The notes under the pieces are model-generated. The model was given only the letters and a program-made list of their open reading frames with translations, was not told the DNA's origin and ran no database searches. Both the position numbers and the translations under genes were made by a program. DNA of 64,000 nucleotides from an uncultured Hyphomicrobiales bacterium. Its GTDB lineage: Bacteria > Pseudomonadota > Alphaproteobacteria > Reyranellales > JAQSWP01. Where the stretch lies: assembly GCA_964458605.1 (NCBI GenBank), contig CAYWLS010000008.1:73190-137189 (forward strand), in the 5' to 3' direction. This document shows positions 1 to 64,000 of the stretch, piece by piece (within the stretch, counting starts at the first letter, position 1; each line of letters starts with the position of its first letter).

Positions 1-1067
1 CCGTTGCGGTAGCTGATCGAGCCGGTGATGCCCGAATAGCCATCGGTGGCCGCCAGAGCATCGCGGATCCTGACCGGATCGGCGGTGCCCGCCCGCCCGA
101 TCGCGTCGGCTACCAGGCCAAGCGTATCGTAGCCGAGAGCAGCGAAGGCGTTCTCCGGGTCCGTACCGTAGGCAGCTTTGTAGTCCCTGTAGAATTTGCG
201 GATCCCCGGCGTGGAGTCCGGCGCCATATAGGCATGTGTCGAGTAATACACGTTGGCGGCGGCCGTTCCGGCGACCTGAACAAGCAGCGGCGTGTCATAG
301 CCGTCGCCGCCGACCACCGGCTGCACGATGCCCCCCTCGCGAAGCTGCTTGACGATGGCCCCGATGTCATCGGGCATGGCGGAGATGTAGATGACATCCG
401 GCTTGACGGCGGACGCCTTGATCCTGGCGATCTGGCCGGCAAAGGATTTGTCGCCGCTTCGATAGTCGTCCCTGCCGACGATCTGGCCACCGTCATGGGT
501 GAAGGATTCGTCGAAATATCTGGCGAGGAGGACCGTGTAGTGGGTCGCGCTGTCGCGCAGCAGATAGACGTGCTTGCCCCCGAGCTTGTCGATGACGAAC
601 TCGGCGCCGGCCGCCGCCTGTACGTTGTCGCCGAAGCACGCCAGGAAAACGTCGTCGCCGACCTGCCCGGGCAGCTGGGGCGACGTGGCACCGGGGGTAA
701 CGAAGGGAATGCCCGCCTGCTGGAAGATCGGGCCGAGCGTCAGGACCGAATCGGAATCGGTGAAGCCGATCGCCACCGGAACACGGTCCTTGTTGATCAG
801 CCGGGCGGCGGTGGCGGCAATAACCGTCGGCTCGGTTTTGGTGTCGTAGAATACCAGCTCGAGTTTCCTGCCGAGCACTCCCCCGGCGTCGTTGATTTCC
901 TTCAGCTTCAGCCGGGCGCCGTTCAAGGCCGGGCCATCGAGCGAAGCCAGCGCGCCGGTGACGTTGAAGGGAGCGCCGATCCTGATGGGGTCGGCGGCCA
1001 GGACCGCAGTGGTTGCCAGTCCGGCCACCAGGAAGACACAGAACGCGACAATGGCATGCGGCCTCAT
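1..1067 (-). CDS. Branched-chain amino acid-type ABC transporter substrate-binding protein (3' end runs off the window)
   Basis: Frame absent from the ORF track, read by hand from ATG 1067: MRPHAIVAFCVFLVAG (signal peptide)...IRIGAPFNVTGALASLDGPALNGARLKLKEINDAGGVLGRKLELVFYDTK, a LivJ/LivK-like N-terminus. Confidence 0.88.
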   Translation of the reverse strand, partial: MRPHAIVAFCVFLVAGLATTAVLAADPIRIGAPFNVTGALASLDGPALNGARLKLKEINDAGGVLGRKLELVFYDTKTEPTVIAATAARLINKDRVPVAIGFTDSDSVLTLGPIFQQAGIPFVTPGATSPQLPGQVGDDVFLACFGDNVQAAAGAEFVIDKLGGKHVYLLRDSATHYTVLLARYFDESFTHDGGQIVGRDDYRSGDKSFAGQIARIKASAVKPDVIYISAMPDDIGAIVKQLREGGIVQPVVGGDGYDTPLLVQVAGTAAANVYYSTHAYMAPDSTPGIRKFYRDYKAAYGTDPENAFAALGYDTLGLVADAIGRAGTADPVRIRDALAATDGYSGITGSISYRN

Positions 1068-1294
1068 GACCCATTTCCCCTTTGCTCTTGCAGACGCCGC
1101 CGTCTCGTGGCGCGGCGATGTTCGGCCATCGATCCCAACGTCACAATAGAAATCCCGAGAACGATCGGTCAGGCAATGGAAATCCGGCGGCAGAGGCCGT
1201 GCAAGGCGATGGCCAGGCCCGGATTGGCAGGACACTGCATATCTTTTGCGGAATGGATCGTCCCGCCGGCCTTGGACCGGGGACAGCCTTGCCG

Positions 1295-2110
1295 CTACAT
1301 CGTCTCCCCATGGGCGACCGAGATCGCCTGCCCGGTAATCGCCTGCGCGGCAGGCGATGCCAGCCATAGCACGGTCGCCGCCACGTCGGCAGGCTCGACC
1401 AGCCTGCCGGCCGGATTGACCGCCGCAAGCTCCGCCTTGATCTGCGCCGCATCGCGCCCGGTGCGCCGGGTCAGATCCTCGACCGCCGCCGCCAGCAATG
1501 GTGTATCGGTATAGCCAGGACAGACCGCGTTGACCGTCACGCCGCTGCGCACCACCTCCAGGGCAAGCGCGCGGGTAAATCCCAGCACCGCATGCTTGGT
1601 GGCGCAATAGCCGCTGGCATAGGCATAGCCGCGCAAGGCGGCGGTCGAGGCGATGTTGACGATGCGGCCATGCCGGCGCTCGATCATGGCGGGCAGGACG
1701 CGCTGGGTGCAGGCCACGACCTGTACCAGGTTGACTTCCAGCATCTGGCGCAGCGCTTCGGATGACAGACGAGACCATGGCGCCGTGACGGCGCGGCCCG
1801 CATTGTTGACCAGCACGTCGACGTCGCCCTGCCGCCGCCTGGCTTCGGCAAAAGCGCGATCGGCCGATTCGGCCTCGGTGAGATCGGCGGCAATCCAGTC
1901 GACGGCCGCGTTGGCGGACCGGAGCGCGTCGGCGCGCTCGCGCAGCACGTCGGCGCGGCGGCCGACAATGGTGATCCGCGCGCCTGCCGCGGCAAAGGCC
2001 TGCGCGATGGCCGCGCCTATTCCCGTACCGCCGCCGGTGATCAGAACGTGCCGGCCGGCCGCTGCCTCGCCGGTCCGCGCCACGCCATTCGATCGGAAAT
2101 CGCCGGACAT
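1295..2110 (-). CDS. SDR family oxidoreductase (hydroxyacyl-CoA dehydrogenase-like)
   Basis: TGGGTGIG, NNAG and YCATK motifs; start uncertain (ATG 2110 chosen). Confidence 0.9.
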   Translation of the reverse strand: MSGDFRSNGVARTGEAAAGRHVLITGGGTGIGAAIAQAFAAAGARITIVGRRADVLRERADALRSANAAVDWIAADLTEAESADRAFAEARRRQGDVDVLVNNAGRAVTAPWSRLSSEALRQMLEVNLVQVVACTQRVLPAMIERRHGRIVNIASTAALRGYAYASGYCATKHAVLGFTRALALEVVRSGVTVNAVCPGYTDTPLLAAAVEDLTRRTGRDAAQIKAELAAVNPAGRLVEPADVAATVLWLASPAAQAITGQAISVAHGETM

Positions 2111-2115
2111 CGGCG

Positions 2116-2532
2116 CTAAGGCGACCCCGCCGGGCGAAACTTCGGCAAAGGCACCTCGCCCGCCGCGTCGTCGAACATGACCTCGACCGGCATGTCGGCC
2201 GTCACGGCTTCGGGCGCGCAGCCGATCACGTTGGACACCAGCCGAACCCCTTCCTCGAGTTCGATCAGCGCCACGACATAGGGCACCTCGCCGGCGTATG
2301 CATCGGCAGGCACGGGATGGCGCACGACGATCCAGCTGAACACCCGGCCGCGTCCGGAGGCATCGATCCAGTCGTGATCGCCGGCGCCGCAGGCGGAACA
2401 GGTCGGCCCGGGCGGGAAGCGCGTGCGGCCGCATTGGGTGCAGCGCTGCACGATCAGCCGATGCTCGCGGCAGGCCTGCCAGAACGGCGTCGAGTCGGGA
2501 TCGAGCGCAGGGCGCGGTTTGAGCTGGGCCAT
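2116..2532 (-). CDS. DUF35 Zn-ribbon/OB-fold protein (ChsH2 C-terminal-like)
   Basis: C-terminal part of ORF 2116..3372 from MAQLKPRP; CxxC...CxxC (CTQC, CSAC), GRGRVFSWIVV, PYVVALIELEEGVRL. Confidence 0.92.
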   Translation of the reverse strand: MAQLKPRPALDPDSTPFWQACREHRLIVQRCTQCGRTRFPPGPTCSACGAGDHDWIDASGRGRVFSWIVVRHPVPADAYAGEVPYVVALIELEEGVRLVSNVIGCAPEAVTADMPVEVMFDDAAGEVPLPKFRPAGSP

Positions 2533-2534
2533 CG

Positions 2535-3692
2535 CTACCTCCGCAACACCATGGCGCTGCCGCAGGTCATGGCGCCTGCCGTGGTTAGCGCGATCTCCGC
2601 GCCGGGCACCTGGCGCGGGCCGGCGGCGCCGCGCAGTTGCTCGACTGCTTCCAGCACGTGATTGAAGCCGTGGATGTAGGCCTCCGACAGCAGACCGCCA
2701 TGCGTATTGACGGGCATCTTGCCGCCACGGTCGATCGCGCCGGAGGCGACGAACGGACCGCCCTCGCCTTCGGCGCAGAAGCCGAGCCCTTCGAGCTGCA
2801 TCACCACGCTGTAGGTGAAGCAGTCGTAGATCTCGGCCAGGTCGATGTCCTGCGGGCCGATGCCGGCGCTGCCCCACAGATCGTCGGCGATGTAGTGGGC
2901 ATAGTTGCGCACATGATCGGGCCAGCGGATCGCATCGAACAGATCGTCGCCCTGGTTGGGTCCGCCGCCATAGGCGCCGCCCATGATGTAGACCGGGGGA
3001 TGCGGCAGGTCGCGCGCCCGCTCCGCCGACGTCACCACCACGGCACAGGCGCCGTCGCTTTCCAGGCAGATGTCGTAGAGCCGGAACGGGTCGACGATCG
3101 GACGGCTGTTGAAGTAGTCGTCCATGCTCAACTTCTTGCGCTGCATGGCGCGTGGATTGGCCTCGGCATTGGCGCGCTGCATGACCGCGACATGGCCGAG
3201 CTGTTCGGCGGCGGTGCCGTATTTCACCATGTGCCGGCGGCACCACATTGCCATGGCCTGGGGATAGGTGATCCAGCCGAACGGCGCGGTGTACTGGGTG
3301 ATGCCGCGCGCATCGAAATCGCGACCGCCGCCCAGGCGATAGCCGGAGCGGCCGTTCATGGCGCGATAGCACACCACCGTCTTGGCCAACCCCGCTTCGA
3401 TCGCCGCGGCCGCCGCCAGCACGATCAGATTGGCGCCGTTGCCGCCGGCGGCGTAATCGACGGCGTAGCCGACATTGGGGATGCCCAGATTGGTGGCGAC
3501 CGCGATGCCGGGCACCGAGTCGTTGAACTGGAACGATACCAGCCCGTCGATATCCGATCGCGCCAGCCCGGCATCGGCAATGGCGCTGCCCGCCGCTTCG
3601 GTGGCCAGATCCAGAACCGTGCGGTTGGATTGCTTGGTATAGGCGGTGGCGCCTATGCCGCAGATCGCGTAGCGGTCGCGTAGCCGGTACAT
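2535..3692 (-). CDS. Thiolase-fold protein, Ltp2/SCP-x-like (probable acyl-CoA aldolase)
   Basis: AICGIG start, EIYDCFT, NTHGGLLSEAYIHG; no Cys at the canonical thiolase nucleophile position (DYAAGGNGAN); adjacent to DUF35. Confidence 0.88.
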   Translation of the reverse strand: MYRLRDRYAICGIGATAYTKQSNRTVLDLATEAAGSAIADAGLARSDIDGLVSFQFNDSVPGIAVATNLGIPNVGYAVDYAAGGNGANLIVLAAAAAIEAGLAKTVVCYRAMNGRSGYRLGGGRDFDARGITQYTAPFGWITYPQAMAMWCRRHMVKYGTAAEQLGHVAVMQRANAEANPRAMQRKKLSMDDYFNSRPIVDPFRLYDICLESDGACAVVVTSAERARDLPHPPVYIMGGAYGGGPNQGDDLFDAIRWPDHVRNYAHYIADDLWGSAGIGPQDIDLAEIYDCFTYSVVMQLEGLGFCAEGEGGPFVASGAIDRGGKMPVNTHGGLLSEAYIHGFNHVLEAVEQLRGAAGPRQVPGAEIALTTAGAMTCGSAMVLRR

Positions 3693-3699
3693 CTTCGCC

Positions 3700-4509
3700 T
3701 CATCGTCCTTCGAATGCGGGATCGCGCTTTTCGCGAAACGCCATCAGCCCTTCCATGGCGTCGTGCGAGCGCGTGGCGTAGCCATGCACCCGCTCGATCT
3801 CCATGCGCAGCGCCGCGTGTAGCGGCAAGGCCATGCCGTCGTCGACCAGACGCTTGGCCATCGCCAGGCCCAGGGCGCTTTTGCCGGACATCTCCCCGGC
3901 CAGCGCCAGCACCGTCGCCATCAGCTCGGCGCGCGGTACCGCCAGGCTGGCCAGGCCCAGGCGCTCGGCCTCGACCCCGTCGATGCCGCGCCCCGTGAGA
4001 ATGAGGTACTTGGCACGCAGCGCGCCGATCGCTCGCGGCAGGCGCTGCGAGCCGCCGGCGCCGGGCAATTGTCCGAAATTGAGATGGCCATCGGCGATCC
4101 GCGCCTCGCGCGCCGCCACCACCACGTCGCAGGCCAGCGCCAGTTCCAGCCCGCCGGCGACGCAATGGCCGTTGACCGCCGCGATGAAGATGCATGCGGA
4201 GCGCTCGATCGTGTCGAGCAGGATGAAGAAATCGTCGAGGAACGCCTGGAAGTCGGCCGGGCGGCGATAAAGGCCGATATAGCCCTCGAGGTCGCCGCCG
4301 GCGGAGAACGCCTTGCCCGCCCCCGTGATAACGACGAGGCGGCATTGCGGATCGGCCTCGGCCCGATGCACCGCCGCCGTCAGTGCCTTCACCGAGTGCC
4401 AGTCCAGGGGATTGAGCTTGTCGGGACGATTGAGCGTCAGGATGCGCGTATTGCCTTGCGCCTCGTACAGAACGCGCTCCGCCTCCAGATTGTCGGCTTC
4501 CCTCTCCAT
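3700..4509 (-). CDS. Enoyl-CoA hydratase/isomerase (crotonase) family
   Basis: LNRPDKLN, FSAGGDL, AVNGHCVAGGLELALACD; start set at MEREAD because the longer ORF runs into the operator region. Confidence 0.92.
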   Translation of the reverse strand: MEREADNLEAERVLYEAQGNTRILTLNRPDKLNPLDWHSVKALTAAVHRAEADPQCRLVVITGAGKAFSAGGDLEGYIGLYRRPADFQAFLDDFFILLDTIERSACIFIAAVNGHCVAGGLELALACDVVVAAREARIADGHLNFGQLPGAGGSQRLPRAIGALRAKYLILTGRGIDGVEAERLGLASLAVPRAELMATVLALAGEMSGKSALGLAMAKRLVDDGMALPLHAALRMEIERVHGYATRSHDAMEGLMAFREKRDPAFEGR

Positions 4510-4532
4510 CGGTCCACCGTAGCAGAATGTCC

Positions 4533-4547
4533 GATTGTCCGACAATC
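4533..4547. promoter_or_regulatory. Palindrome GATTGTC-C-GACAATC, putative FadR/GntR operator
   Basis: Perfect 7-bp inverted repeat in the AT-rich gap between the divergent crotonase and FadR genes; fits the TGT-N-ACA style of FadR-subfamily sites. Confidence 0.7.
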
Positions 4548-4600
4548 AATATTTTGCTATACAATTCATTAAGTTGATTCACGCAGCCAGGAAGTTGGAA

Positions 4601-5347
4601 ATGGCCCGTTCTGCCAATGCCGCAGCCGCCGCGCGGTTCGACCGGTTGCACCCGGTTCCCGCCTACCGGCTGGTCGCCAAGGCGATCCAGGACCGGATCG
4701 AAACCAGCCGCCTGCAGCCGGGCGATTGGCTGCCCACCGAAACGACCTTGGCCGAGCAGTTCGGCGTCAATCGCTCGACCATTCGCGAAGGCATTCGCCT
4801 GCTGGAGCAATCGGGTCTGCTCGACCGCGACGGCAAACGCCTGATCGTCACGCTGCCGCACTATATGGACCTTGCTTCGCGCGCCTCCCGAGCGCTGGTC
4901 ATGCACCAGGTGACGTTCCGCGAATTGTGGGAAGCCTCGATGGCCAGCGAACCGCTGATCGCCGCGCTGGCGGCCGAACGTGCCGATGCCGCCGCGCTGA
5001 GCGCGATGGAGCGCAATATCGCCGCAGCGGCCGCCGCGACCGACCGGCTGGACGATTTCATCGACCTCGACATCGCCTTCCACGAGCTGGTCGCCCGGGC
5101 GGCCGGCAATCGCGTGCTGATGCTGGCGCGCGAGCCGATCGGCCTGCTGTTCAAGCCGGCCGGCGAGACCATCCTGCCCCGCCTGGGCACGCATGGGCGG
5201 GTGGTCGACGCCCATCGCCAGATCCTGGCGGCGATCGGACGCGGCGACCGCACCGAAGCGCAACGCTGGATGGATCGCCACATGGCCGATTTCCGGCGCG
5301 GCTACGAGGCCGCCGGCGCCGATCTCGACAGCCCGCTCTACGGCTGA
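4601..5347 (+). CDS. GntR/FadR family transcriptional regulator (wHTH + FCD)
   Basis: LPTETTLAEQFGVNRSTIREGIRLLEQSGL helix-turn-helix; DIAFHELV and HRQILAAI FCD motifs. Confidence 0.93.
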   Translation: MARSANAAAAARFDRLHPVPAYRLVAKAIQDRIETSRLQPGDWLPTETTLAEQFGVNRSTIREGIRLLEQSGLLDRDGKRLIVTLPHYMDLASRASRALVMHQVTFRELWEASMASEPLIAALAAERADAAALSAMERNIAAAAAATDRLDDFIDLDIAFHELVARAAGNRVLMLAREPIGLLFKPAGETILPRLGTHGRVVDAHRQILAAIGRGDRTEAQRWMDRHMADFRRGYEAAGADLDSPLYG

Positions 5348-5416
5348 CCCCGCCCCCGCCTCGCCCGGATCGCAGCCCGGCACGGCTGCCGCGGCCGTCG
5401 CCTTGCCGGTCGCCGG

Positions 5417-5434
5417 TTAATGCTTTGACATTAA
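5417..5434. promoter_or_regulatory. TTAATG-ctttga-CATTAA operator-like palindrome overlapping TTGACA (-35)
   Basis: Read directly; TTGACA at 5425-5430; lies upstream of the badI-like gene; two more copies at 12092 and 12192. Confidence 0.75.
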
Positions 5435-5533
5435 TAATCTCATGTGCTGTCATTTTGCGCTGCCGTCCCCGCTGCCGCGCCAACGGCACGGATCGCGGAC
5501 GGCTTCATCGGCGAGCACTGGGCGCGAGGGGAC

Positions 5534-6337
5534 ATGACCTACCAGGACATTCTCTACCAAGAGCATGGTGGGGTGGCGCGCATCACCATCAACCGTCCCG
5601 ATCTCTACAATGCCATGCGCGCCCGCACCGTCGAGGAGCTGATCGAGGCATTCCAGGTGGCTGGATGGAAGCGCGAAATCGGCGTGATCGTGCTGACCGG
5701 CGCGGGCGATCGGGCGTTCTGCACCGGCGGCGACCAGTCTTCCCATGACGGCGGCTATGGCGGACGCGGCACGATCGGCCTGCCGATCGAGGAATTGCAG
5801 AGCATCATCCGCGACGTCCCCAAGCCGGTCATTGCCCGGGTCAACGGCTTCGCCATCGGCGGCGGCAACGTGCTCGCCACCCTGTGCGATCTCACCATCG
5901 CCGCCGATACCGCCCAGTTCGGGCAGGTCGGTCCCAAGGTCGGCTCGGTCGATCCGGGATTCGGCACCGCCTATCTGGCCCGCGTGGTCGGCGAAAAGCG
6001 CGCCCGGGAGATCTGGTATCTGTGCCGGCGCTACAGCGCCGAACAGGCCATGTCGTTCGGCCTGGTCAACGCGGTCGTGCCCGCGGCCGAACTCGATGCC
6101 GAGGTCGATCGCTGGTGCGCCGAGCTGATGGAACGCAGCCCGACCGCGCTGGCCATCGCCAAGCGCTCGTTCAATGCCGACACCGAGAGCATCCGCGGCC
6201 TGTCCAGCATGGGAATGGCCGCACTCGCCCTCTACTACGACACCGAGGAATCGAAGGAAGGCGGCCGCGCCTTCCGCGAAAAACGGAAGCCGAACTTCCG
6301 CAATCCGCCAGGCAGGAAAGGCTCTGGCGACAAATAG
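5534..6337 (+). CDS. badI: 2-ketocyclohexanecarboxyl-CoA hydrolase-like ring-opening crotonase (BadI/MenB clade)
   Basis: GDRAFCTGGDQS.HDG.Y.GRGT.GLP.EEL...IRDVPKPVIARV, SVDPGFGTA.LARVVGEK.AREIWY, ERSPTALAIAKRSFN and LYYDTEES closely match my recollection of Rhodopseudomonas palustris BadI. Confidence 0.82.
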   Translation: MTYQDILYQEHGGVARITINRPDLYNAMRARTVEELIEAFQVAGWKREIGVIVLTGAGDRAFCTGGDQSSHDGGYGGRGTIGLPIEELQSIIRDVPKPVIARVNGFAIGGGNVLATLCDLTIAADTAQFGQVGPKVGSVDPGFGTAYLARVVGEKRAREIWYLCRRYSAEQAMSFGLVNAVVPAAELDAEVDRWCAELMERSPTALAIAKRSFNADTESIRGLSSMGMAALALYYDTEESKEGGRAFREKRKPNFRNPPGRKGSGDK

Positions 6338-6354
6338 GAACAGGGAGGATCATC

Positions 6355-7386
6355 ATGAACAATAGCCGGTCGAGGCGGACGGCGTCGCCGCCGCACATGT
6401 CGATTTCCCGCCGCACGGCGCTGGGCGCCCTGTCGGCGCTGACCGCCGGTGGCGCGGTCATGCTGTCGGGTCTGGCACGCGCCGAAGATGCCTATCCCAA
6501 CAAGCCGGTGCGCATCGTGGTGCCGTTCGGCGCCGGCGGCGTAGCCGATGTCATCGTGCGTATCGTCGCCGACAAGCTGAGCGAATCGATGGGCCAGCGC
6601 TATTTCGTGGAGAATCGGCCCGGCGCAGGCGGCAGCATCGGCACCGATGTGGTGGCCCACGCCCCAGCCGACGGCTACACCATGGTGCTGGGCAGCCCGA
6701 GCTTGACGGTCAATCCCAGCCTGCAGAAGTCGCTTGGCTGGGATCCGATCAAGGATTTCGCGCCGGTCAGCATGCTGGCGACCTTCCCCAACATCATCTG
6801 CGCCAAGAAGGACCTCCCGGTAAAGGACATGAAGGAGTTGGTCGAGCTGGCGCGTTCCCAGCCCGGCAACATCACCTTCGGTTCGGTCGGCGTGGGCACC
6901 TCGATGCATCTGATCGGCGAGACGATCAATTCGCACGCCAAGGTCAAGATGACGCACGTGGCCTACAAGACGCAGGGCGACGCCATACAGGACCTGACGC
7001 GCGGCAATATCTCCTGGATGGCCTTGTCGGTGACCCTGGCCAAGCCGCTGATCGCCCAGGGCACCGTCAAGGCCTTGGCGGTCACCTCGGCCGAACGCTT
7101 CAAAGCCGTGCCGGAAATTCCCACCGTCGTGGAACAAGGCTTTCCCGACCTGGTGGTCGAGGCCTGGCTGGCGCTCTACATGCCGGCCAAGACGCCCGAC
7201 GCCATCGTGCAACGCACCAACAAGGCGATCGAGGCGGCGCTCAAGAGTCCCGACGTGGTGGCCAAGCTGGACAATTTCGGCGCCGTGCCGGCGCCCGACT
7301 CCAGCCAGCAACTGGCAACATTCACCAAGGACGAAGTGGAGCGATGGGCCAAGGTGGTCAAGGACGCCAATATCCAGCCGCAATGA
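6355..7386 (+). CDS. tctC: Bug/TctC tripartite tricarboxylate transporter substrate-binding protein with Tat-like signal
   Basis: SRRTAL twin-Arg signal; YPNKPVRIVVPFGAGG, VENRPGAGG, PTVVEQGFP; alternative start at 6397. Confidence 0.92.
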   Translation: MNNSRSRRTASPPHMSISRRTALGALSALTAGGAVMLSGLARAEDAYPNKPVRIVVPFGAGGVADVIVRIVADKLSESMGQRYFVENRPGAGGSIGTDVVAHAPADGYTMVLGSPSLTVNPSLQKSLGWDPIKDFAPVSMLATFPNIICAKKDLPVKDMKELVELARSQPGNITFGSVGVGTSMHLIGETINSHAKVKMTHVAYKTQGDAIQDLTRGNISWMALSVTLAKPLIAQGTVKALAVTSAERFKAVPEIPTVVEQGFPDLVVEAWLALYMPAKTPDAIVQRTNKAIEAALKSPDVVAKLDNFGAVPAPDSSQQLATFTKDEVERWAKVVKDANIQPQ

Positions 7387-8708
7387 ACTTTGGCCGTGGG
7401 ACCAGCATGAACGACCTGTTTGCCGCATCCGACAGCATCATGCGCGGGGAGCTGACGACCGCGCAGTGGTTCCGCACGGTGCCGCGCTGCCAGTTGACCG
7501 AGATGACGGCCGATAGCGCCGTGGTGGTATGCCGCGGCCTGTCGGCCAATGTCACGGTGTTGCGCACGCCCGAAGGGCTGCTGTTGGCCGATACCGGCGC
7601 GGTCGACACCGGCGGCGCCATCTTCGACGCCATTCGCGCCTGGGAGCCCGATCGGCCGGTCAGCACCATCGTCTATACCCACGGCCATTTCGACCATTGC
7701 AACGGCACCGTGCTGTACGACCAGGAGGCGGCGCAACGCGGCTGGAAGGCACCTACCGTGATCGCCCATGCCGACCTGCGCCGCCGCTTCGCCCGCTACG
7801 AGCGCACCAGCCCGCTCAACGCCGCCATCAACAAGCGCCAGTACAGCCGGCCCGATTTCCAGTGGCCGACGCGCTATCGCTATCCCGACCGCATATTTCA
7901 CGACGAGCTGGCCTTCTCGCTGGGAGGCGAGGATTTCCACCTGTTCCACGGTCGCGGCGAGACCGACGACCATGCCTGGCTGTGGGCGCCGCAGCGCAAG
8001 CTGGCGGTGGCCGGCGATTTCGTGATGTGGGCTGCGCCCAATGCCGGCAATCCGCAAAAGGCGCAGCGCTACGCCGCGGACTGGGCGGTCGCGCTGCGCG
8101 CCATGGCGGCGCACGAACCGGAAATCCTGATACCGGGCCACGGCCCGCCGATCCAGGGCGTGGCCACCATCGCCCACTATCTCGACGGCGCGGCACGCTG
8201 GCTGGAGCATTTGCACGACCGGACCGTCGATCTGCTCAATCAGGGTTTTCGCGTCGACGAGATCGTGCAACGCGTGCGCGTGCCGGCCGAGCTGGCAGCA
8301 CAGCCCTGGCTGCAGCCCACCTACGACGATCCCGAGTTCGTGGTGCGCAATGTCTGCCGTCTCTATGGCGGATGGTGGGACGGCAACCCCGCCCATCTGA
8401 AGCCGGCGTTGGAAGACGAACTGGCGCGGTCCCTGGCCGCCCTGGCCGGATCTCCGGCCGCCATCGCCAGCCATGCCGAGAAGCACCTGGCGGCAGGCGA
8501 TTTGCGCGTCGCCAGCCATCTGGCCGAATGGGCCGCGCTGGCCGCGCCCGACGATGCCTACGTGCAGTCGGTTCGTGCCACGGTCAACGAGCGGCGCGCC
8601 GAGGCCGAGCCCTCGCAGATGGCCAAGGGCATTTTCGGCGCCGCCGCGCGCGATGCGCGCTCGCGCATGGCCATGGCCGCCAAGGCCGGGCAGCGCGGCT
8701 CGGCGTAA
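7383..8708 (+). CDS. Metallo-beta-lactamase-fold alkyl-sulfatase-like hydrolase (SdsA/BDS1 type III family, no SCP2 domain)
   Basis: THGHFDH, GETDDH, AGDF, PNAGNPQK, PGHG and YGGWWDGNP motifs; ATGA overlap with the tctC stop (alternative start 7407). Confidence 0.82.
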   Translation: MNFGRGTSMNDLFAASDSIMRGELTTAQWFRTVPRCQLTEMTADSAVVVCRGLSANVTVLRTPEGLLLADTGAVDTGGAIFDAIRAWEPDRPVSTIVYTHGHFDHCNGTVLYDQEAAQRGWKAPTVIAHADLRRRFARYERTSPLNAAINKRQYSRPDFQWPTRYRYPDRIFHDELAFSLGGEDFHLFHGRGETDDHAWLWAPQRKLAVAGDFVMWAAPNAGNPQKAQRYAADWAVALRAMAAHEPEILIPGHGPPIQGVATIAHYLDGAARWLEHLHDRTVDLLNQGFRVDEIVQRVRVPAELAAQPWLQPTYDDPEFVVRNVCRLYGGWWDGNPAHLKPALEDELARSLAALAGSPAAIASHAEKHLAAGDLRVASHLAEWAALAAPDDAYVQSVRATVNERRAEAEPSQMAKGIFGAAARDARSRMAMAAKAGQRGSA

Positions 8709-8720
8709 ACCGGCGGCGCC

Positions 8721-10841
8721 TCAGCCGCGGCGGTCGGTCTCGATCACGGCATCGACCGCCAGCGCACCGCTTCCTTCGGGGAATACCAGGAACGGATTGG
8801 CCTCGACGCTCAGGATGGCGTCGGCATTGGCCGCCGCCGCGCGCGACAGCGCGCTCAGCGCCCGGGCCAGCGCTTCCTTGTCGGCGGGCGGCGCGCCACG
8901 GGCGCCGTCGAGGATGCGGGCGCCGCGGATCTCGCCGATCATGCGCCGCGCCTCGTCGATGCCGAACGGAGCGATCCGGAAGCTGACATCCTTCAGGATC
9001 TCGACGAACACGCCACCCAGGCCGAACATCACCACCGGGCCGAAGCTGGGGTCGCGCACCACGCCCAGGATGCACTCGACCCCGCCCTTCAGCATCGGCG
9101 CCACCAGGCAGCCGCGAATGGCGGCATCGGGCAGCCGCGCGCGGACGGCGGTCACGATTTCATCGTAAGCGGCCCCGACGGCTTGGGCATCGGCGAGATT
9201 CAGCTTCACCCCGCCGACATCGGATTTGTGCAGCAATCCGCTGGCCACGATCTTGACCACCGCCGGATAGCCCAGCCGGTCGGCCGCCGCGATCGCCGCC
9301 GCGCGCGAGGTCGCCAGCGCATGCTCGACCACCGGCACGCCAGCCGCGTCGAGCCACGCCAGCGCTTCCGGCTCGTCCAGGACAGCCGGTAACGCAACGG
9401 TCGCGCCCGCCCGCGGCCGGGCCTCTTCGGCCTGGACGAAGGACCGAGCAAAGAAGCGCAGCGCAGCCATGGTGCGGATCGCATGGGTGGGCTCGCGATA
9501 GGCCGGAATGCCCATGGCTTCGAACACCCGCTGGCATTCGGTCGACATGAAGCCGGACACCATGAACGGCCGGTCGGGATAGCGCGCCAGCAATTCGCGC
9601 CACACCGGCAGATGCGGCTCGATCGCCTCCGGCGTGCGATAGAGCCCGCCCTGGTAGGCGACGATGCCGGCATAGTCGGCGCCCTCCATGATCAGCCGCA
9701 TGGCGCGGCCGAACAGCGGCGGATCGTTGATCACATAGCCGGTGAGGTCGAGCGGATTCTCGACGCCGGCGATCGGCACCATCTGCTTCATCGCGCGCTT
9801 GGCCGCGTCGGGCAACTGCGTCACCGCCAAGCCGGCCTCGACCGCCGTGTCGGCCAGCAGCACGCCGACGCCGCCCGACACCGTGACGATCCCCAGGCTG
9901 TCGTTGCGCGGCAGCGGCGCGATCGCCGCGGCGCAGCCGACATCGAAGAACTCCTCGATCGAGTTGGCGCGATAGACGCCGTACTGGCGGAACATCGCGT
10001 CGTAGACGTCGTCGGCGCCGGCCAGCGCCGCCGAATGCGATTGGGCGGCGCGCGCGCCGGCCTCGGTACGCCCCAGCTTGACCATCACCACCGGCTTGCG
10101 CCGGCGACGCGCCAGCGCCAGCGCCTCGAGCATGCGCGGGCCGTGGCGGCAGGTTTCGATGTAGCAGAGAATCACTTTCGTGTTGTCGTCCTCGGCCAGG
10201 AAGGCGATGCATTCGGCGATCTCGATATCGGCTTCGTTGCCAGTGGCGATGACGTAGCTGAACGACACGCCGCGTTCCTTGGCCATCAGGCTCGACATGC
10301 CGGCAAAGGCGCCGCTCTGGGTGACCAGGCCGATGCGGCCATCGGCCGGCATGGAATCGGGAAAGGCGGGATGGAAGCTGGCCACCAGGCCGCGGTCGAA
10401 ATCGGCAAAGCCGACGCTGTTGGGCCCCAGCACGCGGATGCCCCGCTCGCGGGCCAGCGCCGCCAGCTCGGCCTGGCGCGTCGCGCCCTCGGCATCGACC
10501 TCGGCAAAGCCGCCGGCGAACACCACCACGCCGGCAACGCCCTTGTCGGCGCAGCGGCGCACCACATCGTTGACCTGCTCGGCCGACACCGAGCAGATCG
10601 CCAGGTCGATCGGCGCGTCGATATCGGCGATATCGCGATAGGCGCGCAGACCCTGAATGGCTTCGGCGCGCAGGTTGACCGGGTAGATTTCGCCGGAGAA
10701 TCCGTATTTGCGCATCAGCGCGATCGGCCGGCCGCCGACCCGCGCCGCATCGGCCGAGGCGCCGATCACCGCGACGCGCCGGGCATTGAGGATGCGGCGC
10801 AACGAGGCGGTGTCGATCGAGCTGGAAGCGGCGTCGCGCAT
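8721..10841 (-). CDS. Acetate-CoA ligase family (ADP-forming acyl-CoA synthetase, fused alpha-beta)
   Basis: VAVIGAS, RVLGPNSVG, SQSG-like TQSGA, GNEAD, SHSAALAG, LHKSDVGGV, FGPVVMFGLGG. Confidence 0.93.
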   Translation of the reverse strand: MRDAASSSIDTASLRRILNARRVAVIGASADAARVGGRPIALMRKYGFSGEIYPVNLRAEAIQGLRAYRDIADIDAPIDLAICSVSAEQVNDVVRRCADKGVAGVVVFAGGFAEVDAEGATRQAELAALARERGIRVLGPNSVGFADFDRGLVASFHPAFPDSMPADGRIGLVTQSGAFAGMSSLMAKERGVSFSYVIATGNEADIEIAECIAFLAEDDNTKVILCYIETCRHGPRMLEALALARRRRKPVVMVKLGRTEAGARAAQSHSAALAGADDVYDAMFRQYGVYRANSIEEFFDVGCAAAIAPLPRNDSLGIVTVSGGVGVLLADTAVEAGLAVTQLPDAAKRAMKQMVPIAGVENPLDLTGYVINDPPLFGRAMRLIMEGADYAGIVAYQGGLYRTPEAIEPHLPVWRELLARYPDRPFMVSGFMSTECQRVFEAMGIPAYREPTHAIRTMAALRFFARSFVQAEEARPRAGATVALPAVLDEPEALAWLDAAGVPVVEHALATSRAAAIAAADRLGYPAVVKIVASGLLHKSDVGGVKLNLADAQAVGAAYDEIVTAVRARLPDAAIRGCLVAPMLKGGVECILGVVRDPSFGPVVMFGLGGVFVEILKDVSFRIAPFGIDEARRMIGEIRGARILDGARGAPPADKEALARALSALSRAAAANADAILSVEANPFLVFPEGSGALAVDAVIETDRRG

Positions 10842-10843
10842 CG

Positions 10844-12013
10844 CTATTTTCCCTTGCGGCCCTTGGCCTGAAGCATCTCGCGCGCGATGGTCAGCAGATG
10901 GATCTGGCTGGTGCCCTCCGCCATGCGACCGCCCCGCACGTCGCGATAGAGCAGTTCGGCGCCGGAATAGTCGGCGATATAGCCGCGGGCGCCGAAGATC
11001 TGCACCACACGGTCGGCGACCCGACACACCATTTCAGTGGCGAAGTACTTGGCGATCGAGGCCGCCATGGTGACGTCCTCGCCGGCATCGTACTTGCGCG
11101 CCGTCTCCAGCAGCAATGCGCGCGCGGCTTGGATATCGACCTGGCATTCCGCCAGCATGGCCTGGACCAGCTGATGGCTGCCGATCGGCGCGCGACCGTT
11201 GCGCTCGCCGCGCGCGAAATCCAATGCCAGCTCGACCATCCGCATGGCCGGCCCCACGCTCAAGCCCGACAGGTTGATGCGCTGGAACAGGAAGCCGCGC
11301 ATCAGGCTCTCGAAGCCGTGCCCCGGCTCGTTGCCCAGCATGGCGTCGGCGGGCACGCGGCAGTTGCGCACATGCACCTCGGACATCGGCATGCCGTGCT
11401 GGCCCATCTTGCGGTATGGCTTGCCGATCTCCAGCCCTTCCATGCCGGGCTTGAGCAGAAAGGTGGTGATGCCCCCCAGGCCGCCGGCATCGTTTTCGGT
11501 GCGGGCGTACATCAGGATGACATCGGCGACCGGCGCCAGCGAGACATAGCATTTGGCGCCGTTCAGCACCCAGCCATTGCCGTCGCGCACCGCCCGCGTC
11601 CGCATCTTGGTGGCCTGCGAACCGCCGATGTCCAGCTCGGACACGGCGAAGGCCGGTATCACCTCGCCGCTGGCGATTTTCGGCAGATAATAGCGCTTCT
11701 GCTGTTCGGTGCCTTCGACCGCGAACGGCACCACGCCGATGCCGATGTTGTTCGACAGCCGGGTGCGGAACGACAGCGAGCACTGCGACACTTCCATGTT
11801 GATATGGGCCAGCTCCTCGCAGGTCATGCCCCAGCCGCCATATTCCTCCGGCACGCCGAAAGCGAACAGGCCGCGATCGCGCATCTCCTGCACCACCGCC
11901 GCCGGCAGCGCGCCGGCGCGATCGACCTCCGGTTCGAGCGGCTGCCAGCTATTGCGCACCACGTCGCGCACGATGGCGATGGCCTTGTCCAGACGCTGCT
12001 GGTCGCGAATCAT
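10844..12013 (-). CDS. Acyl-CoA dehydrogenase
   Basis: VPEEYGG, LNGAKCY, KMG, ASIAKYFATE, YRDVR...EGTSQI (catalytic Glu position retained). Confidence 0.93.
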   Translation of the reverse strand: MIRDQQRLDKAIAIVRDVVRNSWQPLEPEVDRAGALPAAVVQEMRDRGLFAFGVPEEYGGWGMTCEELAHINMEVSQCSLSFRTRLSNNIGIGVVPFAVEGTEQQKRYYLPKIASGEVIPAFAVSELDIGGSQATKMRTRAVRDGNGWVLNGAKCYVSLAPVADVILMYARTENDAGGLGGITTFLLKPGMEGLEIGKPYRKMGQHGMPMSEVHVRNCRVPADAMLGNEPGHGFESLMRGFLFQRINLSGLSVGPAMRMVELALDFARGERNGRAPIGSHQLVQAMLAECQVDIQAARALLLETARKYDAGEDVTMAASIAKYFATEMVCRVADRVVQIFGARGYIADYSGAELLYRDVRGGRMAEGTSQIHLLTIAREMLQAKGRKGK

Positions 12014-12091
12014 CGTCTTCCCCCGAACCTCGTTGCCGGCTGTGCGCAACGCGGCGCCGCCGATTTTAGTCAATGAACCCACATCGTTTTT

Positions 12092-12109
12092 TTAATGTCA
12101 ATCCATTAC
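12092..12109. promoter_or_regulatory. TTAATG-tcaatc-CATTAC operator-like site (one mismatch) containing TTGACA on the minus strand
   Basis: Read directly, upstream of the acyl-CoA dehydrogenase/CoA ligase operon; minus-strand TTGACA at 12101-12096. Confidence 0.7.
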
Positions 12110-12191
12110 TTTGTCATGCAGTACGGCTGGCCGCTGGATCGCTGGCGATCGGAGCGCGCCCGGGCCAGCCAGCGATCGGCGCTGCGACAAA

Positions 12192-12209
12192 TTAATGTTT
12201 TGGCATTAA
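12192..12209. promoter_or_regulatory. TTAATG-ttttgg-CATTAA operator-like palindrome upstream of the TetR gene
   Basis: Read directly; TTGGCA at 12200-12205 and TATACT at 12221-12226 form a promoter-like pair with a short 15-bp spacer. Confidence 0.72.
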
Positions 12210-12258
12210 ATCGAGCCGCCTATACTCTCATGGCGGCGGGCCTAGCGAGGGGAGCGTC

Positions 12259-13026
12259 ATGACCAGGACGGCGAAGCGACCATCGACCCGACAAAGGGCC
12301 GCGCCCGAAGCGGCGCGGCGCGGCGACACGCGCATGCGGCTGATCGAGACGGCCGAGAAGCTGGTCGCCCAGCACGGCATCGACGGCATCACCGCCAAGC
12401 AGATCATCCAGGCGGCAGGCGTGCGCAACGAATCGGCGTTGCAGTACCATTTCGGCAGCCGCAGCGCGCTGATCGATGCGATCTTCGAGTTGCGCATGTC
12501 GCCGATCAACGCGCACCGGCTGGACATGCTGGCCGAGCTCGATAGCCGCGGCAGCCCGCCGACGATCCGCGACATCGTTCGCGTGTTGGTGTTGCCGCTG
12601 GCGCAAAGCCTGATCTCGAGCCGCCGCAAGAGCTATTACTGCCGCTTCCTCGAGCGCGCGCAAAGCTCGCCCGAGCATGTCAACAACCTGATCCAGCGGC
12701 GGCACTATTCGAGCGTATTGGGCTGCGCCGCGCATTTCCGCTATCTCTGCGCCAACCTGCCTCATGCCGTGACCAACCAACGCCTGTCCATCGCCCTCAA
12801 GACGCTGGGCCAGGGCGCGGCCGACATCGAGCGCCGGCTGTCGGACCCCGCCCAGGCGGTCAGCCGCGAACAGATCGAGGCCGAGATCGGCAATCTGACC
12901 GACTGCATCGTGGGAATCATGTCGGCGGAGGTGGTCGACGGCAAGGCGATGGCGGCGCACAAGACGGCAAGACCGACGGCGACGCCGGATGGCGCCGCCA
13001 GGAGGATTCGCCAGCCTTCCCGATAG
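12259..13026 (+). CDS. TetR/AcrR family transcriptional regulator
   Basis: LIETAEKLVAQHGIDGITAKQIIQAAGVRNESALQYHFGSR N-terminal HTH. Confidence 0.92.
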   Translation: MTRTAKRPSTRQRAAPEAARRGDTRMRLIETAEKLVAQHGIDGITAKQIIQAAGVRNESALQYHFGSRSALIDAIFELRMSPINAHRLDMLAELDSRGSPPTIRDIVRVLVLPLAQSLISSRRKSYYCRFLERAQSSPEHVNNLIQRRHYSSVLGCAAHFRYLCANLPHAVTNQRLSIALKTLGQGAADIERRLSDPAQAVSREQIEAEIGNLTDCIVGIMSAEVVDGKAMAAHKTARPTATPDGAARRIRQPSR

Positions 13027-13064
13027 CGACGCCACGGCGAAAACAGACAGAGGGAACCTGTCGC

Positions 13065-13538
13065 ATGCCGAATTTCATCGAACGCAGACGCGATTTCTAT
13101 GCCGGCGCGCTGATGGCGCTGATCGGCATCGCCGCCGTCGCGATCGGCCAGCAATACGGAATCGGATCGCTCACGGCGATGAAACCGGGGTTCTTTCCCG
13201 TCGCTGTCGGTGCGCTGCTGGTCCTGGTCGGCATCGCCATCGCCGTCGTCGGCGGGCGCGGCGAGGAGCCGGACGCGGCGCACGCCGCAGTACCGCCCTG
13301 GGACTGGCGCGGAGGTTGCTGCATCCTCGCCGGCACGGTCAGCTTCATCGTGCTGGGCCGGTATCTGGGAATGGTACCCGCCACCTTCGCCTGCGTGTTG
13401 GTTTCGGCGCTGGGCGACCGCAAGATGGCGGTCGCCAATGCGGTGGTCCTTGCCATCGCCATCGCCGGATTCGGGGTCGTGCTGTTCCATTACCAACTGA
13501 AGATTCCCTTCCCGCTGTTTCGCTGGGGCACGTCATGA
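13065..13538 (+). CDS. tctB: Tripartite tricarboxylate transporter TctB
   Basis: Four hydrophobic segments, MKPGFFP motif, ATGA overlap with tctA. Confidence 0.9.
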   Translation: MPNFIERRRDFYAGALMALIGIAAVAIGQQYGIGSLTAMKPGFFPVAVGALLVLVGIAIAVVGGRGEEPDAAHAAVPPWDWRGGCCILAGTVSFIVLGRYLGMVPATFACVLVSALGDRKMAVANAVVLAIAIAGFGVVLFHYQLKIPFPLFRWGTS

Positions 13539-15031
13539 TCGACACCGCGCTGACCGACCTGTGGCGCGGCTTCGAGGTCGCGCTCGACGGCACCAACGTC
13601 AAATGGTGCTTCGTCGGCGTGATGATCGGCAACATGGTGGGCGTCCTGCCCGGCATCGGCGTCATGGCGGCGGTCTCGATCCTGCTGCCGCTGACGTTCG
13701 GCATGCCGCCGGTCGCCGCCCTGCTGATGCTGGCCGGCATCTACTACGGCGCCCAATATGGCGGGGCGATCTGCTCGATCATCCTCAATCTGCCCTGCCA
13801 TCCGCCGCATGCGGTGACCTGCCTCGACGGCTATCCCTTGACCATGCAAGGCCGCGGCGGCGTGGCGCTGTTCATCACCATGCTGTCGTCCTTCGTCGGC
13901 GCCTCCTTCGGCATCACGGTGATGATCTTCTTCGCGCCGGTGCTGGTGAAGCTGGCGCTGGAATTCGCCGATGTCGAGGTCTGCGCGCTGATGCTGCTGG
14001 GGATGCTGGCAGGCTCGACCCTGGCGCGCGGCTCGGCGCTGAAGGGTGTGGCGATGACCCTGCTCGGATTGCTGCTGGGCATGGTCGGCACCGACGTCAA
14101 TACCGGCTTGCACCGCTTCACCTTCGGCGAGAGCAAGCTCTACGACGGCATCGAGATCGTCGCCTTGGCGCTGGGACTGTTCGGCATCGCCGAGTTCCTC
14201 AAGAGCGTCAACGCCGTCAATCCGCTCAATGCCGCCCTGACGCGCATCCGCATGCGCGACATGTGGCCCAGTCGGACGGATCTGAAGCAGGCCGCTTTCC
14301 CGATGATGCGCGGCACCCTGATCGGCAGCCTGTGCGCGCTGATCCCCGGCACCGGACCGACCATCGCCTCGTTCATCTCCTACGGCTTCGAAAAGCGCAT
14401 CTCGCGCACGCCCGAACGCTTCGGCACCGGAGCCATCGCCGGCGTCGCCAGCCCCGAGGCCTCGACCCACTCCTCCGTGCAGGGCGATTTCATCCCGACC
14501 ATGTGCCTGGGCATTCCAGGCGATGCGGTGATGGCGCTGATGCTGGGCGCTCTGCTGATCCAGGGCATCACCCCCGGTCCGCAGCTGATCACCGAACACC
14601 CCGACCTGTTCTGGGGGCTGATCGCCAGCTTCTGGGTGGGCAACATCATGCTGGTGATCCTGAACGTGCCGATGATCGGCCTTTGGGTGAAGCTGCTGGA
14701 AATCCCCTATCGGTATCTCTATCCCAGCGCGCTGTTCTTCATCTGCATCGGCGTGTACAGCGCCAACAACGATCTGTTCCTGGTCAAGGAGGCCCTGGTG
14801 ATCGGGGTGATCGGCTACATCCTGCTTCGCCTGGGCTTCCATCCCGCGCCCGTATTGTTGGGCTTCGTTTTGGGCTCGCGCTTCGAAGAGGGATTTCGCC
14901 GCTCCATGCTGTTCTCGCATGGCGACTTGATGGTCTATTTGACCCACCCGGTCAGCGCCGGCTTCCTGGGATTGGCAGTCGGACTGATCGGCATTCAGGT
15001 CTATAGCGCCGCCAGGCGGCGCCGGCGCTAG
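13535..15031 (+). CDS. tctA: Tripartite tricarboxylate transporter TctA permease
   Basis: GVLPGIG, GIYYGAQYGG, DGYPLTMQGRGG, RFTFG, GIPGDAVMALMLGAL. Confidence 0.95.
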   Translation: MIDTALTDLWRGFEVALDGTNVKWCFVGVMIGNMVGVLPGIGVMAAVSILLPLTFGMPPVAALLMLAGIYYGAQYGGAICSIILNLPCHPPHAVTCLDGYPLTMQGRGGVALFITMLSSFVGASFGITVMIFFAPVLVKLALEFADVEVCALMLLGMLAGSTLARGSALKGVAMTLLGLLLGMVGTDVNTGLHRFTFGESKLYDGIEIVALALGLFGIAEFLKSVNAVNPLNAALTRIRMRDMWPSRTDLKQAAFPMMRGTLIGSLCALIPGTGPTIASFISYGFEKRISRTPERFGTGAIAGVASPEASTHSSVQGDFIPTMCLGIPGDAVMALMLGALLIQGITPGPQLITEHPDLFWGLIASFWVGNIMLVILNVPMIGLWVKLLEIPYRYLYPSALFFICIGVYSANNDLFLVKEALVIGVIGYILLRLGFHPAPVLLGFVLGSRFEEGFRRSMLFSHGDLMVYLTHPVSAGFLGLAVGLIGIQVYSAARRRRR

Positions 15032-15119
15032 GGCGTCGCCAGACGGGCCCGCCGCACGGTCGGCCCCGGCTCGCTTGGCCTTGAGCGCGCGCCTTCTCAG
15101 GAGGCCGGTTTCTAAACTC

Positions 15120-15139
15120 TGCGACCAGCGTGCGACCAG
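15120..15139. repeat. Tandem 9-bp direct repeat TGCGACCAG x2 (11-bp period), integrase arm-site-like
   Basis: Copies at 15120-15128 and 15131-15139, about 26 bp beyond the tRNA-Lys CCA end. Confidence 0.55.
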
Positions 15140-15165
15140 TAAAGCGACGCCGATCGGCTAAGTGT

Positions 15166-15240
15166 TGGTGAGCGCGGAGGGGATCGAACCCTCGACCCTC
15201 TGATTAAAAGTCAGATGCTCTACCGCTGAGCTACGCGCTC
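15166..15240 (-). tRNA. tRNA-Lys (anticodon TTT), CCA encoded
   Basis: Folds as a cloverleaf: acceptor GAGCGCG/CGCGCTC+ACCA, anticodon arm TCTGA-CTTTTAA-TCAGA, T-loop TTCGATC. Confidence 0.97.
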
Positions 15241-15294
15241 CAATCCTGTCGATCCGCCCCTGCAAATCCACATCGGGCCGATCGCGGCGGCCTC

Positions 15295-15323
15295 GGTATA
15301 GGCCGTCATGTCCGTACGGTCAA
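15295..15323 (-). promoter_or_regulatory. Sigma70-type promoter for tRNA-Lys (TTGACC-N17-TATACC)
   Basis: Minus-strand hexamers at 15323-15318 and 15300-15295 with an exact 17-bp spacer. Confidence 0.7.
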
Positions 15324-15362
15324 TCGCCAGAAATCCCCCGCCGGACCGCCGGCGGCGCACCC

Positions 15363-15887
15363 TCAATTGGTTCTGGCCAGATTGAGTTCGTTGAACTTGG
15401 CCGTGAGCCGGGCATGCACGCGCTTCGACACGAAATGCGACACGTCCCCGCCCAGCCGGCCGATATCCTTGACCAGGCTGGAAGCGATGAACTGGTGCCG
15501 CTCGGAGGCCATCAGGAACACCGTCTCGATGTCCGGCTTCAGCTTGGCGTTCATGCTGGCCATCTGGATTTCGTATTCGAAGTCGGACACGGCGCGCAGG
15601 CCACGGAAAATCACGTTGGCGTTCATGGCATGGGCGAAGTCGACCAGCAGGCCCTGGAACGGCTCGACCGTGACACGCTGGCCCAGCCCGTCCGGCATGG
15701 CGGCGATATCCTCGCGCAGGATCTCGACCCGCTCCTCGACGGTGAACAGCGGGCCTTTGCCGATATTGATCGCCGGCCCCACCACCAGATTGTCGACCAG
15801 CCGCGCCGCGCGGCGGATGATCTCGGAATGGCCGTTGGTGATTGGATCGAACGTGCCGGGGTAGACCCCGATGCGATGCTGCGCCAT
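15363..15887 (-). CDS. coaD: Pantetheine-phosphate adenylyltransferase
   Basis: YPGTFDPITNGH, RGLRAVSDFEYE, IASSLVK. Confidence 0.98.
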   Translation of the reverse strand: MAQHRIGVYPGTFDPITNGHSEIIRRAARLVDNLVVGPAINIGKGPLFTVEERVEILREDIAAMPDGLGQRVTVEPFQGLLVDFAHAMNANVIFRGLRAVSDFEYEIQMASMNAKLKPDIETVFLMASERHQFIASSLVKDIGRLGGDVSHFVSKRVHARLTAKFNELNLARTN

Positions 15888-16012
15888 GACAACTCCCCCA
15901 ACGCTTCCGGCGACCCTGCCGCCAACCCCCGTCCGCGGCGGTTAGACTCTTACCGCGCCTCGACCGGGCTTGGCCATGCGTATTTGCCGGGCGCCGATGG
16001 AGCAAGACCGGC

Positions 16013-18859
<2,847 letters not shown>

Positions 18860-19145
18860 TGCCTGGACTTTTCACTGCTGCCGGGCGTGGCGAGAAGCTC
18901 GCGCTACGCCCTGGAATGGGGACGCCGGACCGTAGCAAAACCGGCCCCGATTCACCATCAATTTCGGCACCGCAAAGCCGCCATTAACCGATTGATATCG
19001 TTTTGAAATCCGCCACAAATCGCGACGATCCACAAAGCGCCGGCCAGGCGATCCCGGCGGGCTCTTCCGATGGCTTCCAAAAGCCCGCCGAAAGCTCGGC
19101 GCCAATCGGCTTCGCCGGCCCTCGGGCCGCTTTCCCGCCCGCCGG

Positions 19146-21746
19146 TCAGCGGTCGCTGTCGTGGTCGATCAGCGTCTCGATCATGCGGCGCAGCGCTTCG
19201 AGCTCGTAGGGCTTTTCCAGCACCTGAACTCGATCGGACAGCAGTCCTGCCAGGGCCTCGCGCGAACGGCCGGTGATGAGGACGGCCGGCAGGCCCGGAC
19301 GCGCGGCGCGCGCCTTCTGCACCAGTTCGCCGCCATTCATGCCCGGCAGGCCGTAATCTGTCAGAAGCACGGCGATCTCGCCGCTGCGCGCCAGAATCTG
19401 CAGGGCGCTGTCGCCGCCGCCGGCTTCCAGCACCTCGTAGCCGCAGTCGCGCAGATACTCGCTGGTGCTGAGCCTTATCAGCGCATCGTCCTCGACCACC
19501 AGCACGGCGGGCCGCTTGGCGGCCGGCGCCACCGCGGCCTTGGGCAGGGCAGCGATCGTGGTCAACACCGGCGGCGGCGCCGGCGAGCGTGGCGCCGCGC
19601 CCGGCCGCTTGCCGAGCGCGGTGCGGATCTTGCGCGCCAGATCGTCCTGGCGATAGGGCTTGCTCAGCAGCAGGACGCCCTCGTCGAGACGGCCGTCATG
19701 GATGATGGCGTTCTCGGTGTAGCCCGACGTATACAGCACCGCCATGTTGGGCAGCCGCGTCTGCGCCTCGCGGACGAATTCGCGCGTCTTGATCTGGCCC
19801 GGCATCACCACATCGGTGAACAACAGGTCGACCACCGCGCCGCTCGCCAGGATGGCCAGCGCGGCATCGGCGCTGTCGGCCTGCAGCACCCGGTAGTTCA
19901 GCCCGACCAGCATATCGACCACGCCGGACCGCACCGCCGCGTCGTCTTCGACCACCAGCACCGTCTCGCCGTCGCCATGCTCGGCCCGCGACAGCGGCTC
20001 GACATCGACGGCCTCGGCCAGCTTGGTGCGCGGCATGTAGAGCTTGATCGTCGTGCCGTGGCCAGGCTCGCTATAGATCTTGACATGCCCGCCCGACTGC
20101 TTGACGTAGCCGTAGACCTGGCTCAGGCCCAGCCCGGTGCCCTCGCCTTCGGCCTTGGTGGTGAAGAACGGCTCGAAGGCTCGCGCGATGGTGTCGGCCG
20201 TCATGCCCACGCCGGTATCGCTGACCGCCAGCATGACGTACTGGCCCGGCTGTACCTCGACATGCTCCGCGGCATAGACCTCGTCGAGGAAGGCATTGGC
20301 CACTTCGATGGTCAGCTTGCCGCCCTCCGGCATGGCGTCGCGGGCGTTGATTGCGAGGTTGAGGACGGCGTTCTCGACCTGGCTGATGTCGGCCATCGCC
20401 GTCCACAACCCGCCCGCCACCACGGTCTCGACCTCGATGCGCTCGCCCAGCGAACGCTTCAGCAGGTCGGTCATGCCGCGCACCAGCTTGCCCAGATCGA
20501 TCGGCCGGGGATCGAGCGGCTGACGGCGCGCAAAGGCCAGGAGCTGGCGCGTCAGGCGTGCGCCGCGCTCGGTGCCGGCGATCGCCGCCTGGAGCCGGCG
20601 GGAGATGCGTTCGTCGCCCTTGAAGTCCTTCGACAGCAGGTCGAGATTGCTGCCGATCACCTGCAGCAGGTTGTTGAAGTCGTGGGCCACGCCGCCGGTC
20701 AGGTGGCCGACGGCTTCCAGCTTCTGCGACTGGCGGATGATGTTTTCGGCGCGATTGCGCCGCGTCACGTCCTCGACCGACACCAGCAGTCCGCCGTCGG
20801 GCATGATGTCGCGCACCACCTCGACCTCGCGCGCACCGACATTGACCAATAGCGGCACGGGTGGCGAACCGACCGGCGCCGACGCAACCGGCAGATTGTC
20901 CAGCGCGCGTTGCGGGCGCTGCGCTTCGGCGGCGTGCAGGATCTTGAGTGTGGTGCCCGGAACCGCCAGCTCGTCGGAGAAGTCCAGCAGGTTGAAGAAA
21001 TTGCGGTTGAACGCCGACAGCCGCCCCGACGGGCTGAAGAAAGCGATGCCATCGCGAATGTTGTCCAGCGTGGCCTGCAGCACGGTGCTCTGGCGCTCCA
21101 TGCGGCGCTCGGCGCGACGCAGGCGCAAGTTGCTGACCATCAGCACCAGCGAGCCGATCACAATCACCAGCAGGCCCAGCACGCTGCCGGCCACCGCCAC
21201 CACCAGCACGCGATGCTGCGTTTCGTCGGACTGCTCCAGCCGGGCGTTGAGCTTGCGGCTTTCCTCGCCGGTCATTTCGTTGATCAGGCCGCGGATGTCG
21301 TCCATCAGCTTCTTGCCCGAATCGGTCAGCACCAGTTCGCGCGCCGCGTCGAAGCTCTGTTTCTGCGCCATGTCGACCGTGGTCTGCAGTTCCTGGACCT
21401 TCTGCGCCACCAACTGGCTCAGCGTCGCCATGCGGCGCTGCTGCGCCGGATCGCCGTCAACGAGCTGGCCAAGCCGGGACAGGCCTTCGGCGATGGCCGG
21501 TCGGGCTTCGTGGTAGGGCGCGAGGTAGTTGGGCCGCTGGGTAAGGATGTAGCCGCGTTGCCCGGTCTCGGCCGCCTGCACGGCGTTGAGCAGGTCCTGG
21601 GCGGCATCGATCACGCTATCGGTGCGGACGAGGAGGGCGCGGTTTTCGCGCAGATTGCTGCTGAACTGGACCGTCAGATAAGCCGCCAAGGCCAGCAGCA
21701 GCAGCACCGGCATCAGCACGAACAGGATACGGCCCGCCGATCGCAT
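19146..21746 (-). CDS. Hybrid sensor histidine kinase (CHASE3-TM-PAS-HisKA-HATPase-REC-REC)
   Basis: AETGQRGYILT (CHASE3), AHDFNNLL H-box, NARDAM, DTGVG, FFTTK, GTGLGL, two receivers (LFTDVVMPG, LLTDYGLPG). Confidence 0.93.
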   Translation of the reverse strand: MRSAGRILFVLMPVLLLLALAAYLTVQFSSNLRENRALLVRTDSVIDAAQDLLNAVQAAETGQRGYILTQRPNYLAPYHEARPAIAEGLSRLGQLVDGDPAQQRRMATLSQLVAQKVQELQTTVDMAQKQSFDAARELVLTDSGKKLMDDIRGLINEMTGEESRKLNARLEQSDETQHRVLVVAVAGSVLGLLVIVIGSLVLMVSNLRLRRAERRMERQSTVLQATLDNIRDGIAFFSPSGRLSAFNRNFFNLLDFSDELAVPGTTLKILHAAEAQRPQRALDNLPVASAPVGSPPVPLLVNVGAREVEVVRDIMPDGGLLVSVEDVTRRNRAENIIRQSQKLEAVGHLTGGVAHDFNNLLQVIGSNLDLLSKDFKGDERISRRLQAAIAGTERGARLTRQLLAFARRQPLDPRPIDLGKLVRGMTDLLKRSLGERIEVETVVAGGLWTAMADISQVENAVLNLAINARDAMPEGGKLTIEVANAFLDEVYAAEHVEVQPGQYVMLAVSDTGVGMTADTIARAFEPFFTTKAEGEGTGLGLSQVYGYVKQSGGHVKIYSEPGHGTTIKLYMPRTKLAEAVDVEPLSRAEHGDGETVLVVEDDAAVRSGVVDMLVGLNYRVLQADSADAALAILASGAVVDLLFTDVVMPGQIKTREFVREAQTRLPNMAVLYTSGYTENAIIHDGRLDEGVLLLSKPYRQDDLARKIRTALGKRPGAAPRSPAPPPVLTTIAALPKAAVAPAAKRPAVLVVEDDALIRLSTSEYLRDCGYEVLEAGGGDSALQILARSGEIAVLLTDYGLPGMNGGELVQKARAARPGLPAVLITGRSREALAGLLSDRVQVLEKPYELEALRRMIETLIDHDSDR

Positions 21747-21903
21747 GACTCTTCCCCAGCTTCTTCTTGTCATCGCGCCGTTGCGCTAGCGAGTGGTAGA
21801 GGCCAAACGCCGGCACTGGCCGGCAGCCGCAGACATTATCCTCGCCTCACGCCTGCGTAAACCGCTTCGGCGGAGAGATCCCGCGCAATGCCGCGGAACC
21901 CAG

Positions 21904-21985
21904 GCACAATCGGTCCGTTTCGGCATCGCCATGCCGCTGCCCACGCACAACCGGTCCGTTTCGGCATGGCGATGCCGCTGCCATC
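21904..21985. repeat. Two tandem 41-bp imperfect repeats, each with a CGGCAT-N4-ATGCCG hairpin
   Basis: Units start GCACAA(T/C)CGGTCCGTTTCGGCAT at 21904 and 21945; a partial third GCACAACCG lies at 22016. Confidence 0.85.
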
Positions 21986-22075
21986 GTGGCACGGTCGCTC
22001 ATGGCCCAATCGCTGGCACAACCGCCCGACCGGCCACCCCTTCCCGCTCCATCGCCCGACGGCACGGCGGTGCCG

Positions 22076-22225
22076 GCGGGCGAGCAGCCGGCCCGGCCAC
22101 GAGGCGGCGCCATCGATATCGGCGCGGCCGGCTGCACTGCCGCCGTTCATATCGTGCATCGCGCGCAGCGCTGTGGGCATCAGCTCGTAGCGCGCGCCCA
22201 GCACCCGCCGATAGAGCGAGGGCGC
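22076..22225 (-). pseudogene. Fragment resembling the N-terminus of DUF4166 proteins
   Basis: APSLYRRVLGARYELMPTALRAMHDMNGGSAAGRADIDGAASWPGRLLAR; no in-frame start with RBS, and similarity is lost after about 50 aa. Family call is from memory. Confidence 0.5.
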
Positions 22226-22259
22226 GACCTGGCCCGACCGGTCGCCGGTAGAGTCATAA

Positions 22260-22340
22260 CCGCAGTTCACGTCGCCTGGGATGATAACGCAGCCCACGTC
22301 GCCTAGGATGGTATCGCGGCTCGCGTCGCCTGGGATGGTG
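22260..22340. repeat. Three tandem 27-bp imperfect repeats (core CGTCGCCTRGGATG)
   Basis: Cores at 22270, 22297 and 22324. Confidence 0.85.
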
Positions 22341-22425
22341 ATGGGGTCCCGGGTCGGCCTGGGTCGGCACGCCACCGGCCATCGCGCGGACCGGGGCACG
22401 ATGGCGTGGCGTCTGTCCGTCCCGA

Positions 22426-22899
22426 TCAGAACGGAATGTCGTCGTCCAGATCGCCCTTGCCGCCGCGAGTCGGGGCTGGTGGCGCGCCACCGCCGTCGTC
22501 CATGCCCCCGCCGTAATCGCTGCCCATGTCGCCGCCGCCGCCGCCGCTGCGGCCATCGAGCATGGTCATGACGCCGTTGAAGCGCGGCAACACGACTTCG
22601 GTGGTGTATTTCTCGACGCCGGACTGGTCGGTCCATTTGCGGGTCTGCAGCTGGCCTTCCAGATAGACCTTGGAACCCTTGCGCAGGTATTTCTGCGCGG
22701 TTTCGGCCAGCCGCTCGTTGAAGATCACCACGCGATGCCATTCGGTGCGCTCCTTGCGCTCGCCCGAGGCCTTGTCGCGCCAGTTCTCCGACGTCGCCAC
22801 CGAAAGCTGCACGATCAGGCCGCCCGCCTGGGTGTGCCGCACCTCAGGATCGCGACCCAGATTGCCGACCAGAATGACCTTGTTGACGCTGCCCGCCAT
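22426..22899 (-). CDS. ssb: Single-stranded DNA-binding protein
   Basis: [23 protein letters not shown], Gly-rich linker, DDDIPF tail. Confidence 0.99.
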
Positions 22900-23017
22900 T
22901 TGCCCCGTCCATTTCCATATGTTGGCGCGACTTTAGCGCCCCGCCCGATCCGGCGCCACCGTCACGCCGCCGCAGATATTAACAGGGTCGTCTACGGTTG
23001 CATATATTCCGTTAATA

Positions 23018-23572
23018 CTACTTATACTTGTGGCCGGCATGGTCGTGGGAATGGTCATGACCGTGGGAATTGTCATGGCCGTGGCCATGGCTGTGGTCGT
23101 GCGGATGGGGATGGATGGGATCGACCCAGTACACCGTTTCGGGCTTTTCGACCGGCTCGATATCGAGGTTGACCGCGACCGGATCCTGGCCCGACCGCAG
23201 CAGCACGCATTGCAGGTCGTTGTCGGCGCTGGCGTTGATCTCCTGGTGCGGCACATAAGGCGGCACATAGATGAAATCGCCCGGTCCGGCCTCGGCGACG
23301 TATTCCAGATTGTCGCCCCAGCGCATGCGGGCGCGCCCCGACACGACGTAGATGACGCTCTCGAGCTCGCCATGATGATGGGCGCCGGTCTTGGCGTTGG
23401 CATGGATGGTGACGGTGCCGGCCCAGATCTTCTGCGCCCCGACGCGGGCGTGATTGATGGCCGCCTGGCGATACATGCCGGGCGTCTGGGCGGTGTTGGG
23501 ATCGAGCTTGTCGCCGGGGATCACGCGCACCCCGTTGTCGCGCCAATCGGTCGTCTGCTTGGAATCGGTCAT
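23018..23572 (-). CDS. Cupin-domain protein with His-rich C-terminal tail
   Basis: GAHHHGELESVIYVVSG and VPHQEIN cupin motifs; tail HPHPHDHSHGHGHDNSHGHDHSHDHAGH. Confidence 0.9.
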   Translation of the reverse strand: MTDSKQTTDWRDNGVRVIPGDKLDPNTAQTPGMYRQAAINHARVGAQKIWAGTVTIHANAKTGAHHHGELESVIYVVSGRARMRWGDNLEYVAEAGPGDFIYVPPYVPHQEINASADNDLQCVLLRSGQDPVAVNLDIEPVEKPETVYWVDPIHPHPHDHSHGHGHDNSHGHDHSHDHAGHKYK

Positions 23573-23883
23573 CTTTGGTCCCTCCGTCGGCCCGCTTCTA
23601 CCCGCTTCGGCCAGCACTTGACCGTCCTCTTACACGGTCCGGGCTGCCGGCGAAATGCTGGCAATGGCCCCACCGAAAAGGCGGAAAAGTCATACGCCGG
23701 TCCAGTCCTTTGCGCGGCACCCAGATACCCACAGCGGGCAGGGCTTTTCCACCCTCGCCAAAGCGCAGGCCGGACGCATAATGCAAGCAGATCTGCGGTT
23801 TTGGCACTGGCAATAAACCCGTGCCATTGCCATGTATCGGGGCTCCCCAATCGCCGGCAGGGCAGCGGAATTCCAGCGTTTCC

Positions 23884-26742
<2,859 letters not shown>

Positions 26743-26773
26743 CTACGCTGGTAAAATTGCTCGATCTGCGTTA

Positions 26774-26787
26774 GGTTACATGTAACC
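26774..26787. promoter_or_regulatory. Perfect palindrome GGTTACATGTAACC, putative TA autoregulatory operator
   Basis: 14-bp palindrome directly upstream of the AGGAG RBS of the antitoxin. Confidence 0.7.
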
Positions 26788-26798
26788 AGGAGCGCGAT

Positions 26799-27023
26799 AT
26801 GCCGACAGCGCCAAATCCCAAGTCGTCCCGTATAAAGGTGCGTGAGCATCGCGAGCGCTTGCGGCAGCAAGGTTTGCGGCCAATCCAAATCTGGGTGCCG
26901 GACGTCCGCTCCCCGTCGTTCAAGGCCCAAGCCCGACGTCAATCGCGTCTTATAGGCGCCAGCGCTGCCGAGCGTGACGATCAAGTTTTCATCGATGATA
27001 TATCCGAACTCAGCGATCAATGA
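26799..27023 (+). CDS. Antitoxin, MazE-like/DUF3018 family
   Basis: HRERLRQQGLRPIQIWVPDVRSPSF; ATGA overlap with the toxin. Confidence 0.88.
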   Translation: MPTAPNPKSSRIKVREHRERLRQQGLRPIQIWVPDVRSPSFKAQARRQSRLIGASAAERDDQVFIDDISELSDQ

Positions 27024-27373
27024 AACGCGGTGAGCTCTGGACCGTCTCGGGTAGCGCTGATTACGCCGGCAAGCCTAGACCGGCTGTCATCGTTCAAGAC
27101 GATAGTTTTTCCGATACAGCATCCGTCATGATATGCGCCTTTACCAGCAACGATACCCAAGCTCCTCTTTTTCGTCTCCTTGTAACGCCGAATGAAAGAA
27201 ACGGCTTGCGTGCTCCGTCCCGACTCATGATCGATAAGATCACCACCGTCGCCAGATCCAAATTGAGGAGCCGCATCGGACGTTTGGACGACGAAGATAT
27301 CGTCCGCCTCAATCGCGCAGTCTTGGTGTTCCTTGGTCTGGCGATAACGCCGGCAAGCAGTCGGCGCCAATGA
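27020..27373 (+). CDS. PemK/MazF family type II toxin (endoribonuclease)
   Basis: MKRGELWTV...GKPRPAVIVQDD...SRLMIDKITTV...IGRL. Confidence 0.92.
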   Translation: MKRGELWTVSGSADYAGKPRPAVIVQDDSFSDTASVMICAFTSNDTQAPLFRLLVTPNERNGLRAPSRLMIDKITTVARSKLRSRIGRLDDEDIVRLNRAVLVFLGLAITPASSRRQ

Positions 27374-27407
27374 CATTGGGCAATCCGCTGACAAAAGTTG
27401 CCGCCTG

Positions 27408-28109
27408 ATGTGCGGACGTTTCGTACAGACCCGACCACCGGACGAGCTGCGCAAGCGGTTCAAGACCAAGAACCCGCTGGTCAATCCCGATCCGTCGCAC
27501 AACATCGCGCCGACCCAGACGGCGTTGGTGGTGCGCTGGAATCGCGAGACCGACGAGCGCAGCCTGGACAAGCTGCGCTGGGGGCTGGTGCCGATGGGTG
27601 CGCCCGACCTGTCCTTCGCCGCCAAGCAGATCAACGCCCGCGCCGAGACCCTGACCGAGCGGCCTGCCTATCGCGAGGCCTATGTCAAACGTCGCTGCCT
27701 GGTGCCGATCGATGCCTTCTACGAGTGGGAGAAGCGTCCCGATAGCACCAAGCAGCCTTATGCCGTGGCCATGCCCGATGGCGAGCCGATGGTGCTGGGC
27801 GGCTTGTGGGAACGCTGGCGCGACAAGGCCACGCGCGAGATCACGCGCAGCTTCGCCATCGTCACCGTGCCGGCCAGCGACCAGCTCAGACCCCTGCACG
27901 AGCGCATGCCGCTGATCCTGGAAGAGAAGGACTGGCCGGCCTGGCTGGGCGAGACCCATGCCGATCCCGCCCCGCTGCTGCGCAGCTATAGCCGGGAACT
28001 GCGGGTCTGGCCGGTGTCCACGCGCGTCAACTCGGTCAGGAACAACGATTCCAGCCTGCTCGACGAGGTGGCGCCACCGCCCCTTGCCGGCGATCCCCCC
28101 AAACCATGA
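27408..28109 (+). CDS. SOS response-associated peptidase (SRAP/YedK/HMCES abasic-site crosslinking protein)
   Basis: N-terminal MCGRF, NARAET, RRCLVP...FYEW, HERMPLIL, NSVRNN. Confidence 0.95.
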   Translation: MCGRFVQTRPPDELRKRFKTKNPLVNPDPSHNIAPTQTALVVRWNRETDERSLDKLRWGLVPMGAPDLSFAAKQINARAETLTERPAYREAYVKRRCLVPIDAFYEWEKRPDSTKQPYAVAMPDGEPMVLGGLWERWRDKATREITRSFAIVTVPASDQLRPLHERMPLILEEKDWPAWLGETHADPAPLLRSYSRELRVWPVSTRVNSVRNNDSSLLDEVAPPPLAGDPPKP

Positions 28110-28115
28110 TTGGCG

Positions 28116-28491
28116 CTACGGCTTGGCGCTGTCCTGGCCGAACACGACGCGATGGCCGTCGATCGTGGTAACCACGATCTCGCGCATGCCGTAATCGGTA
28201 TCGCGCGGCGGCGTACAATCGCCGCCACGCGCGGACGGCTCGCGATGCAGGGCATCGACATGGTCGGCATGCAGATAGGTGAACCAGCTGTGCGAGCCGG
28301 TCTGGCCCGCCGGCAGGTCGGTGGGGCAATGGCCCAGCATCACGCGCACCCCGTCGCGCACCGCCAGCCGCCAGTCGCTGCCTTCGGGCCATTCGATGCG
28401 AAAGCCCAGCACGTCCCGATAATAGGCGGCGCTCCTTTCCAGGTCGCGCACCGCCAGCACACAGGCGAAATGGCTGATCTTGCCCGCCCAT
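28116..28491 (-). pseudogene. VOC/glyoxalase-bleomycin resistance family gene with an apparent 1-nt frameshift right after the start codon
   Basis: VLAVRDLERSAAYYRDVLGF...YGMRE...DGHRVVF; the RBS-preceded ATG (GGAG-ATG, 28491) is one base out of frame with this sequence. Confidence 0.65.
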
Positions 28492-28518
28492 CTCCGCCTA
28501 CCCCCGCCGGGCGGCCGC

Positions 28519-28992
28519 CTAGGCCGCATCATAGACCGCCTGCAAGGTGGCAATGTCGAGCTTCTGCATCTTCATCACGGCCTCCATCACCGCCTTCGCC
28601 TTGGCGGGGCTACCCTCGTGCAGCATCTTACGCAATTCGATCGGCACGATCTGCCACGACAGGCCGTATCGGTCCTTGACCCATCCGCATTGCCCGCTGC
28701 CGTCGGCGGACAGCTTGGCCCACATCGCTTCGATCTCGTTCTGGTCGCGGCAGTTGACGGTGAGGGAAATCGCCTCGCTGAACTTGAAGAACGGTCCGCC
28801 GTTGAGCGCCACGAAATCCTGGCCATCGAGCGTGAATTCGACCGTCAGCACCTGGCCCGCCTTGCCGCCAGGGCCATCCGCGGCATACCGCGTGACGGTA
28901 CCCAGTCGGGAATTGGCGAACACCGACACATAGAAGCGCGCGGCCTCCTCGGCCTGGGTGTCGAACCACAAGCTGGTGACGATCTTCTGCAT
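28519..28992 (-). CDS. VOC family protein, PhnB/3-demethylubiquinone-9 3-methyltransferase-like
   Basis: AEEAARFYVSVF, ALNGGP.FKFSEAIS, CGWVKDRYGLSWQI. Confidence 0.92.
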   Translation of the reverse strand: MQKIVTSLWFDTQAEEAARFYVSVFANSRLGTVTRYAADGPGGKAGQVLTVEFTLDGQDFVALNGGPFFKFSEAISLTVNCRDQNEIEAMWAKLSADGSGQCGWVKDRYGLSWQIVPIELRKMLHEGSPAKAKAVMEAVMKMQKLDIATLQAVYDAA

Positions 28993-29047
28993 GGCGCACT
29001 CCTCGATGGAAAAGAGATTCTACCGTTAGACCATCCGGGCGGTTCTC

Positions 29048-29776
29048 CTAGCGGCCGCCGGCCACGTCGATATTGGCGCCGGTGACGTAGGACGACGCGT
29101 CGCTCAGCAGCCAGACGATGGCCTGGGCGACTTCCTCGGCACGGCCGGCGCGACCCAGCGGCGTCTGCGCCCCCAGCATGTGCGCCCGATCGGGTCGGCC
29201 GCCGCTGGCATGGATGTCGGTGTCGATCAGACCCGGCCGCACCGCATTGACCCGCACGCCCTTTGGCGCCAGTTCCCTGGCCAGGCCGACCGTCAGGGTG
29301 TCGATCGCGCCCTTGCTGCCGGCATAGTCGACATATTCGTTGGGTGCGCCCAGCCGGGCGGCCATCGACGATACCAGCACGATCGCCCCGCCACGCTTCA
29401 CCCGTCGCGCCGCCTCGCGTGCGGTGAGGTAGGCGCCGATCGCATTGACCTCGAAGACGCGGCGCAGCCGGTCGACGGAAATTTCCGCAAGCGTCGCCGC
29501 CGGCGCGACGATGCCGGCATTGATCACAACGCCGCGCAACGCACCCAGTGCCTCCGCCGCATCGAACAGCGCTGCCACGTCGGCCTCGCTGGCGACGTCG
29601 CCCGCCACCGCGACGGCCGTCCCGCCGGCCTGCTCGACCGCCCGCAGCGTGGCATCGGCGGCATCGCGCCGCGCGGCGTAGCCGATGGCCGGCGACCAGC
29701 CATGCCGCGCCGCCAAGATCGCGGTGGCCCGACCGATGCCCCGGCTGCCGCCGGTGATGACCAGGCTCTGGCTCAT
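29048..29776 (-). CDS. SDR family oxidoreductase
   Basis: TGGSRGIG, NAG, YAGSKGA, VNAVRPGLIDT. Confidence 0.92.
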   Translation of the reverse strand: MSQSLVITGGSRGIGRATAILAARHGWSPAIGYAARRDAADATLRAVEQAGGTAVAVAGDVASEADVAALFDAAEALGALRGVVINAGIVAPAATLAEISVDRLRRVFEVNAIGAYLTAREAARRVKRGGAIVLVSSMAARLGAPNEYVDYAGSKGAIDTLTVGLARELAPKGVRVNAVRPGLIDTDIHASGGRPDRAHMLGAQTPLGRAGRAEEVAQAIVWLLSDASSYVTGANIDVAGGR

Positions 29777-29992
29777 GCCCCACACTCCTACCGGCACGCC
29801 GAAGGCGTAGCCCGACCAACCTCGACGGCCAACCCGACAGGGGATGCGCAGGCCTGCCCGATATGAGGGTGCAAACCTGGCCGGCTCAAGCGGGGACCGT
29901 CGCCTGCCCAATAAGCATAGTGGTTATTTGCTATGCAGCATTTGCGCTTAGGGCCTTGTTTCTGTTATGAAATTTTCCGACACCCTCAAAAA

Positions 29993-30036
29993 TTAATAAG
30001 TTGTAAATTGACACTTAACTTATACCAGTGGATAGT
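29993..30036 (+). promoter_or_regulatory. Sigma70-like promoter (TTGACA-N17-GATAGT) overlapped by a TTAA-N7-TAAA-N7-TTAAC array (CtrA-box-like)
   Basis: TTGACA 30008-30013, GATAGT 30031-30036; half-sites at 29993, 30004 and 30015 in a strongly AT-rich stretch. Confidence 0.55.
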
Positions 30037-30078
30037 TCGTGAGTTGCGCATATGCAACGCACCTGTTGGGGGTCCTTC

Positions 30079-30369
30079 ATGACATTGCTCAAGACCTCAG
30101 CGCTCGCGGCCGGGATCGCCCTGGCCTTGTCTTTCGGTTCCCTGTCGGTCAATGCCGCAACGACCACCAGCGGCAGCAAGATCGCCAAGGCGCCGGGTAT
30201 CGAACTGGCTGCCTGCGGCGCGCCGAACGCCAAATGCGGCAGTGGCAGCGGCGGGACCGGCATCACGCCGCCGCCGCCGCCGCCTCCCCCGCCGCCGCCG
30301 CCACCACCTCCGCCACCGCCCAGCGGCAGCGGCAATGGCGGCAACGGGCCGATCCGGCCGTCCTACTAA
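30079..30369 (+). CDS. Small secreted protein with 18 consecutive prolines (96 aa, hypothetical)
   Basis: Signal-peptide-like N-terminus ending SVNA, two Cys, P18 tract from mixed CCG/CCT/CCC/CCA codons; own promoter and terminator. Confidence 0.75.
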   Translation: MTLLKTSALAAGIALALSFGSLSVNAATTTSGSKIAKAPGIELAACGAPNAKCGSGSGGTGITPPPPPPPPPPPPPPPPPPSGSGNGGNGPIRPSY

Positions 30370-30397
30370 GCCCACCGATCAAATCGGATCGACCGAC

Positions 30398-30426
30398 TCG
30401 GCCGCCTTCGGGCGGCCGATCCTTTT
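30398..30426 (+). terminator. Intrinsic terminator-like hairpin
   Basis: TCGGCCGCC-TTCG-GGCGGCCGA followed by tccTTTT, between convergent genes. Confidence 0.75.
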
Positions 30427-30431
30427 GGCGC

Positions 30432-30821
30432 TCAGGCCTTGGCGGCGATCGCCTCGATCTCGACCAGAAAGGACGGATCGGCCAGGGCATGCACGATCAG
30501 CAGGGTCGAGGCCGGCGGCACGGCGCCGATGAACCTGTCGCGCACCGCGCGATATGTCGGCACGAAGCGCGCATCGGTCAGATAGACCTGGATCCGCACC
30601 AGATCGGACGCCGCCATTCCCGCGTCCTTGAGGATCGCCAGCACGTTGCGCCAGGCAAGCTCGCATTGCTTCTCGATGCCAAGGCCGGGTTTGCCCTTCT
30701 TGTCGACGCCCACCTGCCCCGAAGCGAACACCAGCCGCGCATTGGCCGGCAGTTCGATGGCATGGCTGTAGCGGCCGCCCGGCGGCGCGATGGTCGTGGG
30801 ATTGCGGACGATCAGGCCCAT
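30432..30821 (-). CDS. RidA/YjgF family protein
   Basis: [21 protein letters not shown]. Confidence 0.92.
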
Positions 30822-30916
30822 GGATTTCCCCCTTGAGATGCCGCGGCCCGCTGCATTGCGCCGCGCACCTCAAGAGACTAAGTCTTTGGCCGGACCAAAG
30901 CCAAGCGGGACGAGAA

Positions 30917-32299
30917 ATGGCGGCATCGACCAATCCTGTGCATGTGATCGGCGGCGGCCTGGCCGGCAGCGAAGCGGCCTGGCAGGTGGCGCAGGCCGGC
31001 GTGCCGGTGGTGCTGCACGAAATGCGGCCGCTGCGCGGCACCGAAGCGCATCAGACCGATGGTCTGGCGGAACTGGTCTGTTCCAATTCGTTCCGCTCCG
31101 ACGACGCCATGAACAATGCCGTCGGCCTGCTGCACGAGGAGATGCGACGCGCCGGTTCGGTGATCCTGCGGGCGGCCGACGCCAACCAGGTGCCGGCCGG
31201 CGGCGCGCTGGCGGTCGATCGGCACGGCTTTTCGGCCGCCGTCGAAGCCGCCATCCGTGCCCAGCCCCTGATCGAGATAAGTCGCGGCGAGATCGCCGGC
31301 CTGCCGCCCGACCACTGGGACAGCGTGGTGATCGCCACCGGCCCGCTGACCTCTCCGGCGCTGGCGGAAGCGATAAAGGGCCTGACCGGCGAAGATTCCC
31401 TGGCGTTCTTCGACGCCATCGCGCCGATCGTGCACAAGGACAGCATCGATTTCGGCCAGGCCTGGTTCCAGTCGCGCTACGACAAGGCCGGGCCCGGCGG
31501 CGACGGCGCCGACTACGTCAACTGCCCGCTCGACAAGGCGCAATACGAGGGCTTCATCGCCGCGCTGCTGGCGGGCGAGAAAACCGACTTCAAGGAATGG
31601 GAAGCCAGCACGCCCTATTTCGAGGGCTGCCTGCCGATCGAGGTGATGGCCGCGCGCGGCATCGATACCTTGCGCTATGGGCCGATGAAGCCGGTCGGCC
31701 TGACCGACCCGCGCACCGGCCGGCGGCCCCATGCGGTGGTGCAACTGCGCCAGGACAACGCCCTGGGCAGCCTCTACAACATGGTGGGTTTCCAGACCAA
31801 GCTGAAGCACGGCGAGCAGACGCGCATCTTCCGCACCATCCCTGGCCTGCAGAACGCCCAATTTGCCCGGCTGGGCGGGCTGCACCGCAACACCTTCATC
31901 AACAGCCCGCGCCTGCTCGATGCCACGCTGCGCTTGAAGGCGATGACGCGGCTGCGCTTTGCCGGCCAGGTCACCGGCGTGGAAGGCTATGTCGAGAGCG
32001 CCGCGGTCGGCCTGCTGGCCGGACGTTTTGCCGCCGCCGACCGGCTGGGCCAGACGATCGCACCGCCGCCGCCCAGCACGGCACTGGGGGCGCTGCTGGC
32101 CCATATCACGGCCAATGCCGACGCCCGGACGTTCCAGCCGATGAACGTCAATTTCGGCCTGTTTCCCGAATTGCCGGTCGATCACGCCAAATGGGGCAAG
32201 AAAGGTCCGCGCGGCAAGGATCGCAAGCAGGCGCTGGCGCAACGCGCGCTGGAAGATCTGGCCGTGTGGCTCGGCACCGCGCGCCAAGCGGCGGAATAG
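30917..32299 (+). CDS. trmFO: tRNA (uracil-54) methyltransferase, FAD-dependent
   Basis: [58 protein letters not shown]. Confidence 0.97.
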
Positions 32300-33208
32300 T
32301 CAGAAGCGGCGCACCGAGGCCTTCCAGGCCAGGCGCAACTGGCGCGCCAGCGGCGGCAGATCCGTCTTGGGGTGATAGACGTCGTAGCGGAATCGCGCCA
32401 GCCGCGACAGGTAGCCGTCCAGCAGCGCCGCCGGCATCAGCGCCGGCAAGGCCGCCGCCGGTATGCCGACGCGCAGCTTGCGTGCCTGGCGCAGATGGCG
32501 CCGTGCCTCCGAAGCGATGCCGGCCACCACCACCGCCAGCGCCTTGGGCTTGCGCCGCTCGAACACGTCGCCGGGCGTCAGCCCGGCCTTGGCCAGCCGA
32601 TCCGCCGGCAGATAGAGCCGGCGCGGCGCGGCGTGGAAGGGAATGGCGCGCAGCAGCCCGGTCAGGGCCCAGGCGACGCCGATATCGTGACCGGCCTGCA
32701 AGGTGCGCGGCTGGGTGGCGCCCAGGCAATGCAGGATCAGCCGCGTCAGCCCGGCCGAGGTCGCCTCGGCATAGCGCTCCAGCGCCGCCAGATCGGCGGG
32801 CGGCTCGTTCTGCAGATCGAAGGTGCGCGCCTCGAGCAGCGCGGAGAACGGCGCGCGCGGCAGGTCGAAACGCGATACCGCTTCGGCCAGGGGCTGCACC
32901 ACCTGGTGCCGCAGCACCTTGCCGTCGTAGATGCCGTCGAGCGCATCGCGCCACCACTGCAGGCGGATATGGCCCAGGATCGGCTCGCTGACCAGTTCGC
33001 GGGTGCGCGCCACTTCGCTGTTGAACGCCAGCAGCGCGAACACGGCGGCGCGGGCCTCTTCCGGCGCGAACAACCCGCACAGGTAGCGATCGTAGTCGCG
33101 CTGGCGCACCAGCTCGGCGCAATGGCGATTGTCGTCCGGCGCGGCGTGGGCCTTGCCCGAAATACCCGCCGCCAGACTGGCCGCGCCGTTGGTTCCGCTT
33201 TGCGTCAT
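32300..33208 (-). CDS. Squalene/phytoene synthase-fold protein (NDUFAF6-like)
   Basis: DYDRYL..LFAP, AFNSEVAR...SEP..G.IRLQWWRD, YAEATS; lacks DDxxD. Confidence 0.88.
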   Translation of the reverse strand: MTQSGTNGAASLAAGISGKAHAAPDDNRHCAELVRQRDYDRYLCGLFAPEEARAAVFALLAFNSEVARTRELVSEPILGHIRLQWWRDALDGIYDGKVLRHQVVQPLAEAVSRFDLPRAPFSALLEARTFDLQNEPPADLAALERYAEATSAGLTRLILHCLGATQPRTLQAGHDIGVAWALTGLLRAIPFHAAPRRLYLPADRLAKAGLTPGDVFERRKPKALAVVVAGIASEARRHLRQARKLRVGIPAAALPALMPAALLDGYLSRLARFRYDVYHPKTDLPPLARQLRLAWKASVRRF

Positions 33209-33298
33209 CGTCGCGCCCGAATTCGATTCCGATTATGGAGTTTATGCCATAAACCACAGCCGGCACGCCATGTTAGGGGCACAGCCAGCCGCAGGACA

Positions 33299-34135
33299 AT
33301 GATCACGACAACTGACAGCGACCTTGCCGCGATCCTGATTGCCGGCAACAGCCCCGATGTGGTGCTGATGACATGGGCCGGCAAGGCGCTGCCCGCCGCA
33401 CTGCAGGGACTTCACCGTGACATGCTGGCGGCGTTGCGACTGGTTCGCGGCTTGACCCGGCATGCGCCTGCGGATGCCGACACCCTGGCGGCACTGGCGC
33501 AATCGCTCGAGGCCGCGGCGCGCGGGGGCGCCTCGCGTGGCCTGGCCGGCGAGGCGATCGTCCTGGCCTCGCCGGCGATCGCCGCTCTGAGCGCCAGCCT
33601 GCTGCAGGCGACGCGGCGGGAGCTGACGATGAGGCGGCGCGGCGAAGCGCTGTTCCCGGGCTGGAGCGATTTCTACAGCCATGCGCGCTTTGCCATGGTG
33701 CCGGTGGGCCGCACCCTGCTGGACGGCGCCGGCATTGGCCAACCGGCCACGCTCGATGCCATGGATGCGTTGATGACGGCGGTGGCGCTGATCGGCGCGC
33801 TGCAGGAGGCCGGACAGCGCTGCCGGCAAAACGGCGCCGTCGCGCTGCCGCTGCAATGGCTGGGCGGCGCGGAAGGGGCGCAAGGCCTGGCCGGGCGACG
33901 CTGCTCGGACGTGCTGCGCAGGGGCTTCGATCGCGGCGCCGACCGGGCCCGGGAATTGCTCGCGCTGGCCGGACCAAGCCGCGCCGGGGGCCCGATCGGA
34001 CCCTATTCGGCGCGGCTGCTGCTGCTCGGCCAACGCCTGCTGCGACGGCTGCAACGGCGCGATCCGCTGGCACAGCGGATCGGGCTGGGCTGGTTCGACA
34101 GCCTTGCGCTTCGACTGGCCAGGCTCGGTCCTTGA
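33299..34135 (+). CDS. Divergent squalene/phytoene synthase-fold protein (HpnC-like, degenerate)
   Basis: Part of ORF 32372..34135 from ATG 33299 (RBS AGGA); WSDFYSHARFAMVPVGR and MDALMTAVALIGALQE resemble HpnC motifs. Confidence 0.55.
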   Translation: MITTTDSDLAAILIAGNSPDVVLMTWAGKALPAALQGLHRDMLAALRLVRGLTRHAPADADTLAALAQSLEAAARGGASRGLAGEAIVLASPAIAALSASLLQATRRELTMRRRGEALFPGWSDFYSHARFAMVPVGRTLLDGAGIGQPATLDAMDALMTAVALIGALQEAGQRCRQNGAVALPLQWLGGAEGAQGLAGRRCSDVLRRGFDRGADRARELLALAGPSRAGGPIGPYSARLLLLGQRLLRRLQRRDPLAQRIGLGWFDSLALRLARLGP

Positions 34136-34246
34136 CGGCACTTCTGCTGGCCGTTGCAAAAAACCCTGCCGTTCTAACGGTTTGCGGTACCTGAGTGCTG
34201 TGGTAGAATTTTAGGCATCACATCTAGCTCGAGGGGGAGCGTTGCG

Positions 34247-34861
34247 ATGGGTGCCATTCTTCAATCGCTGCAAAAGACGGTGGTTGCCGGCTTCGTCCTG
34301 CTGGTGATCATCTTCATCGTAGTCAAACTGACCGTGCCGGGGAGCTGGGCCTTCTTCGACACCGAGTGGATCAAGTTCGTGGTGCGCTGGCTGCACGTGC
34401 TGAGCGGCGTCATGTGGATCGGCCTGCTCTACTACTTCAACTTCGTGCAGACGCCCAGCATGCCGCAGATTCCGGACGAGCAGAAACCGGCGGTCAGCAA
34501 GGTGATCGCGCCCCGAGCGCTGTTCTGGTTCCGCTGGGGCGCCATGTCGACCATCGTGTTCGGCCTGATCCTGGCCGGCATGAACGGCTACCTGCTCAAC
34601 GCCCTGACCCTGGGCATCGTCAAGTCCGGCACCACCGGCGCCGCCACGATCGGCATCGGCATGTGGCTGGGCATCGTCATGTGGTTCAATGTCTGGTTCA
34701 TCATCTGGCCGAACCAGAAGATCGCGCTGGGCATCGTCAACGCGCCGGCCGACGCCAAGCCCAAGGCCGCCAAAGCGGCCGGCCAGGCCTCGCGCATCAA
34801 CGTGTTGCTGTCGGTGCCCATGCTGTTCTGCATGATCGCGCAGTCCCATGGCGGGCTCTGA
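34247..34861 (+). CDS. PuuD-like (DUF989) membrane protein, short form without cytochrome c domain
   Basis: RWLHVLSGVMWIGLLYYFNFVQ, ALFWFRW, MWFNVWFIIWPNQK, ASRIN..LS.PML. Confidence 0.85.
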   Translation: MGAILQSLQKTVVAGFVLLVIIFIVVKLTVPGSWAFFDTEWIKFVVRWLHVLSGVMWIGLLYYFNFVQTPSMPQIPDEQKPAVSKVIAPRALFWFRWGAMSTIVFGLILAGMNGYLLNALTLGIVKSGTTGAATIGIGMWLGIVMWFNVWFIIWPNQKIALGIVNAPADAKPKAAKAAGQASRINVLLSVPMLFCMIAQSHGGL

Positions 34862-34883
34862 TCCGGCGCCACGACGCTGAAAG

Positions 34884-34909
34884 CGGGGCCTGCGGGCCCC
34901 GTTTTTTTT
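34884..34909 (+). terminator. Rho-independent terminator
   Basis: CGGGGCC-TGCG-GGCCCCG followed by T8. Confidence 0.9.
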
Positions 34910-34961
34910 GGACAGCGACCGGGACCGCGAATCCGCCGCTTCGAGCGGCGCGGCGAGCCCT

Positions 34962-35351
34962 TTACGGAATCGGCAGCAGCGCCGCCGCCACCAGCCGGGC
35001 CTCGGCCAGCAGCACGTTGTAGGTGCGGCAGGCGCCGCCGGTATCCATTACATCGGCCACCACGCCCATGTCGCGCAATTGCTGGCGCAATCCGCTGTCC
35101 AGCGGCACGGGCCGCGGACCGGCGCCGAACAGCAGGATCTCGCAGCGGCGGCCCTCGGCGAATAGCGGCGCCAGGCTGGCGAAGCTCAGTCCGCGCCAGT
35201 CCGCCACCGGCCAGGGCAGGGTCAGCTTGGGCATGACCAGCACCGCGCCGTCATGCTGCAGGTTGCTGACGCGGAAGCGCCCGCCGCCATAGGACTGGAT
35301 GACCTGCAGCTCGTCGGGACGCGGCGTGGGCAGGGTCTTGTCGTCGATCAT
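34962..35351 (-). CDS. Mth938-like/DUF498 protein (NDUFAF3 homologue)
   Basis: IQSYGGGRF, EILLFGAG, MDTGGACRTYNVLLAEAR.VAAAL; follows secF. Confidence 0.93.
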   Translation of the reverse strand: MIDDKTLPTPRPDELQVIQSYGGGRFRVSNLQHDGAVLVMPKLTLPWPVADWRGLSFASLAPLFAEGRRCEILLFGAGPRPVPLDSGLRQQLRDMGVVADVMDTGGACRTYNVLLAEARLVAAALLPIP

Positions 35352-35369
35352 GCTGCCCTTGCGCGCCGC

Positions 35370-36320
35370 TCAGGGCAGATGCGCCCGCTTGTCCTTGGGC
35401 GGCTCCTTGCCGCCCCGGCGCAGCTTGTTCTGGCCCAGGAACAGCAGGATCGGCGCGGCGATGAAGATCGACGAGGAGGTCGCCAGCACCACGCCGAACA
35501 GCAGCACCAGCGCGAAATCCTCGATCGACTTGCCGCCCAGCAGGGCCAGCGGCACGGTCGACAGGAACACGGTGAGCGAGGTGTTGACGGTGCGGTTGAG
35601 CGTCTCGTTGATCGATTTGTCGATCAGCTCGCGCAGCGGCAGGGTCTTGTACTTGCGCAGATTCTCGCGCACGCGGTCGTAGACCACGACCTTGTCGTTG
35701 ACCGAGAAGCCCATGATGGTGAGGATCGCCGCGATCGACACCAGGTTGAATTCGATGCCGGTGACGGCGTAGAAGCCGATCGTCTTGGTGACGTCGAGCA
35801 CCAATGTGGCGATCGCGCCGATGCCGAACTGCCACTCGAAGCGGAACCAGATGTAGATCAGCATGGCGATCAGGGCCAGGCCCATCGCCACCATGCCCGA
35901 CTGGAACTGCTCGCCCGAGACCGAGGCGCCGATCGAGGCGGCGCGGCGGATCTCGACGTCGGGATAGGCCTGCTTCAGCGCGTCGGTGACTTTCTTGCTG
36001 GCCTCGGTCGTGGCGGCGTCGACATTGCCCTGGCGCTCCATGCGGATGCGCACGTCGTTGGCCGAGCCGAATTCCTGCAGCGAGATATTGCCCAGATGCA
36101 GCCCGCCCAGCAGGGTGCGCAGCTTGGGGAAGTCGGCGGCCTGCTGGAAACGCGCCTCGACCACGATGCCGCCCTTGAAATCGGGGCCGTAATTCAGGCC
36201 CGGATAGAAGAACAGCACCACCGAGATCAGCGACAGCAGCGCCGAGACGCCGAGGCCGGCGAAGCGGCCCTTCATGAACGGGTAGTTGGTATGGTCGGGG
36301 ATGAGGCGAAGCTTGCGCAT
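35370..36320 (-). CDS. secF: Protein translocase subunit SecF
   Basis: GLNYGPDFKGG, YIWFRFEW, GFSVNDKVVVYDRVRE. Confidence 0.97.
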   Translation of the reverse strand: MRKLRLIPDHTNYPFMKGRFAGLGVSALLSLISVVLFFYPGLNYGPDFKGGIVVEARFQQAADFPKLRTLLGGLHLGNISLQEFGSANDVRIRMERQGNVDAATTEASKKVTDALKQAYPDVEIRRAASIGASVSGEQFQSGMVAMGLALIAMLIYIWFRFEWQFGIGAIATLVLDVTKTIGFYAVTGIEFNLVSIAAILTIMGFSVNDKVVVYDRVRENLRKYKTLPLRELIDKSINETLNRTVNTSLTVFLSTVPLALLGGKSIEDFALVLLFGVVLATSSSIFIAAPILLFLGQNKLRRGGKEPPKDKRAHLP

Positions 36321-36329
36321 GGCTGTTTC

Positions 36330-37901
36330 CTATACCGCCAGCGCCTTGGGCCGCCGCCAGCGGTACCACAGCACGATCATCATGCGCACCAGCACCAGCG
36401 CGGTGAACATCGAGCACAGGATGCCCAGGCCGATGGTGACGGCGAAGCCCTTCACCGCGCCCGAGCCCAGCGTGTAGAGCAGCACCATCTTCAGCAAGGT
36501 GGTGACGTTGGCGTCGAGAATGGTGCTGAAGGCGCGGTTGAAGCCGGCGTCGATGGCCGAAATGGGCGAGCGGCCGAGCTTGGTTTCCTCGCGGATGCGT
36601 TCGTTGATCAGCACGTTGGCGTCGACCGACATGCCCAGCGACAGCAGCAGGCCGGCGATGCCCGGCAGGGTCAGCGTCGCTTCCAGCATCGACATGACGG
36701 CGAGCGTGATGACCAGGTTGAAGATCAGCGCGATGTCGGCGAACAGGCCGAACAGGCCGTAGGCCAGCACCATGTAGATCACCACCAGCCCGGCGGCGAC
36801 CATGATCGAGATGATGCCGGCGCGGATCGAATCGGCGCCCAGGTCCGGGCCGACCGTATTCTGCTCGATGATGGTCAGCGGCGCCGGCAGCGCGCCGGCG
36901 CGCAGCAGCAGCGCCAGGTCGGTGGCCGACTGGGCGGTGAAATTGCCGGTGATGATGCCGTTGCCGCCGCAGATCGCGCTCTGGATCTCGGGCGCGCTGA
37001 TCACCTTCTTGTCGAGCACGATGGCCAGGCGCTTGTGCACGTTCTCGGTGGTGGCGTTGCAGAAGCGCCGGCCGCCGGCGCTGTCGAAGCGGAACTGCAC
37101 CACCCAGCGGCCCTGGTCGTTCTGCGGCGTGGCATTGGTCAGCGAATCGCCGCCCACCACGACGCGCTTGTAGACCACGTAGCGCGGCGACTCGTTGCCG
37201 ACCTTCTCGGTGCCCTCGAGGATTTCCGAGGTCGGCGGCGGACCGTTGAGCATGGCGTCGGTCAGCGGCACGTTCTCGTTGAGCAGGCGGAATTCCAGCT
37301 TGGCGGTGGTGCCGATCAGTTCCTTGACGCGCTGCGGATCGCCCAGGCCGGGGATCTGCAGCAGGATGCGGTCGGAGCCCTGGCGCTGCACCGACAGTTC
37401 CTTGGTGCCGGTCTCGTCGACGCGGCGGCGGATGATCTCCATCGACTGGTCGATGATCTGCTGCTGGCGATCGCGCAGCGCCACCTCGCTGAAGGTGGCC
37501 TGCACGGTGCCGTCGGACTGGGTCGAGACGCTCAGCCGGCTGTCGTATTTGCGCATCAGCTCGGCGGCGGCCGAGGCGTCCTTGGCGTCGCGCAGGCTGA
37601 CCGTGATGGCGTTGTTCTTGACCTGCACGTCGGTGACGCGGATCTGCTCCTTGCGGAACTCGCCGCGCAGGGACTCGGCGATCTCGTTGAGCTGCTGGTC
37701 GAGCACCTGCTGGACACCGACCTCGAGCAGGAAGTAGCCGCCGCCCTGCAGGTCGAGGCCCAGGCTGACCTGGCGATGCGGCAGGATGCCGGGCCATTTC
37801 TCGACCTGCTCGCGCGAGAAGAAGTTGGGCAGGCACAGGACGAGGCCGAGCAGGCACACCCCACAGACCAGGGCGATCTTCCATCTCGGCATGTTCATCA
37901 T
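36330..37901 (-). CDS. secD: Protein translocase subunit SecD
   Basis: LGLDLQGG, GALPAPL, VGPDLG, TLTLPGIAG, VDANVLINERIREE. Confidence 0.98.
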   Translation of the reverse strand: MMNMPRWKIALVCGVCLLGLVLCLPNFFSREQVEKWPGILPHRQVSLGLDLQGGGYFLLEVGVQQVLDQQLNEIAESLRGEFRKEQIRVTDVQVKNNAITVSLRDAKDASAAAELMRKYDSRLSVSTQSDGTVQATFSEVALRDRQQQIIDQSMEIIRRRVDETGTKELSVQRQGSDRILLQIPGLGDPQRVKELIGTTAKLEFRLLNENVPLTDAMLNGPPPTSEILEGTEKVGNESPRYVVYKRVVVGGDSLTNATPQNDQGRWVVQFRFDSAGGRRFCNATTENVHKRLAIVLDKKVISAPEIQSAICGGNGIITGNFTAQSATDLALLLRAGALPAPLTIIEQNTVGPDLGADSIRAGIISIMVAAGLVVIYMVLAYGLFGLFADIALIFNLVITLAVMSMLEATLTLPGIAGLLLSLGMSVDANVLINERIREETKLGRSPISAIDAGFNRAFSTILDANVTTLLKMVLLYTLGSGAVKGFAVTIGLGILCSMFTALVLVRMMIVLWYRWRRPKALAV

Positions 37902-37957
37902 CGTCTACGATCCCCAAGCGGCGTCCGTGCGGCGGACGCTCGCGGTGCTATATTTGG

Positions 37958-38419
37958 TCAGTTCTTGGGTTTGCCAAGCCCGAACAGGCCGCCCAGGCCG
38001 GACGGCCGCTGCGCCGGCGCCGGCGGCGGGGGCAGCAGGGGCTTGTCCTCGTCGCTGTCCTCGTCCTTGCCCTTGGGCTCGCCCTTGATCGGCTGGTCCT
38101 TGGCGATGACGTCGGTGATGTTGGCGCGCAGCATGCGCACCCGCACGCCGTCGGCGATCTGCACCGTGACTTCGTTCTCGTTGATGACCTTGATCACCTG
38201 GCCGATCATGCCGCCGGAGGTGACCACCCGGTCGCCGCGCTTGACGGCGGCGATCATCTCGCGCATCGCCTTCATCTTCTTCTGCTGCGGGCGGATCATC
38301 AGGAAGTAGAACACGGCGAAGATCAGCACCATCATGACGATGGGGCTGCTGAGCAGGCCGGCCGGGCCGCCGGCTCCGGCATCGGTGGCGCCCTGGGCGA
38401 AGGCCTGGGAAATCAGCAT
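37958..38419 (-). CDS. yajC: Preprotein translocase subunit YajC (with acidic/Pro-rich C-terminal extension)
   Basis: FYFLMIRPQQKK, GDRVVTSGGMIG. Confidence 0.96.
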   Translation of the reverse strand: MLISQAFAQGATDAGAGGPAGLLSSPIVMMVLIFAVFYFLMIRPQQKKMKAMREMIAAVKRGDRVVTSGGMIGQVIKVINENEVTVQIADGVRVRMLRANITDVIAKDQPIKGEPKGKDEDSDEDKPLLPPPPAPAQRPSGLGGLFGLGKPKN

Positions 38420-38614
38420 CGCATTCTCCTAAGATGACGCGCGGCCGCGAGGCGGCGCAACGGGGCGCCCGGCCGGTCGAAAAGCCGGGGGGACTATAGC
38501 GACCCAAGCGGCAATTGCAATGCAGCGTTTCGCCCCCGCCGGATCGTGAAAATCGATATGCGGGCCAGCGACTTATGCTAACGTCGCGACCTGCAAAAAC
38601 GACCGGTCCGCCCC

Positions 38615-39526
38615 ATGTCCGACGCCCTTCCCGCCCTGCTTGCCCGCATCGCCGACGCCCTGGAGCGGCTGGCGCCGCCGCCGCCCCGGCCGGTGGCGCT
38701 GGAGGCCGCCGAGGCCTTCACCTGGCATGCCGAGGCCGGCCGGCTGGAGCCGGTGCAGAGCGTCAACCGCGTCGATATCGAGCTGCTGCAAGGCATCGAG
38801 CGGCAGCGCCAGATCCTGCTCGACAACACCCAGCGCTTCGCCGACGGGCTGCCGGCCAACAATGCCCTGCTGTGGGGCGCGCGCGGCGCGGGCAAGAGCT
38901 CGCTGGTCAAGGCCGCCCACGCCGCCGTCAACAGGCGCCAGGCCCAGGCCGGCAAGCCGCCGGTTGCCCTGGTCGAGATCCACCGCGAGGACATCCCGTC
39001 CCTGCCGCGGCTGCTGATGCAACTGCGCGGCGCCTCGCGCCGGGTGATCCTGTTCTGCGACGACCTGTCTTTCGACGGCGAGGACGCCGCCTACAAGTCG
39101 CTCAAGGCGGTGCTGGAAGGCGGCGTCGAAGGCCGGCCCGACAACGTGGTGTTCTACGCCACCTCGAACCGGCGCCACCTGATGCCGCGCGACATGATCG
39201 ACAACGAGCGCTCGACCGCCATCAATCCCAGCGAAGCGGTCGAGGAAAAGGTCTCGCTGTCGGATCGCTTCGGCCTGTGGCTGGGCTTCCACAACTGCGA
39301 CCAGGATACCTACTTCGCCATGATCGGCGCCTATGTGCAGCATTTCGGCCTGAAGGTCGCGCCGGAAGACTGGAAGGCGCAGGCCATCGAATGGAGCATG
39401 ACCCGCGGCGCGCGCTCCGGCCGCGTCGCCTGGCAGTTCGTGCAGGATCTGGCGGGCCGGCTGGGCCAGAAGCTGTCGCAGTCCGCCGTGCCGAGCGCAG
39501 CGAAGCATCCTGCGTCAACGCCATAA
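38615..39526 (+). CDS. DUF815 AAA+ ATPase
   Basis: ALLWGARGAGKSS, FCDDLSF, YATSNRRHL, EEKVSLSDRFGLWLGF. Confidence 0.93.
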   Translation: MSDALPALLARIADALERLAPPPPRPVALEAAEAFTWHAEAGRLEPVQSVNRVDIELLQGIERQRQILLDNTQRFADGLPANNALLWGARGAGKSSLVKAAHAAVNRRQAQAGKPPVALVEIHREDIPSLPRLLMQLRGASRRVILFCDDLSFDGEDAAYKSLKAVLEGGVEGRPDNVVFYATSNRRHLMPRDMIDNERSTAINPSEAVEEKVSLSDRFGLWLGFHNCDQDTYFAMIGAYVQHFGLKVAPEDWKAQAIEWSMTRGARSGRVAWQFVQDLAGRLGQKLSQSAVPSAAKHPASTP

Positions 39527-39575
39527 ACCGTTGCGGCCCAAGCAGGATCCCTCGCTGCACGCGGGATGACGGATA

Positions 39576-40253
39576 TTACGCCGCCTGGCGCGCGCGATCG
39601 ACGTCGGGGCTGCGATAGAGCGCCTCCGGCACCGTCCCCAGCAGCGAGGCATGCGCCTCGCCCTCGGCCAGGCCATAGAATTTCTGGAAGCTCATGATCA
39701 GCGGCCGCCACTTGTCGGGGTCGACCCGGTCGGGCTCGGCCAGAATGCTGCGCTCGATATGGACGCGCTGGATGCGCAGCTCGATCGCCACGGTGCGGCC
39801 GCGCAGATTGGCATCGTTGGCGCCGATATGGTGCACGCCCTCGACCACCGCCTCGAGCTGCACGGGACATTCCAGCACGCGCGGCGGCGCCACGGTCAAG
39901 GAAGGTTGCGCCGTCAAGCCGGCGATGGCGAATTTGTCCTTCTCGTGCCGGTAGCCGCGCTGCTGTTTGCCCGGCGGCACCGGATCGGAGCCGGTGGTCA
40001 GTGCCAGCCGGTCGACCGCGCCGACCTGCTCGACCGAGGGCAGGTTGAGCACGCACTGGCCGGTGCGCAGCATGTTCTGCGGGGTCTTGGAGGCGGCGGC
40101 CAGGCCCAGCATGCAGCGCCAGCCCAGCCAGAAGGCCGACGACATCGGCGCCAGGTTGGCGCTGCCATCCTCGTTCAGGGTGCTGATCAGCACCACCGGG
40201 GTGCCGAAATAGAGGATCGCCGGTTCGCTCGGGACATGCATCGCTCGCTCCAT
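39576..40253 (-). CDS. Flavin reductase-like (DIM6/NTAB) family protein
   Basis: LYFGTPVVLISTLNEDGSANLAPMSS, PPRVLECPVQLE; alternative start 40241. Confidence 0.88.
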   Translation of the reverse strand: MERAMHVPSEPAILYFGTPVVLISTLNEDGSANLAPMSSAFWLGWRCMLGLAAASKTPQNMLRTGQCVLNLPSVEQVGAVDRLALTTGSDPVPPGKQQRGYRHEKDKFAIAGLTAQPSLTVAPPRVLECPVQLEAVVEGVHHIGANDANLRGRTVAIELRIQRVHIERSILAEPDRVDPDKWRPLIMSFQKFYGLAEGEAHASLLGTVPEALYRSPDVDRARQAA

Positions 40254-40325
40254 CTGCAGGACTGGCCCGAAGATGACGTGCGCCGCGAAAACGGTCGCTC
40301 CGAGGGTTGCGCCGAATTTCTCGCG

Positions 40326-41291
40326 CTACGGCCCGAGCAGGCCGGTGGGATCGACCGGCTTGTTCTTCTGTCGGATCTCGAAATGCAGCTGCGGGCTGGC
40401 GACGTTGCCGGTCTGGCCAACCTTGGCGATCACGGCACCCTTGGCCACGCGCTGGCCTTTGCTCACCAGCAACTCGTCGTTATCGGCATAGGCGGTGACG
40501 TAGCCTTCGGCGTGGCCGATCAGCACCAGCTTGCCGAAGCCTTTCACCTCGTCGCCGGCATAGAGCACGGTGCCCGATTCGGCAGCCTTGACGGGCGTGC
40601 CCCGGGCGGCGGCGATGTTGATGCCGTCGTTCTGCACGCCGCCGGGATGGCTGCCGAAGCCCAGCACGACCTGGCCGCGCAACGGCCACTCGAACTTGAC
40701 CGGCCCGGCGCTGGCGACCTGCGGCGGGGCCGGCGGCGGCGTCTTGCTGCCGGGCGGCGGGGCGAGCGCGGCCGGACCGCCATGCGGCGGCGGCGAGGAA
40801 ACCTGGTAGCCGTTGCTGCCCGACGTCCCGGCAGGCGGCGGCGTGGCGGGTCGCGACGGCGGCGGCGCGCTGCCCGTACCGGGCGGCGGCGCCAGCTGCT
40901 GCACCTGGACCGGTCCGGGGTTGCCTGGCGGGGCGTTGCCGCCGGGCGCATTGCGGTTGTCGTTGTAGGCGTAGCTGCCGCCACCCGAAGCGTTCGGCAG
41001 TTCCAGCCACTGGCCGGGCAGGATGCGATAGGGCGGCTTGAGGCTGTTGCGCTCGATGATGGTCTGCGAGGGCACGTTGAAGCGGCGCGCAATGCCGTCG
41101 ACCGTGTCGCCGGTTGCCACGACATAGATGGTGGGCTGGTTGGGATCGCCCGAGCCCGGCAGTTCGACCGTGCCGGGCCGGTTGCTGTAGACGGCGCTGT
41201 CGTACAGCCTGCATCCGCTCAACAGGCCAAGCGCAACCAGCGCGACGAGAGTGAGACGCGCCGTCGCCGGACGGCTCCATCGATTCGACAT
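40326..41291 (-). CDS. nlpD: LysM/M23 lipoprotein, NlpD-like
   Basis: Lipobox LLSGC, LysM domain, Pro-rich linker, degenerate M23 (QNDGINI...HFEIR); downstream of surE-pcm. Confidence 0.9.
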   Translation of the reverse strand: MSNRWSRPATARLTLVALVALGLLSGCRLYDSAVYSNRPGTVELPGSGDPNQPTIYVVATGDTVDGIARRFNVPSQTIIERNSLKPPYRILPGQWLELPNASGGGSYAYNDNRNAPGGNAPPGNPGPVQVQQLAPPPGTGSAPPPSRPATPPPAGTSGSNGYQVSSPPPHGGPAALAPPPGSKTPPPAPPQVASAGPVKFEWPLRGQVVLGFGSHPGGVQNDGINIAAARGTPVKAAESGTVLYAGDEVKGFGKLVLIGHAEGYVTAYADNDELLVSKGQRVAKGAVIAKVGQTGNVASPQLHFEIRQKNKPVDPTGLLGP

Positions 41292-41398
41292 GGCAAGATT
41301 CTACCGCAGATCGGCGGGCCTGTGAATCCCCGGCCCCGCACAAGATTGGAAACGCCTCGCGGCAAAATTGTGGCGCGCGCCGGCAGCGGCGCCCGCGG

Positions 41399-42049
41399 TC
41401 AGAAATCCTGCGCGTTGGGCAGGGCGCCGGGCACCAGCGGCACGAAGCGGACGGGCAGGATCTGCTCGCGCTTCAGCCCTTCCTCGGTCTTGACGATGCG
41501 CTCGATATTCTGGTGCAGCGGATCGGGACCGATCGGCAGCACCATGATGCCGCCCGGCGCGAGCTGGTCGAGCAGCGCCGTCGGCACGTCGCGGCTGGCC
41601 GCGGTGACCAGGATGCGGTCGAACGGCGCCTGCTCCTTCCAGCCCTTGGTGCCGTCGGCGACGCGGAACACCACGTTGGAGCAGCGCAACCGATGCAGCC
41701 GCGTCTCGGCTTCCTCGGCCAGCGGCTGGTAGCGCTCGATGGTATAGAGCCGCCGGCACAGCCGCGACAGCACGGCGGCCTGGTAGCCCGAGCCGGTGCC
41801 GACCTCCAGCACTTTCATCTTTTCCTGCACGTCCAGCGCCTGGCTCATCATCGCCACCACGTAGGGCTGGCTGATGGTCTGGCCATGGCCGATCGGCAGC
41901 GCCAGGTTCTCGTAGGCCTGGTCGCGGAAGGTCGGCAGCATGAATTCTTCGCGCGGAATGCGCTCGATCGCCGCCAGCACGCGGGTGTCGGTAATGCCGG
42001 CGCGGCGCAGCTCCATGATCAGGCGGATCTTGCTGGCCTGGTTGCTCAT
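41399..42049 (-). CDS. pcm: Protein-L-isoaspartate O-methyltransferase
   Basis: LPIGHGQTISQPYVVA, VLEVGTGSGYQAA, APFDRILVTAA, VRFVPL. Confidence 0.97.
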   Translation of the reverse strand: MSNQASKIRLIMELRRAGITDTRVLAAIERIPREEFMLPTFRDQAYENLALPIGHGQTISQPYVVAMMSQALDVQEKMKVLEVGTGSGYQAAVLSRLCRRLYTIERYQPLAEEAETRLHRLRCSNVVFRVADGTKGWKEQAPFDRILVTAASRDVPTALLDQLAPGGIMVLPIGPDPLHQNIERIVKTEEGLKREQILPVRFVPLVPGALPNAQDF

Positions 42050-42843
42050 CGGGCGAACAGGGTGTCCAGTTTTTCCTGCATGGCGCGGTGGGTGAGATCG
42101 AGGTGCAGCGGCGTCACCGAGATGTAGCCGGCACGGATCGCCGCCAGGTCGGTGTCGCGCGCCGGCTCGGTGGTGCCGCGGGCGTAGGACAGCCAGTAGT
42201 AGGTGCCGCCGCGCGGATCGGTGCGCTCGACGATGTCGAGCTGCATGTCGATATGGGCCTGGGCCGTGACCCGCACGCCGCCCACCAGGTTGGCGGCCAC
42301 GTCGGGGAAATTGACGTTGACCAGCATCTCGCGCGGCCACTCGACCTCGAGCAGCTTGCGCACGATGGCCGCGCCGTGGCTCTGCGCGGTGCGCCATTTG
42401 ACCGATTCGTCGTTGAGATAGGCCTGGCTGAAGGCGATCGAGCGCACGCCCAGCAGGCAGCCTTCCATGGCGCCGGCGACGGTGCCCGAGTAGGTGATGT
42501 CGTCGGCCATGTTGGCGCCGCGATTGACGCCCGACAGCACCAGGTCGGGCAGGCCATCGCGCAGCAGGTGGCGCATGCCGAACAGCACGCAATCGGTCGG
42601 CGTGCCCTCGAGCGCGAATTTCTGCTCGGCCACGGTGCGATAGCGGATCGGCATCGCCAGGGTCAGGGAATGGGCGGCGCCGGACTGGTTGCGCTCCGGC
42701 GCGATCACCCACACGTCGTCGGACAGCTCGCGCGCGATCGCTTCCATGCATTCGAGGCCGGGAGCGTTGATGCCGTCGTCGTTGGTGACCAGGATGCGCA
42801 AGGCGGCGGATTTGTCGGCGTCGGCGAAACGGCCGCGACTCAT
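42046..42843 (-). CDS. surE: 5'/3'-nucleotidase SurE
   Basis: [29 protein letters not shown]. Confidence 0.97.
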
Positions 42844-44147
42844 TTCTGCTTTCCCTTCGGGGCTGCCGGTTCGATGCGATCGAGGCCGCCCATATACGGC
42901 TTCAGCGCATCGGGAACAAGCACCGAGCCGTCCGATTGCTGATAATTCTCCAGTACCGCGACCAGCGCGCGACCGACCGCCACGCCCGAGCCGTTGAGCG
43001 TATGGACGAACTGCGTGCCCTTCTCGCCGGCCTTGCGGAAGCGGCCGTTCATGCGCCGCGCCTGGAAGTCGCCGCAATTGGAGCACGACGAAATTTCCCG
43101 ATAGGCGTTCTGGCCCGGCAGCCACACTTCCAGGTCGAAGGTCTTGCGCGCGGAGAAGCCCATGTCGCCGCTGCACAACAGCATGCGGCGATAGGGCAGG
43201 CCGAGCTTTTCCAGCACCGTCTCGGCGGCGCGCGTCATGCGCTCGTGCTCGGCGTCGGACTGGTCGGGCGCGACGATGCTGACCAGCTCGACCTTGGGGA
43301 ACTGGTGCTGGCGGATCATGCCGCGCGTGTCGCGCCCGGCGGCGCCGGCTTCGGAACGGAAGCACGGCGTCCAGGCGGCGAAGCGCAGCGGCAGGCTGGC
43401 GCCGTCGACGATCTCGTCGGCCACCAGATTGGTCAGCGACACCTCGGCGGTCGGGATCAGCCAGCGGCGCGTGGTCTCGTCGCCGGTGGTGACGAACTGG
43501 TCCTGGGCGAATTTGGGCAACTGGCCGGTGCCGTAGAGCGCACTGTCCTTGACCAGCAGCGGCGGATCGACCTCGGTATAGCCGTGCTGGCCGGTGTGCA
43601 GGTCGAGCATGAACTGCGCCAGCGCCCGCTCCAGCCGCGCCAGCGGCCCCTTCAGCACCACGAAGCGCGCGCCCGACAGCTTGGCGGCGGCGGCGAAATC
43701 CATCAGCCCCAGCCCCTCGCCCAGCGCCACGTGATCGCGCGGCTCGAAGTCGAACTGGCGCGGCTCGCCGACCTTTTTGCGCTCGACATTGCCGTGCTCG
43801 TCGCTGCCCGGCGGCACGTCGGCGTCGGGCAGGTTGGGGATGGCCTCGAGCAACTGGCGGATCGCCTGGTCGGCCGCCGCCACCTCGGCCTCGCCCGATT
43901 TCAGCGCCGCGTCCAGCCCGGCGGCCTGCTGCAGCAGATCATCGGCCGGCTGGTTGTTGCGCTTGGCGATGCCGACCTGCCTGGACAGTAGGTTGCGCGT
44001 GGCCAGCGCCTTGTCGTTGTCGGCGATGGCGGCGCGGCGGACGCGGTCGAGTTCGATGGCGCGGGCCGAGAGCGGCTCCAGCCCGCGCCGCTTGAGGGCC
44101 GCGTCGAAGGCGTCAGGATTGTCGCGAATCCATTTGATGTCGTGCAT
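42840..44147 (-). CDS. serS: Serine--tRNA ligase
   Basis: [48 protein letters not shown]. Confidence 0.99.
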
Positions 44148-44159
44148 GGCGGAACGGGG

Positions 44160-44951
44160 TCAGGAACCGGGGGTCGATGCGCCAGGATCGTCCGCCTCGG
44201 CGGCGCTGTTCTCCTGATCGCGTTTCTTCTCGATCATGCGGCCGATCCAGATCGAGCTCTCGTAGAGCAGGATGATGGGCACGGCCAGCGAGCATTGGCT
44301 GATGACGTCGGGCGGCGTCATGATGGCGGCGGCGATGAAAGCGATGACGATGGCGTAGCGGCGCTTGGCGCGCAGCCCGTCGGTCGAGACCATGCCGATG
44401 CGCACCAGCAGGGTCAGCAGCACCGGCAGCTCGAATACCAGCCCGAAGGCGAACATCAGGTGCATGACCAGGGACAGGTATTCGCTGACCTTGGGCAGCA
44501 GCTTCATCTCGTCGGTCTGGAACGAAAGGAAGAAGCTCCAGGCGCCGGGGATTACCAGGTAATAGACCGCGGCGGCGCCGGCGTAGAACATGATCGGCGT
44601 CGAGATCAGGAACGGCAGGAAGCCGCGGCGCTCGTGGCGATAGAGGCCGGGCGCCACGAACAGCCAGATCTGGGTGGCGAAGATTGGAAAGCCAATCAGC
44701 ACGGCGACGAACAGCGACAGCTTGACATAGGTGAAGAAGGCTTCGGTCAGCGCGGTGTAGATCAGCGGCTCGTGCTGCTGGGACTGCAGCGGTGCGGCCA
44801 GGAAGCGGAAGATCGGATCGGCGAAATAGAACGCCACGCCGAACAGCACGATCAGCACCACGACCGACCACAGCATGCGCTTGCGCAGCTCGATCAGGTG
44901 ATCGAGCAGCGGCATCTTCTTGTCGTCTTCGGGTCCGTCGTAGGTGCTCAA
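44160..44951 (-). CDS. tatC: Twin-arginine translocase subunit TatC
   Basis: MPLLDHLIELRKR, FVAPGLY..E, FGLVFELP, TPPD. Confidence 0.98.
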   Translation of the reverse strand: MSTYDGPEDDKKMPLLDHLIELRKRMLWSVVVLIVLFGVAFYFADPIFRFLAAPLQSQQHEPLIYTALTEAFFTYVKLSLFVAVLIGFPIFATQIWLFVAPGLYRHERRGFLPFLISTPIMFYAGAAAVYYLVIPGAWSFFLSFQTDEMKLLPKVSEYLSLVMHLMFAFGLVFELPVLLTLLVRIGMVSTDGLRAKRRYAIVIAFIAAAIMTPPDVISQCSLAVPIILLYESSIWIGRMIEKKRDQENSAAEADDPGASTPGS

Positions 44952-45007
44952 GTCCGCCGCCTCTGGCGCGAGAAATGGCGCGAAACGGCCGTGCGGCCGC
45001 GCAGGAT

Positions 45008-45547
45008 TTATGCGCGTCCCGGCTCGGGCACGCCAGCGTTTTTTGGTTCGGCGGCGGCGGTCGCGGGCGCCGCCGGCGCGGCTTCGGCCGGGGCGGCGGC
45101 GATGGGCGCGGGTTCGGTGCCGGGCGGCGGTGGCGGCAGGTCGGCCTCGGGCGGGCGATAGTCGCTGCCCAGCTGGGCGGCGACGTCGCCGGACGTCTCG
45201 CCGCCGGAAGCCGGGGCGGCGGCGACGCCGGTCTCGGCCGGCTTGGCATCGCCGGCCATCAGCTTGTCCGGATCGATGCCTTCGCGCAGCGACTTGTCGG
45301 GATCGATGTGATTGGCCAGGTCGTTCAGCGTCTCGGCCGTGTTGTCGCGGATGTTGCGGCGGATTTCATCGAGCTCGGTCTCGCGCACCAGATCGTCGAC
45401 ATGGCCCTGGAATTCGCGGGCCATGTTGCGCGCCGCCGTCACCCACTTGCCGATATTGCGCAGCACGGCAGGTAGTTCTTTGGGGCCAATGAAAATCAGA
45501 GCGACGATGGCGATCAGCGCGATCTCGCTCCAACTCATATCGAACAT
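45008..45547 (-). CDS. tatB: Twin-arginine translocase subunit TatB
   Basis: MFDMSWSE...ALIFIGPKELP. Confidence 0.96.
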   Translation of the reverse strand: MFDMSWSEIALIAIVALIFIGPKELPAVLRNIGKWVTAARNMAREFQGHVDDLVRETELDEIRRNIRDNTAETLNDLANHIDPDKSLREGIDPDKLMAGDAKPAETGVAAAPASGGETSGDVAAQLGSDYRPPEADLPPPPPGTEPAPIAAAPAEAAPAAPATAAAEPKNAGVPEPGRA

Positions 45548-45588
45548 GGATCAGGCCTCGCCGCGTGGTCCGTTCCGGCGGCGAACGG

Positions 45589-45846
45589 CTAGCCGTGGCT
45601 GGCCGTTTCCTTGGTGGTGCCCGTCGGATTGGCGGTCGTGCCGCTGCCGATGATGCGCGGCTCGTCCGTCGCGGACGGCTGCTGGGCGGGCGACTGCTCG
45701 TCCGGCGCCATGCCCTTCTTGAAGGATTTGAGGCCCTTGCCGAAATCGCCCATCAGCTGGGAGATTTTGCCGCGACCGCCGAACAGCAACAAAATGACGG
45801 CGAGCACGATCAGCCAATGCAGAATGCTTCCACTACCGCTAAACAT
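45589..45846 (-). CDS. tatA: Twin-arginine translocase subunit TatA
   Basis: HWLIV...[24 protein letters not shown]. Confidence 0.96.
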
Positions 45847-46095
45847 CTTCGGTCCTCCTGACGGTCGCTTTTGCCGCGCGGCACCGCCGGCCCTGTTTCC
45901 GGCGGATATTGTCAAACTTGACCATGAGCCGCAATCGCGGCCGGCCAAGGCACGCCCCCGGTTTCCGGATTTGTCGACGGGCTCGCAGCGGCCCGGCGCG
46001 CCCTTCTGATGTAGGGCGGCGCGCGAGATTAATCAAAGCTTTATTCTGCGCTGTTGCGGCGCAGCACGATGGCCGCGCCACGACCTCGCGGTGGC

Positions 46096-46803
46096 CTAGC
46101 CGGCCTTTTCCTCGGGCGGTTCGGACGATTCGCCGCTGCCCGGGGGTTCCGTGCCATCGCCCGCGCCGGGAGGTTCGGACGAATCGCCGCTGTCGAGCGG
46201 TTCCTCCGCCTCCTCGCCCTCGCCCGCTTCCAGCGGCAGGTCCGGCTCGTCGGGCCGGTAGACGCTGATATTGGCGTTGGCATCGAGCAGGCCGGCCGCC
46301 TTGAGCTCCTCGAAGCCCGGCAGATCCTCGAGCGCACCCAGCCCGAAATGCTCGAGAAAGAAGGTGGTCGAGCCCCAGGTCACCGGCATGCCCGGCGCGC
46401 GGCGGCGACCCAGCGGCTGGATCCAGCCCTGCTCGAACAGCAGATCGAGCGTGCCCTTGCTGAGGCCGACGCCGCGGATCGCCTCGATCTCGGCCCGCGT
46501 CACCGGCTGGTGATAGGCGATGATGGCAAGCGTCTCGACCGCGGCGCGCGACAGCTTGCGCGACACCTGCTTCTCGATCTGCAGCCTGTCCTTGAGATCA
46601 GGCGCGCTGCGGAAGGTCCAGCCGCCCGCCACCTTGACCAGGTTGACGCCGCGGCTGGCGTAGAGCTCGGCCAGCTGCGTCAGCAGGGCCGGAATGTCGA
46701 CGCCCTCCGGCAGCCTTTCGCTGAGCGCGGCCTCGTCGAGCGTGGTCGCGCTGGCGAAGATCAGGGCTTCGAGCAGGCGCAAATTCTGGGCGTCGTCGTC
46801 CAT
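46096..46803 (-). CDS. scpB: SMC-Scp complex subunit ScpB
   Basis: LEALIFAS, LSRAAVETLAIIAYHQPVTRAEIE.IRGV. Confidence 0.97.
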   Translation of the reverse strand: MDDDAQNLRLLEALIFASATTLDEAALSERLPEGVDIPALLTQLAELYASRGVNLVKVAGGWTFRSAPDLKDRLQIEKQVSRKLSRAAVETLAIIAYHQPVTRAEIEAIRGVGLSKGTLDLLFEQGWIQPLGRRRAPGMPVTWGSTTFFLEHFGLGALEDLPGFEELKAAGLLDANANISVYRPDEPDLPLEAGEGEEAEEPLDSGDSSEPPGAGDGTEPPGSGESSEPPEEKAG

Positions 46804-46833
46804 CTGAATTCCAAATCTCCGACCGCGGCGCCG

Positions 46834-47643
46834 CTATTGCGACGGCGTCTCGTTGCGCGTCCGCTTGCGCAGGAAGATCGGCCCGAAAGCGCCGTTCTGC
46901 TGCAATTCCAGCGCGCCTTCCTTGACCATGTGCAGCGAGGCCACGAAGGTGCTGGCCACCGCGGAGCGGCGCTTCATAGCGTCCTGCAGGCCGGGCGGCA
47001 AGAAGCTCAGCAGCGACTGCCAGTCGACCGCGATGCCCAGCATGCGGCCCAGCCGCTCGGCCGCCTCCTCCACCGAGAAGAATTCCATCGGCTTGATGTG
47101 CAGCACCGGCGCGTTGCTGCGGCGATGGATGTCGCCATAGGTCTTGAGCAGGTCGTAGAGCTTGACGTCCCAGATCGCCTTGCGCACCACCGGCACGCCC
47201 TCGGGCTCGCCGCGGCCGAACACGTCGCGGCCGAGCTGGGCGCGCGCCATCAGGCGCAGCCCGGCCTCCTGCATGGCCTCGAGCCGGCGCAGCTGCAGCG
47301 CCAGCGCCTCGGCCATCTCCTCGGCGGTAGGCTGGTCCTCGGTGGTCTCCGGCTCGGGCAGCAGCAGCCGGGATTTCAGGAACGCCAGCCAGGCCGCCAT
47401 CACCAGATAGTCGGCGGCGATCTCCAGCCGCAGCTTGCGGGCGTTGGCGATGAAGGCGAGGTACTGATCGACCAGCGCCACCATCGAGATGCGCCGCAGA
47501 TCGACCTTCTGCTCGCGCGCCAGAGTCAGCAGGATGTCGAGCGGACCCTCGAATCCTTCGAGATTGACGACCAGTTCGCCCTCGGCCGGCGCCACGTCGG
47601 GGGCGCCGGTATCGAAGGCTTCCGGCGACGGGGTGTCGCTCAT
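46834..47643 (-). CDS. scpA: Segregation/condensation protein ScpA
   Basis: FEGPLD.LL.L, AADYLVMAAWLAFLKSRLLLP. Confidence 0.97.
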   Translation of the reverse strand: MSDTPSPEAFDTGAPDVAPAEGELVVNLEGFEGPLDILLTLAREQKVDLRRISMVALVDQYLAFIANARKLRLEIAADYLVMAAWLAFLKSRLLLPEPETTEDQPTAEEMAEALALQLRRLEAMQEAGLRLMARAQLGRDVFGRGEPEGVPVVRKAIWDVKLYDLLKTYGDIHRRSNAPVLHIKPMEFFSVEEAAERLGRMLGIAVDWQSLLSFLPPGLQDAMKRRSAVASTFVASLHMVKEGALELQQNGAFGPIFLRKRTRNETPSQ

Positions 47644-48344
47644 CGCAGGTCCATCCAGTGCAGGCCGGTCAGGTCCATGATCGCCGATATCACGCTGTAG
47701 GTGGGGCCGCTGACCAGCCAGCGGTTGACCGGCAGCGCGACGCCGAACTGGCTACCAAGCATCGGCACCAGAAACAAGAACAGCAATACGGCAAATATCC
47801 CCAGGCGGTCGAGTTTGGCCAGTTGCCGGCCCAGCGAGGGCGGCAGGATCGCCACCAGGATGCGGCCGCCGTCCAGCGGCGGGATCGGCAGCAGGTTGAA
47901 CACCGCCAGCATGACGTTCAGCGCCAGGGCGTGGAACAGATTCTCCCGCACCCAGAAATAGGCGTCGTCCGGCAGGAGCTGGGCCGGCCGCACCAGCAGC
48001 GCCGCCAGCAGCGCCATGGCCAGGTTGGCCAGCGGCCCGGCCAGCGCCACCAGCGCCATGTCGCGGCGCGGCTTGCGCAGGCGCATGACATTGACCGGCA
48101 CCGGCTTGGCATAGCCGATCAGGAACGGCGAGTGCATCAGCAGCAGCAGGCCCGGCAGCAGGAAGGTGCCGAACGGATCGACATGGCGGAACGGATTGGC
48201 GCTGATGCGGCCGAGCTGGCGCGCCGTGGGGTCGCCCAGCCGGTCGGCGACGTAGCCATGCGCCGCCTCGTGGAAGGTGATGGCCAGGATGGCCGGGACG
48301 ATCCAGGTCGAGACGGTGCGGATCAGGTCGCCGAGTTCGCCCAT
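47640..48344 (-). CDS. Site-2 protease (M50) family metalloprotease
   Basis: HEAAH, NP..HVDP.GT, AGP.AN, NLLPIPPLDG. Confidence 0.94.
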   Translation of the reverse strand: MGELGDLIRTVSTWIVPAILAITFHEAAHGYVADRLGDPTARQLGRISANPFRHVDPFGTFLLPGLLLLMHSPFLIGYAKPVPVNVMRLRKPRRDMALVALAGPLANLAMALLAALLVRPAQLLPDDAYFWVRENLFHALALNVMLAVFNLLPIPPLDGGRILVAILPPSLGRQLAKLDRLGIFAVLLFLFLVPMLGSQFGVALPVNRWLVSGPTYSVISAIMDLTGLHWMDLR

Positions 48345-48348
48345 CGGA

Positions 48349-49386
48349 TCAGGCGGCCGCCGGCAGCAGCGCATCGAGGCGCTGGTGCCAGGCGGCGATG
48401 TCGCGCGCGCCAGGGGCGGCAGGCGCGGCGCGCTGGCGCCGGGCGCGGGCGACGCGGTCTTGCGCCTTCCCGCTCAACCTCGGGCTGGCGGCGGCGACCG
48501 GCTCCATCTCCTCGAGCTTGCCGTTGCAATGCAGGGCGATGTCGCAGCCGGCCGCCAGCGAGGCCGTGGCGCGCTCGCCCAGCGCGCCGCCCAGCGCCTG
48601 CATCGACAGGTCGTCCGACAGCAGCAGCCCGTCGAAACCGATATAGCCCCTGATGATGCGGTCGATCACGGTGGCCGAGGTGGTGGCGGGATGCCGGTCG
48701 TCGACCGCCGTATAGAGCACGTGGGCGGTCATGCCCCAGGGCATGTCGGAGAGCGCCTTGAACGGCAGGAAGTCGCTGTGCTGCAGCTCGGCGATCGGCG
48801 TATCCACCCGCGGCAGGTCGAAATGGCTGTCGACCCCTGCCCGGCCGTGACCCGGCAGGTGCTTGATGACCGGCATCACGCCCATCTCCAGCATGGTGCC
48901 GGCGACGACGCGGCCGAGATCGGCCACCACTTCCGGCTCCAGCGCGAAGGCGCGTTCGCCGATCACGTCGTGGGCGCCCGGCACCGGCACGTCGAGCAGC
49001 GGCACGCAATCGACGTCGATGCCCAGCGCCAGCAGTTCGGCGGCGATCAGCTTCATGTTGAGATGCACCGCCTCGCGGCCGGCCTGCGGATCGCGCTTGT
49101 AGAGCTCGCCGAAGCGGCGCGCGGGCGGCGCCTGGCGCCATTGCGGCGGCTTCAGCCGCTGCACGCGGCCGCCCTCCTGGTCGATCAGCACCGGCGCATC
49201 CTGCCGTCCGACGCACTCGCGCAGCTCGCGCACCAGCGCGGCGATCTGCGCCGGGCTCTGGCAATTGCGCGCGAACAGGATGAAGCCCAGCGGATCGGCG
49301 CGGCGGAAGAACGCCCACTCTGGCTCGCTCAGGGCAAGACCCTGGCAGCCGAAGATGGCGGCGCGGGGAATGCGCGATCCGTCCAT
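48349..49386 (-). CDS. nagZ: Beta-N-acetylhexosaminidase
   Basis: GFILFARN, DQEGGRVQRL, KHLPGHG..VDSH, SDDLSM. Confidence 0.97.
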   Translation of the reverse strand: MDGSRIPRAAIFGCQGLALSEPEWAFFRRADPLGFILFARNCQSPAQIAALVRELRECVGRQDAPVLIDQEGGRVQRLKPPQWRQAPPARRFGELYKRDPQAGREAVHLNMKLIAAELLALGIDVDCVPLLDVPVPGAHDVIGERAFALEPEVVADLGRVVAGTMLEMGVMPVIKHLPGHGRAGVDSHFDLPRVDTPIAELQHSDFLPFKALSDMPWGMTAHVLYTAVDDRHPATTSATVIDRIIRGYIGFDGLLLSDDLSMQALGGALGERATASLAAGCDIALHCNGKLEEMEPVAAASPRLSGKAQDRVARARRQRAAPAAPGARDIAAWHQRLDALLPAAA

Positions 49387-49388
49387 CG

Positions 49389-50288
49389 TCAGGGCTTGAC
49401 CACGATGCAGTCGACCGAGCGGCTCTTCAGCTTGGTGCAGGCATTCTGCGCGCCGCCTTCGTCGAGCGGACCGGCCTGGACGCGATAATAGGTGCCGCGA
49501 TCGCCCAGCTCGACCTTGACCGCGCGCATGGTCAGCGACGACAGCACGTCGCCGTTGCTCTTCTGCAGCCGGGCCCAGGTGGCCTGCGCCTGCTCCTCGG
49601 ACCGCACCGAAGCGAGCTGGATGCGATAGCCGCTGATATTGTCGATCAGCGAGGCGATGCTGGGGCTGCCCGTGGCGGGGGCCGGGGCCGCGGCGGGCGC
49701 CGGTGGCGCGGCGGCGGGCGCCGCGGCCGGCGGCGCGACTGTCGCCGGCGGCGCAACCGTCGCAGGTGCCGGCGCGGCAGCCGCTGCCGGCGGGGCGGCA
49801 GGCGCTGGCGTCGGGGTGCCGGCCTGGCCGGCGGCCGGGGTCGGCGCAGCGCCCGGCGGCGTGCCGGCATCGGCAGTCTGGGGCGTCACGGTCGGCATGG
49901 CCTGCGGCGGCGTGGCCGGCGGGATCTGGGGCACCGGCGGCGGCGGCAGCAGCTTCTCCGGCCCGGTCGGCACGCTGTTGGGGGTGATGCGGTCGTAGAC
50001 CGTCTTGTCCTGGTCCGGCACCACCATGCCGCCGGGCGAGTCGGGCTTGACCTTGACCGGCTTCTCGTCGGCGCGGATCAGCGGCACGATGCCCTCGCCG
50101 CCCGACTTCACGTCCTGTTCGTGCGCCCAGTAGATCACGCCGCCGAAACTGGCCAGCGCCGCCAGCGACACCATCAGGGTCAGCAGCCGGCCGCGTCGTC
50201 GCGTCAGCCGCGCCAGGCGGTCCGGCGCCGCGGCCGGTTGCTGGGGCTGGGGAGCCACCGGCGGATTGAAGATCGGGCGACGATCCAT
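49389..50288 (-). CDS. SPOR domain cell-division protein (single TM, Pro/Ala-rich linker)
   Basis: PLIRAD..PVKVKP..PGG, C-terminal YRIQLASVRS...YYRVQAGP...C..LK...C; lies between argS and nagZ. Confidence 0.92.
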   Translation of the reverse strand: MDRRPIFNPPVAPQPQQPAAAPDRLARLTRRRGRLLTLMVSLAALASFGGVIYWAHEQDVKSGGEGIVPLIRADEKPVKVKPDSPGGMVVPDQDKTVYDRITPNSVPTGPEKLLPPPPVPQIPPATPPQAMPTVTPQTADAGTPPGAAPTPAAGQAGTPTPAPAAPPAAAAAPAPATVAPPATVAPPAAAPAAAPPAPAAAPAPATGSPSIASLIDNISGYRIQLASVRSEEQAQATWARLQKSNGDVLSSLTMRAVKVELGDRGTYYRVQAGPLDEGGAQNACTKLKSRSVDCIVVKP

Positions 50289-52033
50289 CAGCGCATTTCC
50301 TCGGCCGGCTTGACGTTGAACACCGCGAGCCCGGCAGCGATCACGCTGCCCACCGCCTGCACCAGCGCCAGCCGCGCCTTGGTCAGCGCCGCGTTGCCCT
50401 CGACGATGAAGCGCAAGGTGGCTTCCTCCTTGCCGCGGTTCCAATGGGCATGGAACGCCGAGGCCAGGTCGTAGAGATAGAACGCCAGGCGGTGCGGCTC
50501 GTGCGCCTGGGCGGCGGCCTCGACGGTGCGCGGCCAGCTCGCCATCTGTCGCACCAGCGCCAACTCGCCGGCGTCGGTCAGCGGCGACAGGTCGGCGTCG
50601 GCCAGTTCGCGCGGCGTGGCCGCCAGGCCGGCCTGCGCCGCCTGACGCATCACCGAGCGGGTTCGGGCGTGGGCGTATTGCACGTACCACACCGGGTTGT
50701 CGCGCGACTGTTCCGTGGCCTTCACCAGGTCGAAATCGAAGGGCGCGTCGTTCTTGCGCGTCAGCATCAGAAAGCGGACCACATCCTTGCCGACATCGTC
50801 GATCAGGTCCCGCAGTGTAACAAAAACGCCGGCCCTTTTCGACATCCGCACCAGCTCGCCGCCTTTCATCAGGCGCACCAGCTGGCAGACCTTGACGTCC
50901 AGGCTGGCCTGGCGGTCGGTCACCGCCGCCACCGCGGCCTGCATGCGCTTGATGTAGCCGCCATGGTCGGCGCCCCAGACGTCGATCATGTCGGTGAAGC
51001 CGCGCCGGAATTTGTCGTGGTGGTAGGCGATGTCGTTGGCGAAGTAGGTATAGGAGCCGTCGGACTTCCTGAGCGGCCGGTCGACGTCGTCGCCGAACTC
51101 GGTGGCGCGGAACAGCGTCTGCTCGCGGTCCTCCCAATCTTCGGGCGTCATGCCCTTGGGCGGCTTGAGCCGGCCCTGGTAGATCAGGCCTTTCTGCTGC
51201 AGCGTATCGAGCGCGCGCTCGACCGCGCCGGATTCGACCAGCCTGCGTTCGGAGCTGAACACGTCCTGGTGGATGCCCAGCGCCTCGAGGTCGAGCTTGA
51301 CCACCTCCATCAGCGCCTCGACCGCGAAGTCGCGGATCGGGCCCAGCCACTCGCTCTCCGGCGCGTGGTGGAAGCGGTTGCCGTATTTCTCGGCCAGCGC
51401 ACGGCCGACATATTTCAGGTATTCGCCCGGATAGAGGCCCTCGGGAATCTCGCCGATATCGTCGCCCAGCGCCTCGCGGTAGCGCAGCCAGGCCGAACGC
51501 GCCAGCACGTCGACCTGCGCGCCGGCGTCGTTGATGTAGTACTCGCGCGTGACGTCGTAGCCCGCCTTCTGCAGCAGCGCCGCCAGCACGTCGCCGAACA
51601 CCGCGCCGCGCGCATGGCCGACGGTCAGCGGCCCGGTCGGATTGGCCGAGACGTATTCGACCGAGACCTTGCGGCCGGCGCCCATCGCGCTGTCGCCGTA
51701 GCGCGGCCCGGCCTCGAGCACGTCGTGCAGGCGGGCGCGCCAGTAATCGTCGGCCAGGCGCAGATTGACGAAGCCCGGCCCGGCGATCGAGACCTCGGCG
51801 ACGTCCCGGTGCCGGCGCAGTTCGGCGGCCAGCAGCTCGGCGATGTCGCGCGGCTTGCGGCCGGCCTGCTTGCTCAGCACCAGCGCGGCATTGGTGGCGA
51901 GATCGCCGTGGCTCGCATCGCGCGGCGGCTCGACGGTGACGGCGGCGGTATCCAGCTTGGGCAGCGCGCCGGACTCGGCCAGCCGGCCGAGCGCCGCTTC
52001 GATTTCGGCGGCGAAATGCTTGAACGCGTCCAT
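50288..52033 (-). CDS. argS: Arginine--tRNA ligase
   Basis: [43 protein letters not shown]. Confidence 0.99.
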
Positions 52034-52049
52034 GGTCAGAAAAGGATTC

Positions 52050-53234
52050 CTATTCGTAGGCGTCGAACAGACGGCGATGTTCCTTCAGGGCAAACCGATC
52101 GGTCATGCCGGCGATGTAATCGGCCACCAGCCGCGCGCGTCGTCGCTCGTCGGCATTGCGCGCCCGCGCTTGCCAGTCCGGCGGCAGGCATTCGGGCTCG
52201 GCGAGCAGCAGCTCGAACAGCTGGCGCACCACGCGCCGCGCCTTGGACGTCATGCGGTTGACGCGATAGTGGCGGTACATACGCTCGAACAGAAAGTCTT
52301 TCAAGCGCCTGTCCGCGGCCGACATTTCCGCCGAAAACGCGATCACCGGCCGGCCCAGATGACGGATGTCGGCCACCGAAGCCGGCCGCGCCTGGTCCAG
52401 CCGCCGCGCGCTCTGCGCCAGCACGTCGCGGATCATGCGATCGATCAGCCGCCGCGTCGTTTCATGGATCAAACGAGAATCGTCGATATTGGGATAGAGA
52501 TGGCGCACCTCGGCCACCACCTCCAGCACGATCGGCACCGCGCAGATGTCGCCGATGCTGAACAGGCCGGCGCGCAGGCCGTCGTCGATATCGTGGTTGT
52601 TGTAGGCGATGTCGTCGCTCAGCGCCGCGATCTGCGCCTCGGCGCCGGGACAGGTGTCGATCTCGAGATCCTGCAGGCGGTTGTATTCGACGATCGCCGC
52701 CGGCAGCGGCTTGTCGCGATGCCTGACCGCGTCCGGCCCGACCAGCGGCCCATTGTGCTTGACCACGCCTTCCAGCGTCTCCCAGGTCAGGTTGAGCCCG
52801 TCGAAGGCGGCGTATTTCTGTTCGAGCTGGGTCAGGATGCGCAAGGTCTGGGCGTTGTGGTCGAAGCCGCCATACGCGGCCATCGCCGCATCGAGCGCCT
52901 CCTCGCCGGCATGGCCGAACGGCGTGTGGCCGAGGTCGTGCGCCAGGGACAGCGCCTCGGCCAGATCCTCGTTCAGCCCCAGCGCGCGGGCCAGCGAGCG
53001 GGCGATCTGCGCCACTTCCAGCGAATGGGTCAGCCGGGTGCGGTAATGGTCGCCCTCGTGATAGACGAACACCTGGGTCTTGTGCTTCAGGCGCCGGAAC
53101 GCGGTGGCGTGGATGATGCGATCCCTATCCCGTTGGAAAGGCGTGCGGTTTTCGGCCTCCGGCTCGGCATGCAGCCGGCCGCGGCTGGTCGCCGCCAAGG
53201 TGGCGTAGGGACGGTGCGCTTCGCTCGGTGACAT
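52050..53234 (-). CDS. dgt: Deoxyguanosinetriphosphate triphosphohydrolase-like protein
   Basis: [57 protein letters not shown]. Confidence 0.96.
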
Positions 53235-53293
53235 GGCGGCGCTCTTATATCATCGATTGGGCGATAATCGCGCCAACAACGAGGGAGGATTGT

Positions 53294-54037
53294 ATGGGTG
53301 ACAATCTGGTGCGGCGCGACGACAGCGATGGCATCGCGGTGCTGACGCTCAGCCGGCCCCAGGCGCTCAACGCGCTGAGCCCGGCCCTGTTCGTCGAGCT
53401 GCGCAACCATGTCGAGGCGATCGCCCGGCAGACCGACGCGGTGGGCTGCGTCGTGCTGCAGGGCGAAGGTCGCAGCTTCTGCGCCGGCAACGATCTGCAG
53501 GCCATCGCCGCCGGCGAGCGCGCCCCGACGCCGACCTATCAGGCCGACACCATCCGCGCCATCGAGCTTCTGCCCCAGCCGGTGATCGTGGCGGTGCAGG
53601 ACCATTGCTACACCGGCGGGCTGGAGCTGGCGCTGGCCGGCGACCTGCTGGTCGCCGCCGACAATGCCAAATTCGCCGACACGCACGGCAAATTCGCCAT
53701 GACGCCGCTCTGGGGCATGAGCCAGCGCCTGCCGCGCCGCATCGGCCCGCTGCGCGCCAAGGAGATCATGTTCACCGGCCGCGTGGTGGGCGGGCAGGAG
53801 GCCGCCGAGATCGGCCTGGCGAATATATGCGTGCCGCAGGCCGAGCTGCGCCACCGCACCATGGAACTGGCGCGCGCCATCGTCGCCAATTCCTGGCACA
53901 CCTTGCGCGCCGACAAGAAGCTGGTGAACGAAGGCCAGAATTACGGCCTGGCCGAGGGCCTGCAGTTCGAACGCGACACCAGCCCCGGCCGCGGCCCCGA
54001 CATGGAAGAAAGGCTCAAGAAATTTGCGGGGCGTTAG
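53294..54037 (+). CDS. Enoyl-CoA hydratase/isomerase family protein
   Basis: LSRPQALNAL, FCAGNDL, TGGLELALAGD, FADTH. Confidence 0.9.
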   Translation: MGDNLVRRDDSDGIAVLTLSRPQALNALSPALFVELRNHVEAIARQTDAVGCVVLQGEGRSFCAGNDLQAIAAGERAPTPTYQADTIRAIELLPQPVIVAVQDHCYTGGLELALAGDLLVAADNAKFADTHGKFAMTPLWGMSQRLPRRIGPLRAKEIMFTGRVVGGQEAAEIGLANICVPQAELRHRTMELARAIVANSWHTLRADKKLVNEGQNYGLAEGLQFERDTSPGRGPDMEERLKKFAGR

Positions 54038-54785
54038 GCGTGTAGTGCGTGGTCGAGGCCGCTCGATCATTCAGCGGCAAGGCCAACGGCGGCATCAGCG
54101 CGTAGGCTGCCATTTGCGGATACATCGTATTGGTCAGCATATCTATGGTCATGCACGCGAACGGCCTCAACTTTGCGCCAGGCTTTCCGTCGGGCAGCCA
54201 CACCGGCCGGTTGTCCATCGGAAACAGCGTCAGCAGCTTCCGCGCGCCGGTCGGAGAAACGAGGTAGGCACACAGGCCGAATGCGCTGTTCAGTCGGGCC
54301 GTCTGCACCGGATCGGTGCTTTGCGCAAATGCGAGCAATTGATGGACGCTAGGGTGGGCGGTGGTGACGATCGGCGGCACATGTCCGGGCAGCACACCTT
54401 GCAGATCGACCAGGGCGTCGGTGTTGTAGCCCAGAAGCAGCATGTCCCACCTCGCCAATCGACCGAGCGTGGCGTTCAATTGCGGCACCAGATCGTTACG
54501 ACAGAAGGCGTCGTCTTCGAAGACCAGAAGGGGCCTGCCCGTGGTGGCGGCATAGAGCCACAAGTCGCGATGCGACGCGGCGCAACCGATCTGGCCCTTG
54601 GTGTAGAGCCGCGCGCCGGGCTTGAGCAAGGCGTGGCGCGCGCAATCCTCTTCGCTGAGCGCGTTGCCGTCGATCGCCTCGAATATTTGGAACTCCAGTC
54701 CAGTCGCGCGATTGCGTTCGAGAAACGCCGCCCGCTTCCCGGGTTCACGCCCGAGGCTTATCACGTAACACTCGTATTCCAACAT
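54015..54785 (-). CDS. Glycosyltransferase family 25 (LPS/LOS beta-galactosyltransferase-like)
   Basis: YVISL, FEAIDG, GQIGCAASH..LW, LVFEDD; atypical codon use. Confidence 0.85.
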   Translation of the reverse strand: MLEYECYVISLGREPGKRAAFLERNRATGLEFQIFEAIDGNALSEEDCARHALLKPGARLYTKGQIGCAASHRDLWLYAATTGRPLLVFEDDAFCRNDLVPQLNATLGRLARWDMLLLGYNTDALVDLQGVLPGHVPPIVTTAHPSVHQLLAFAQSTDPVQTARLNSAFGLCAYLVSPTGARKLLTLFPMDNRPVWLPDGKPGAKLRPFACMTIDMLTNTMYPQMAAYALMPPLALPLNDRAASTTHYTPNAPQIS

Positions 54786-54854
54786 TACCCTGCGACCCAA
54801 GCCCCAAAGCAAACTAGCGTCGCCGCGCAAATCCTGTAAAGCGGCAAGAGCTAT

Positions 54855-55188
54855 GGAGCACCGCCTCGCCGCGCCATCGGCATGGCCGGCAGCGGATCGG
54901 CGAACCGTGGATGGCGTGGGCAGCAGCCGCGCACGTCCTTCTTCACCCCGGCATAGTTGCCGGCCCAGCTGCGCAGATCGCCGGTCGCCCGCAATGGTCA
55001 GCCGGGCGACGACAGCATATGCTGGGCGAGCAGCAGGCGGCCGCCATGATGGCGGGCGTCGTGGCGTTACCGAACGTCTCCTGCGGTTTGCCCGACAAGA
55101 GCAGCTTGGCGGCATCGCCTTGTCGATGCGACGGCACGAACCGATTGGCCCTTCCAAATGCGTCGGCGCTACGGTGTCGAAGGCGCGG
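54855..55188 (-). pseudogene. hrpB: Decayed copy of the hrpB 3' end (direct repeat of about 58484-58823)
   Basis: 54931-54968 matches 58561-58598 at 33/38 nt; translated pieces RAFDTVAPTH, KPQETFGNATTPAI and GDLRSWAGNYAGVKKDVRGCCPRHP parallel the HrpB C-terminus, with indels. Confidence 0.88.
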
Positions 55189-55893
55189 CTAGGCCTTGGT
55201 CGCCGCTGCCCGCTCGCCGGTGACGCGGCCGTCGACCACCTCGACGATACGGTCGCAGCGATGCGCCAAATCGTGATTGTGGGTCACCATCAGGAAAGTG
55301 GTGCCCTTTTCGCGATTGATCTTGCGCATCAGTTCGAACACGCCCTGCGCCGATGCGGTGTCGAGATTGCCGGTCGGCTCGTCCGCCAGCACCAGCGGCG
55401 GATTCATCGCCAGCGCCCGGGCGATCGCCACGCGTTGCTGCTGCCCGCCCGACATGTTGGTGGCCCGGTTGTCGCGCCACCGGCTGAGGCCCACCGCCTC
55501 GAGCAGTTCGTCGGCGCGACGTTCCATCTCCTCGTTGCGCCGGTGGCGGTCGACCAGCATCGGCATCATGACGTTCTCCGCCGCGGTGAAGGCGGAGATC
55601 AGGTAGTGGTACTGGAACACGAAGCCGATGGCGTGGCCGCGCAAATGGGTGCGCTCGGCCTCCGGAAGGCGGGTGGTATCCTCGCCGGCGACCACCAGGC
55701 GGCCCGAGCTCGGCCGGTTCAGCAGGCCGATGATCTGCAGCAGGGTGCTCTTGCCCGAGCCAGACGGGCCCATCAGCGCCAGGAATTCGCCGGCATGGAT
55801 CGACAGGTCGATGTCGTGCAGCACCTCGGTCTGCACCGGCGTGCCGACATTGTAGGATTTGCAGATCTTCTCCAGGACAACGATCTCAGCCAA
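55189..55893 (-). CDS. ABC transporter ATP-binding protein (MacB/LolD-like)
   Basis: [34 protein letters not shown]; TTG start. Confidence 0.95.
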
Positions 55894-57112
55894 GGATCGC
55901 CTCCACCGGATCGAGCCTTGCGGCGCGCAGCGAGGGCGCCATGGCGGCGGCCACGCCGGTCACGGTGGCGACCGCGGCGGCGATGACGAACAGGCCCGGC
56001 CCCAAGATCAGCGGGAACAGTTCCGAGCCATCGGCCTGGCGGGCATAGCCGTGCCACCAGATCAGCGCGCCCGCCCCCATCGCCGAGCCGATCAGCGAGC
56101 CGGCGAATCCCAGCACGCCGCCCTGGATCAGGAAAATGCGCAGGATCTGGCCACGCGAGGTGCCCATGGCGCGCAGGATGCCGATGTCCTTGGAACGCTG
56201 GATCACCGACACCACCAGCACCGCGGCGATGCCGAACGCCACCGACAGGCCGACAAAAAAGCGGATCAGGGTGTTCGAGCTGCTCTGCGCCCGCAGCGCG
56301 GTGAAGAACTGGGCGTTGGTCTTGATCCAGCTTTCGGCCTGCACCGGCAATACCGCTTCGATGTCCTGGGCGATCGTGTCGGCTGCGTAGATGTCGTCGA
56401 CGGTCATGTCGATGGTGGTGACGCCGCCGATCAGGTTGAGCAGGCTCTGGCCGGTGCGCAGCGCCACGAAGGCGATGCGCTCGTTGGCTCCCTTGTTGCC
56501 GAGGTCGAAGATGGCGCGCACCGTCAGCACCCGCCCGTCGCCCCGTGCGGTGGCGACGTTGAGCTTGTCGCCGACGCCCACGCCGAGATCCTTGGCCAGT
56601 TCGGTGCCGATCAGGATGTCCTCGCTGTCCAGCCGCACCTCGCCGGCCACGATATAGTCGGGCACCCGCACGATCCTGAAATAGAGATCGGGGTCGATTC
56701 CGGCGATGCTGATCGAGCGGCTGGCGTCGCCGCGCACCGCCAGCGCCGAACCGCTCGCGGTCGGCGTCGCCAGCACCACGTCGGGCCGCGCCCGCATCGA
56801 GCGCAGGACGGTCTGCCACTGGTCGATGGTCAGGACGCGTTGCGAGGGCCGTTGCACGTTGGCCAGCTCGAAGGTACCGGCGTCGTAGCGCAACGGCCGC
56901 GCCACCTCGTCCGGCGGCAGCAACTGGATGTGCGGCTGGGAGGTCAGCACCCGCTTGATGAAGTTGCTCTGCAGGCCGGTCAGGATGGCCGACAGGAACA
57001 CGATCACGCCCACGCCGGTGGCGACGCCGGCCAGGATGAAAAAGGTCTGGGTACGGCCCTCGGCGAGGAAGCGCAGCGCCGCGATCCACTCGAAGCTCAG
57101 CAGCCGCCTCAT
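55886..57112 (-). CDS. ABC transporter permease (MacB-PCD/FtsX family)
   Basis: TM1, large periplasmic domain, DIGILRAMG...[19 protein letters not shown]. Confidence 0.93.
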
Positions 57113-58362
57113 GAGCCGTTGACCACGGGCCGGACGCGCTGGCCCGCGCGCACGCCGGCCGCCAGCGGCACCACCAGGTCGCCCGGCACCAGCCCGTCGA
57201 GGATTTCGACATCGTCGGCGCCGCGCAACCCCAGCCTGACCACGCGGGCGACGGGCCGGCCGTTGCGGATCACCAGCACCCAGGGCCTGGCGGCGGTCGG
57301 ATCGTGGATGGCGCGGGTCGGCGCCACCACGGTCTGGTTGCGGCGATCGACCTCGATGTCGACGGACACGGTCATGTCCTGCCGCAGATAGGCCGGCGGA
57401 TCGGGCACGGTCAGCTTGACCTCGACCGAGGCGCGAGCGATGTCGACCGACGGGTTGATGTAACTCAGCGTGGCGGCGAAGCGCTGGTCGGGATAGGCAT
57501 CGGTCGAGGCCAGCGCCGCCTGCCCCAGCTTCAGCAGGCCAAGATTCTTCTCGTCGATCTGCAGCACCAGCTGGGTGTCGCCGCTGGGCGCCAGCACCAG
57601 CAGCGCCCGGCCGGCCTGGACCACGGTGCCGCGCTCGACGTTGCGCGTGATCAGCACCCCGTCGCGCGGCGCCAGGATGGTGGTGTAGCCCAGCCGCGCC
57701 TGCGCCGTGGCCAGCGCCGCCTCGGCCTGGTTCAGCTCGGTCTCCGCCACCACGTAGTCGCTGCCGCCCGGGCTGGCGGTATAGACCTGAAGCTGCGCCG
57801 TTCGCACCTGGGTGCGGGCGACGTCGAGATCGCGCGTCGCGGCATCGAGCGTCGCCTTGGTGCCGTAGCCGGTGCGCGCCAGCTGATCGGCGCGCGAATA
57901 GGCAGCCTCGGCATTGGCCAGATTGGCCTGGGCCTGCTTCAGCGCTTCCTGGGCCGCGGGCAACGCCACCTCGCGCATCTGGCGCAGCTTGGCCTGGGCC
58001 TGGGCCACGAAGCCCTGCGCCTGCACCACCGCGGCATTGAGTTCGGCGGTCTCCAGCACGACCAGCTTCTGGCCGCGCTTGACCGTTTGTCCCTCCTCGA
58101 CCAGCACCTCTTGCACCGTGCCGGTGATCTGGCTGCCGATCTCGACGCGGAACGGCGTCTGGACATGGCCGCTGGCCACCACGCTGCGCACCACATCGCC
58201 ACGCTGCACGCGATAGACGATCACCTCGGGCCCGACCAGCCAGCGCGCCACCAGCAGGCCCGCGCCCAGCACGGCAAGAACGCCGGCCAGCAGCGCCCAA
58301 CGGGGTTTGATCGACAACAGCCGGCCCAGGCCGGGAATGGAACGCAACTTCATGCCGCGCAT
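57109..58362 (-). CDS. Efflux membrane fusion protein (MacA/HlyD-like periplasmic adaptor)
   Basis: N-terminal anchor, VEIGSQITGTVQEVLVEEGQTVKRGQ.L, coiled coil, ILAPRDGV, YLRQDMTV. Confidence 0.93.
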   Translation of the reverse strand: MRGMKLRSIPGLGRLLSIKPRWALLAGVLAVLGAGLLVARWLVGPEVIVYRVQRGDVVRSVVASGHVQTPFRVEIGSQITGTVQEVLVEEGQTVKRGQKLVVLETAELNAAVVQAQGFVAQAQAKLRQMREVALPAAQEALKQAQANLANAEAAYSRADQLARTGYGTKATLDAATRDLDVARTQVRTAQLQVYTASPGGSDYVVAETELNQAEAALATAQARLGYTTILAPRDGVLITRNVERGTVVQAGRALLVLAPSGDTQLVLQIDEKNLGLLKLGQAALASTDAYPDQRFAATLSYINPSVDIARASVEVKLTVPDPPAYLRQDMTVSVDIEVDRRNQTVVAPTRAIHDPTAARPWVLVIRNGRPVARVVRLGLRGADDVEILDGLVPGDLVVPLAAGVRAGQRVRPVVNGS

Positions 58363-58388
58363 GTAAGCCGACGCGGCGGTCCAGGCGT

Positions 58389-58402
58389 TTGTCCGCGATC
58401 AA
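58389..58402 (-). promoter_or_regulatory. Imperfect FNR/FixK-like box (TTGAT-cgcg-GACAA)
   Basis: One perfect half-site and two mismatches in the other, just upstream of the efflux operon. Confidence 0.3.
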
Positions 58403-58480
58403 GGTCGATGCTTTTTATTTGCGCCGCAACGCCATGCGATTCCAGGCAATCGCCTGGAGTTCCAGCACCTTAGCCGCCGC

Positions 58481-61000
58481 TCAGGAGCGCCGCTTGGCCC
58501 GCGCCGTCGGTGGAGCGGCCAGCGGATCGTCGGGCCAGGGATGGCGCGGGTAACGGCCGCGCATATCCTTCTTCACCTCGGCGTAGCTGCCGGCCCAGAA
58601 GCCGCCCAGGTCGCTGGTGACCTGCAAGGGCCGGCCGGCCGGCGACAACAGATGCAGGGTGAGCGGCAGCCGGTCGCCGACGATGGCCGGCGTGGCGGCG
58701 CTGCCGAACATCTCCTGCAGCTTGACCGCCAGCACCGGCTTGGCGGGATCGCCGTAGTCGATGCGATGGCGCGCGCCGGACGGCACCGGCCAATGGGTCG
58801 GCGCCAGGGTGTCTAGCGCGCGGCGCTGCGGCCAGTCGAGCAGGCCGGCGATGGCCTCGCCGAGATCGAGTTCGCGCAATTTGTTGAGCGACGTCACGCC
58901 CGCCAGATGCGGCGCCAGCCATCGCTCCAGCGTGTCGAGCAGCGCGGCGTCGGACAGGTCGGGCCAAGCCTCGCCCTCGATCGCGCGCACCGCCGCCACG
59001 CGCTGGCGCAGCGCCTGCACCGCGGGCGACAGAGCCAACGTCGCGAGGCCGCGCTTGCGCACCGCCTCGATCAAAGCCTGCGCGATGCGCTCCTGCGGCG
59101 GCGTCTTGAGCGGCTTGTCGTCCAGCACCAGCAGGCCCAGCACGCGCTGGCGCCGCGCCAATACGCTCGAGGATCGCTCGTCCCATTCGACCAGGTCGCG
59201 TGAGGCGATGTGCGATTCGAAATGCGTCTCGATCTCGGCCAGGCCCAGCGGCGCGGCCAGATAGATCGCGCCCTCGGCGCCGGCGCCGTCCATCTCCGCC
59301 ACCGCCAGGAAGGGCTCGCCGGCCAGGCCGTCGGCGGCGTCGAGCACCGCGCCGCGGCCGTTGGACATGACATAGCGCGGCTCGCCGCCCATTTCGCCAT
59401 GGGGCCTGCGCCGCGCGATGCGATCGGGATAGGCGAAAGCCAGCAGCAGCCCGGCGCGGTTGGGATCATCGTCGGTCTCGGCAAAGCCCATCTGCCGGCG
59501 CCAGCGCTCGGCCAGCCGCGAGGCCCGCCGCGCCGCGCCGTCGTTGACCCGCAAATCGCGATGGACGGCGCCGCCGCGCAGCGCCTCCAGCCGCAGCCGC
59601 AGATCGGCCTGCCGCCGGCCGCGCTCGGCGCGCATGATGTCGCGATCCTCCAGCAAGGCGGCGATGCGACAGGCGGTGGCACCCAGGCCCAGCGTGCCGC
59701 CGCGCACAATCATATGCGACAGGCGCGGATGCACCGGCAGCCGGCTCAACGCGCGACCATGGCGGGTAATGCGATTGGCGGCATCGAGCGCATCGAGGTC
59801 GCGCAGCAATTGCCGGGCCAGCGCAAACGATGCCGCCGGCGGCGGCGTCATCCATTGCAATTGGACGGGATCGGCAACGCCCCACAGCGCCAGGTCGAGC
59901 GCCAGCGGCGCCAGGTCGGCATTGATGATCTCCGGCGCCTCGGCACGCGGCAAGGCCTTGTTCTCCGCCTCCGGCCACAGCCGGTAGCACACGCCCGGCG
60001 CGGTGCGGCCGGCACGGCCACGACGCTGATCTGCCGAGGCCAGGCTGGCGCGCCCCGTCACCAGCCGGCTCATGCCGCTGGCGGGATCGAAGGCGGCGCG
60101 GCGGCTCAAGCCGGCATCGACCACCACCCGCACGCCGTCGATGGTCAGGCTGGTCTCGGCGATGGCGGTGGACAGCACGACGCGACGGCGATCGGACCGA
60201 TTGGCGGCCACGGCCCGGTCCTGCGCCTCTTGCGGCAACTCGCCATAGAGCGGCATCACTTCCGCATCGCCCGGCACGCCCTGGGCCAGCAGCCCCTCGA
60301 CCCGGCCGATCTCGCGCACGCCGGGCAGGAACACCAGCACGTCGCCTTCACTGTCGCGCAGCGCCTGGCGCACCGCCTGCGCTACGTGGGCTTCCATCGT
60401 CAGGTTGGGTGGCGGCGGCAGGTAGCGGGTTTCGACCGGGAACAGCCTTCCCTGGCTGGTCAGGATCGGCGCGCCGCCCAGCAGCGCCGCCACCGCCTCG
60501 CCATCGAGCGTGGCCGACATCGCCACCAGGCGCAGATCGGGACGCAGCCCGCGCTGCACGTCGATCGCCAGCGCCAGGCCCAGATCGGCCGCCAGGCTGC
60601 GTTCGTGGAACTCGTCGAACAGGATGGCGCCGATGCCCGGCAGTTCGGGATCCTCCTGCAGCATGCGGGTCAGGATGCCCTCGGTGACCACTTCCAGCCG
60701 CGTGGCGCGGCTGACCTTGCTGTCGTCGCGCACGCGATAGCCCACCGTGCCGCCCAGCGCATCGCCGAGATTCTGCGCCAGGCGTCGGGCGACGAGGCGG
60801 GCCGCCAGCCGGCGCGGCTCCAGCATGACGATCTTGCGGCCCTCGAGCCATTCCTCGTCGAGCAGCCAGAGCGGCAGCAGGGTCGACTTGCCGGCGCCGG
60901 GCGGCGCCTGCACCACCAGTGCGTTGCCCCGGCGCAGCGCTGCCTGCAGGTCGGACCGGATATCTTCGATCGGCAATGCCATCAGCGGGTTGTGCGCCAT
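58481..61000 (-). CDS. hrpB: ATP-dependent RNA helicase HrpB
   Basis: APPGAGKST, EPRRLAAR, DEFHERS, TAIAETSLTIDG, QRRGRAGR, RYPRHPWP. Confidence 0.97.
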   Translation of the reverse strand: MAHNPLMALPIEDIRSDLQAALRRGNALVVQAPPGAGKSTLLPLWLLDEEWLEGRKIVMLEPRRLAARLVARRLAQNLGDALGGTVGYRVRDDSKVSRATRLEVVTEGILTRMLQEDPELPGIGAILFDEFHERSLAADLGLALAIDVQRGLRPDLRLVAMSATLDGEAVAALLGGAPILTSQGRLFPVETRYLPPPPNLTMEAHVAQAVRQALRDSEGDVLVFLPGVREIGRVEGLLAQGVPGDAEVMPLYGELPQEAQDRAVAANRSDRRRVVLSTAIAETSLTIDGVRVVVDAGLSRRAAFDPASGMSRLVTGRASLASADQRRGRAGRTAPGVCYRLWPEAENKALPRAEAPEIINADLAPLALDLALWGVADPVQLQWMTPPPAASFALARQLLRDLDALDAANRITRHGRALSRLPVHPRLSHMIVRGGTLGLGATACRIAALLEDRDIMRAERGRRQADLRLRLEALRGGAVHRDLRVNDGAARRASRLAERWRRQMGFAETDDDPNRAGLLLAFAYPDRIARRRPHGEMGGEPRYVMSNGRGAVLDAADGLAGEPFLAVAEMDGAGAEGAIYLAAPLGLAEIETHFESHIASRDLVEWDERSSSVLARRQRVLGLLVLDDKPLKTPPQERIAQALIEAVRKRGLATLALSPAVQALRQRVAAVRAIEGEAWPDLSDAALLDTLERWLAPHLAGVTSLNKLRELDLGEAIAGLLDWPQRRALDTLAPTHWPVPSGARHRIDYGDPAKPVLAVKLQEMFGSAATPAIVGDRLPLTLHLLSPAGRPLQVTSDLGGFWAGSYAEVKKDMRGRYPRHPWPDDPLAAPPTARAKRRS

Positions 61001-61080
61001 CGCCGGAAGCGGCGCAACCGCGATTGGCCATCCACCGCCCCTGTGGCACAGTTCAGGTCCTGCAATCAGGAGACGCGCGA

Positions 61081-62895
61081 ATGCCGGTGCTTCCCTTCAC
61101 CACGCGGCCGGAAATCCTCGGCACCTTCGGCGTGGTCGCCTCGACCCATTGGCTGGCCAGCGCAACCGGCATGGCGGTGCTGGAAAAGGGCGGCAACGCC
61201 TTCGACGCCGGCGTGGCCGCCGGCTTCGCGCTGCAGGTGGTGGAACCGCATCTCAACGGGCCGGGCGGCGAAGCGCCGATCATCGTGCACGACATGCGGC
61301 GCGGACGTACCGAGGTGATCTGCGGCCAGGGCGTCGCGCCGGCCGGTGCCACCATCGCGCATTACCGCCGCGAAGGCCTGGACATGGTGCCGGGCACCGG
61401 CCTGCTGGCCACCTGCGTGCCCGGCGCCTTCGACGCCTGGATGGTGCTGCTGCGCGATTACGGCACCATGAGTCTGGAACAGGTTCTGACGCCGGCCATC
61501 GAATTCGCCCGCGACGGCTATCCGCTGGTGCAGCGCATTTGCGACACCATCGCCACGGTGGCCGAGCTGTTCCGGGAGCACTGGAAAAGCTCCGCCGCGG
61601 TCTACCTGCCCGGCGGGCAGATTCCGGCGGCCGGCTCGCTGTTCGCCAACCGGGCGATGGCCGAGACCTATGCCCGGCTGCTGCGCGAGGCGCAGAGCGC
61701 AGGCGGCGACCGGGTCAGCCAGATCGAGAAGGCGCGCCAGGTCTGGTCGCAAGGCTTCATCGCCGAGGCCATCGACAGATTCTGCCGCACCCAGGACGTG
61801 ATGGACGTGTCCGGTGCGCCGCACAGAGGCGTGCTGACCGGCCAGGACATGGCGAAGTGGCAGGTCAGCATCGAGGCGCCGCTTACCTATCAATACGGCA
61901 CCTACACGGTGATGAAATGCGGGCCGTGGAGCCAGGGCCCGGTGATGCTGCAGCAACTGGCGCTGCTCAAGGCGCTGGGCTTCGACGCCGCCGATCCCAC
62001 CGCACCCGATTTCGTGCATCCGGTGATCGAGGCCGCCAAGCTCAGCTATGCCGACCGCGAAGTGTTCTACGGCGATCCCGATTTCGTCGAGGTACCGATC
62101 GATGTGCTGCTGTCGGATGCCTATAACGCGCAACGCGCCAGGCTGATCGGCAAGGACGCGTCGATGGAGCTGCGGCCCGGCAATATCGAGGGCTTCGGCG
62201 GCACCATCAAGCTGCGCCGCGCCGACCAGGCGGCGGGCGCCGGCGCGGGCGAGCCCACCGTGGGCGCGCTGGTCGGCGTCGGCGAACCAACGGTGGAGCG
62301 CACGGGAAGGGTGATCGGCGACACGGTGCATTTCGACATCGTCGACAAGGCCGGCAACATGATCTCGGCGACGCCCAGCGGCGGCTGGCTGCAAAGCTCG
62401 CCGATCATTCCGGAGCTGGGCTTCTGCCTGGGGTCGCGGGCGCAGATGTTCTATCTCGACGAGACCTCGCCCTCGGCGCTGGCGCCGGGCAAGCGGCCGC
62501 GCTCGACGCTGAGCCCGGGCATGGCGCTGCGCGACGGCCAGCCCTATCTCAGCTTCGGCACGCCCGGCGGCGACCAGCAGGACCAATGGTCGACGCAATT
62601 CTTCCTGCGCCACGTCCATGCCGGCATGAATCTGCAAGAGTCGATCGACTGCCCGGCCTTCCACACCGAGCATTTCCCGCTGTCGTTCTGGCCGCGCACC
62701 GCGCGGCCCGGCGTGGCGGTGATCGAGGGCCGCATGCCCAAGGCCACGGTGGCCGAGCTGCAGAAGCGCGGCCATATCGTCGAGCTGGGCGGCGACTGGT
62801 CGGAAGGCCGCATGACCGCCGCCAGCCGCGACGGCAGGCTGCGCAAGGCCGGCGCCAATCCGCGCGGCATGCAGGGCTATGCGCTCGGCCGCTGA
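61081..62895 (+). CDS. Gamma-glutamyltransferase family Ntn-hydrolase
   Basis: GGNAFDAGVA, EPHLNG.GG, DTVH (nucleophile Thr), PGKRPRSTLSP, GTPGGDQQ. Confidence 0.93.
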   Translation: MPVLPFTTRPEILGTFGVVASTHWLASATGMAVLEKGGNAFDAGVAAGFALQVVEPHLNGPGGEAPIIVHDMRRGRTEVICGQGVAPAGATIAHYRREGLDMVPGTGLLATCVPGAFDAWMVLLRDYGTMSLEQVLTPAIEFARDGYPLVQRICDTIATVAELFREHWKSSAAVYLPGGQIPAAGSLFANRAMAETYARLLREAQSAGGDRVSQIEKARQVWSQGFIAEAIDRFCRTQDVMDVSGAPHRGVLTGQDMAKWQVSIEAPLTYQYGTYTVMKCGPWSQGPVMLQQLALLKALGFDAADPTAPDFVHPVIEAAKLSYADREVFYGDPDFVEVPIDVLLSDAYNAQRARLIGKDASMELRPGNIEGFGGTIKLRRADQAAGAGAGEPTVGALVGVGEPTVERTGRVIGDTVHFDIVDKAGNMISATPSGGWLQSSPIIPELGFCLGSRAQMFYLDETSPSALAPGKRPRSTLSPGMALRDGQPYLSFGTPGGDQQDQWSTQFFLRHVHAGMNLQESIDCPAFHTEHFPLSFWPRTARPGVAVIEGRMPKATVAELQKRGHIVELGGDWSEGRMTAASRDGRLRKAGANPRGMQGYALGR

Positions 62896-62907
62896 GGAAG
62901 ACGGTCG

Positions 62908-63633
62908 ATGACCTGGTCGATCGTCGCCCGCGATGAGCAGACCGGCGCCTATGGCTGCGCGGTGGCGACCAAGTTCTTCGCCGTCGGCGCCATGTGCATC
63001 AAGGCCGAAGGCCGGGTCGGCGCGCTGGCGACCCAGGCGCTGATCAATCCCACCTACGGGCCGCGCGGCCTGCGTCTGCTGCGCGAGGGCAAGAGCGCGG
63101 CGGAGGTCGTGGCGGCCTTGACCGCCAGCGACCAGGGAAGCGGCCATCGCCAGCTCCATGTGATCGACGCCCAGGGGCGCAACGCCGCCCATACCGGCGC
63201 CGACTGCATCGAATGGTGCGGCCATCTGCTGCGCCCTGGCTTTTCGGTCGCCGGCAACATGTTGGCCAGGCCCAGGGTGATCGAAGACACCGCCCGGGCT
63301 TTCGAGGCCAACGCCGCCTTGCCGCTGCCGCGCCGGCTGATCGCGGCGATGCAGGCCGGCGAGGCGGCCGGCGGCGACAAGCGCGGCAAGCAATCGGCGG
63401 CGCTGATCGTCTATTCGACCGAGGAATATCCCGAGCTCGATTTGCGCGTCGACGATCACGCCGATCCGCTGGCCGAGCTGGAACGGCTGGAATCCGTCAG
63501 CCGCGAGCGCTTCACCCATTTCCGCGCCTTCCTGCCGACAAGCGACAATCCCTCCGGCGTGTTCGACCGCGCCACGATCGAGGCCGGCATCGCCGCCGCC
63601 ACCGCCACTGCCACTGCCGACGAGTCCAAATGA
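62908..63633 (+). CDS. DUF1028 family Ntn-hydrolase-like protein
   Basis: MTWSIVARD, GALATQA..NP, VAGNML, GGDKRG.QSAAL, DLRVDDH..P..EL. Confidence 0.92.
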   Translation: MTWSIVARDEQTGAYGCAVATKFFAVGAMCIKAEGRVGALATQALINPTYGPRGLRLLREGKSAAEVVAALTASDQGSGHRQLHVIDAQGRNAAHTGADCIEWCGHLLRPGFSVAGNMLARPRVIEDTARAFEANAALPLPRRLIAAMQAGEAAGGDKRGKQSAALIVYSTEEYPELDLRVDDHADPLAELERLESVSRERFTHFRAFLPTSDNPSGVFDRATIEAGIAAATATATADESK

Positions 63634-64000
63634 GCGAGGCGCTGCTCGACATACGCGGCCTGCGCACCAGCTTCGCCACCGACGACGGCGTGGTGCTGGC
63701 GGTCGACAATGTCGACCTGTCGATGGGGCGCGGCCGTACAATGTGCGTGGTGGGCGAATCGGGCAGCGGCAAGAGCGTCACTGCCCTGTCGATCATGGGC
63801 CTGATCAAGCAGCCGCCGGGCCGGGTCGAGGGCAGCATCGTCTATGACGGCATCGAGCTCACCGGCCTGCCGGCCAAGACCATGCGCGATCTGCGCGGCA
63901 ACCGGCTGGCGATGATCTTCCAGGAGCCGATGACCTCGCTCAACCCGGCTTTCACCATCGGCATGCAGATCGAGGAGGCGCTGCTGCGCCACGGCAAAGC
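63630..64000 (+). CDS. Peptide/dipeptide ABC transporter ATP-binding protein (DppD/OppD-like), 3' end off the window
   Basis: Read by hand: [15 protein letters not shown]...AVDNVDL...[12 protein letters not shown]...[13 protein letters not shown]. Confidence 0.93.

Follow-up and report, generated by a model that had tools for sequence, protein, structure and literature searches.

A mosaic catabolic gene cluster with a recently added BadI-type hydrolase, possibly for an imported alicyclic or beta-branched carboxylate

Is the gene block at positions 1295-15031 of the window, the whole 64,000-nucleotide stretch analysed here, a pathway for alicyclic acids built around BadI, or has a BadI-type enzyme joined a cluster with another core? 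The host is a wastewater bacterium. Every enzyme listed there by the first-pass annotation is present in a 13-gene map obtained from Pfam and NCBIfam scans together with gene calls on contigs that are identical or 94% identical; its "two uptake systems", TctC and TctB/TctA, together make up a single tripartite TTT transporter (TctABC) whose genes lie at two places. The entire block is found again in a 94% relative (L081), with Ks of 0.35-0.78 and Ka/Ks of 0.05-0.20 for each block gene (window versus relative), i.e. purifying selection. As sub-blocks also recur in at least five further lineages and two palindromic operators keep their positions, the co-location of the 13 genes is not due to chance. 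Just outside the block, 227 bp from the SDR gene, lies a minus-strand gene (1-1067), cut short by the window edge, for a LivK-type (Peripla_BP_6-like) periplasmic binding protein that has a signal peptide. It is an uncertain member of the cluster. In Allostella, Alsobacter and Oceanibacterium the crotonase/Ltp2-like/DUF35 unit is followed by Liv-type ABC genes; in L081 the LivK-type gene does not adjoin the block.

The protein encoded at 5534-6337 (plus strand) is, judged from its sequence, of the 2-ketocyclohexanecarboxyl-CoA hydrolase type and a member of the BadI clade. It scores 455.8 bits on the BadI model TIGR03210, just below the NCBIfam equivalog cut-off of 467.6, and 315-347 bits on the MenB models, all below their cut-offs, with the BadI model at least 109 bits higher. 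Furthermore, it nests within the BadI clade of an NJ tree, a long branch away from MenB, and is 72-83% identical to proteins named BadI. Profile scores and tree thus agree in placing it with BadI and apart from MenB; clustering with MenB had been named beforehand as grounds for abandoning the BadI-centred reading. The gene heads a tight badI-tctC-mbl operon and is under strong purifying selection (Ka/Ks 0.061). The cluster is nevertheless not BadI-centred, as had been claimed, since the core, consisting of an MBL hydrolase, an ADP-forming CoA ligase and a transporter, occurs without BadI in 6-7 other lineages, most of which have the crotonase and the thiolase-fold/DUF35 pair as well, and since none of this cluster's partners is present at 80 other BadI loci.

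Among lineages with the cluster core, BadI and the SDR are both present only in the window lineage and its 94% relative; the SDR occurs only in lineages that also have BadI, and no SDR adjoins DUF35 in L174 and L086. The two were gained together, recently, in the window lineage, which fits the Bad-like branch of hydration, oxidation and ring hydrolysis suggested by the first-pass annotation. The SDR (1295-2110, minus strand; Pfam adh_short 195 bits), encoded 5 nt downstream of DUF35, is of the classical type, with the motifs TGxxxGIG, NNAG and YxxxK, and reaches 170 bits on the BadH model TIGR03206 against a cut-off of 431. Neither a MarR-type BadR nor a BadR operator (CAAN4TTG) was found upstream of badI.

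The crotonase (3700-4509), the thiolase-fold protein (2535-3692) and the DUF35 protein (2116-2532), all on the minus strand, occur together in nine lineages. The thiolase-fold protein, of the Ltp2/Sal type, has TcLtp2 (6ok1) as its best PDB match (285 bits, 45% identity) and belongs to a family whose members are always 385 aa long and share 73-81% identity in Alphaproteobacteria and Rokubacteria. It carries Gly at the position of the nucleophilic Cys, and hence is incapable of thiolysis, together with a Y-D-C-F motif and an equivalent of TcLtp2 Tyr344; read against the catalytic residues of the steroid side-chain aldolases Ltp2 and Sal (PMC12329534), these signatures predict a retro-aldolase. 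Its DUF35 partner is free-standing and combines a C-x2-C-x10-C-x2-C zinc ribbon, the C4 finger pattern described in PMC12329534, with an OB fold (zf-ChsH2 and OB_ChsH2_C, called on the L081 orthologue). The crotonase (Pfam ECH_1 189 bits) always adjoins this pair. Alignments with 5zai, EchA8 and eight orthologues reveal that it keeps the first catalytic Glu and has His in place of the second, as part of a conserved (A/G)DGH motif; with the second Glu missing, hydratase activity is not assured. No NCBIfam model exceeds its cut-off and no BadK model is among the matches listed. Rather than a BadK counterpart by ancestry, as had been supposed, the enzyme is a conserved partner of the aldolase with a Glu-to-His change. 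In other genomes the trio is accompanied by PaaK-like ligases and Liv-type ABC importers.

Uptake is represented by the periplasmic binding protein TctC (6355-7386, plus strand; Pfam TctC 241 bits), which has a Tat-type leader (SRRTAL), and by the small and large membrane subunits TctB (13065-13538, plus strand; Pfam TctB) and TctA (13535-15031, plus strand; Pfam TctA 480 bits and a gene call on L084), the start of tctA overlapping tctB by 4 nt. As the PDB relatives of TctC, AdpC, Bug27 and TphC, score about alike (all about 180-208 bits, the adipate-binding AdpC, 5oei, being top only marginally), we make no ligand call. The MBL hydrolase with an alkyl-sulfatase dimerisation domain (7407-8708, plus strand; Pfam) is cytoplasmic, lacking both an SCP2 domain and a signal peptide, and its HxHxDH motif is intact. 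The AF2 model (pLDDT 89) has Pisa1, SdsA1 and YjcS as top Foldseek matches (TMq 0.73-0.79), at about 20% identity to alkyl sulfatases; of the Pisa1 residues that we take to be sulfate ligands, only some align with residues conserved in the MBL hydrolase. Its gene adjoins that of the ligase in seven lineages, with a TTT or TAXI-TRAP transporter, and this pairing fits the earlier suggestion of a conjugated substrate.

The ligase, an ADP(NDP)-forming acyl-CoA synthetase with fused alpha and beta parts (8721-10841, minus strand; Pfam CoA_binding_2, Succ_CoA_lig, Ligase_CoA_2 and ATP-grasp_5), carries the phosphohistidine motif SH269SAALAG, and its best solved match is an archaeal 4-hydroxybutyrate-CoA ligase (PDB 8wzu, 365 bits). 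The first-pass annotation pointed out that the ligase is of another family than AliA; catabolic precedents for ADP-forming ligases exist, for example the feruloyl-CoA and pimeloyl-CoA synthetases. The ACAD (acyl-CoA dehydrogenase; 10844-12013, minus strand; Pfam), whose gene is translationally coupled to that of the ligase, has the catalytic Glu in an EGT motif and only generic NCBIfam matches (about 217-224 bits versus cut-offs of at least 600; AliB 154 versus 575). As anticipated, the NCBIfam scan finds the ligase, ACAD and SDR non-orthologous to AliA, AliB and BadH. The core lacks the ACAD in L086 and L088; in its ancestral form it may therefore have had a substrate that is not alicyclic.

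Two conserved palindromes lie among these genes. TTAATG-N6-CATTAA has three copies in the 64 kb, against 0.16 expected and one match in 2 Mb of control DNA. They precede badI (TTAATGctttgaCATTAA, 5417-5434, 100 bp upstream), the ACAD-ligase operon (12092-12109, near the ACAD start, one mismatch) and the TetR-TctBA operon (TTAATGttttggCATTAA, 12192-12209, near the tetR start). L081 has the palindrome too, as do the BadI-less L085 and L174, there in the gap between the crotonase and TctC genes, and sites flank the tetR promoter region in four lineages; the TetR-family regulator (12259-13026, plus strand; Pfam TetR_N) is the probable binder. A TTGTC-N-GACAA-type palindrome, ATTGTCcGACAAT (4534-4546), lies in the divergent gap between the crotonase and GntR genes and is kept upstream of the crotonase in L081, L084, L086/87, L088 and L172. 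It is probably bound by the FadR-subfamily GntR/FCD regulator (4601-5347, plus strand; Pfam GntR and FCD; called as a 248-aa gene in L084 and L081). Independent occurrence of the FadR and TetR modules, named beforehand as grounds against the first-pass reading, is seen in other genomes, where the GntR-linked and TetR-linked units occur apart, but not in the window, where the TetR-region operator also precedes badI-tctC-mbl and so wires them together.

Based on these analyses we tentatively propose, at a little short of even confidence, that the genes form a mosaic and co-regulated cluster which breaks down an imported carboxylic acid and is composed of two older units and a recent add-on. In the TTAATG-N6-CATTAA unit, TctABC would import an anionic substrate, the sulfatase-like cytoplasmic MBL hydrolase would strip a conjugating group such as a lactone or a sulfate or other ester, the ADP-forming ligase would make the CoA thioester and the ACAD would introduce the 2,3 double bond. 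In the TTGTC-N-GACAA unit, the variant Glu/His crotonase may hydrate the enoyl-CoA, and the Ltp2-like/DUF35 pair may split the 3-hydroxyacyl-CoA by retro-aldol reaction into acetyl- or propionyl-CoA and a ketone or aldehyde. Bacteria use such hydratase-aldolase cleavage when oxidation of the beta-carbon is blocked by branching or by its position in a ring. In the add-on, restricted to the window lineage, the SDR would oxidise a ring 2-hydroxyacyl-CoA and BadI would hydrolyse the 2-oxo-cycloalkane-1-carboxyl-CoA ring to a pimeloyl-CoA-type diacid. The lineage would then have two C-C cleavage routes, ancestral hydratase-aldolase and newly added SDR-BadI ring hydrolysis, which would fit alicyclic acids that bear a second carboxylate or side chains. 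As substrate we favour an alicyclic or beta-branched carboxylate that is imported and possibly conjugated. Counting against the proposal, genes that would handle the aldehyde or ketone product were not found near the cluster. What survives of the variant pathway first suggested is the BadI identity, the non-orthologous parts and, as a possibility, the conjugated substrate; its BadI-centring, thiolase and BadK stand-in do not. Because a conserved import/CoA/aldolase cluster recently gained BadI, we regard this as a real and probably new variant pathway, though not one built around BadI.

An unlikely alternative is a linear Bad/Ali-like path, in which cyclohexanecarboxylate or a close analogue passes through ligase, ACAD, crotonase, SDR and BadI to pimeloyl-CoA, with the thiolase-fold/DUF35 pair and the MBL hydrolase as extras for downstream beta-oxidation or a substituent. 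All five steps have a candidate, the BadI is bona fide, the SDR was gained with it, and the bad-ali pathway is widespread and works aerobically (PMC9795900). However, the crotonase with its Glu-to-His change is the fixed partner of an aldolase in nine lineages, the thiolase-fold protein cannot thiolyse, the core exists without BadI, and AliA, AliB and BadH orthology as well as a BadR operator upstream of badI are absent. We consider it improbable that the core degrades a conjugated aryl- or alkenyl-propenoic acid (e.g. a sulfated or esterified hydroxycinnamate) by CoA-dependent, non-beta-oxidative, FerA/FerB-like cleavage, with BadI and the SDR as separate passengers. The ligase shares its NDP-forming superfamily with characterised feruloyl-CoA synthetases, the ACAD-less cores of L086 and L088 are as expected for an already unsaturated substrate, the PaaK-like ligases and Liv-type importers that accompany the trio elsewhere agree with it, and TTT or TAXI-TRAP uptake would suit a dianionic conjugate. 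Yet badI lies within an operon behind the shared operator and under strong purifying selection, all loci lack an aldehyde dehydrogenase, and aromatic ring-cleavage genes were not found nearby.

A cluster for medium-chain alpha,omega-dicarboxylates such as pimelate or adipate, with a PauA-like ADP-forming ligase, an AdpC-like TctC and an incidental BadI, appears very doubtful: pimeloyl-CoA synthetases are NDP-forming enzymes, pimeloyl-CoA is the BadI product and AdpC marginally leads the TctC relatives, but a thiolase with a nucleophilic Cys is absent, TctC is equally far from binders of unrelated ligands, and the MBL hydrolase and aldolase are left unexplained. That the 5534-6337 protein is MenB (naphthoate synthase) and the cluster unrelated to ring opening can be dismissed as highly improbable. 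In its favour, the nearest solved structures are MenB enzymes (318 bits), there being no structure of a BadI, and some databases name close homologues MenB; the profile margin, the missed MenB cut-offs and the tree branch all speak against it, and men genes were not found nearby.

The proposed mosaic shares with the bad-ali pathway for cyclohexanecarboxylate, known from R. palustris and from Aromatoleum sp. CIB (aliB-badH-badI-aabA, aliA-badK; PMC9795900), a BadI-clade ring hydrolase and the sequence of CoA activation, desaturation, hydration, oxidation and hydrolytic ring opening. It differs in its ADP-forming ligase, AliA being AMP-forming, in an ACAD and SDR that are not AliB/BadH orthologues, in an aldolase-tied Glu/His crotonase instead of a BadK-type enzyme, in a BadI apart from its usual badH and aabA neighbours and from MarR-type BadR and the CAAN4TTG operator, and in the added aldolase, MBL hydrolase and TTT transporter. 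With the steroid side-chain systems, ChsE1-E2/ChsH1-H2/Ltp2 of Actinobacteria and Scd/Shy/Sal of Proteobacteria (PMC12329534), it has in common a thiolase fold without the nucleophilic Cys, with the YDxF Tyr and the Tyr344 equivalent as in Ltp2 and a Cys as in Sal, an obligatory DUF35 zinc-ribbon partner, and an ACAD and hydratase acting before the aldolase. There, however, the hydratase is MaoC-type and fused to DUF35, whereas here it is a crotonase and DUF35 stands free; steroid catabolic genes are absent around the cluster, and the Ltp2-like protein, 45% identical to TcLtp2, forms a separate 385-aa family in non-steroid contexts.

Similarly, the MBL domain with HxHxDH and the dimerisation domain are those of the type III (MBL-fold) alkyl sulfatases SdsA1, Pisa1 and YjcS, from which the hydrolase departs by its low identity (about 20%), the lack of a C-terminal SCP2 alkyl-binding domain and secretion signal, and its constant pairing with a CoA ligase. 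That ligase has the five-domain fused architecture and phosphohistidine motif of catabolic NDP-forming acyl-CoA synthetases, namely the sphingomonad feruloyl-CoA synthetase (FerA/FCS1), pimeloyl-CoA synthetase and DddX (PMC6388921; PDB 7cm9), the likeness to FerA and PauA being one of architecture and motif. Finally, in the monoterpene ring cleavage cluster mrcABCDEFGH of Castellaniella defragrans, the BadI homologue MrcE opens a substituted 2-oxocyclohexane-1-carboxyl-CoA (PMC4109377). Mrc retains BadH- and BadK-like partners, which are 85% and 53% identical to their Azoarcus Bad counterparts, and lacks the aldolase, MBL hydrolase and ADP-forming ligase present here; common to both is a BadI homologue recruited into a variant cluster.

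The features of most interest in this cluster are a widespread non-steroid unit of an Ltp2-like protein, a DUF35 protein and a Glu/His crotonase, a pairing of a metallo-beta-lactamase-fold (MBL) hydrolase with a CoA ligase, and the way in which BadI has been recruited behind an operator foreign to it, rather than BadI itself. Pfam and NCBIfam scans, together with gene calls on identical and 94%-identical contigs, place on the minus strand an SDR (1295-2110), a DUF35 protein (2116-2532), a thiolase-fold protein (2535-3692) and a crotonase (3700-4509), followed on the plus strand by a GntR/FCD regulator (4601-5347), a BadI-like crotonase (5534-6337), TctC (6355-7386) and the MBL hydrolase with an alkyl-sulfatase dimerisation domain (7407-8708). 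An ADP-forming acyl-CoA synthetase (8721-10841), hereafter the ligase, and an acyl-CoA dehydrogenase (ACAD, 10844-12013) lie again on the minus strand, and TetR (12259-13026), TctB (13065-13538) and TctA (13535-15031) on the plus strand. The gene inventory of the first-pass annotation was right for all enzymes named; its two uptake systems are instead a single tripartite transporter, complete in the window with Pfam TctC, TctB and TctA all found. The region has a G+C content of about 67%, with third-position G+C marking one gene per stretch, and the gaps within the four transcription units range from -4 to 38 nt. A scan for sigma-70 promoters and terminators gave no signal exceeding chance.

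To the right, the cluster of this wastewater metagenome organism is bordered by housekeeping genes (coaD, gyrA, a hybrid histidine kinase, ssb, uvrA, secDF and serS), and to the left by a gene for a LivK-type binding protein that extends past the window edge. The 94%-identical relative, L081, has a different left flank (91-5676) with an amidase, NicX, an alpha/beta hydrolase, a FAD monooxygenase and a cupin-HTH regulator, and the 13-gene block is therefore a conserved unit with its left border at the SDR. Further right, the window also holds the hybrid histidine kinase gene (19146-21773, minus strand), whose product combines two receiver domains with CHASE3 and PAS, and a gene of the squalene/phytoene synthase family (32300-33208, minus strand), both amid ssb, uvrA, secDF, yajC and serS and neither connected to the cluster.

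None of 80 genome loci with BadI homologues has the thiolase-fold protein, DUF35, MBL or ADP-forming ligase of the window beside BadI, and only two have TctC- or TctA-like genes, with 27-46% identity. BadI is usually flanked by an SDR directly upstream and an ACAD downstream, an arrangement present in 37 of 75 comparison loci and not in the window. With the MBL and the thiolase-fold protein as starting points, searches recovered loci in which the other genes of the window recur together without BadI, so that the cluster is not BadI-centred as first described. These are L174 (DUF35-thiolase-fold-crotonase / TctC-MBL / ligase-ACAD), L085 of Reyranellaceae (crotonase / TctC-MBL / ligase-ACAD-CoA transferase-TctAB / TetR), L086/87 (DUF35-thiolase-fold-crotonase / GntR-TctC-MBL-ligase), L088 of Oceanibacterium (TetR-TAXI-TRAP-ligase-MBL / GntR / crotonase-thiolase-fold-DUF35) and L090/94 (ligase-TAXI-TRAP / MBL / TetR). 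Among loci sharing cluster genes, BadI is found in the window and L081 only, as is an SDR following DUF35; the pair has therefore been added to an older core in this lineage alone. This addition is maintained, with Ka/Ks of 0.05-0.20 at Ks of 0.35-0.78 for every one of the 13 genes between window and L081, and 0.061 for badI. The metagenome contigs L090 (4402-12100) and L094 (4370-12124) carry a minimal version of the module, in which the genes for the ADP-forming ligase, the TAXI binding protein and fused DctQM share a strand, the MBL is divergent from them and TetR comes next, with no crotonase, aldolase or ACAD.

On TIGR03210, the BadI equivalog model, the 5534-6337 protein scores 455.8 bits against a cut-off of 467.6, i.e. 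12 bits short, and is within the range of homologues in the canonical badH-badI-ACAD context (456-512 bits). Hundreds of proteobacterial proteins, many of which bear the name BadI, share 72-83% identity with it. A simple neighbour-joining tree of 77 BadI-type sequences, rooted with two MenB sequences, places it among alphaproteobacterial BadI and apart from MenB, in agreement with the earlier BadI-like call. The protein hence falls within the BadI clade, and may hydrolyse 2-ketocyclohexanecarboxyl-CoA to pimeloyl-CoA. Another non-canonical context surrounds an 83%-identical BadI on an ENA metagenome contig (L170, 6930-16789), with an aldo-keto reductase, an Old-Yellow-Enzyme-type 2,4-dienoyl-CoA-reductase-like protein, two ACADs, a family III CoA transferase, a crotonase and an AMP ligase, a neighbourhood that recalls the Castellaniella mrc cluster.

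Two palindromes outline the regulatory wiring. Operator 1, TTAATG-N6-CATTAA, is present in three copies in the 64-kb window (0.16 expected by chance; three copies in none of 100 shuffles), one 100 bp in front of badI (5417-5434) and two at 12092-12109 and 12192-12209 within the divergent ACAD/TetR gap; 2.06 Mb of unrelated loci contain one match. The sites are kept in L081, L085 and L174. L085 and L174, which have no BadI, carry the first site between crotonase and TctC; badI was therefore inserted between operator 1 and tctC, and probably shares its regulation with the ligase-ACAD and TetR-TctBA operons, TetR presumably being the binder. The BadR operator CAAN4TTG is absent upstream of badI. 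Operator 2, ATTGTC-N-GACAAT at 4534-4546 in the crotonase/GntR gap, is conserved ahead of the crotonase gene in L081, L086/87, L088 and Alsobacter, and the ATTGTCNGACAAT palindrome is a candidate target of the GntR-type regulator. The FadR and TetR modules of the first-pass annotation are real units that stand apart in other genomes; in the window they are interleaved.

Two further observations concern these sites. In Alsobacter (L172), copies of the GntR-type palindrome TTGTC-N-GACAA precede both the crotonase (8161-8173) and a LivK-type gene (13816-13828), with no GntR gene within 9 kb, and the regulator may be encoded at another site. A family III CoA-transferase gene lies between ACAD and TetR in L081 (16478-17839) and L085, is represented by a shortened ORF in L174 and is missing in the window (12014-12258). 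In L081 it sits exactly between two TTAATG-N6-CATTAA sites, which are 100 bp apart in the window, and the window lineage has apparently lost it.

The crotonase of the older core departs from the classical enzyme. Alignment to the 3-hydroxypropionyl-CoA dehydratase of M. sedula and to EchA8 of M. tuberculosis shows that the first catalytic glutamate is kept (GGLE), while the second is replaced by histidine in an (A/G)DGH motif invariant in nine of nine orthologues; the two positions correspond to Glu144 and Glu164 of rat enoyl-CoA hydratase. The invariant motif extends to (A/G)DGH-x-x-F-x-Q-x-PGAG in all nine lineages (window, L081, L085, L086, L088 and L171-L174). The protein lacks one of the two glutamates of a classical enoyl-CoA hydratase, no NCBIfam model scores over its cut-off, and the Glu/His crotonase appears, as far as we have found, to represent an undescribed subfamily.

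For the adjacent thiolase-fold protein, the best solved relative is the steroid side-chain aldolase TcLtp2 (6ok1; 285 bits, 45% identity). In register with TcLtp2, and by count against the thiolase motif, a glycine in AAGGNGAN occupies the position of the thiolase nucleophilic cysteine. Its I-Y-D-C-F aligns with Y294-D-H-F and its SEA-Y-IHG with Tyr344 of TcLtp2. CtSal likewise has glycine at the nucleophile position, which rules out thiolysis, and carries the motif Y302-D-C304-Y, as compared to HDCF in SCP2 thiolases; the catalytic pairs are Tyr294/Tyr344 in Ltp2 and Tyr302/Cys304 in Sal (PMC12329534). An SCP2-type thiolase is thus excluded by the glycine and by YDCF where HDCF is needed. The adjoining DUF35 protein has a canonical C4 zinc ribbon, C-x2-C-x10-C-x2-C, and its L081 orthologue matches Pfam zf-ChsH2 and OB_ChsH2_C. 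We predict that the thiolase-fold protein is an aldolase with DUF35 as candidate partner.

The Ltp2-like family is always 385 aa long and 73-81% identical across many Alphaproteobacteria and Rokubacteria, and none of nine contexts of the gene contains steroid genes. In Allostella vacuolata (L171, 8202-18399), Alsobacter metallidurans (L172, 8190-18483) and Oceanibacterium hippocampi (L088, 12362-21269) it is part of a fixed operon of crotonase, Ltp2-like protein, DUF35, PaaK-like AMP ligase, a 58-68-aa ORF, two SDRs and a LivHMGF/K-type ABC importer, the Liv binding-protein gene being seen in L171 and L172. A Rokubacteria contig (L173) has the first three genes without the rest. One ACAD of the Allostella neighbourhood is 67% identical to an ACAD of the BadI locus L170, a tie that is suggestive only.

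The MBL hydrolase keeps the HxHxDH metal motif, as THGHFDH unchanged in 18 homologues, along with many family-invariant residues, and scores 107 bits on Pfam Alkyl_sulf_dimr. Its AlphaFold model (pLDDT 89) matches Pisa1, SdsA1 and YjcS over the whole length (TMq 0.73-0.79, about 20% identity), which makes the earlier label "sulfatase-like" accurate for the fold. Of the sulfate-ligand residues of Pisa1, only some align with conserved residues of this protein. Generic MBLs and the thioesterase PqsE rank next by fold. At 433 aa, compared to 620-670 for type III alkyl sulfatases, the model spans about 55% of its targets, with no SCP2 domain and an N-terminus (MNDLFAASDS) without signal peptide. 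The MBL gene adjoins the ligase gene in seven of seven lineages, with a 4-nt overlap in L086, suggesting that the hydrolase supplies the free acid that the ligase activates. The association is limited to one MBL clade: in 80 metagenome loci with 43-53% identical homologues, the contexts are unrelated housekeeping genes except in L090/L094 (ligase, TAXI-TRAP, TetR) and L100. Kinship to the acesulfame sulfatase of Bosea and Chelatococcus, found with an ABC transporter and an amidase, was set aside by context only (PMC10413263).

The ligase has the full NDP-forming architecture of five Pfam domains (CoA-binding, flavodoxin-like ligase, ATP-grasp) and a phosphohistidine, His269 in SHSAALAG, comparable to His267 of FCS1. 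Its superfamily includes bacterial feruloyl-CoA and pimeloyl-CoA synthetases, so that an ADP-forming ligase in a catabolic cluster, unusual as it is, has precedent; GeoC of Castellaniella was dropped as a further one, as the source says just 'ATP-dependent ligase'. The ACAD has its catalytic glutamate and no specific family assignment among NCBIfam models; 3-sulfinopropionyl-CoA desulfinase and acryloyl-CoA reductase were rejected at about 217-224 bits against cut-offs of at least 600 and with the catalytic Glu present. A ligand call for TctC from solved relatives was abandoned, all scoring about 180-208 bits with no discrimination.

Based on these predicted activities, we tentatively propose the following mechanism, to which we give slightly less than an even chance. 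TctABC would import an anionic acid, possibly conjugated, from which the MBL would remove the conjugating group. The ligase would then form the CoA ester, the ACAD would desaturate it and the Glu/His crotonase would hydrate it, prior to retro-aldol cleavage by the Ltp2-like/DUF35 complex, a chemistry employed for substrates whose beta-carbon is branched or part of a ring. A second cleavage would be added in the window lineage, where the SDR would oxidise a ring 2-hydroxyacyl-CoA and BadI would open the ring hydrolytically to a pimeloyl-CoA-type product. As an illustration, not a finding, the dicarboxylic alicyclic acid 2-carboxycyclohexylacetate would make use of every enzyme bar the MBL; its aldol cleavage would yield 2-oxocyclohexanecarboxylate, the CoA ester of which is the BadI substrate.

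A bolder and rather improbable generalisation sees in the Glu/His crotonase, the 385-aa Ltp2-like protein and the free-standing DUF35 a hydratase-aldolase machine that is widespread outside steroid catabolism and takes acetyl-CoA off acids with a ring or branched beta-carbon; it may account for the orphan (1-hydroxycyclohexan-1-yl)acetyl-CoA lyase reaction. This machine and the MBL-ligase pair would jointly constitute an undescribed catabolic route, to which the window lineage would have joined BadI ring hydrolysis, giving a pathway with two cleavages for alicyclic diacids of the naphthenic type, for example 2-carboxycyclohexylacetate. 

Should the main mechanism proposed above hold, Ltp2/Sal-type aldolases, which to date are known from steroid side-chain cleavage only, would be part of a much wider family, and a function could be given to the recurrent, as yet uncharacterised association of a truncated sulfatase-like MBL with an ADP-forming CoA ligase. 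BadI, as a rule confined to the bad-ali operon, would have come to lie, by recruitment, behind the operator of another pathway, widening the substrate range of that pathway, of relevance to the breakdown of recalcitrant alicyclic or branched acids in wastewater.

Other readings of the same genes were weighed. The linear Bad-like pathway of the first-pass annotation would use the BadI-clade protein with the SDR and ACAD at hand, which score 170 on the BadH model (cut-off 431) and 154 on the AliB model (cut-off 575). A hydroxycinnamate-type core with BadI as passenger has on its side the feruloyl-CoA synthetases of the ligase superfamily, to be set against the maintained badI behind operator 1. 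Dicarboxylate beta-oxidation could draw on the related pimeloyl-CoA synthetases, and would have to do so with a non-thiolytic thiolase-fold protein. The weakest alternative, MenB (1,4-dihydroxy-2-naphthoyl-CoA synthase), takes its appeal from the nearest solved structures of the 5534-6337 protein, which are MenB because no BadI structure is deposited, and is made very unlikely by MenB scores below cut-off (346.7 against 380 and 315 against 342.7), outscored by the BadI model by at least 109 bits, and by the absence of men genes from the window.

In comparison to known systems, the cluster combines parts of known families in a way not described in the literature searched, which covered BadI with ADP-forming ligases and DUF35/aldolases with PaaK-like ligases. 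In canonical bad-ali, badI lies between an upstream badH (SDR) and aabA/aliB (ACAD), accompanied by badK and an AMP-forming aliA; the window does not match, and its ADP-forming ligase is indeed, as first noted, from a different family. As in Ltp2/Sal systems, the thiolase-fold protein lacks the nucleophilic cysteine and has a YD(H/C)(F/Y)-type tyrosine, a second acid and a zinc-finger DUF35 protein as candidate partner; however, those systems pair with a MaoC-type hydratase in a steroid cluster, whereas the partner here is a crotonase. The MBL shares the HxHxDH site and dimerisation domain of type III alkyl sulfatases but not their C-terminal SCP2-like domain and export signal, and the ligase has the domains and phosphohistidine of NDP-forming acyl-CoA synthetases. 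The combination departs in defining features from bad-ali, Castellaniella mrc, steroid hydratase-aldolase systems and type III sulfatases.

Follow-up and report, generated by a model that had tools for sequence, protein, structure and literature searches.

A promoter-overlapping palindrome as the putative operator of a local TetR-family regulator in an uncultured alphaproteobacterium

Classical TetR-family repressors, such as TetR, QacR, AcrR, TtgR and CprB, are proteins of ~200-250 aa that combine a PF00440 helix-turn-helix (HTH) domain with an all-helical ligand domain. Their palindromic target overlaps two kinds of promoter, that of a neighbouring operon for transport or catabolism and that of the regulator gene itself, and a second dimer may occupy a nearby site. 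The regulator described here appears to resemble them in all of these features. It differs in that one regulator would serve three promoters and in that a -35 hexamer lies inside each operator spacer.

With regard to gene content, the window (the whole 64-kb stretch of DNA analysed here) is similar to the bad/ali clusters of Rhodopseudomonas palustris in having a BadI-like hydrolase, an acyl-CoA dehydrogenase (ACAD), crotonases and an SDR, which could run a cyclohexanecarboxylate-like route. However, the bad/ali clusters possess the MarR-type BadR and an AMP-forming AliA-type ligase, whereas the window encodes a TetR and a GntR regulator and an ADP-forming ligase. The badI-like and GntR genes are also missing from orthologous clusters. 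Because the orthologues lack the badI-like gene, we do not consider this cluster to be of the bad/ali type, and the comparison with these systems in the first-pass annotation appears weak.

Three palindromes and the genes that follow them

A search of the window for TTAATGNNNNNNCATTAA with up to two mismatches returned exactly three matches, and still three when three mismatches were allowed (Table 1). In 100 dinucleotide shuffles the chance expectation was 0.16 copies, and none of the shuffles reached three. All three copies are intergenic and located 50-100 bp from the first start codon of the downstream unit. The first-pass annotation had reported these copies, one of them with a mismatch and each before a transcription unit, and had stressed their rarity in GC-rich DNA (63-73% G+C in the window); both observations were borne out.

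Table 1. Genes, palindromes and promoter elements discussed in the text (positions in the window)
Feature	Position	Strand	Remarks
GntR/FCD regulator gene	4601-5347		directly upstream of site 1
Operator O1 of promoter P1 (putative)	5417-5434	+	TTAATGCTTTGACATTAA, 0 mismatches
-35-like TTGACA in P1 O1	5425-5430	+	
Weak second site O2 of P1 (candidate)	5439-5456	+	CTCATGTGCTGTCATTTT; ATG-N6-CAT core
badI-like crotonase-family gene	5534-6337	+	ECH_1; first gene of unit 1
tctC, periplasmic binding protein of tripartite tricarboxylate-type (TTT) transporter	6355-7386	+	PF03401, 242 bits
MBL-fold hydrolase with alkyl-sulfatase dimerisation domain	7383-8708	+	PF00753, PF14863
ADP-forming (NDP-forming) acyl-CoA synthetase	8721-10841	-	CoA_binding_2, Succ_CoA_lig, ATP-grasp_5; second in unit 2
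ACAD	10844-12013	-	first in unit 2
Weak second site O2 of P2 (candidate)	12070-12087	-	minus strand ACGATGTGGGTTCATTGA
Operator O1 of promoter P2 (putative)	12092-12109	-	TTAATGTCAATCCATTAC; minus strand GTAATGGATTGACATTAA; 1 mismatch
-35-like TTGACA in P2 O1	12096-12101	-	
Operator O1 of promoter P3 (putative)	12192-12209	+	TTAATGTTTTGGCATTAA, 0 mismatches
-35-like TTGGCA in P3 O1	12200-12205	+	
-10 candidate TATACT of P3	12221-12226	+	15 nt past TTGGCA
TetR-family regulator, 255 aa	12259-13026	+	PF00440; proposed palindrome binder
tctB, small membrane subunit of TTT transporter	13065-13538	+	gene call with PF07331, identical contig
tctA, large membrane subunit of TTT transporter	13535-15031	+	PF01970, 480 bits

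Genes were assigned by matches to Pfam and NCBIfam profiles, and gene starts were checked. Two operons had been proposed previously; the units behind the first two sites stand, but the third site fronts tetR plus tctB and tctA, so that there are three units and not two. The badI-like product matched BadI (TIGR03210) best, with 455.8 bits against a cut-off of 467.6, and its gene is specific to the window, with no orthologue in the orthologous clusters L008 and L010. The tctC start codon is preceded by GGGAGG, and orthologues of its product are 69-72% identical. The acyl-CoA synthetase matched the structure of a 4-hydroxybutyrate-CoA ligase (8wzu) at 9e-108. The ACAD, whose orthologues are 76-80% identical, matched several equivalog models, all far under their cut-offs. 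AliB/BadH equivalogs were rejected as assignments (155-217 bits for the ACAD vs cut-offs of 575-650; 170 vs 431 for the SDR).

The product with a metallo-beta-lactamase (MBL) fold, previously called a sulfatase, is a relative of MBL-type alkyl sulfatases (orthologues 73% identical), but the relation is distant and the protein is truncated. The described class III enzymes SdsA1, Pisa1 and YjcS have ~630-670 aa and an SCP2-like C-terminal domain, whereas the window protein has 441 aa and a Pfam scan found no such domain (Alkyl_sulf_C) in it. Its matches to the YjcS, Pisa1 and SdsA1 structures in the PDB (1e-19 to 1e-21) cover part of the chain.

The TetR product contains the PF00440 HTH at residues 28-75 (31.2 bits, cut-off 24). 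Its AlphaFold2 model (mean pLDDT 81, 11 helices) has the all-helical two-domain TetR fold, and the best 50 Foldseek matches in the PDB are all TetR-family-type regulators, with 2fbq at the top (TM 0.75). It is a rare protein, with three close homologues in a database of 5.8 billion proteins, and no paralogue was found elsewhere in the window. The recognition-helix region, (R/G)N(E/A)SAL(Q/H)YHFG, is conserved across its relatives.

Conservation of the motif beside the TetR gene

It is likely, on the basis of comparative sequence evidence, that TTAATG-N6-CATTAA is the operator of the TetR protein encoded next to it and that this protein acts as a local repressor of three promoters. The corresponding claim of the first-pass annotation, in which this palindrome serves the adjacent TetR as its operator and delimits the regulon, is supported by our in silico tests.

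The close clade, which is represented by four independent genomes only, retains perfect copies of the palindrome at the corresponding promoters in the metagenome-assembled genomes (MAGs) L001/L010, L008 and L009, whose TetR proteins are 63-65% identical. Perfect 18-mers were found before tctC in L008 (895) and L010 (883), at the ACAD promoter in L008 (6646), L009 (115) and L010 (6645), and between tctB and tetR in L008, L009, L010 and the contigs L003 and L004; the intergenic flanks of these sites are not alignable. Conservation upstream of orthologues, which the first-pass annotation had suggested looking for, is thus present.

For a wider comparison, we used 80 species-level loci with TetR relatives, found by the recognition-helix peptide pattern. 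With up to one mismatch, 22 matches were present in 37.7 kb of tetR-upstream DNA (480-bp zones; 0.58 per kb), compared with 5 matches in 1.29 Mb elsewhere (0.004 per kb). All five outside matches are orthologous target promoters, which speaks against the global regulator that the first-pass annotation had considered. A perfect site was identified upstream of 64 of the 80 loci, with the form TAATG-N5-CATTA in 53 cases and TAATG-N6-CATTA in 11, in a sample that its selection by recognition helix enriches for proteins expected to share the half-site; the other 16 loci have no perfect site. In the same zones, TAATG/CATTA with spacers of 3, 4, 7, 8 or 9 nt gave no match, and base composition is thereby controlled for internally. 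These relatives vary in genomic context (sulfatase and TRAP transporter, TauD and BCCT, ACAD and TRAP, amidase), and thus the TetR gene is the only constant partner of the motif, which is associated exclusively with this TetR lineage. It is found beside the TetR gene in Endozoicomonas (L056, Gammaproteobacteria) and in actinobacterial MAGs (L081, L082), and in Variovorax (L018, L040; Betaproteobacteria) it lies next to the TetR gene with a spacer of 5.

These data bear on the possibility that the palindrome is not an operator but an AT-rich promoter framework around the -35 region, or a sequence that arose by chance or belongs to a repeat element. Indeed, TTGACATTAA, the spacer with the right arm, is readable as a -35 hexamer followed by an A/T-rich flank, and all copies are intergenic, where the DNA has a higher AT content than in the genes. 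However, distant relatives keep the TAATG/CATTA arms invariant around spacers unlike TTGACA (TCTAGT, TGATCC, AAGTCG), two spacer lengths occur against none of the five control lengths, and a sigma-70 promoter has no use for the left arm. Considering also the excess of copies over the shuffled expectation, we regard a non-operator origin as extremely unlikely.

Recognition of the palindrome by another protein, either the neighbouring GntR/FCD regulator or a global factor such as CtrA, is only slightly less improbable. Site 1 begins 70 bp beyond the end of the GntR gene, but the L008 and L010 clusters have no GntR gene and keep all three perfect sites. Moreover, this gene has a separate palindrome of the usual GntR/FadR type, ATTGTCCGACAAT (4534-4546), which is unique in the window. 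As for CtrA, each motif contains two TTAA elements resembling its half-sites, as the first-pass annotation noted, but they are 10 nt apart in all three sites vs 7 nt in the CtrA box. The presence of motif and TetR gene in Gammaproteobacteria, Betaproteobacteria and actinobacterial MAGs also argues against this factor; to our knowledge, CtrA is confined to Alphaproteobacteria and does not occur in these groups.

Promoter elements and a model of repression

A -35-like hexamer in the spacer plus right arm, as previously annotated, is real at all three sites, and each is directed at the downstream genes. It reads TTGACA at 11 of 12 orthologous sites when those of the window are included (the exception being TTGGCA at the third site of the window) and at 9 of 9 in the orthologous loci. 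In every case the hexamer is oriented towards the operon that follows. Between tetR and tctB in L008-L010, it is tctB and not tetR that the site faces. A scan of 4400-5600 and 11900-12400 with an E. coli-type sigma-70 consensus found no complete promoter at any site. The best candidates for a -10 box, TGTCAT and GTTCAT (both at 17 nt) and TATACT (at 15 nt), are poor, and the promoters are therefore assigned from the -35 hexamer and its orientation.

Weaker candidate sites (O2) were observed at exactly 22 bp downstream of O1 in P1 and P2 across the four genomes of the clade of the window. The O2 of P1 has 2/10 core mismatches, as do its counterparts in L008 and L010 (background rate 8e-4 per position), and covers the expected -10 region (TGTCAT at 5448-5453). 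That of P2 has 3/10 core mismatches, and its counterparts in L008, L009 and L010 have 2/10 at the identical offset. Tandem pairs also occur in distant relatives, at 23 bp in L011, 22 bp (twice) in L024 and 21 bp in L033. On the other hand, O2 is degenerate in sequence, and what is seen there may be no more than the -10/start region.

We propose that a TetR dimer would bind each of the three strong sites (O1), in each case over the -35 hexamer. P1 would drive the badI-like gene, tctC and the MBL hydrolase gene, P2 the ACAD and ADP-forming acyl-CoA synthetase genes, and P3 tetR, tctB and tctA. At P1 and P2, a second dimer could occupy O2, about two helical turns away on the same face of the DNA and over the -10 region, perhaps cooperatively with the first. 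The bound repressor would exclude RNA polymerase until its C-terminal domain takes up the transported carboxylic acid, or a CoA ester derived from this acid, and the protein leaves the DNA; the genes for uptake, for CoA-dependent catabolism and for the repressor would then be transcribed together. An acyl-CoA intermediate as the inducer, as in the first-pass annotation, is pure conjecture. The DNA of the window was found in wastewater metagenomes and in no RNA run.

The direction of control deserves a separate comment. Some TetR-family proteins are activators, such as PsrA, which activates rpoS (PMC13104628). Here too, a dimer might recruit RNA polymerase to promoters with a good -35 and a poor -10, since none of the three -35 hexamers is followed at 16-18 nt by an acceptable -10 hexamer. 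We consider activation unlikely, since the -35 hexamer lies at the centre of each site, so that a dimer bound there would be in competition with sigma region 4, and the weak O2 sites lie over the -10 region. The regulator's own unit has the same site, which is the usual layout of negative autoregulation, and alphaproteobacterial -10 boxes are commonly degenerate. Repression thus appears to be the better description, and a repressor of this kind would link the TTT transporter to the CoA-dependent enzymes.

Relatives and described regulators

The TetR relatives extend to at least 238 species-level genomes in our scan. Among those with the N6 spacer, the neighbours include a formylglycine sulfatase (L011, L024), a TauD-family dioxygenase (L031, L033) and, in the clade of the window, the MBL alkyl-sulfatase-like enzyme. 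It is conceivable, though doubtful, that these proteins form a large undescribed TetR subfamily with a TAATG half-site and N5 and N6 classes by clade, whose N6 regulators adjoin all three mechanistic sulfatase-related classes, each together with a carboxylate or betaine transporter, and are organosulfate-responsive repressors. If so, the cluster in the window would import and desulfate a sulfated carboxylic acid and then beta-oxidise it.

For an uncultured wastewater alphaproteobacterium, the locus offers a testable regulatory unit of one repressor, three promoters and an 18-bp operator, and finding the inducer of the TetR would name the substrate of the pathway. With the TAATG-N5/6-CATTA rule, it may further be possible to predict operators and local regulons in ~64 of the 80 sampled species with TetR relatives. 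Parvibaculum and related degraders of hydrocarbons or surfactants account for many of these species. The N5 and N6 classes could also serve as a natural pair for studying how a TetR dimer adapts to a one-base change in half-site distance.

No match to the operator (TAATG arms, 6-nt spacer, 18 bp) was found in the literature. The second-closest solved structure belongs to NicR2 of Pseudomonas putida S16 (5fgl), a regulator of nicotine catabolism with ~21% identity and a different pathway. NicR2 represses catabolic genes locally and is released by an intermediate of the pathway, not by a CoA ester. The closest, both by profile (5e-20) and by fold (24% identity), is that of the fatty-acid-responsive PsrA of Pseudomonas (PA3006; 2fbq), which acts on its own promoter as well as on beta-oxidation genes. 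Orthology with PsrA was rejected (NF053516, 42.6 bits vs a cut-off of 300). The PsrA operator, C/GAAAC-N2-4-GTTTG/C (PMC13104628), is unrelated to TAATG-N6-CATTA.

The acyl-CoA-sensing TetR proteins (Bacillus/Thermus FadR, DesT, PaaR, KstR2) follow the logic of release by a CoA thioester put forward in the first-pass annotation. They are remote fold matches with 13-18% identity (among the best 50, B. halodurans FadR, 5gpc, ranks 38 and DesT with palmitoyl-CoA, 3lsj, ranks 50), and no CoA-ester pocket is evident in the window TetR. Unlike them, its relatives also adjoin sulfatase/TRAP or TauD/BCCT pairs without CoA enzymes. EppR of Acinetobacter baumannii (TetR_C_30 superfamily) shares the PF17939 label precomputed for several relatives of the window TetR. 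Its autoregulation works through a pair of sites in the promoter of its own gene. It recognises AT-rich AAATTTAAATTGAATTTAAA-type repeats and regulates the genes of error-prone polymerases (PMC12242105); both motif and biology are different. Overall, the system in the window is best seen as a well-supported local TetR repressor with a promoter-overlapping operator, an ordinary regulator-operator pair that leaves the known mechanism of TetR repressors unchanged.

Palindromes and transcription units in the window

The whole 64-kb window was searched with the query TTAATGNNNNNNCATTAA, allowing up to two mismatches. Exactly three matches were obtained (sites 1-3 in the table), compared with a mean of 0.16 in dinucleotide shuffles, in which three was never reached, and a tolerance of three mismatches gave no additional site in the window. 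Motif search and sequence inspection showed that the first-pass annotation had located and spelled these copies of TTAATG-N6-CATTAA accurately, and its remark that such AT-rich words are rare in this DNA was right because the window has a G+C content of 63-73%.

The gene map, based on third-position G+C, Pfam, NCBIfam, start-codon inspection and the gene calls on an identical public contig, places three transcription units behind the three sites, instead of the "two convergent operons" previously assigned to the TetR regulator. The third unit contains the regulator and the membrane subunits of a tripartite tricarboxylate-type (TTT) transporter, and the binding protein of the same transporter is encoded in the first. 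The earlier label "sulfatase" for the MBL-fold product of the first unit is weak, as this 441-aa protein is without an SCP2-like C-terminal domain and shows only distant similarity to SdsA1, Pisa1 and YjcS (E values only ~1e-19 to 1e-21). The 680-aa ORF at 12989-15031, seemingly a TctB/TctA fusion, is artefactual: the frame upstream is open, and tctB lies in another frame. The SDR ORF exceeds the SDR domain by ~120 codons, the domain starting near residue 126, and translation probably begins well beyond the first start codon. An Rfam search for RNA elements in the leaders found none, the only match in positions 1-16000 being a tRNA. Metagenome DNA runs from wastewater, sludge and soil were the only ones to contain this DNA; it was in no RNA run.

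Features of the window, and sulfatase-related neighbours at other loci (locus named; coordinates of that locus)
Feature	Position	Strand	Remark
SDR	1295-2434	-	
SCP-x/lipid-transfer-type thiolase	2535-3692	-	
Crotonase	3700-4510	-	start ~4510
GntR/FadR-type perfect palindrome	4534-4546		ATTGTCCGACAAT; unique in window
GntR/FCD regulator	4601-5347	+	
Site 1	5417-5434		TTAATGCTTTGACATTAA; 0 mismatches
BadI-like crotonase	5534-6337	+	
tctC	6355-7386	+	
MBL-fold protein	7383-8708	+	alkyl-sulfatase dimerisation domain; sulfatase-related neighbour
ADP-forming acyl-CoA synthetase	8721-10841	-	
Acyl-CoA dehydrogenase (ACAD)	10844-12013	-	
Site 2	12092-12109		TTAATGTCAATCCATTAC; 1 mismatch; minus-strand reading GTAATGGATTGACATTAA
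G+C-rich inverted repeat between sites 2 and 3	12130-12180		17-nt arms, 76% complementary; perfect 10-nt core GATCGCTGGC/GCCAGCGATC
Site 3	12192-12209		TTAATGTTTTGGCATTAA; 0 mismatches
tetR	12259-13026	+	
tctB	13065-13538	+	
tctA	13535-15031	+	
tRNA-Lys	15166-15240	-	anticodon TTT; between tctA and coaD
coaD	15363-15887	-	
gyrA	16013-18859	-	
Sulfatase-related, L005/L011	7534-9792		
Sulfatase-related, L024	7479-9812		
Sulfatase-related, L031	6384-7460		
Sulfatase-related, L033	8647-9885		

When the three sites were aligned in one orientation (TTAATGCTTTGACATTAA, GTAATGGATTGACATTAA and TTAATGTTTTGGCATTAA), the consensus was kTAATGnnTTGrCATTAA. The -35-like hexamer formerly noted in the spacer and right arm of each site was confirmed; it occupies positions 9-14 and faces the downstream unit at all three sites. 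The DNA around the sites was scanned for E. coli-type promoters and for terminators, without a match. No complete E. coli-type promoter was recognized because there is no good -10 hexamer at 16-18 nt, the candidates being TGTCAT, GTTCAT and, at only 15 nt, TATACT. Therefore, the promoter claim draws on the -35 hexamer only, and the lack of a good -10 hexamer is what most weakens the idea of promoter occlusion. Poor -10 boxes would also be in favor of TetR acting as an activator at the palindrome; however, each site is centred on the -35 hexamer, which makes activation less likely. We infer instead that TetR binds the palindrome and represses the units.

Conservation of the sites at orthologous loci

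This TetR is rare: a database of 5.8 billion proteins contains three close homologues (89, 65 and 63% identity), followed by relatives with 35-39% identity. A scan of metagenome contigs with the single TetR protein returned one irrelevant 28% relative only, and the window contains no TetR paralogue. The 63% homologue is encoded on L001 (the same contig as L010), in a syntenic cluster composed of crotonase (-), tctC and MBL (+), acyl-CoA synthetase and ACAD (-), CoA-transferase, tctA and tctB (-), and tetR and SDR (+). Three perfect palindromes are located before tctC, before ACAD and between tctB and tetR, with no other copy in 18.5 kb. The same three positions are occupied in L008, a Reyranellaceae MAG, so the conservation on which the first-pass reading depended was found at tctC, ACAD and tctB/tetR, and three further loci (L009, L003 and L004) have copies as far as their shorter contigs reach. 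In the site-anchored alignment of orthologous promoters, conservation covers the 18-mers but does not extend to the flanks, and TTGACA is present in all nine orthologous sites. The tctB/tetR intergenic site in the orthologous genomes faces tctB, which fits the arrangement in the window, where tetR has moved before tctBA with site 3 driving all three genes. The orthologue of the window's SDR directly follows tetR in L009 and L010.

The GntR/FCD regulator encoded upstream of site 1 could be considered as another binder of the palindrome. We rejected it, as the orthologous clusters keep the sites without a GntR gene, and the regulator has a typical palindrome of its own. The latter, ATTGTCCGACAAT, probably the GntR operator, lies inside the 90-bp gap that separates the GntR/FCD gene from the divergent crotonase-thiolase-SDR operon. 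At 800-1100 of L008 and L010, the TetR operator is directly between crotonase (-) and tctC, whereas in the window (4601-6337) the GntR and BadI-like genes are inserted on either side of it. Both genes are absent from the orthologous clusters and are additions in the window's lineage, in which control of the crotonase operon appears to have changed from TetR to GntR.

This comparison also bears on the pathway. The earlier framing by the bad/ali clusters is weak, as no BadI-like gene is present in the orthologous clusters, and in origin the cluster is not of the bad/ali kind. The conserved core (tctABC, MBL hydrolase, ADP-forming acyl-CoA synthetase, ACAD, crotonase and SDR, with an additional family III CoA-transferase in the orthologues) would serve carboxylic acid uptake and CoA activation, followed by a beta-oxidation-like sequence. 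The window-only additions, a BadI-like ring-opening hydrolase in the first unit and the GntR-controlled crotonase-thiolase-SDR operon, would suit an alicyclic acid. Naming the pathway by NCBIfam failed, since no enzyme reaches an equivalog cut-off: ACAD, SDR and the crotonases are far below every one and only BadI is close.

The half-site among distant relatives

With an alignment of TetR and its homologues, a GTDB scan (one genome per species) gave 238 confirmed relatives, and 80 loci (L008-L087) were kept; the recognition-helix peptide also served as a search pattern, so proteins in which a shared half-site would be expected are enriched among these loci. In the zones upstream of the regulator genes (-450 to +30; 37.7 kb over the 80 loci), TTAATG-N6-CATTAA with at most one mismatch occurs 22 times, versus five times in the other 1.29 Mb, each of the five being an orthologous site at the tctC or ACAD promoter in L008-L010. 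When all 5+5 palindromes in these zones were counted de novo, the most frequent was TAATG-N5-CATTA, at 53 loci, with TAATG-N6-CATTA third, at 11 loci; the second, TTAAT-N8-ATTAA (12 loci), is the N6 motif with its arms read from one base further out. As a control for base composition, spacers of 3, 4, 7, 8 or 9 nt gave zero matches in these zones. No N5-type site is present in the window.

The relatives occur in Alpha-, Beta- and Gammaproteobacteria and in actinobacterial MAGs, and their neighbours vary widely: sulfatase and TRAP transporter, TauD-type dioxygenase and BCCT transporter, ACAD and TRAP transporter, ADP-forming acyl-CoA synthetase, amidase and porin, or Omp85/TamB. The tetR gene is the only constant neighbour of the motif, and the recognition-helix region (R/G)N(E/A)SAL(Q/H)YHFG is conserved throughout. 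CtrA, whose half-sites the TTAA elements resemble, is excluded as the binder: the elements are 10 nt apart and not 7, a difference in spacing already remarked in the first-pass annotation, and the motif is also found outside Alphaproteobacteria. A reading of the palindrome with its -35 hexamer as pure promoter architecture does not hold, since the arms stay invariant among relatives with spacers that bear no relation to TTGACA. Together, the conservation at orthologous loci and the finding that, throughout the family, the half-site is associated exclusively with the regulator gene support the proposal that the palindrome is a putative operator of TetR and defines a local regulon.

In a neighbour-joining tree, N6 sites belong to the part holding the window's clade and N5 dominates the large Parvibaculum clade. 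The spacing class tracks the protein tree only roughly. The Q/H residue of the recognition helix is not a clean rule for spacing (N6, eight Q and four H; N5, 47 H and six Q). Relatives in the N6 part adjoin a formylglycine-type sulfatase, a TauD-family dioxygenase or an MBL alkyl-sulfatase-like protein, each with a transporter; these enzymes correspond to the three mechanistic classes of sulfatase. This may be a coincidence because other relatives adjoin ACAD, amidase or Omp85. With regard to the inducer, the free substrate is weakly favoured by relatives that control sulfatase/TRAP or TauD/BCCT pairs and no CoA enzymes, and a CoA ester, also weakly, by the ACAD and synthetase neighbours of others.

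Distant members often have paired operators 21-23 bp apart (23 bp in L011, 22 bp twice in L024 and 21 bp in L033), and pairs at 14 and 31 bp were also found. In L043 (9851-9882) and L031 (7486-7517), two operators overlap with a 14-bp offset and share CATTAATG, an arrangement different from the 21-23 bp tandem pairs. The clade of the window has a degenerate second site (core ATG-N6-CAT or ATG-N6-CGT, two to three mismatches in 10 core positions) at the tctC promoter and at the ACAD promoter in 4/4 genomes, at a distance of exactly 22 bp from the strong site in the promoter-downstream direction, against a background of 8e-4 equally weak matches per position in these loci. It covers the expected place of the -10 box and is absent from the tetR/tctB promoter. 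This suggests that two dimers may sit on one DNA face at the promoters of the first two units.

The TetR protein and known regulators

A TetR HTH was detected by Pfam, and the AlphaFold2 model (pLDDT 81) has the all-helical TetR fold. The nearest solved structures are PA3006/PsrA (2fbq; profile E 5e-20, TM 0.75, 24% identity) and NicR2 (5fgl). Orthology to PsrA was ruled out by NCBIfam (42.6 bits versus a cut-off of 300). Literature searches on the motif strings, on PF17939/TetR_C_30 and on TetR with TTT and ACAD operons found no matching description. The family-wide TAATG-N5/6-CATTA rule is a useful by-product of this analysis. The PsrA operator, C/GAAAC-N2-4-GTTTG/C, is unrelated in sequence to the putative operator described here (PMC13104628), and EppR, the one characterised TetR_C_30-labelled protein found, binds a different AT-rich repeat (PMC12242105). 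As a regulator with its putative operator, this TetR belongs to a well-known kind of system.

Follow-up and report, generated by a model that had tools for sequence, protein, structure and literature searches.

In the 64,000-nucleotide stretch of alphaproteobacterial DNA analyzed here (the window), a three-gene efflux operon lies behind the helicase gene hrpB and is followed by a second copy of the hrpB 3′ end, now decayed. This arrangement is probably best explained by a duplicative insertion that required no recombinase and in which the 3′ end of hrpB was copied from the recipient itself. The intact hrpB gene (58481..61000, minus strand) encodes an ATP-dependent DEAH-box helicase of 839 amino acids (aa), which scores 1031.5 bits against the NCBIfam equivalog TIGR01970 (cutoff, 546) and contains the Pfam domains DEAD, Helicase_C, CON_HrpB, and HrpB_C. 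Its final 114 codons, including the stop, form the functional repeat copy, R1 (58481..58824, minus strand). The other copy, R2 (54853..55189, minus strand), is a noncoding pseudogene fragment of approximately 337 bp that repeats the final 344 bp of hrpB in direct orientation, with frameshifts.

The relationship between R1 and R2 was evident by several measures. A blastn alignment gave 75.4% identity over 341 nucleotides (nt) with four gap openings (E value, 4e-63) and was reproduced by MAFFT, and a repeat search of the window identified four collinear blocks, offset by 3630 to 3635 bp, with identity uniform along the repeat (72 to 79% per block). The local alignment score of 263 is far above chance, as 300 shuffles scored 22 ± 2.7 with a maximum of 35. 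Beyond the repeat ends (past the hrpB stop and upstream of 58824/55189), similarity did not rise above that of the shuffles. Translated in the hrpB codon register, R2 matches HrpB_C (PF08482) with an E value of 1e-18, covering profile positions 34 to 133 of 133. These results bear out the first-pass annotation of the stretch after the ABC ATPase as a decayed hrpB 3′ copy. Its count of 33 identical positions of 38 between 54931-54968 and 58561-58598 and the locations of the 28- and 29-mers that it quoted (55104-55131 and 58738-58766) were reproduced exactly. It placed the start of the copy directly after the ATPase stop, which is correct to within 1 nt, the terminal repeat base (55189) being the third base of the TAG codon. 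As it also stated, the copies enclose just the operon and its promoter: we found only the membrane fusion protein (MFP), permease, and ATPase genes and a 118-bp leader between R1 and R2.

Such a structure could be an artifact of chimeric joining during metagenome assembly, and the window and its relatives apparently do come from metagenome or short-read assemblies. The chance of this is negligible, however. Two sequencing runs (SRR11845619 and SRR11845634), each assembled independently, yielded contigs 100% identical to the window, and one single contig, L081, contains both insert junctions. Further, the copies cannot mislead an assembler because they are only 75% identical.

The operon is predicted to encode a tripartite-type transporter. 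Its conserved leader (58363..58406, minus strand) is a putative promoter and ribosome-binding region that travels with the module: it aligns to sequence preceding the MFP gene at locus L165, inside a 79% nt alignment running down from 58406. L165 shares the module from this position onward but differs in its upstream flank. The leader contains no recognizable sigma-70 consensus. The first gene (57109..58362, minus strand) encodes the MFP, a periplasmic adaptor of 417 aa with HlyD_D23 and HlyD_3 domains (Pfam) and a score of 175.9 bits against NCBIfam TIGR01730 RND_mfp (cutoff, 94.9). The second (55886..57112, minus strand) encodes a 408-aa ABC permease of the MacB/LolCE type, with a MacB periplasmic core and FtsX domains (Pfam MacB_PCD and FtsX), and the third (55189..55893, minus strand) encodes a 234-aa ABC ATPase (Pfam ABC_tran) whose stop codon (55189-55191) directly adjoins the first base of the repeat or overlaps it. 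In NCBIfam, the permease is LolCE-like under the equivalog cutoff, and the ATPase is LolD/DevA-like, also under the cutoffs. The operon contains no outer-membrane factor gene.

Across 3036 bp, the operon is 77% identical in nucleotide sequence to an operon of Mesorhizobium sp. (locus L166), with 75% aa identity for the MFP, 73% for the permease, and 75% for the ATPase, whose tail is 3 aa shorter. The L166 operon is located between ftsH and an Nramp gene, not beside hrpB; its surroundings include no hrpB fragment and, among the genes called approximately 6 kb to each side, no mobile-element gene. Homologs of the permease at 70 to 83% identity are widespread in the Hyphomicrobiales and beyond. 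HrpB itself is just 48 to 49% identical to that of Bradyrhizobium, while the operon proteins reach 73 to 75% identity to those of L166. Judged from these comparisons, the operon appears to be a portable, self-contained MFP/MacB-type permease/ATPase module, and we infer that its origin is horizontal.

The corresponding loci of relatives keep the core synteny ggt-hrpB-[GT25]-ech-dGTPase-argS and lack the operon. The first-pass annotation had proposed a search of relatives for an empty site, and such sites are present in L163, where the order is hrpB-GT25-ech, and in L164, L001, L167, and L169, where hrpB adjoins ech. On both sides, L163 aligns collinearly to the window with about 80% nt identity, and it lacks window positions 58487..54738. 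R2 and GT25 are collinear with the hrpB 3′ end and GT25 of L163 (a stretch that is approximately 79% identical in nucleotide sequence), R2 occupying the place held there by the hrpB 3′ end. This comparison supports the operon being an insertion. The glycosyltransferase family 25 gene GT25 (54015..54785, minus strand; 256 aa; PF01755, E value of 2.9e-19), which was also called in Logan contigs, appears to be the native downstream neighbor of hrpB in the clade. The far side of this insertion-prone junction is marked by ech (53228..54037, plus strand), which matches NCBIfam enoyl-CoA hydratase families and is convergent with hrpB and GT25. The hrpB/ech junction took other insertions, namely GT25 and an operon in P0002. 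Of the three close relatives (P0002, P0003, and P0004; P0002 without DNA), P0002 is the only other operon-bearing one, with an MFP-permease operon right behind its hrpB. The MFP on the P0002 contig falls outside the 120 best MFP matches (identities of at least 62%), and this operon probably differs from that of the window. The history of the site may exceed one insertion because P0002 also has such an operon behind hrpB.

At the hrpB side of the insert, a 74-bp spacer past the stop codon (58407..58480, minus strand) is not common to any comparator, and the left novel junction lies somewhere inside it. The spacer contains a 6- to 7-bp hairpin without a T-run (58441-58460), and its predicted fold does not reach significance (z-score, -1.6). 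On the other side, 67 bp (54786..54852, minus strand) separate the former stop of the remnant from the GT25 start, compared with about 14 to 15 bp between hrpB and GT25 in L163. This spacer has no significant RNA fold and no similarity to the 74-bp spacer. A GGCC..AG / CAGCGC resemblance at the novel junctions is the sole microhomology candidate and is suggestive.

The first-pass annotation had proposed that a cassette entered at the hrpB 3′ end and that the native end was displaced by one supplied by the element, which would mean that today's HrpB C terminus may be foreign. Entry at this position agrees with the empty sites, but the foreign end does not agree with the ancestry of the copies. 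R1 and R2 form a clade that excludes all relatives, with neighbor-joining bootstrap values of 1000/1000 (5 sequences) and 998/1000 (8 sequences). They have in common 14 derived substitutions absent from the close relatives (three outgroups), compared with about 2 coincidences expected by chance in a hand estimate from substitution counts; a stricter test with six outgroups found 6 shared derived substitutions versus 1.15 expected (P = 0.001). A 3-nt (codon) deletion just 5′ of the stop is likewise common to both and absent from the close relatives; with the KK codons and GACACC, it is among the window-specific characters of the hrpB end. HrpB is 78 to 81% identical to its homologs in P0002 to P0004 over its whole length, and its divergence profile has no step at the repeat boundary (aa 726/727), with third-position divergence from relatives of 0.31 to 0.34 inside the repeat versus 0.29 to 0.43 upstream. 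The C terminus of P0002 is of the P0003/P0004 type (91 to 93% identity to these and 83% to the window), and no common element-borne hrpB end was found among the operon-bearing genomes compared (the window and P0002). The sisterhood of R1 and R2, their shared characters, the smooth divergence, and the ordinary P0002 end argue that both copies come from the recipient lineage itself. The fallback reading in the first-pass annotation, an old local duplication, is therefore right about the source of the copies, but the duplication appears to be tied to the insertion. Gene conversion between copies could mimic sisterhood, but identity is even across the blocks.

The two copies have had different fates. 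At sites where three close outgroups agree, R1 has just 11 lineage-specific substitutions, consistent with purifying selection, whereas R2 has 48, spread evenly across codon positions (21/18/9). Branch lengths are 0.052 for R1 versus 0.227 for R2, and GC contents are 0.733 and 0.686, respectively. R2 has also lost 6 nt, breaking the frame, and contains an in-frame stop. This pattern shows that the decay of R2 is neutral, and R2 is now without function. Bacterial genomes tend to shed nonfunctional DNA, and it is somewhat surprising that a 340-bp remnant has persisted through approximately 23% neutral divergence with a loss of just 6 nt.

Recombinase genes, insertion sequences (IS), and tRNA genes are absent from the insert and from about 14 kb on either side of it. 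The sole tRNA in the window is at 15166, there were no Rfam matches, and the neighbors within about 14 kb are all housekeeping genes (serS, pcm, scpAB, nagZ, argS, and others). The annotation thus confirms the earlier observation that no integrase lies inside the insert. A site-specific element could still have given hrpB a foreign end in the manner of e14 and later lost its integrase and everything else except the operon. Such an element would account for the anatomy, which resembles icd ... e14 ... icdC in having an intact gene, an insert, and a displaced C-terminal pseudogene (PMC13626634), and for the empty sites in relatives, and the start of the remnant right at the ATPase stop could reflect a deletion that came later. 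We regard this history as highly improbable: R1 is the sister of R2 with the same lineage-specific characters and hence is not foreign, hrpB has no step in divergence, the P0002 C terminus is not R1-like despite the operon behind its hrpB, mobile-element genes are missing from the insert and its surroundings, and the Mesorhizobium sp. operon is likewise found without an hrpB fragment or a nearby mobile-element gene. The phylogeny of the two copies largely refutes it.

Two further histories were considered. If the insertion and duplication predated the split from P0002, P0003, and P0004, the relatives could have lost the operon precisely, by recombination between R1 and R2, which leaves the site cleanly empty again, as happens when e14 excises or an icd-icdC chimera forms (PMC13626634), and later gene conversion could have homogenized the copies in the window so that they look like sisters. 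The operon at the same place in P0002 would fit, but it is probably a different one, as its MFP lies outside the best matches; more distant family members all have an empty hrpB-ech junction, the even divergence of the copies includes no conversion tract, and extra events are required. This course is quite improbable. Alternatively, two independent steps would yield an end structure identical to that of a single step: either the hrpB 3′ end or whole hrpB was first duplicated in tandem, with the operon entering between the copies afterward and removing most of the second one, or the operon was already in place when a rearrangement put a copy of the hrpB end on its far side. Repeated events are plausible at a junction that also took GT25 and the P0002 operon. 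This route nevertheless needs two to three rare events with breakpoints matching the operon ends within 1 to 2 nt, and its intermediate is seen in no relative, making it unlikely.

Under the preferred reading, duplicative insertion without a recombinase, a Reyranellaceae-related alphaproteobacterium with the ancestral core ggt / hrpB -> (GT25 ->) <- ech would have horizontally acquired a three-gene tripartite ABC efflux module of approximately 3.3 kb with its own short leader. The module would have landed in the short spacer behind the hrpB stop codon, and the same or a tightly coupled event would have duplicated the recipient's last ~340 bp of hrpB, with one copy completing hrpB upstream of the insert and the other left between GT25 and the stop of the ATPase gene. 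Parsimony favors a single event, although the duplication may have preceded or followed the insertion. The geometry of the insert fits three routes, none involving a site-specific recombinase: two joins, illegitimate or based on microhomology, formed on separate sister chromatids or at a replication fork, with an outcome like that of a target-site duplication of great length; homology-facilitated illegitimate recombination, in which a homologous anchor within hrpB is combined with a single illegitimate join; or a single crossover of the Campbell type, in which a circular intermediate brings in an hrpB fragment from the same lineage. Selection would then have retained the upstream copy while the downstream copy turned into a pseudogene fragment evolving neutrally, accumulating about 0.23 substitutions per site and frameshifts. 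The insertion now appears locked in: the operon can hardly recombine out because no exact match between the copies exceeds 12 nt.

Among known systems, the transporter resembles the type VII ABC transporters MacAB-TolC, LolCDE, and DevBCA in having an adaptor, a four-helix FtsX-type permease with a MacB periplasmic core, and a LolD/DevA-like ATPase, and it shares the gene order adaptor-permease-ATPase with devBCA. Its permease and ATPase are separate polypeptides, whereas those of MacB are fused, and with all equivalog scores under the cutoffs, the operon is not MacB, LolCDE, or DevBCA proper. The locus, in turn, resembles icd/e14/icdC of Escherichia coli K-12, where a prophage integrates in the 3′ end of a protein-coding gene and supplies an alternative end (PMC13626634): both have an intact, functional gene, an insert, a C-terminal pseudogene fragment in direct orientation, and empty sites in relatives. 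However, e14 is an excisable, integrase-bearing prophage with its own phylogenetically foreign end, while the window has no recombinase, only three cargo genes, two gene ends from the host lineage, and copies too diverged to recombine. Other known parallels are Campbell-type insertion-duplication and the uptake of foreign DNA by illegitimate recombination, either homology-facilitated or double (Hulter & Wackernagel 2008, cited in PMC12359135). As outlined in that citing account, these events involve no dedicated recombinase, can leave the recipient's sequence on both sides of the insert, and have arbitrary breakpoints, to which the breakpoint at or in the ATPase stop codon may be compared; the cases it covers are laboratory transformations of Acinetobacter and streptococci, mostly deletions or short joins, whereas the window is a natural, ancient case in an uncultured alphaproteobacterium. 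In Streptococcus pneumoniae, incoming DNA bridges sister chromatids and creates tandem duplications (PMC3784515). There too, one incoming fragment contacts two chromatid positions, the interval is duplicated, and donor DNA lies at the junction, but those duplications use homologous repeats (IS861) and span 100 to 900 kb (PMC3784515), while that in the window is 340 bp and must have involved at least one nonhomologous join. The present case is a new example of a kind of scar that is already known and an ordinary illustration of bacterial gene acquisition.

The genes of interest all lie on the minus strand of the window and are given here in gene orientation. hrpB (61000 to 58481) encodes an 839-aa, full-length HrpB equivalog (NCBIfam TIGR01970, 1031.5 bits against a cutoff of 546) that includes the HrpB_C domain (E = 7.8e-54). 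It is followed, after a 118-bp spacer, by an efflux operon encoding a membrane-fusion protein (MFP; 58362 to 57109), a MacB/LolCE-type permease (57112 to 55886; 408 aa), and an ABC ATPase (55893 to 55189; 234 aa). Downstream are an hrpB-like stretch (55189 to 54853), a 67-bp spacer, and a gene for a family-25 glycosyltransferase (GT25; 54785 to 54015), with an enoyl-CoA hydratase gene (ech; 53228-54037, plus strand) convergent to them. The outer flanks carry a dGTPase-like gene and argS on one side and ggt and a DUF1028 gene on the other. A hairpin of 6 to 7 bp (CCAGGC-AATC-GCCTGG, 58441-58460) that lacks a T-run is found about 20 nt past the hrpB stop codon. The fold of the hrpB-MFP spacer was not significantly better than that of shuffled sequences (z = -1.6), and Rfam, tRNA, and promoter/terminator scans and RNA folding of the spacers and junction returned nothing significant. 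Within the permease gene, a 31-nt segment (56432-56462) matches 40041-40071 of the window at 93.5% identity, probably a chance similarity between GC-rich sequences.

The first-pass annotation had described the hrpB-like stretch as a decayed direct repeat of the hrpB 3' end. A blastn comparison bore this out (75.4% identity over 341 nt, four gap openings, E = 4e-63), and the 33/38 identity and the two oligomers quoted in that annotation were reproduced exactly. The repeat spans hrpB from codon 726 to the stop codon, with the intact copy (R1) at 58481-58824 and the remnant (R2) at 54853-55189, both on the minus strand. A self-repeat search resolved four collinear blocks at offsets of 3630 to 3635 bp, and the local alignment of R1 and R2 scored 263, compared with 22 +/- 2.7 in shuffles. 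Read in the hrpB codon register, the remnant matches Pfam HrpB_C with an E value of 1e-18 over profile positions 34-133 of 133. Position 55189, its final base, doubles as the third base of the ATPase gene's TAG stop codon. No similarity above shuffled controls was detected past either repeat end; shuffle-controlled alignment thus ruled out that the duplication continues beyond the hrpB stop codon into the spacers or, upstream, reaches into the ATPase gene. The arrangement is the same in two independently assembled sequencing runs (SRR11845619 and SRR11845634), whose contigs are 100% identical to the window, and a single matching contig (L081) covers both junctions. All contigs with an identical HrpB or GT25 are in the occupied state.

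The operon had also been proposed to be an insertion, and an empty-site comparison of relatives confirmed this. Scans of genome and metagenome collections with HrpB gave one useful relative among the matches listed, L001 (69% identity); closer relatives were found through a protein search and contig look-ups. In the protein collection, the closest HrpB relatives are P0002 (81%), P0003 (79%), and P0004 (78%), followed by a Reyranellaceae group at 66 to 69%. The contig of P0003 (L163, GCA_041691755.1) reads ggt-hrpB-[15 bp]-GT25-ech-dGTPase-argS and that of P0004 (L164) reads ggt-hrpB-ech, while hrpB abuts or overlaps ech in L001 and two further related loci, L167 and L169. The operon is missing, and the site empty, at all five of these loci. 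The window and L163 are collinear on both sides of the insert at about 80% nucleotide identity. The segment from 58487 to 54738 has no counterpart in L163 except for the remnant, which gives a second alignment, at 70%, to the hrpB 3' end of L163. Since the stretch comprising the remnant and GT25 is collinear with the hrpB 3' end and GT25 of L163, the remnant occupies the proper position of the hrpB end. In L167 (10430-11068) and L169 (10420-11058), which are more distant Reyranellaceae relatives, a TerC-family gene separates ech from the dGTPase gene; the window, L163, and L001 lack it, a further small indel in an otherwise conserved block.

The first-pass annotation proposed that a cassette entered through the hrpB 3' end, so that the present HrpB C-terminus may be foreign, and that either the recombinase was lost or homeologous recombination was responsible. 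Direct repeats around the insert, together with the empty site in relatives, are features that the locus shares with e14/icd-type elements. Alternatively, the repeat could be a copy of the recipient's own hrpB end. In neighbor-joining trees of R1, R2, and the hrpB ends of L163, L164, and L001, R1 and R2 formed a clade in 1000 of 1000 bootstraps, and in 998 of 1000 after three more outgroups were added. They have 14 derived substitutions in common at sites where the three close outgroups are unanimous, compared with about 2 coincidences expected by chance (a hand estimate from substitution counts). Examples are AAGAAG (KK) in place of CGGCGC (L163 and L164) or CGCAAG (L001), and GACACC in place of the GATCGC or GATCGT of relatives. 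With six unanimous outgroups, 6 shared derived substitutions were observed against 1.15 expected (P = 0.001). A 3-nt deletion immediately before the stop codon is also common to both copies.

Divergence of hrpB from L163 and L164 showed no step at the repeat boundary, with third-position differences of 0.31 to 0.34 inside the repeat and 0.29 to 0.43 upstream, and HrpB protein identity per segment was likewise flat. Among the relatives, P0002 alone likewise has an efflux operon directly after hrpB, and its C-terminus is of the P0003/P0004 type (91 to 93% identity to those proteins and 83% to the window). The window HrpB is an outgroup (80 to 81%) to the clade of these three proteins, whose members are 85 to 89% identical to one another. 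The C-terminus of P0002 is not R1-like, and therefore the two loci do not share an element-borne end. The sister relationship of R1 and R2, their shared derived characters, the absence of a divergence step, and the P0002 end all speak against a foreign HrpB C-terminus, and we did not retain that proposal. On these sequence comparisons, the flanking repeat is a duplication of the recipient's own sequence.

When substitutions were polarized with the outgroups, 48 were private to R2 and distributed evenly over codon positions (21/18/9), compared with 11 for R1. R2 has also lost 6 nt, which broke the frame, and contains an in-frame stop codon, and GC content falls from 0.733 in R1 to 0.686 in R2. 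Branch lengths since the common node are 0.227 for R2 and 0.052 for R1, on a shared stem of 0.06, so the duplication dates to about the middle of the window lineage's history since it separated from the L163/L164 group. The two copies now have no exact match longer than 12 nt in common, and in our judgment homologous recombination is therefore no longer efficient at removing the operon. A search of the remnant for a surviving function found no Rfam match, significant fold, or promoter/terminator consensus. The GT25 frame is open upstream over most of the remnant and reaches a TTG at 55157; the resulting ORF (54015-55157, minus strand) has 380 aa. This ORF was rejected as a real extension of GT25 on the basis of the gene callers and the L163 orthologue, which place the start at about 54785; the open frame is probably due to chance in GC-rich DNA.

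The operon encodes a tripartite pump of the MacB type (type VII ABC) in which permease and ATPase are split. The MFP scored 175.9 bits against TIGR01730 (cutoff, 94.9) and matched the MacA model (E = 5.6e-34) below its equivalog cutoff. The permease combines the MacB periplasmic core domain (PF12704) with the FtsX four-helix domain (PF02687), and the ATPase is encoded by a separate gene, not fused to the permease as in MacB; the score against the MacB equivalog model was far below its cutoff. As the pump falls below every equivalog cutoff, it is not MacAB, LolCDE, or DevBCA proper.

Close homologues of the operon are found in unrelated contexts elsewhere, and the inserted DNA is foreign to this locus. 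A Mesorhizobium sp. operon (L166), located between ftsH and an Nramp gene, shows 77% nucleotide identity across 3036 bp, interrupted by only eight gap openings, and its proteins are 73 to 75% identical. Further homologues with 70 to 83% identity occur in Xanthobacter, Bosea, Mesorhizobium, Alsobacter, and even other phyla. In contrast to the operon proteins, the HrpB of the window is only 48 to 49% identical to that of Bradyrhizobium. A metagenomic locus (L165; MFP 79% identical) has the module in common with the window from 58406 onward and an unrelated upstream flank. The operon thus behaves as a portable module. None of the plasmids in PLSDB carried it, the only matches being generic ATPase hits covering at most 17% of the query, and GC content (66 to 72% for the operon and 71 to 74% for hrpB) does not set it apart. 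The module seems to come in two subtypes that differ in MFP-permease spacing: the genes overlap by 4 bp in the window (57109-57112) and in L166 (7218-7221), and are 8 bp apart in L165 (boundary at 1373/1381) and in the contigs of P0002 and P0123, both from JGI sample 3300048101.

On the 4706-bp contig of P0002, hrpB is directly followed, across a spacer of 204 bp, by genes for an MFP (412 aa) and a permease. This MFP is not among the best 120 matches to the window MFP (identities of 62% and above), and P0002 may carry another type of efflux operon at this site, which would point to a hotspot; partial proteins, such as its permease, rank below the 120 matches listed in the permease search. GT25 occurs in both the window and L163 (4038-4784; about 79% nucleotide identity, collinear) and is absent from L164, L001, L167, and L169. 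Because its GC content (61 to 65%) is the lowest in the region, GT25 may have entered this junction in an earlier insertion. Given this distribution and the apparently different operon in P0002, the hrpB/ech junction may be a recurrent landing site. We consider it rather unlikely that the fuller version of this idea holds, namely, that the junction is a recurrent recombinase-independent landing pad that has received at least three separate cargoes (GT25, the window operon, and the P0002 operon), with the 340-bp host-derived duplication as the footprint of replication-fork or interchromatid capture of foreign DNA. To our knowledge, demonstrations of such capture so far come only from transforming streptococci and Acinetobacter in the laboratory.

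As the first-pass annotation had stated, the insert contains no integrase; it consists of the MFP, permease, and ATPase genes only. No integrase, transposase, or tRNA gene was found in the insert or within about 14 kb on either side, where the neighbors are all housekeeping genes (serS, pcm, scpAB, nagZ, a SPOR-domain gene, argS, and similar). The ends of the host-derived 340-bp direct duplication coincide with those of the module: one breakpoint falls in the short spacer between hrpB and GT25, and the second is located 340 bp into hrpB, at or in the stop codon of the ATPase gene. This structure is explained most economically by a single, recombinase-independent duplicative insertion of the module. 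Incoming DNA might have been joined to two positions on sister chromatids or at a fork, a principle demonstrated by transformation-induced duplications in pneumococcus (PMC3784515). Alternatively, a single illegitimate join could have accompanied one homologous anchor, a route that belongs with homology-facilitated and double illegitimate recombination (Hulter and Wackernagel, 2008, cited in PMC12359135). A circle carrying an hrpB fragment of the same lineage could also have entered by a Campbell-type single crossover; all three routes fit. Two leads concern the junction: the 3' end of the ATPase gene bears a suggestive resemblance to hrpB near 58824 (possible GGCC..AG / CAGCGC microhomology), and the ATPase tail is 3 aa shorter than that of the Mesorhizobium sp. 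homologue. Tail lengths differ among homologues, and a representative search returned distant or duplicated ATPases only. Only the duplicative outcome is seen, presumably because insertions that cut hrpB without duplication would be selected against.

The locus is a clean natural example of a core-genome site gaining a foreign operon without mobile-element machinery, and it illustrates how a partial gene duplication can preserve the target gene during such an insertion. The biological consequences are modest, in that the organism gained a predicted efflux pump. GT25 follows hrpB at a distance of 15 bp in L163; in the window the two genes are now separated, and expression of GT25 there probably relies either on transcription reading through out of the efflux operon or on a promoter inside the remnant. 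For annotation, the lesson is that a gene-end repeat around an insert mimics the att scar of an integrative element, and that only a phylogeny of both copies separates an element-borne end from a self-duplication.

The layout of the window resembles that of icd-e14-icdC in E. coli (PMC13626634). However, icd-e14-icdC has a recombinase and a foreign replacement end, and the window locus has neither. These are two defining features of the e14/icd class of integrative elements, and the locus should therefore not be filed with that class. The most fitting category is insertion-duplication or illegitimate integration occurring in nature, a type of genomic scar that is already known and of which the window supplies a new example.
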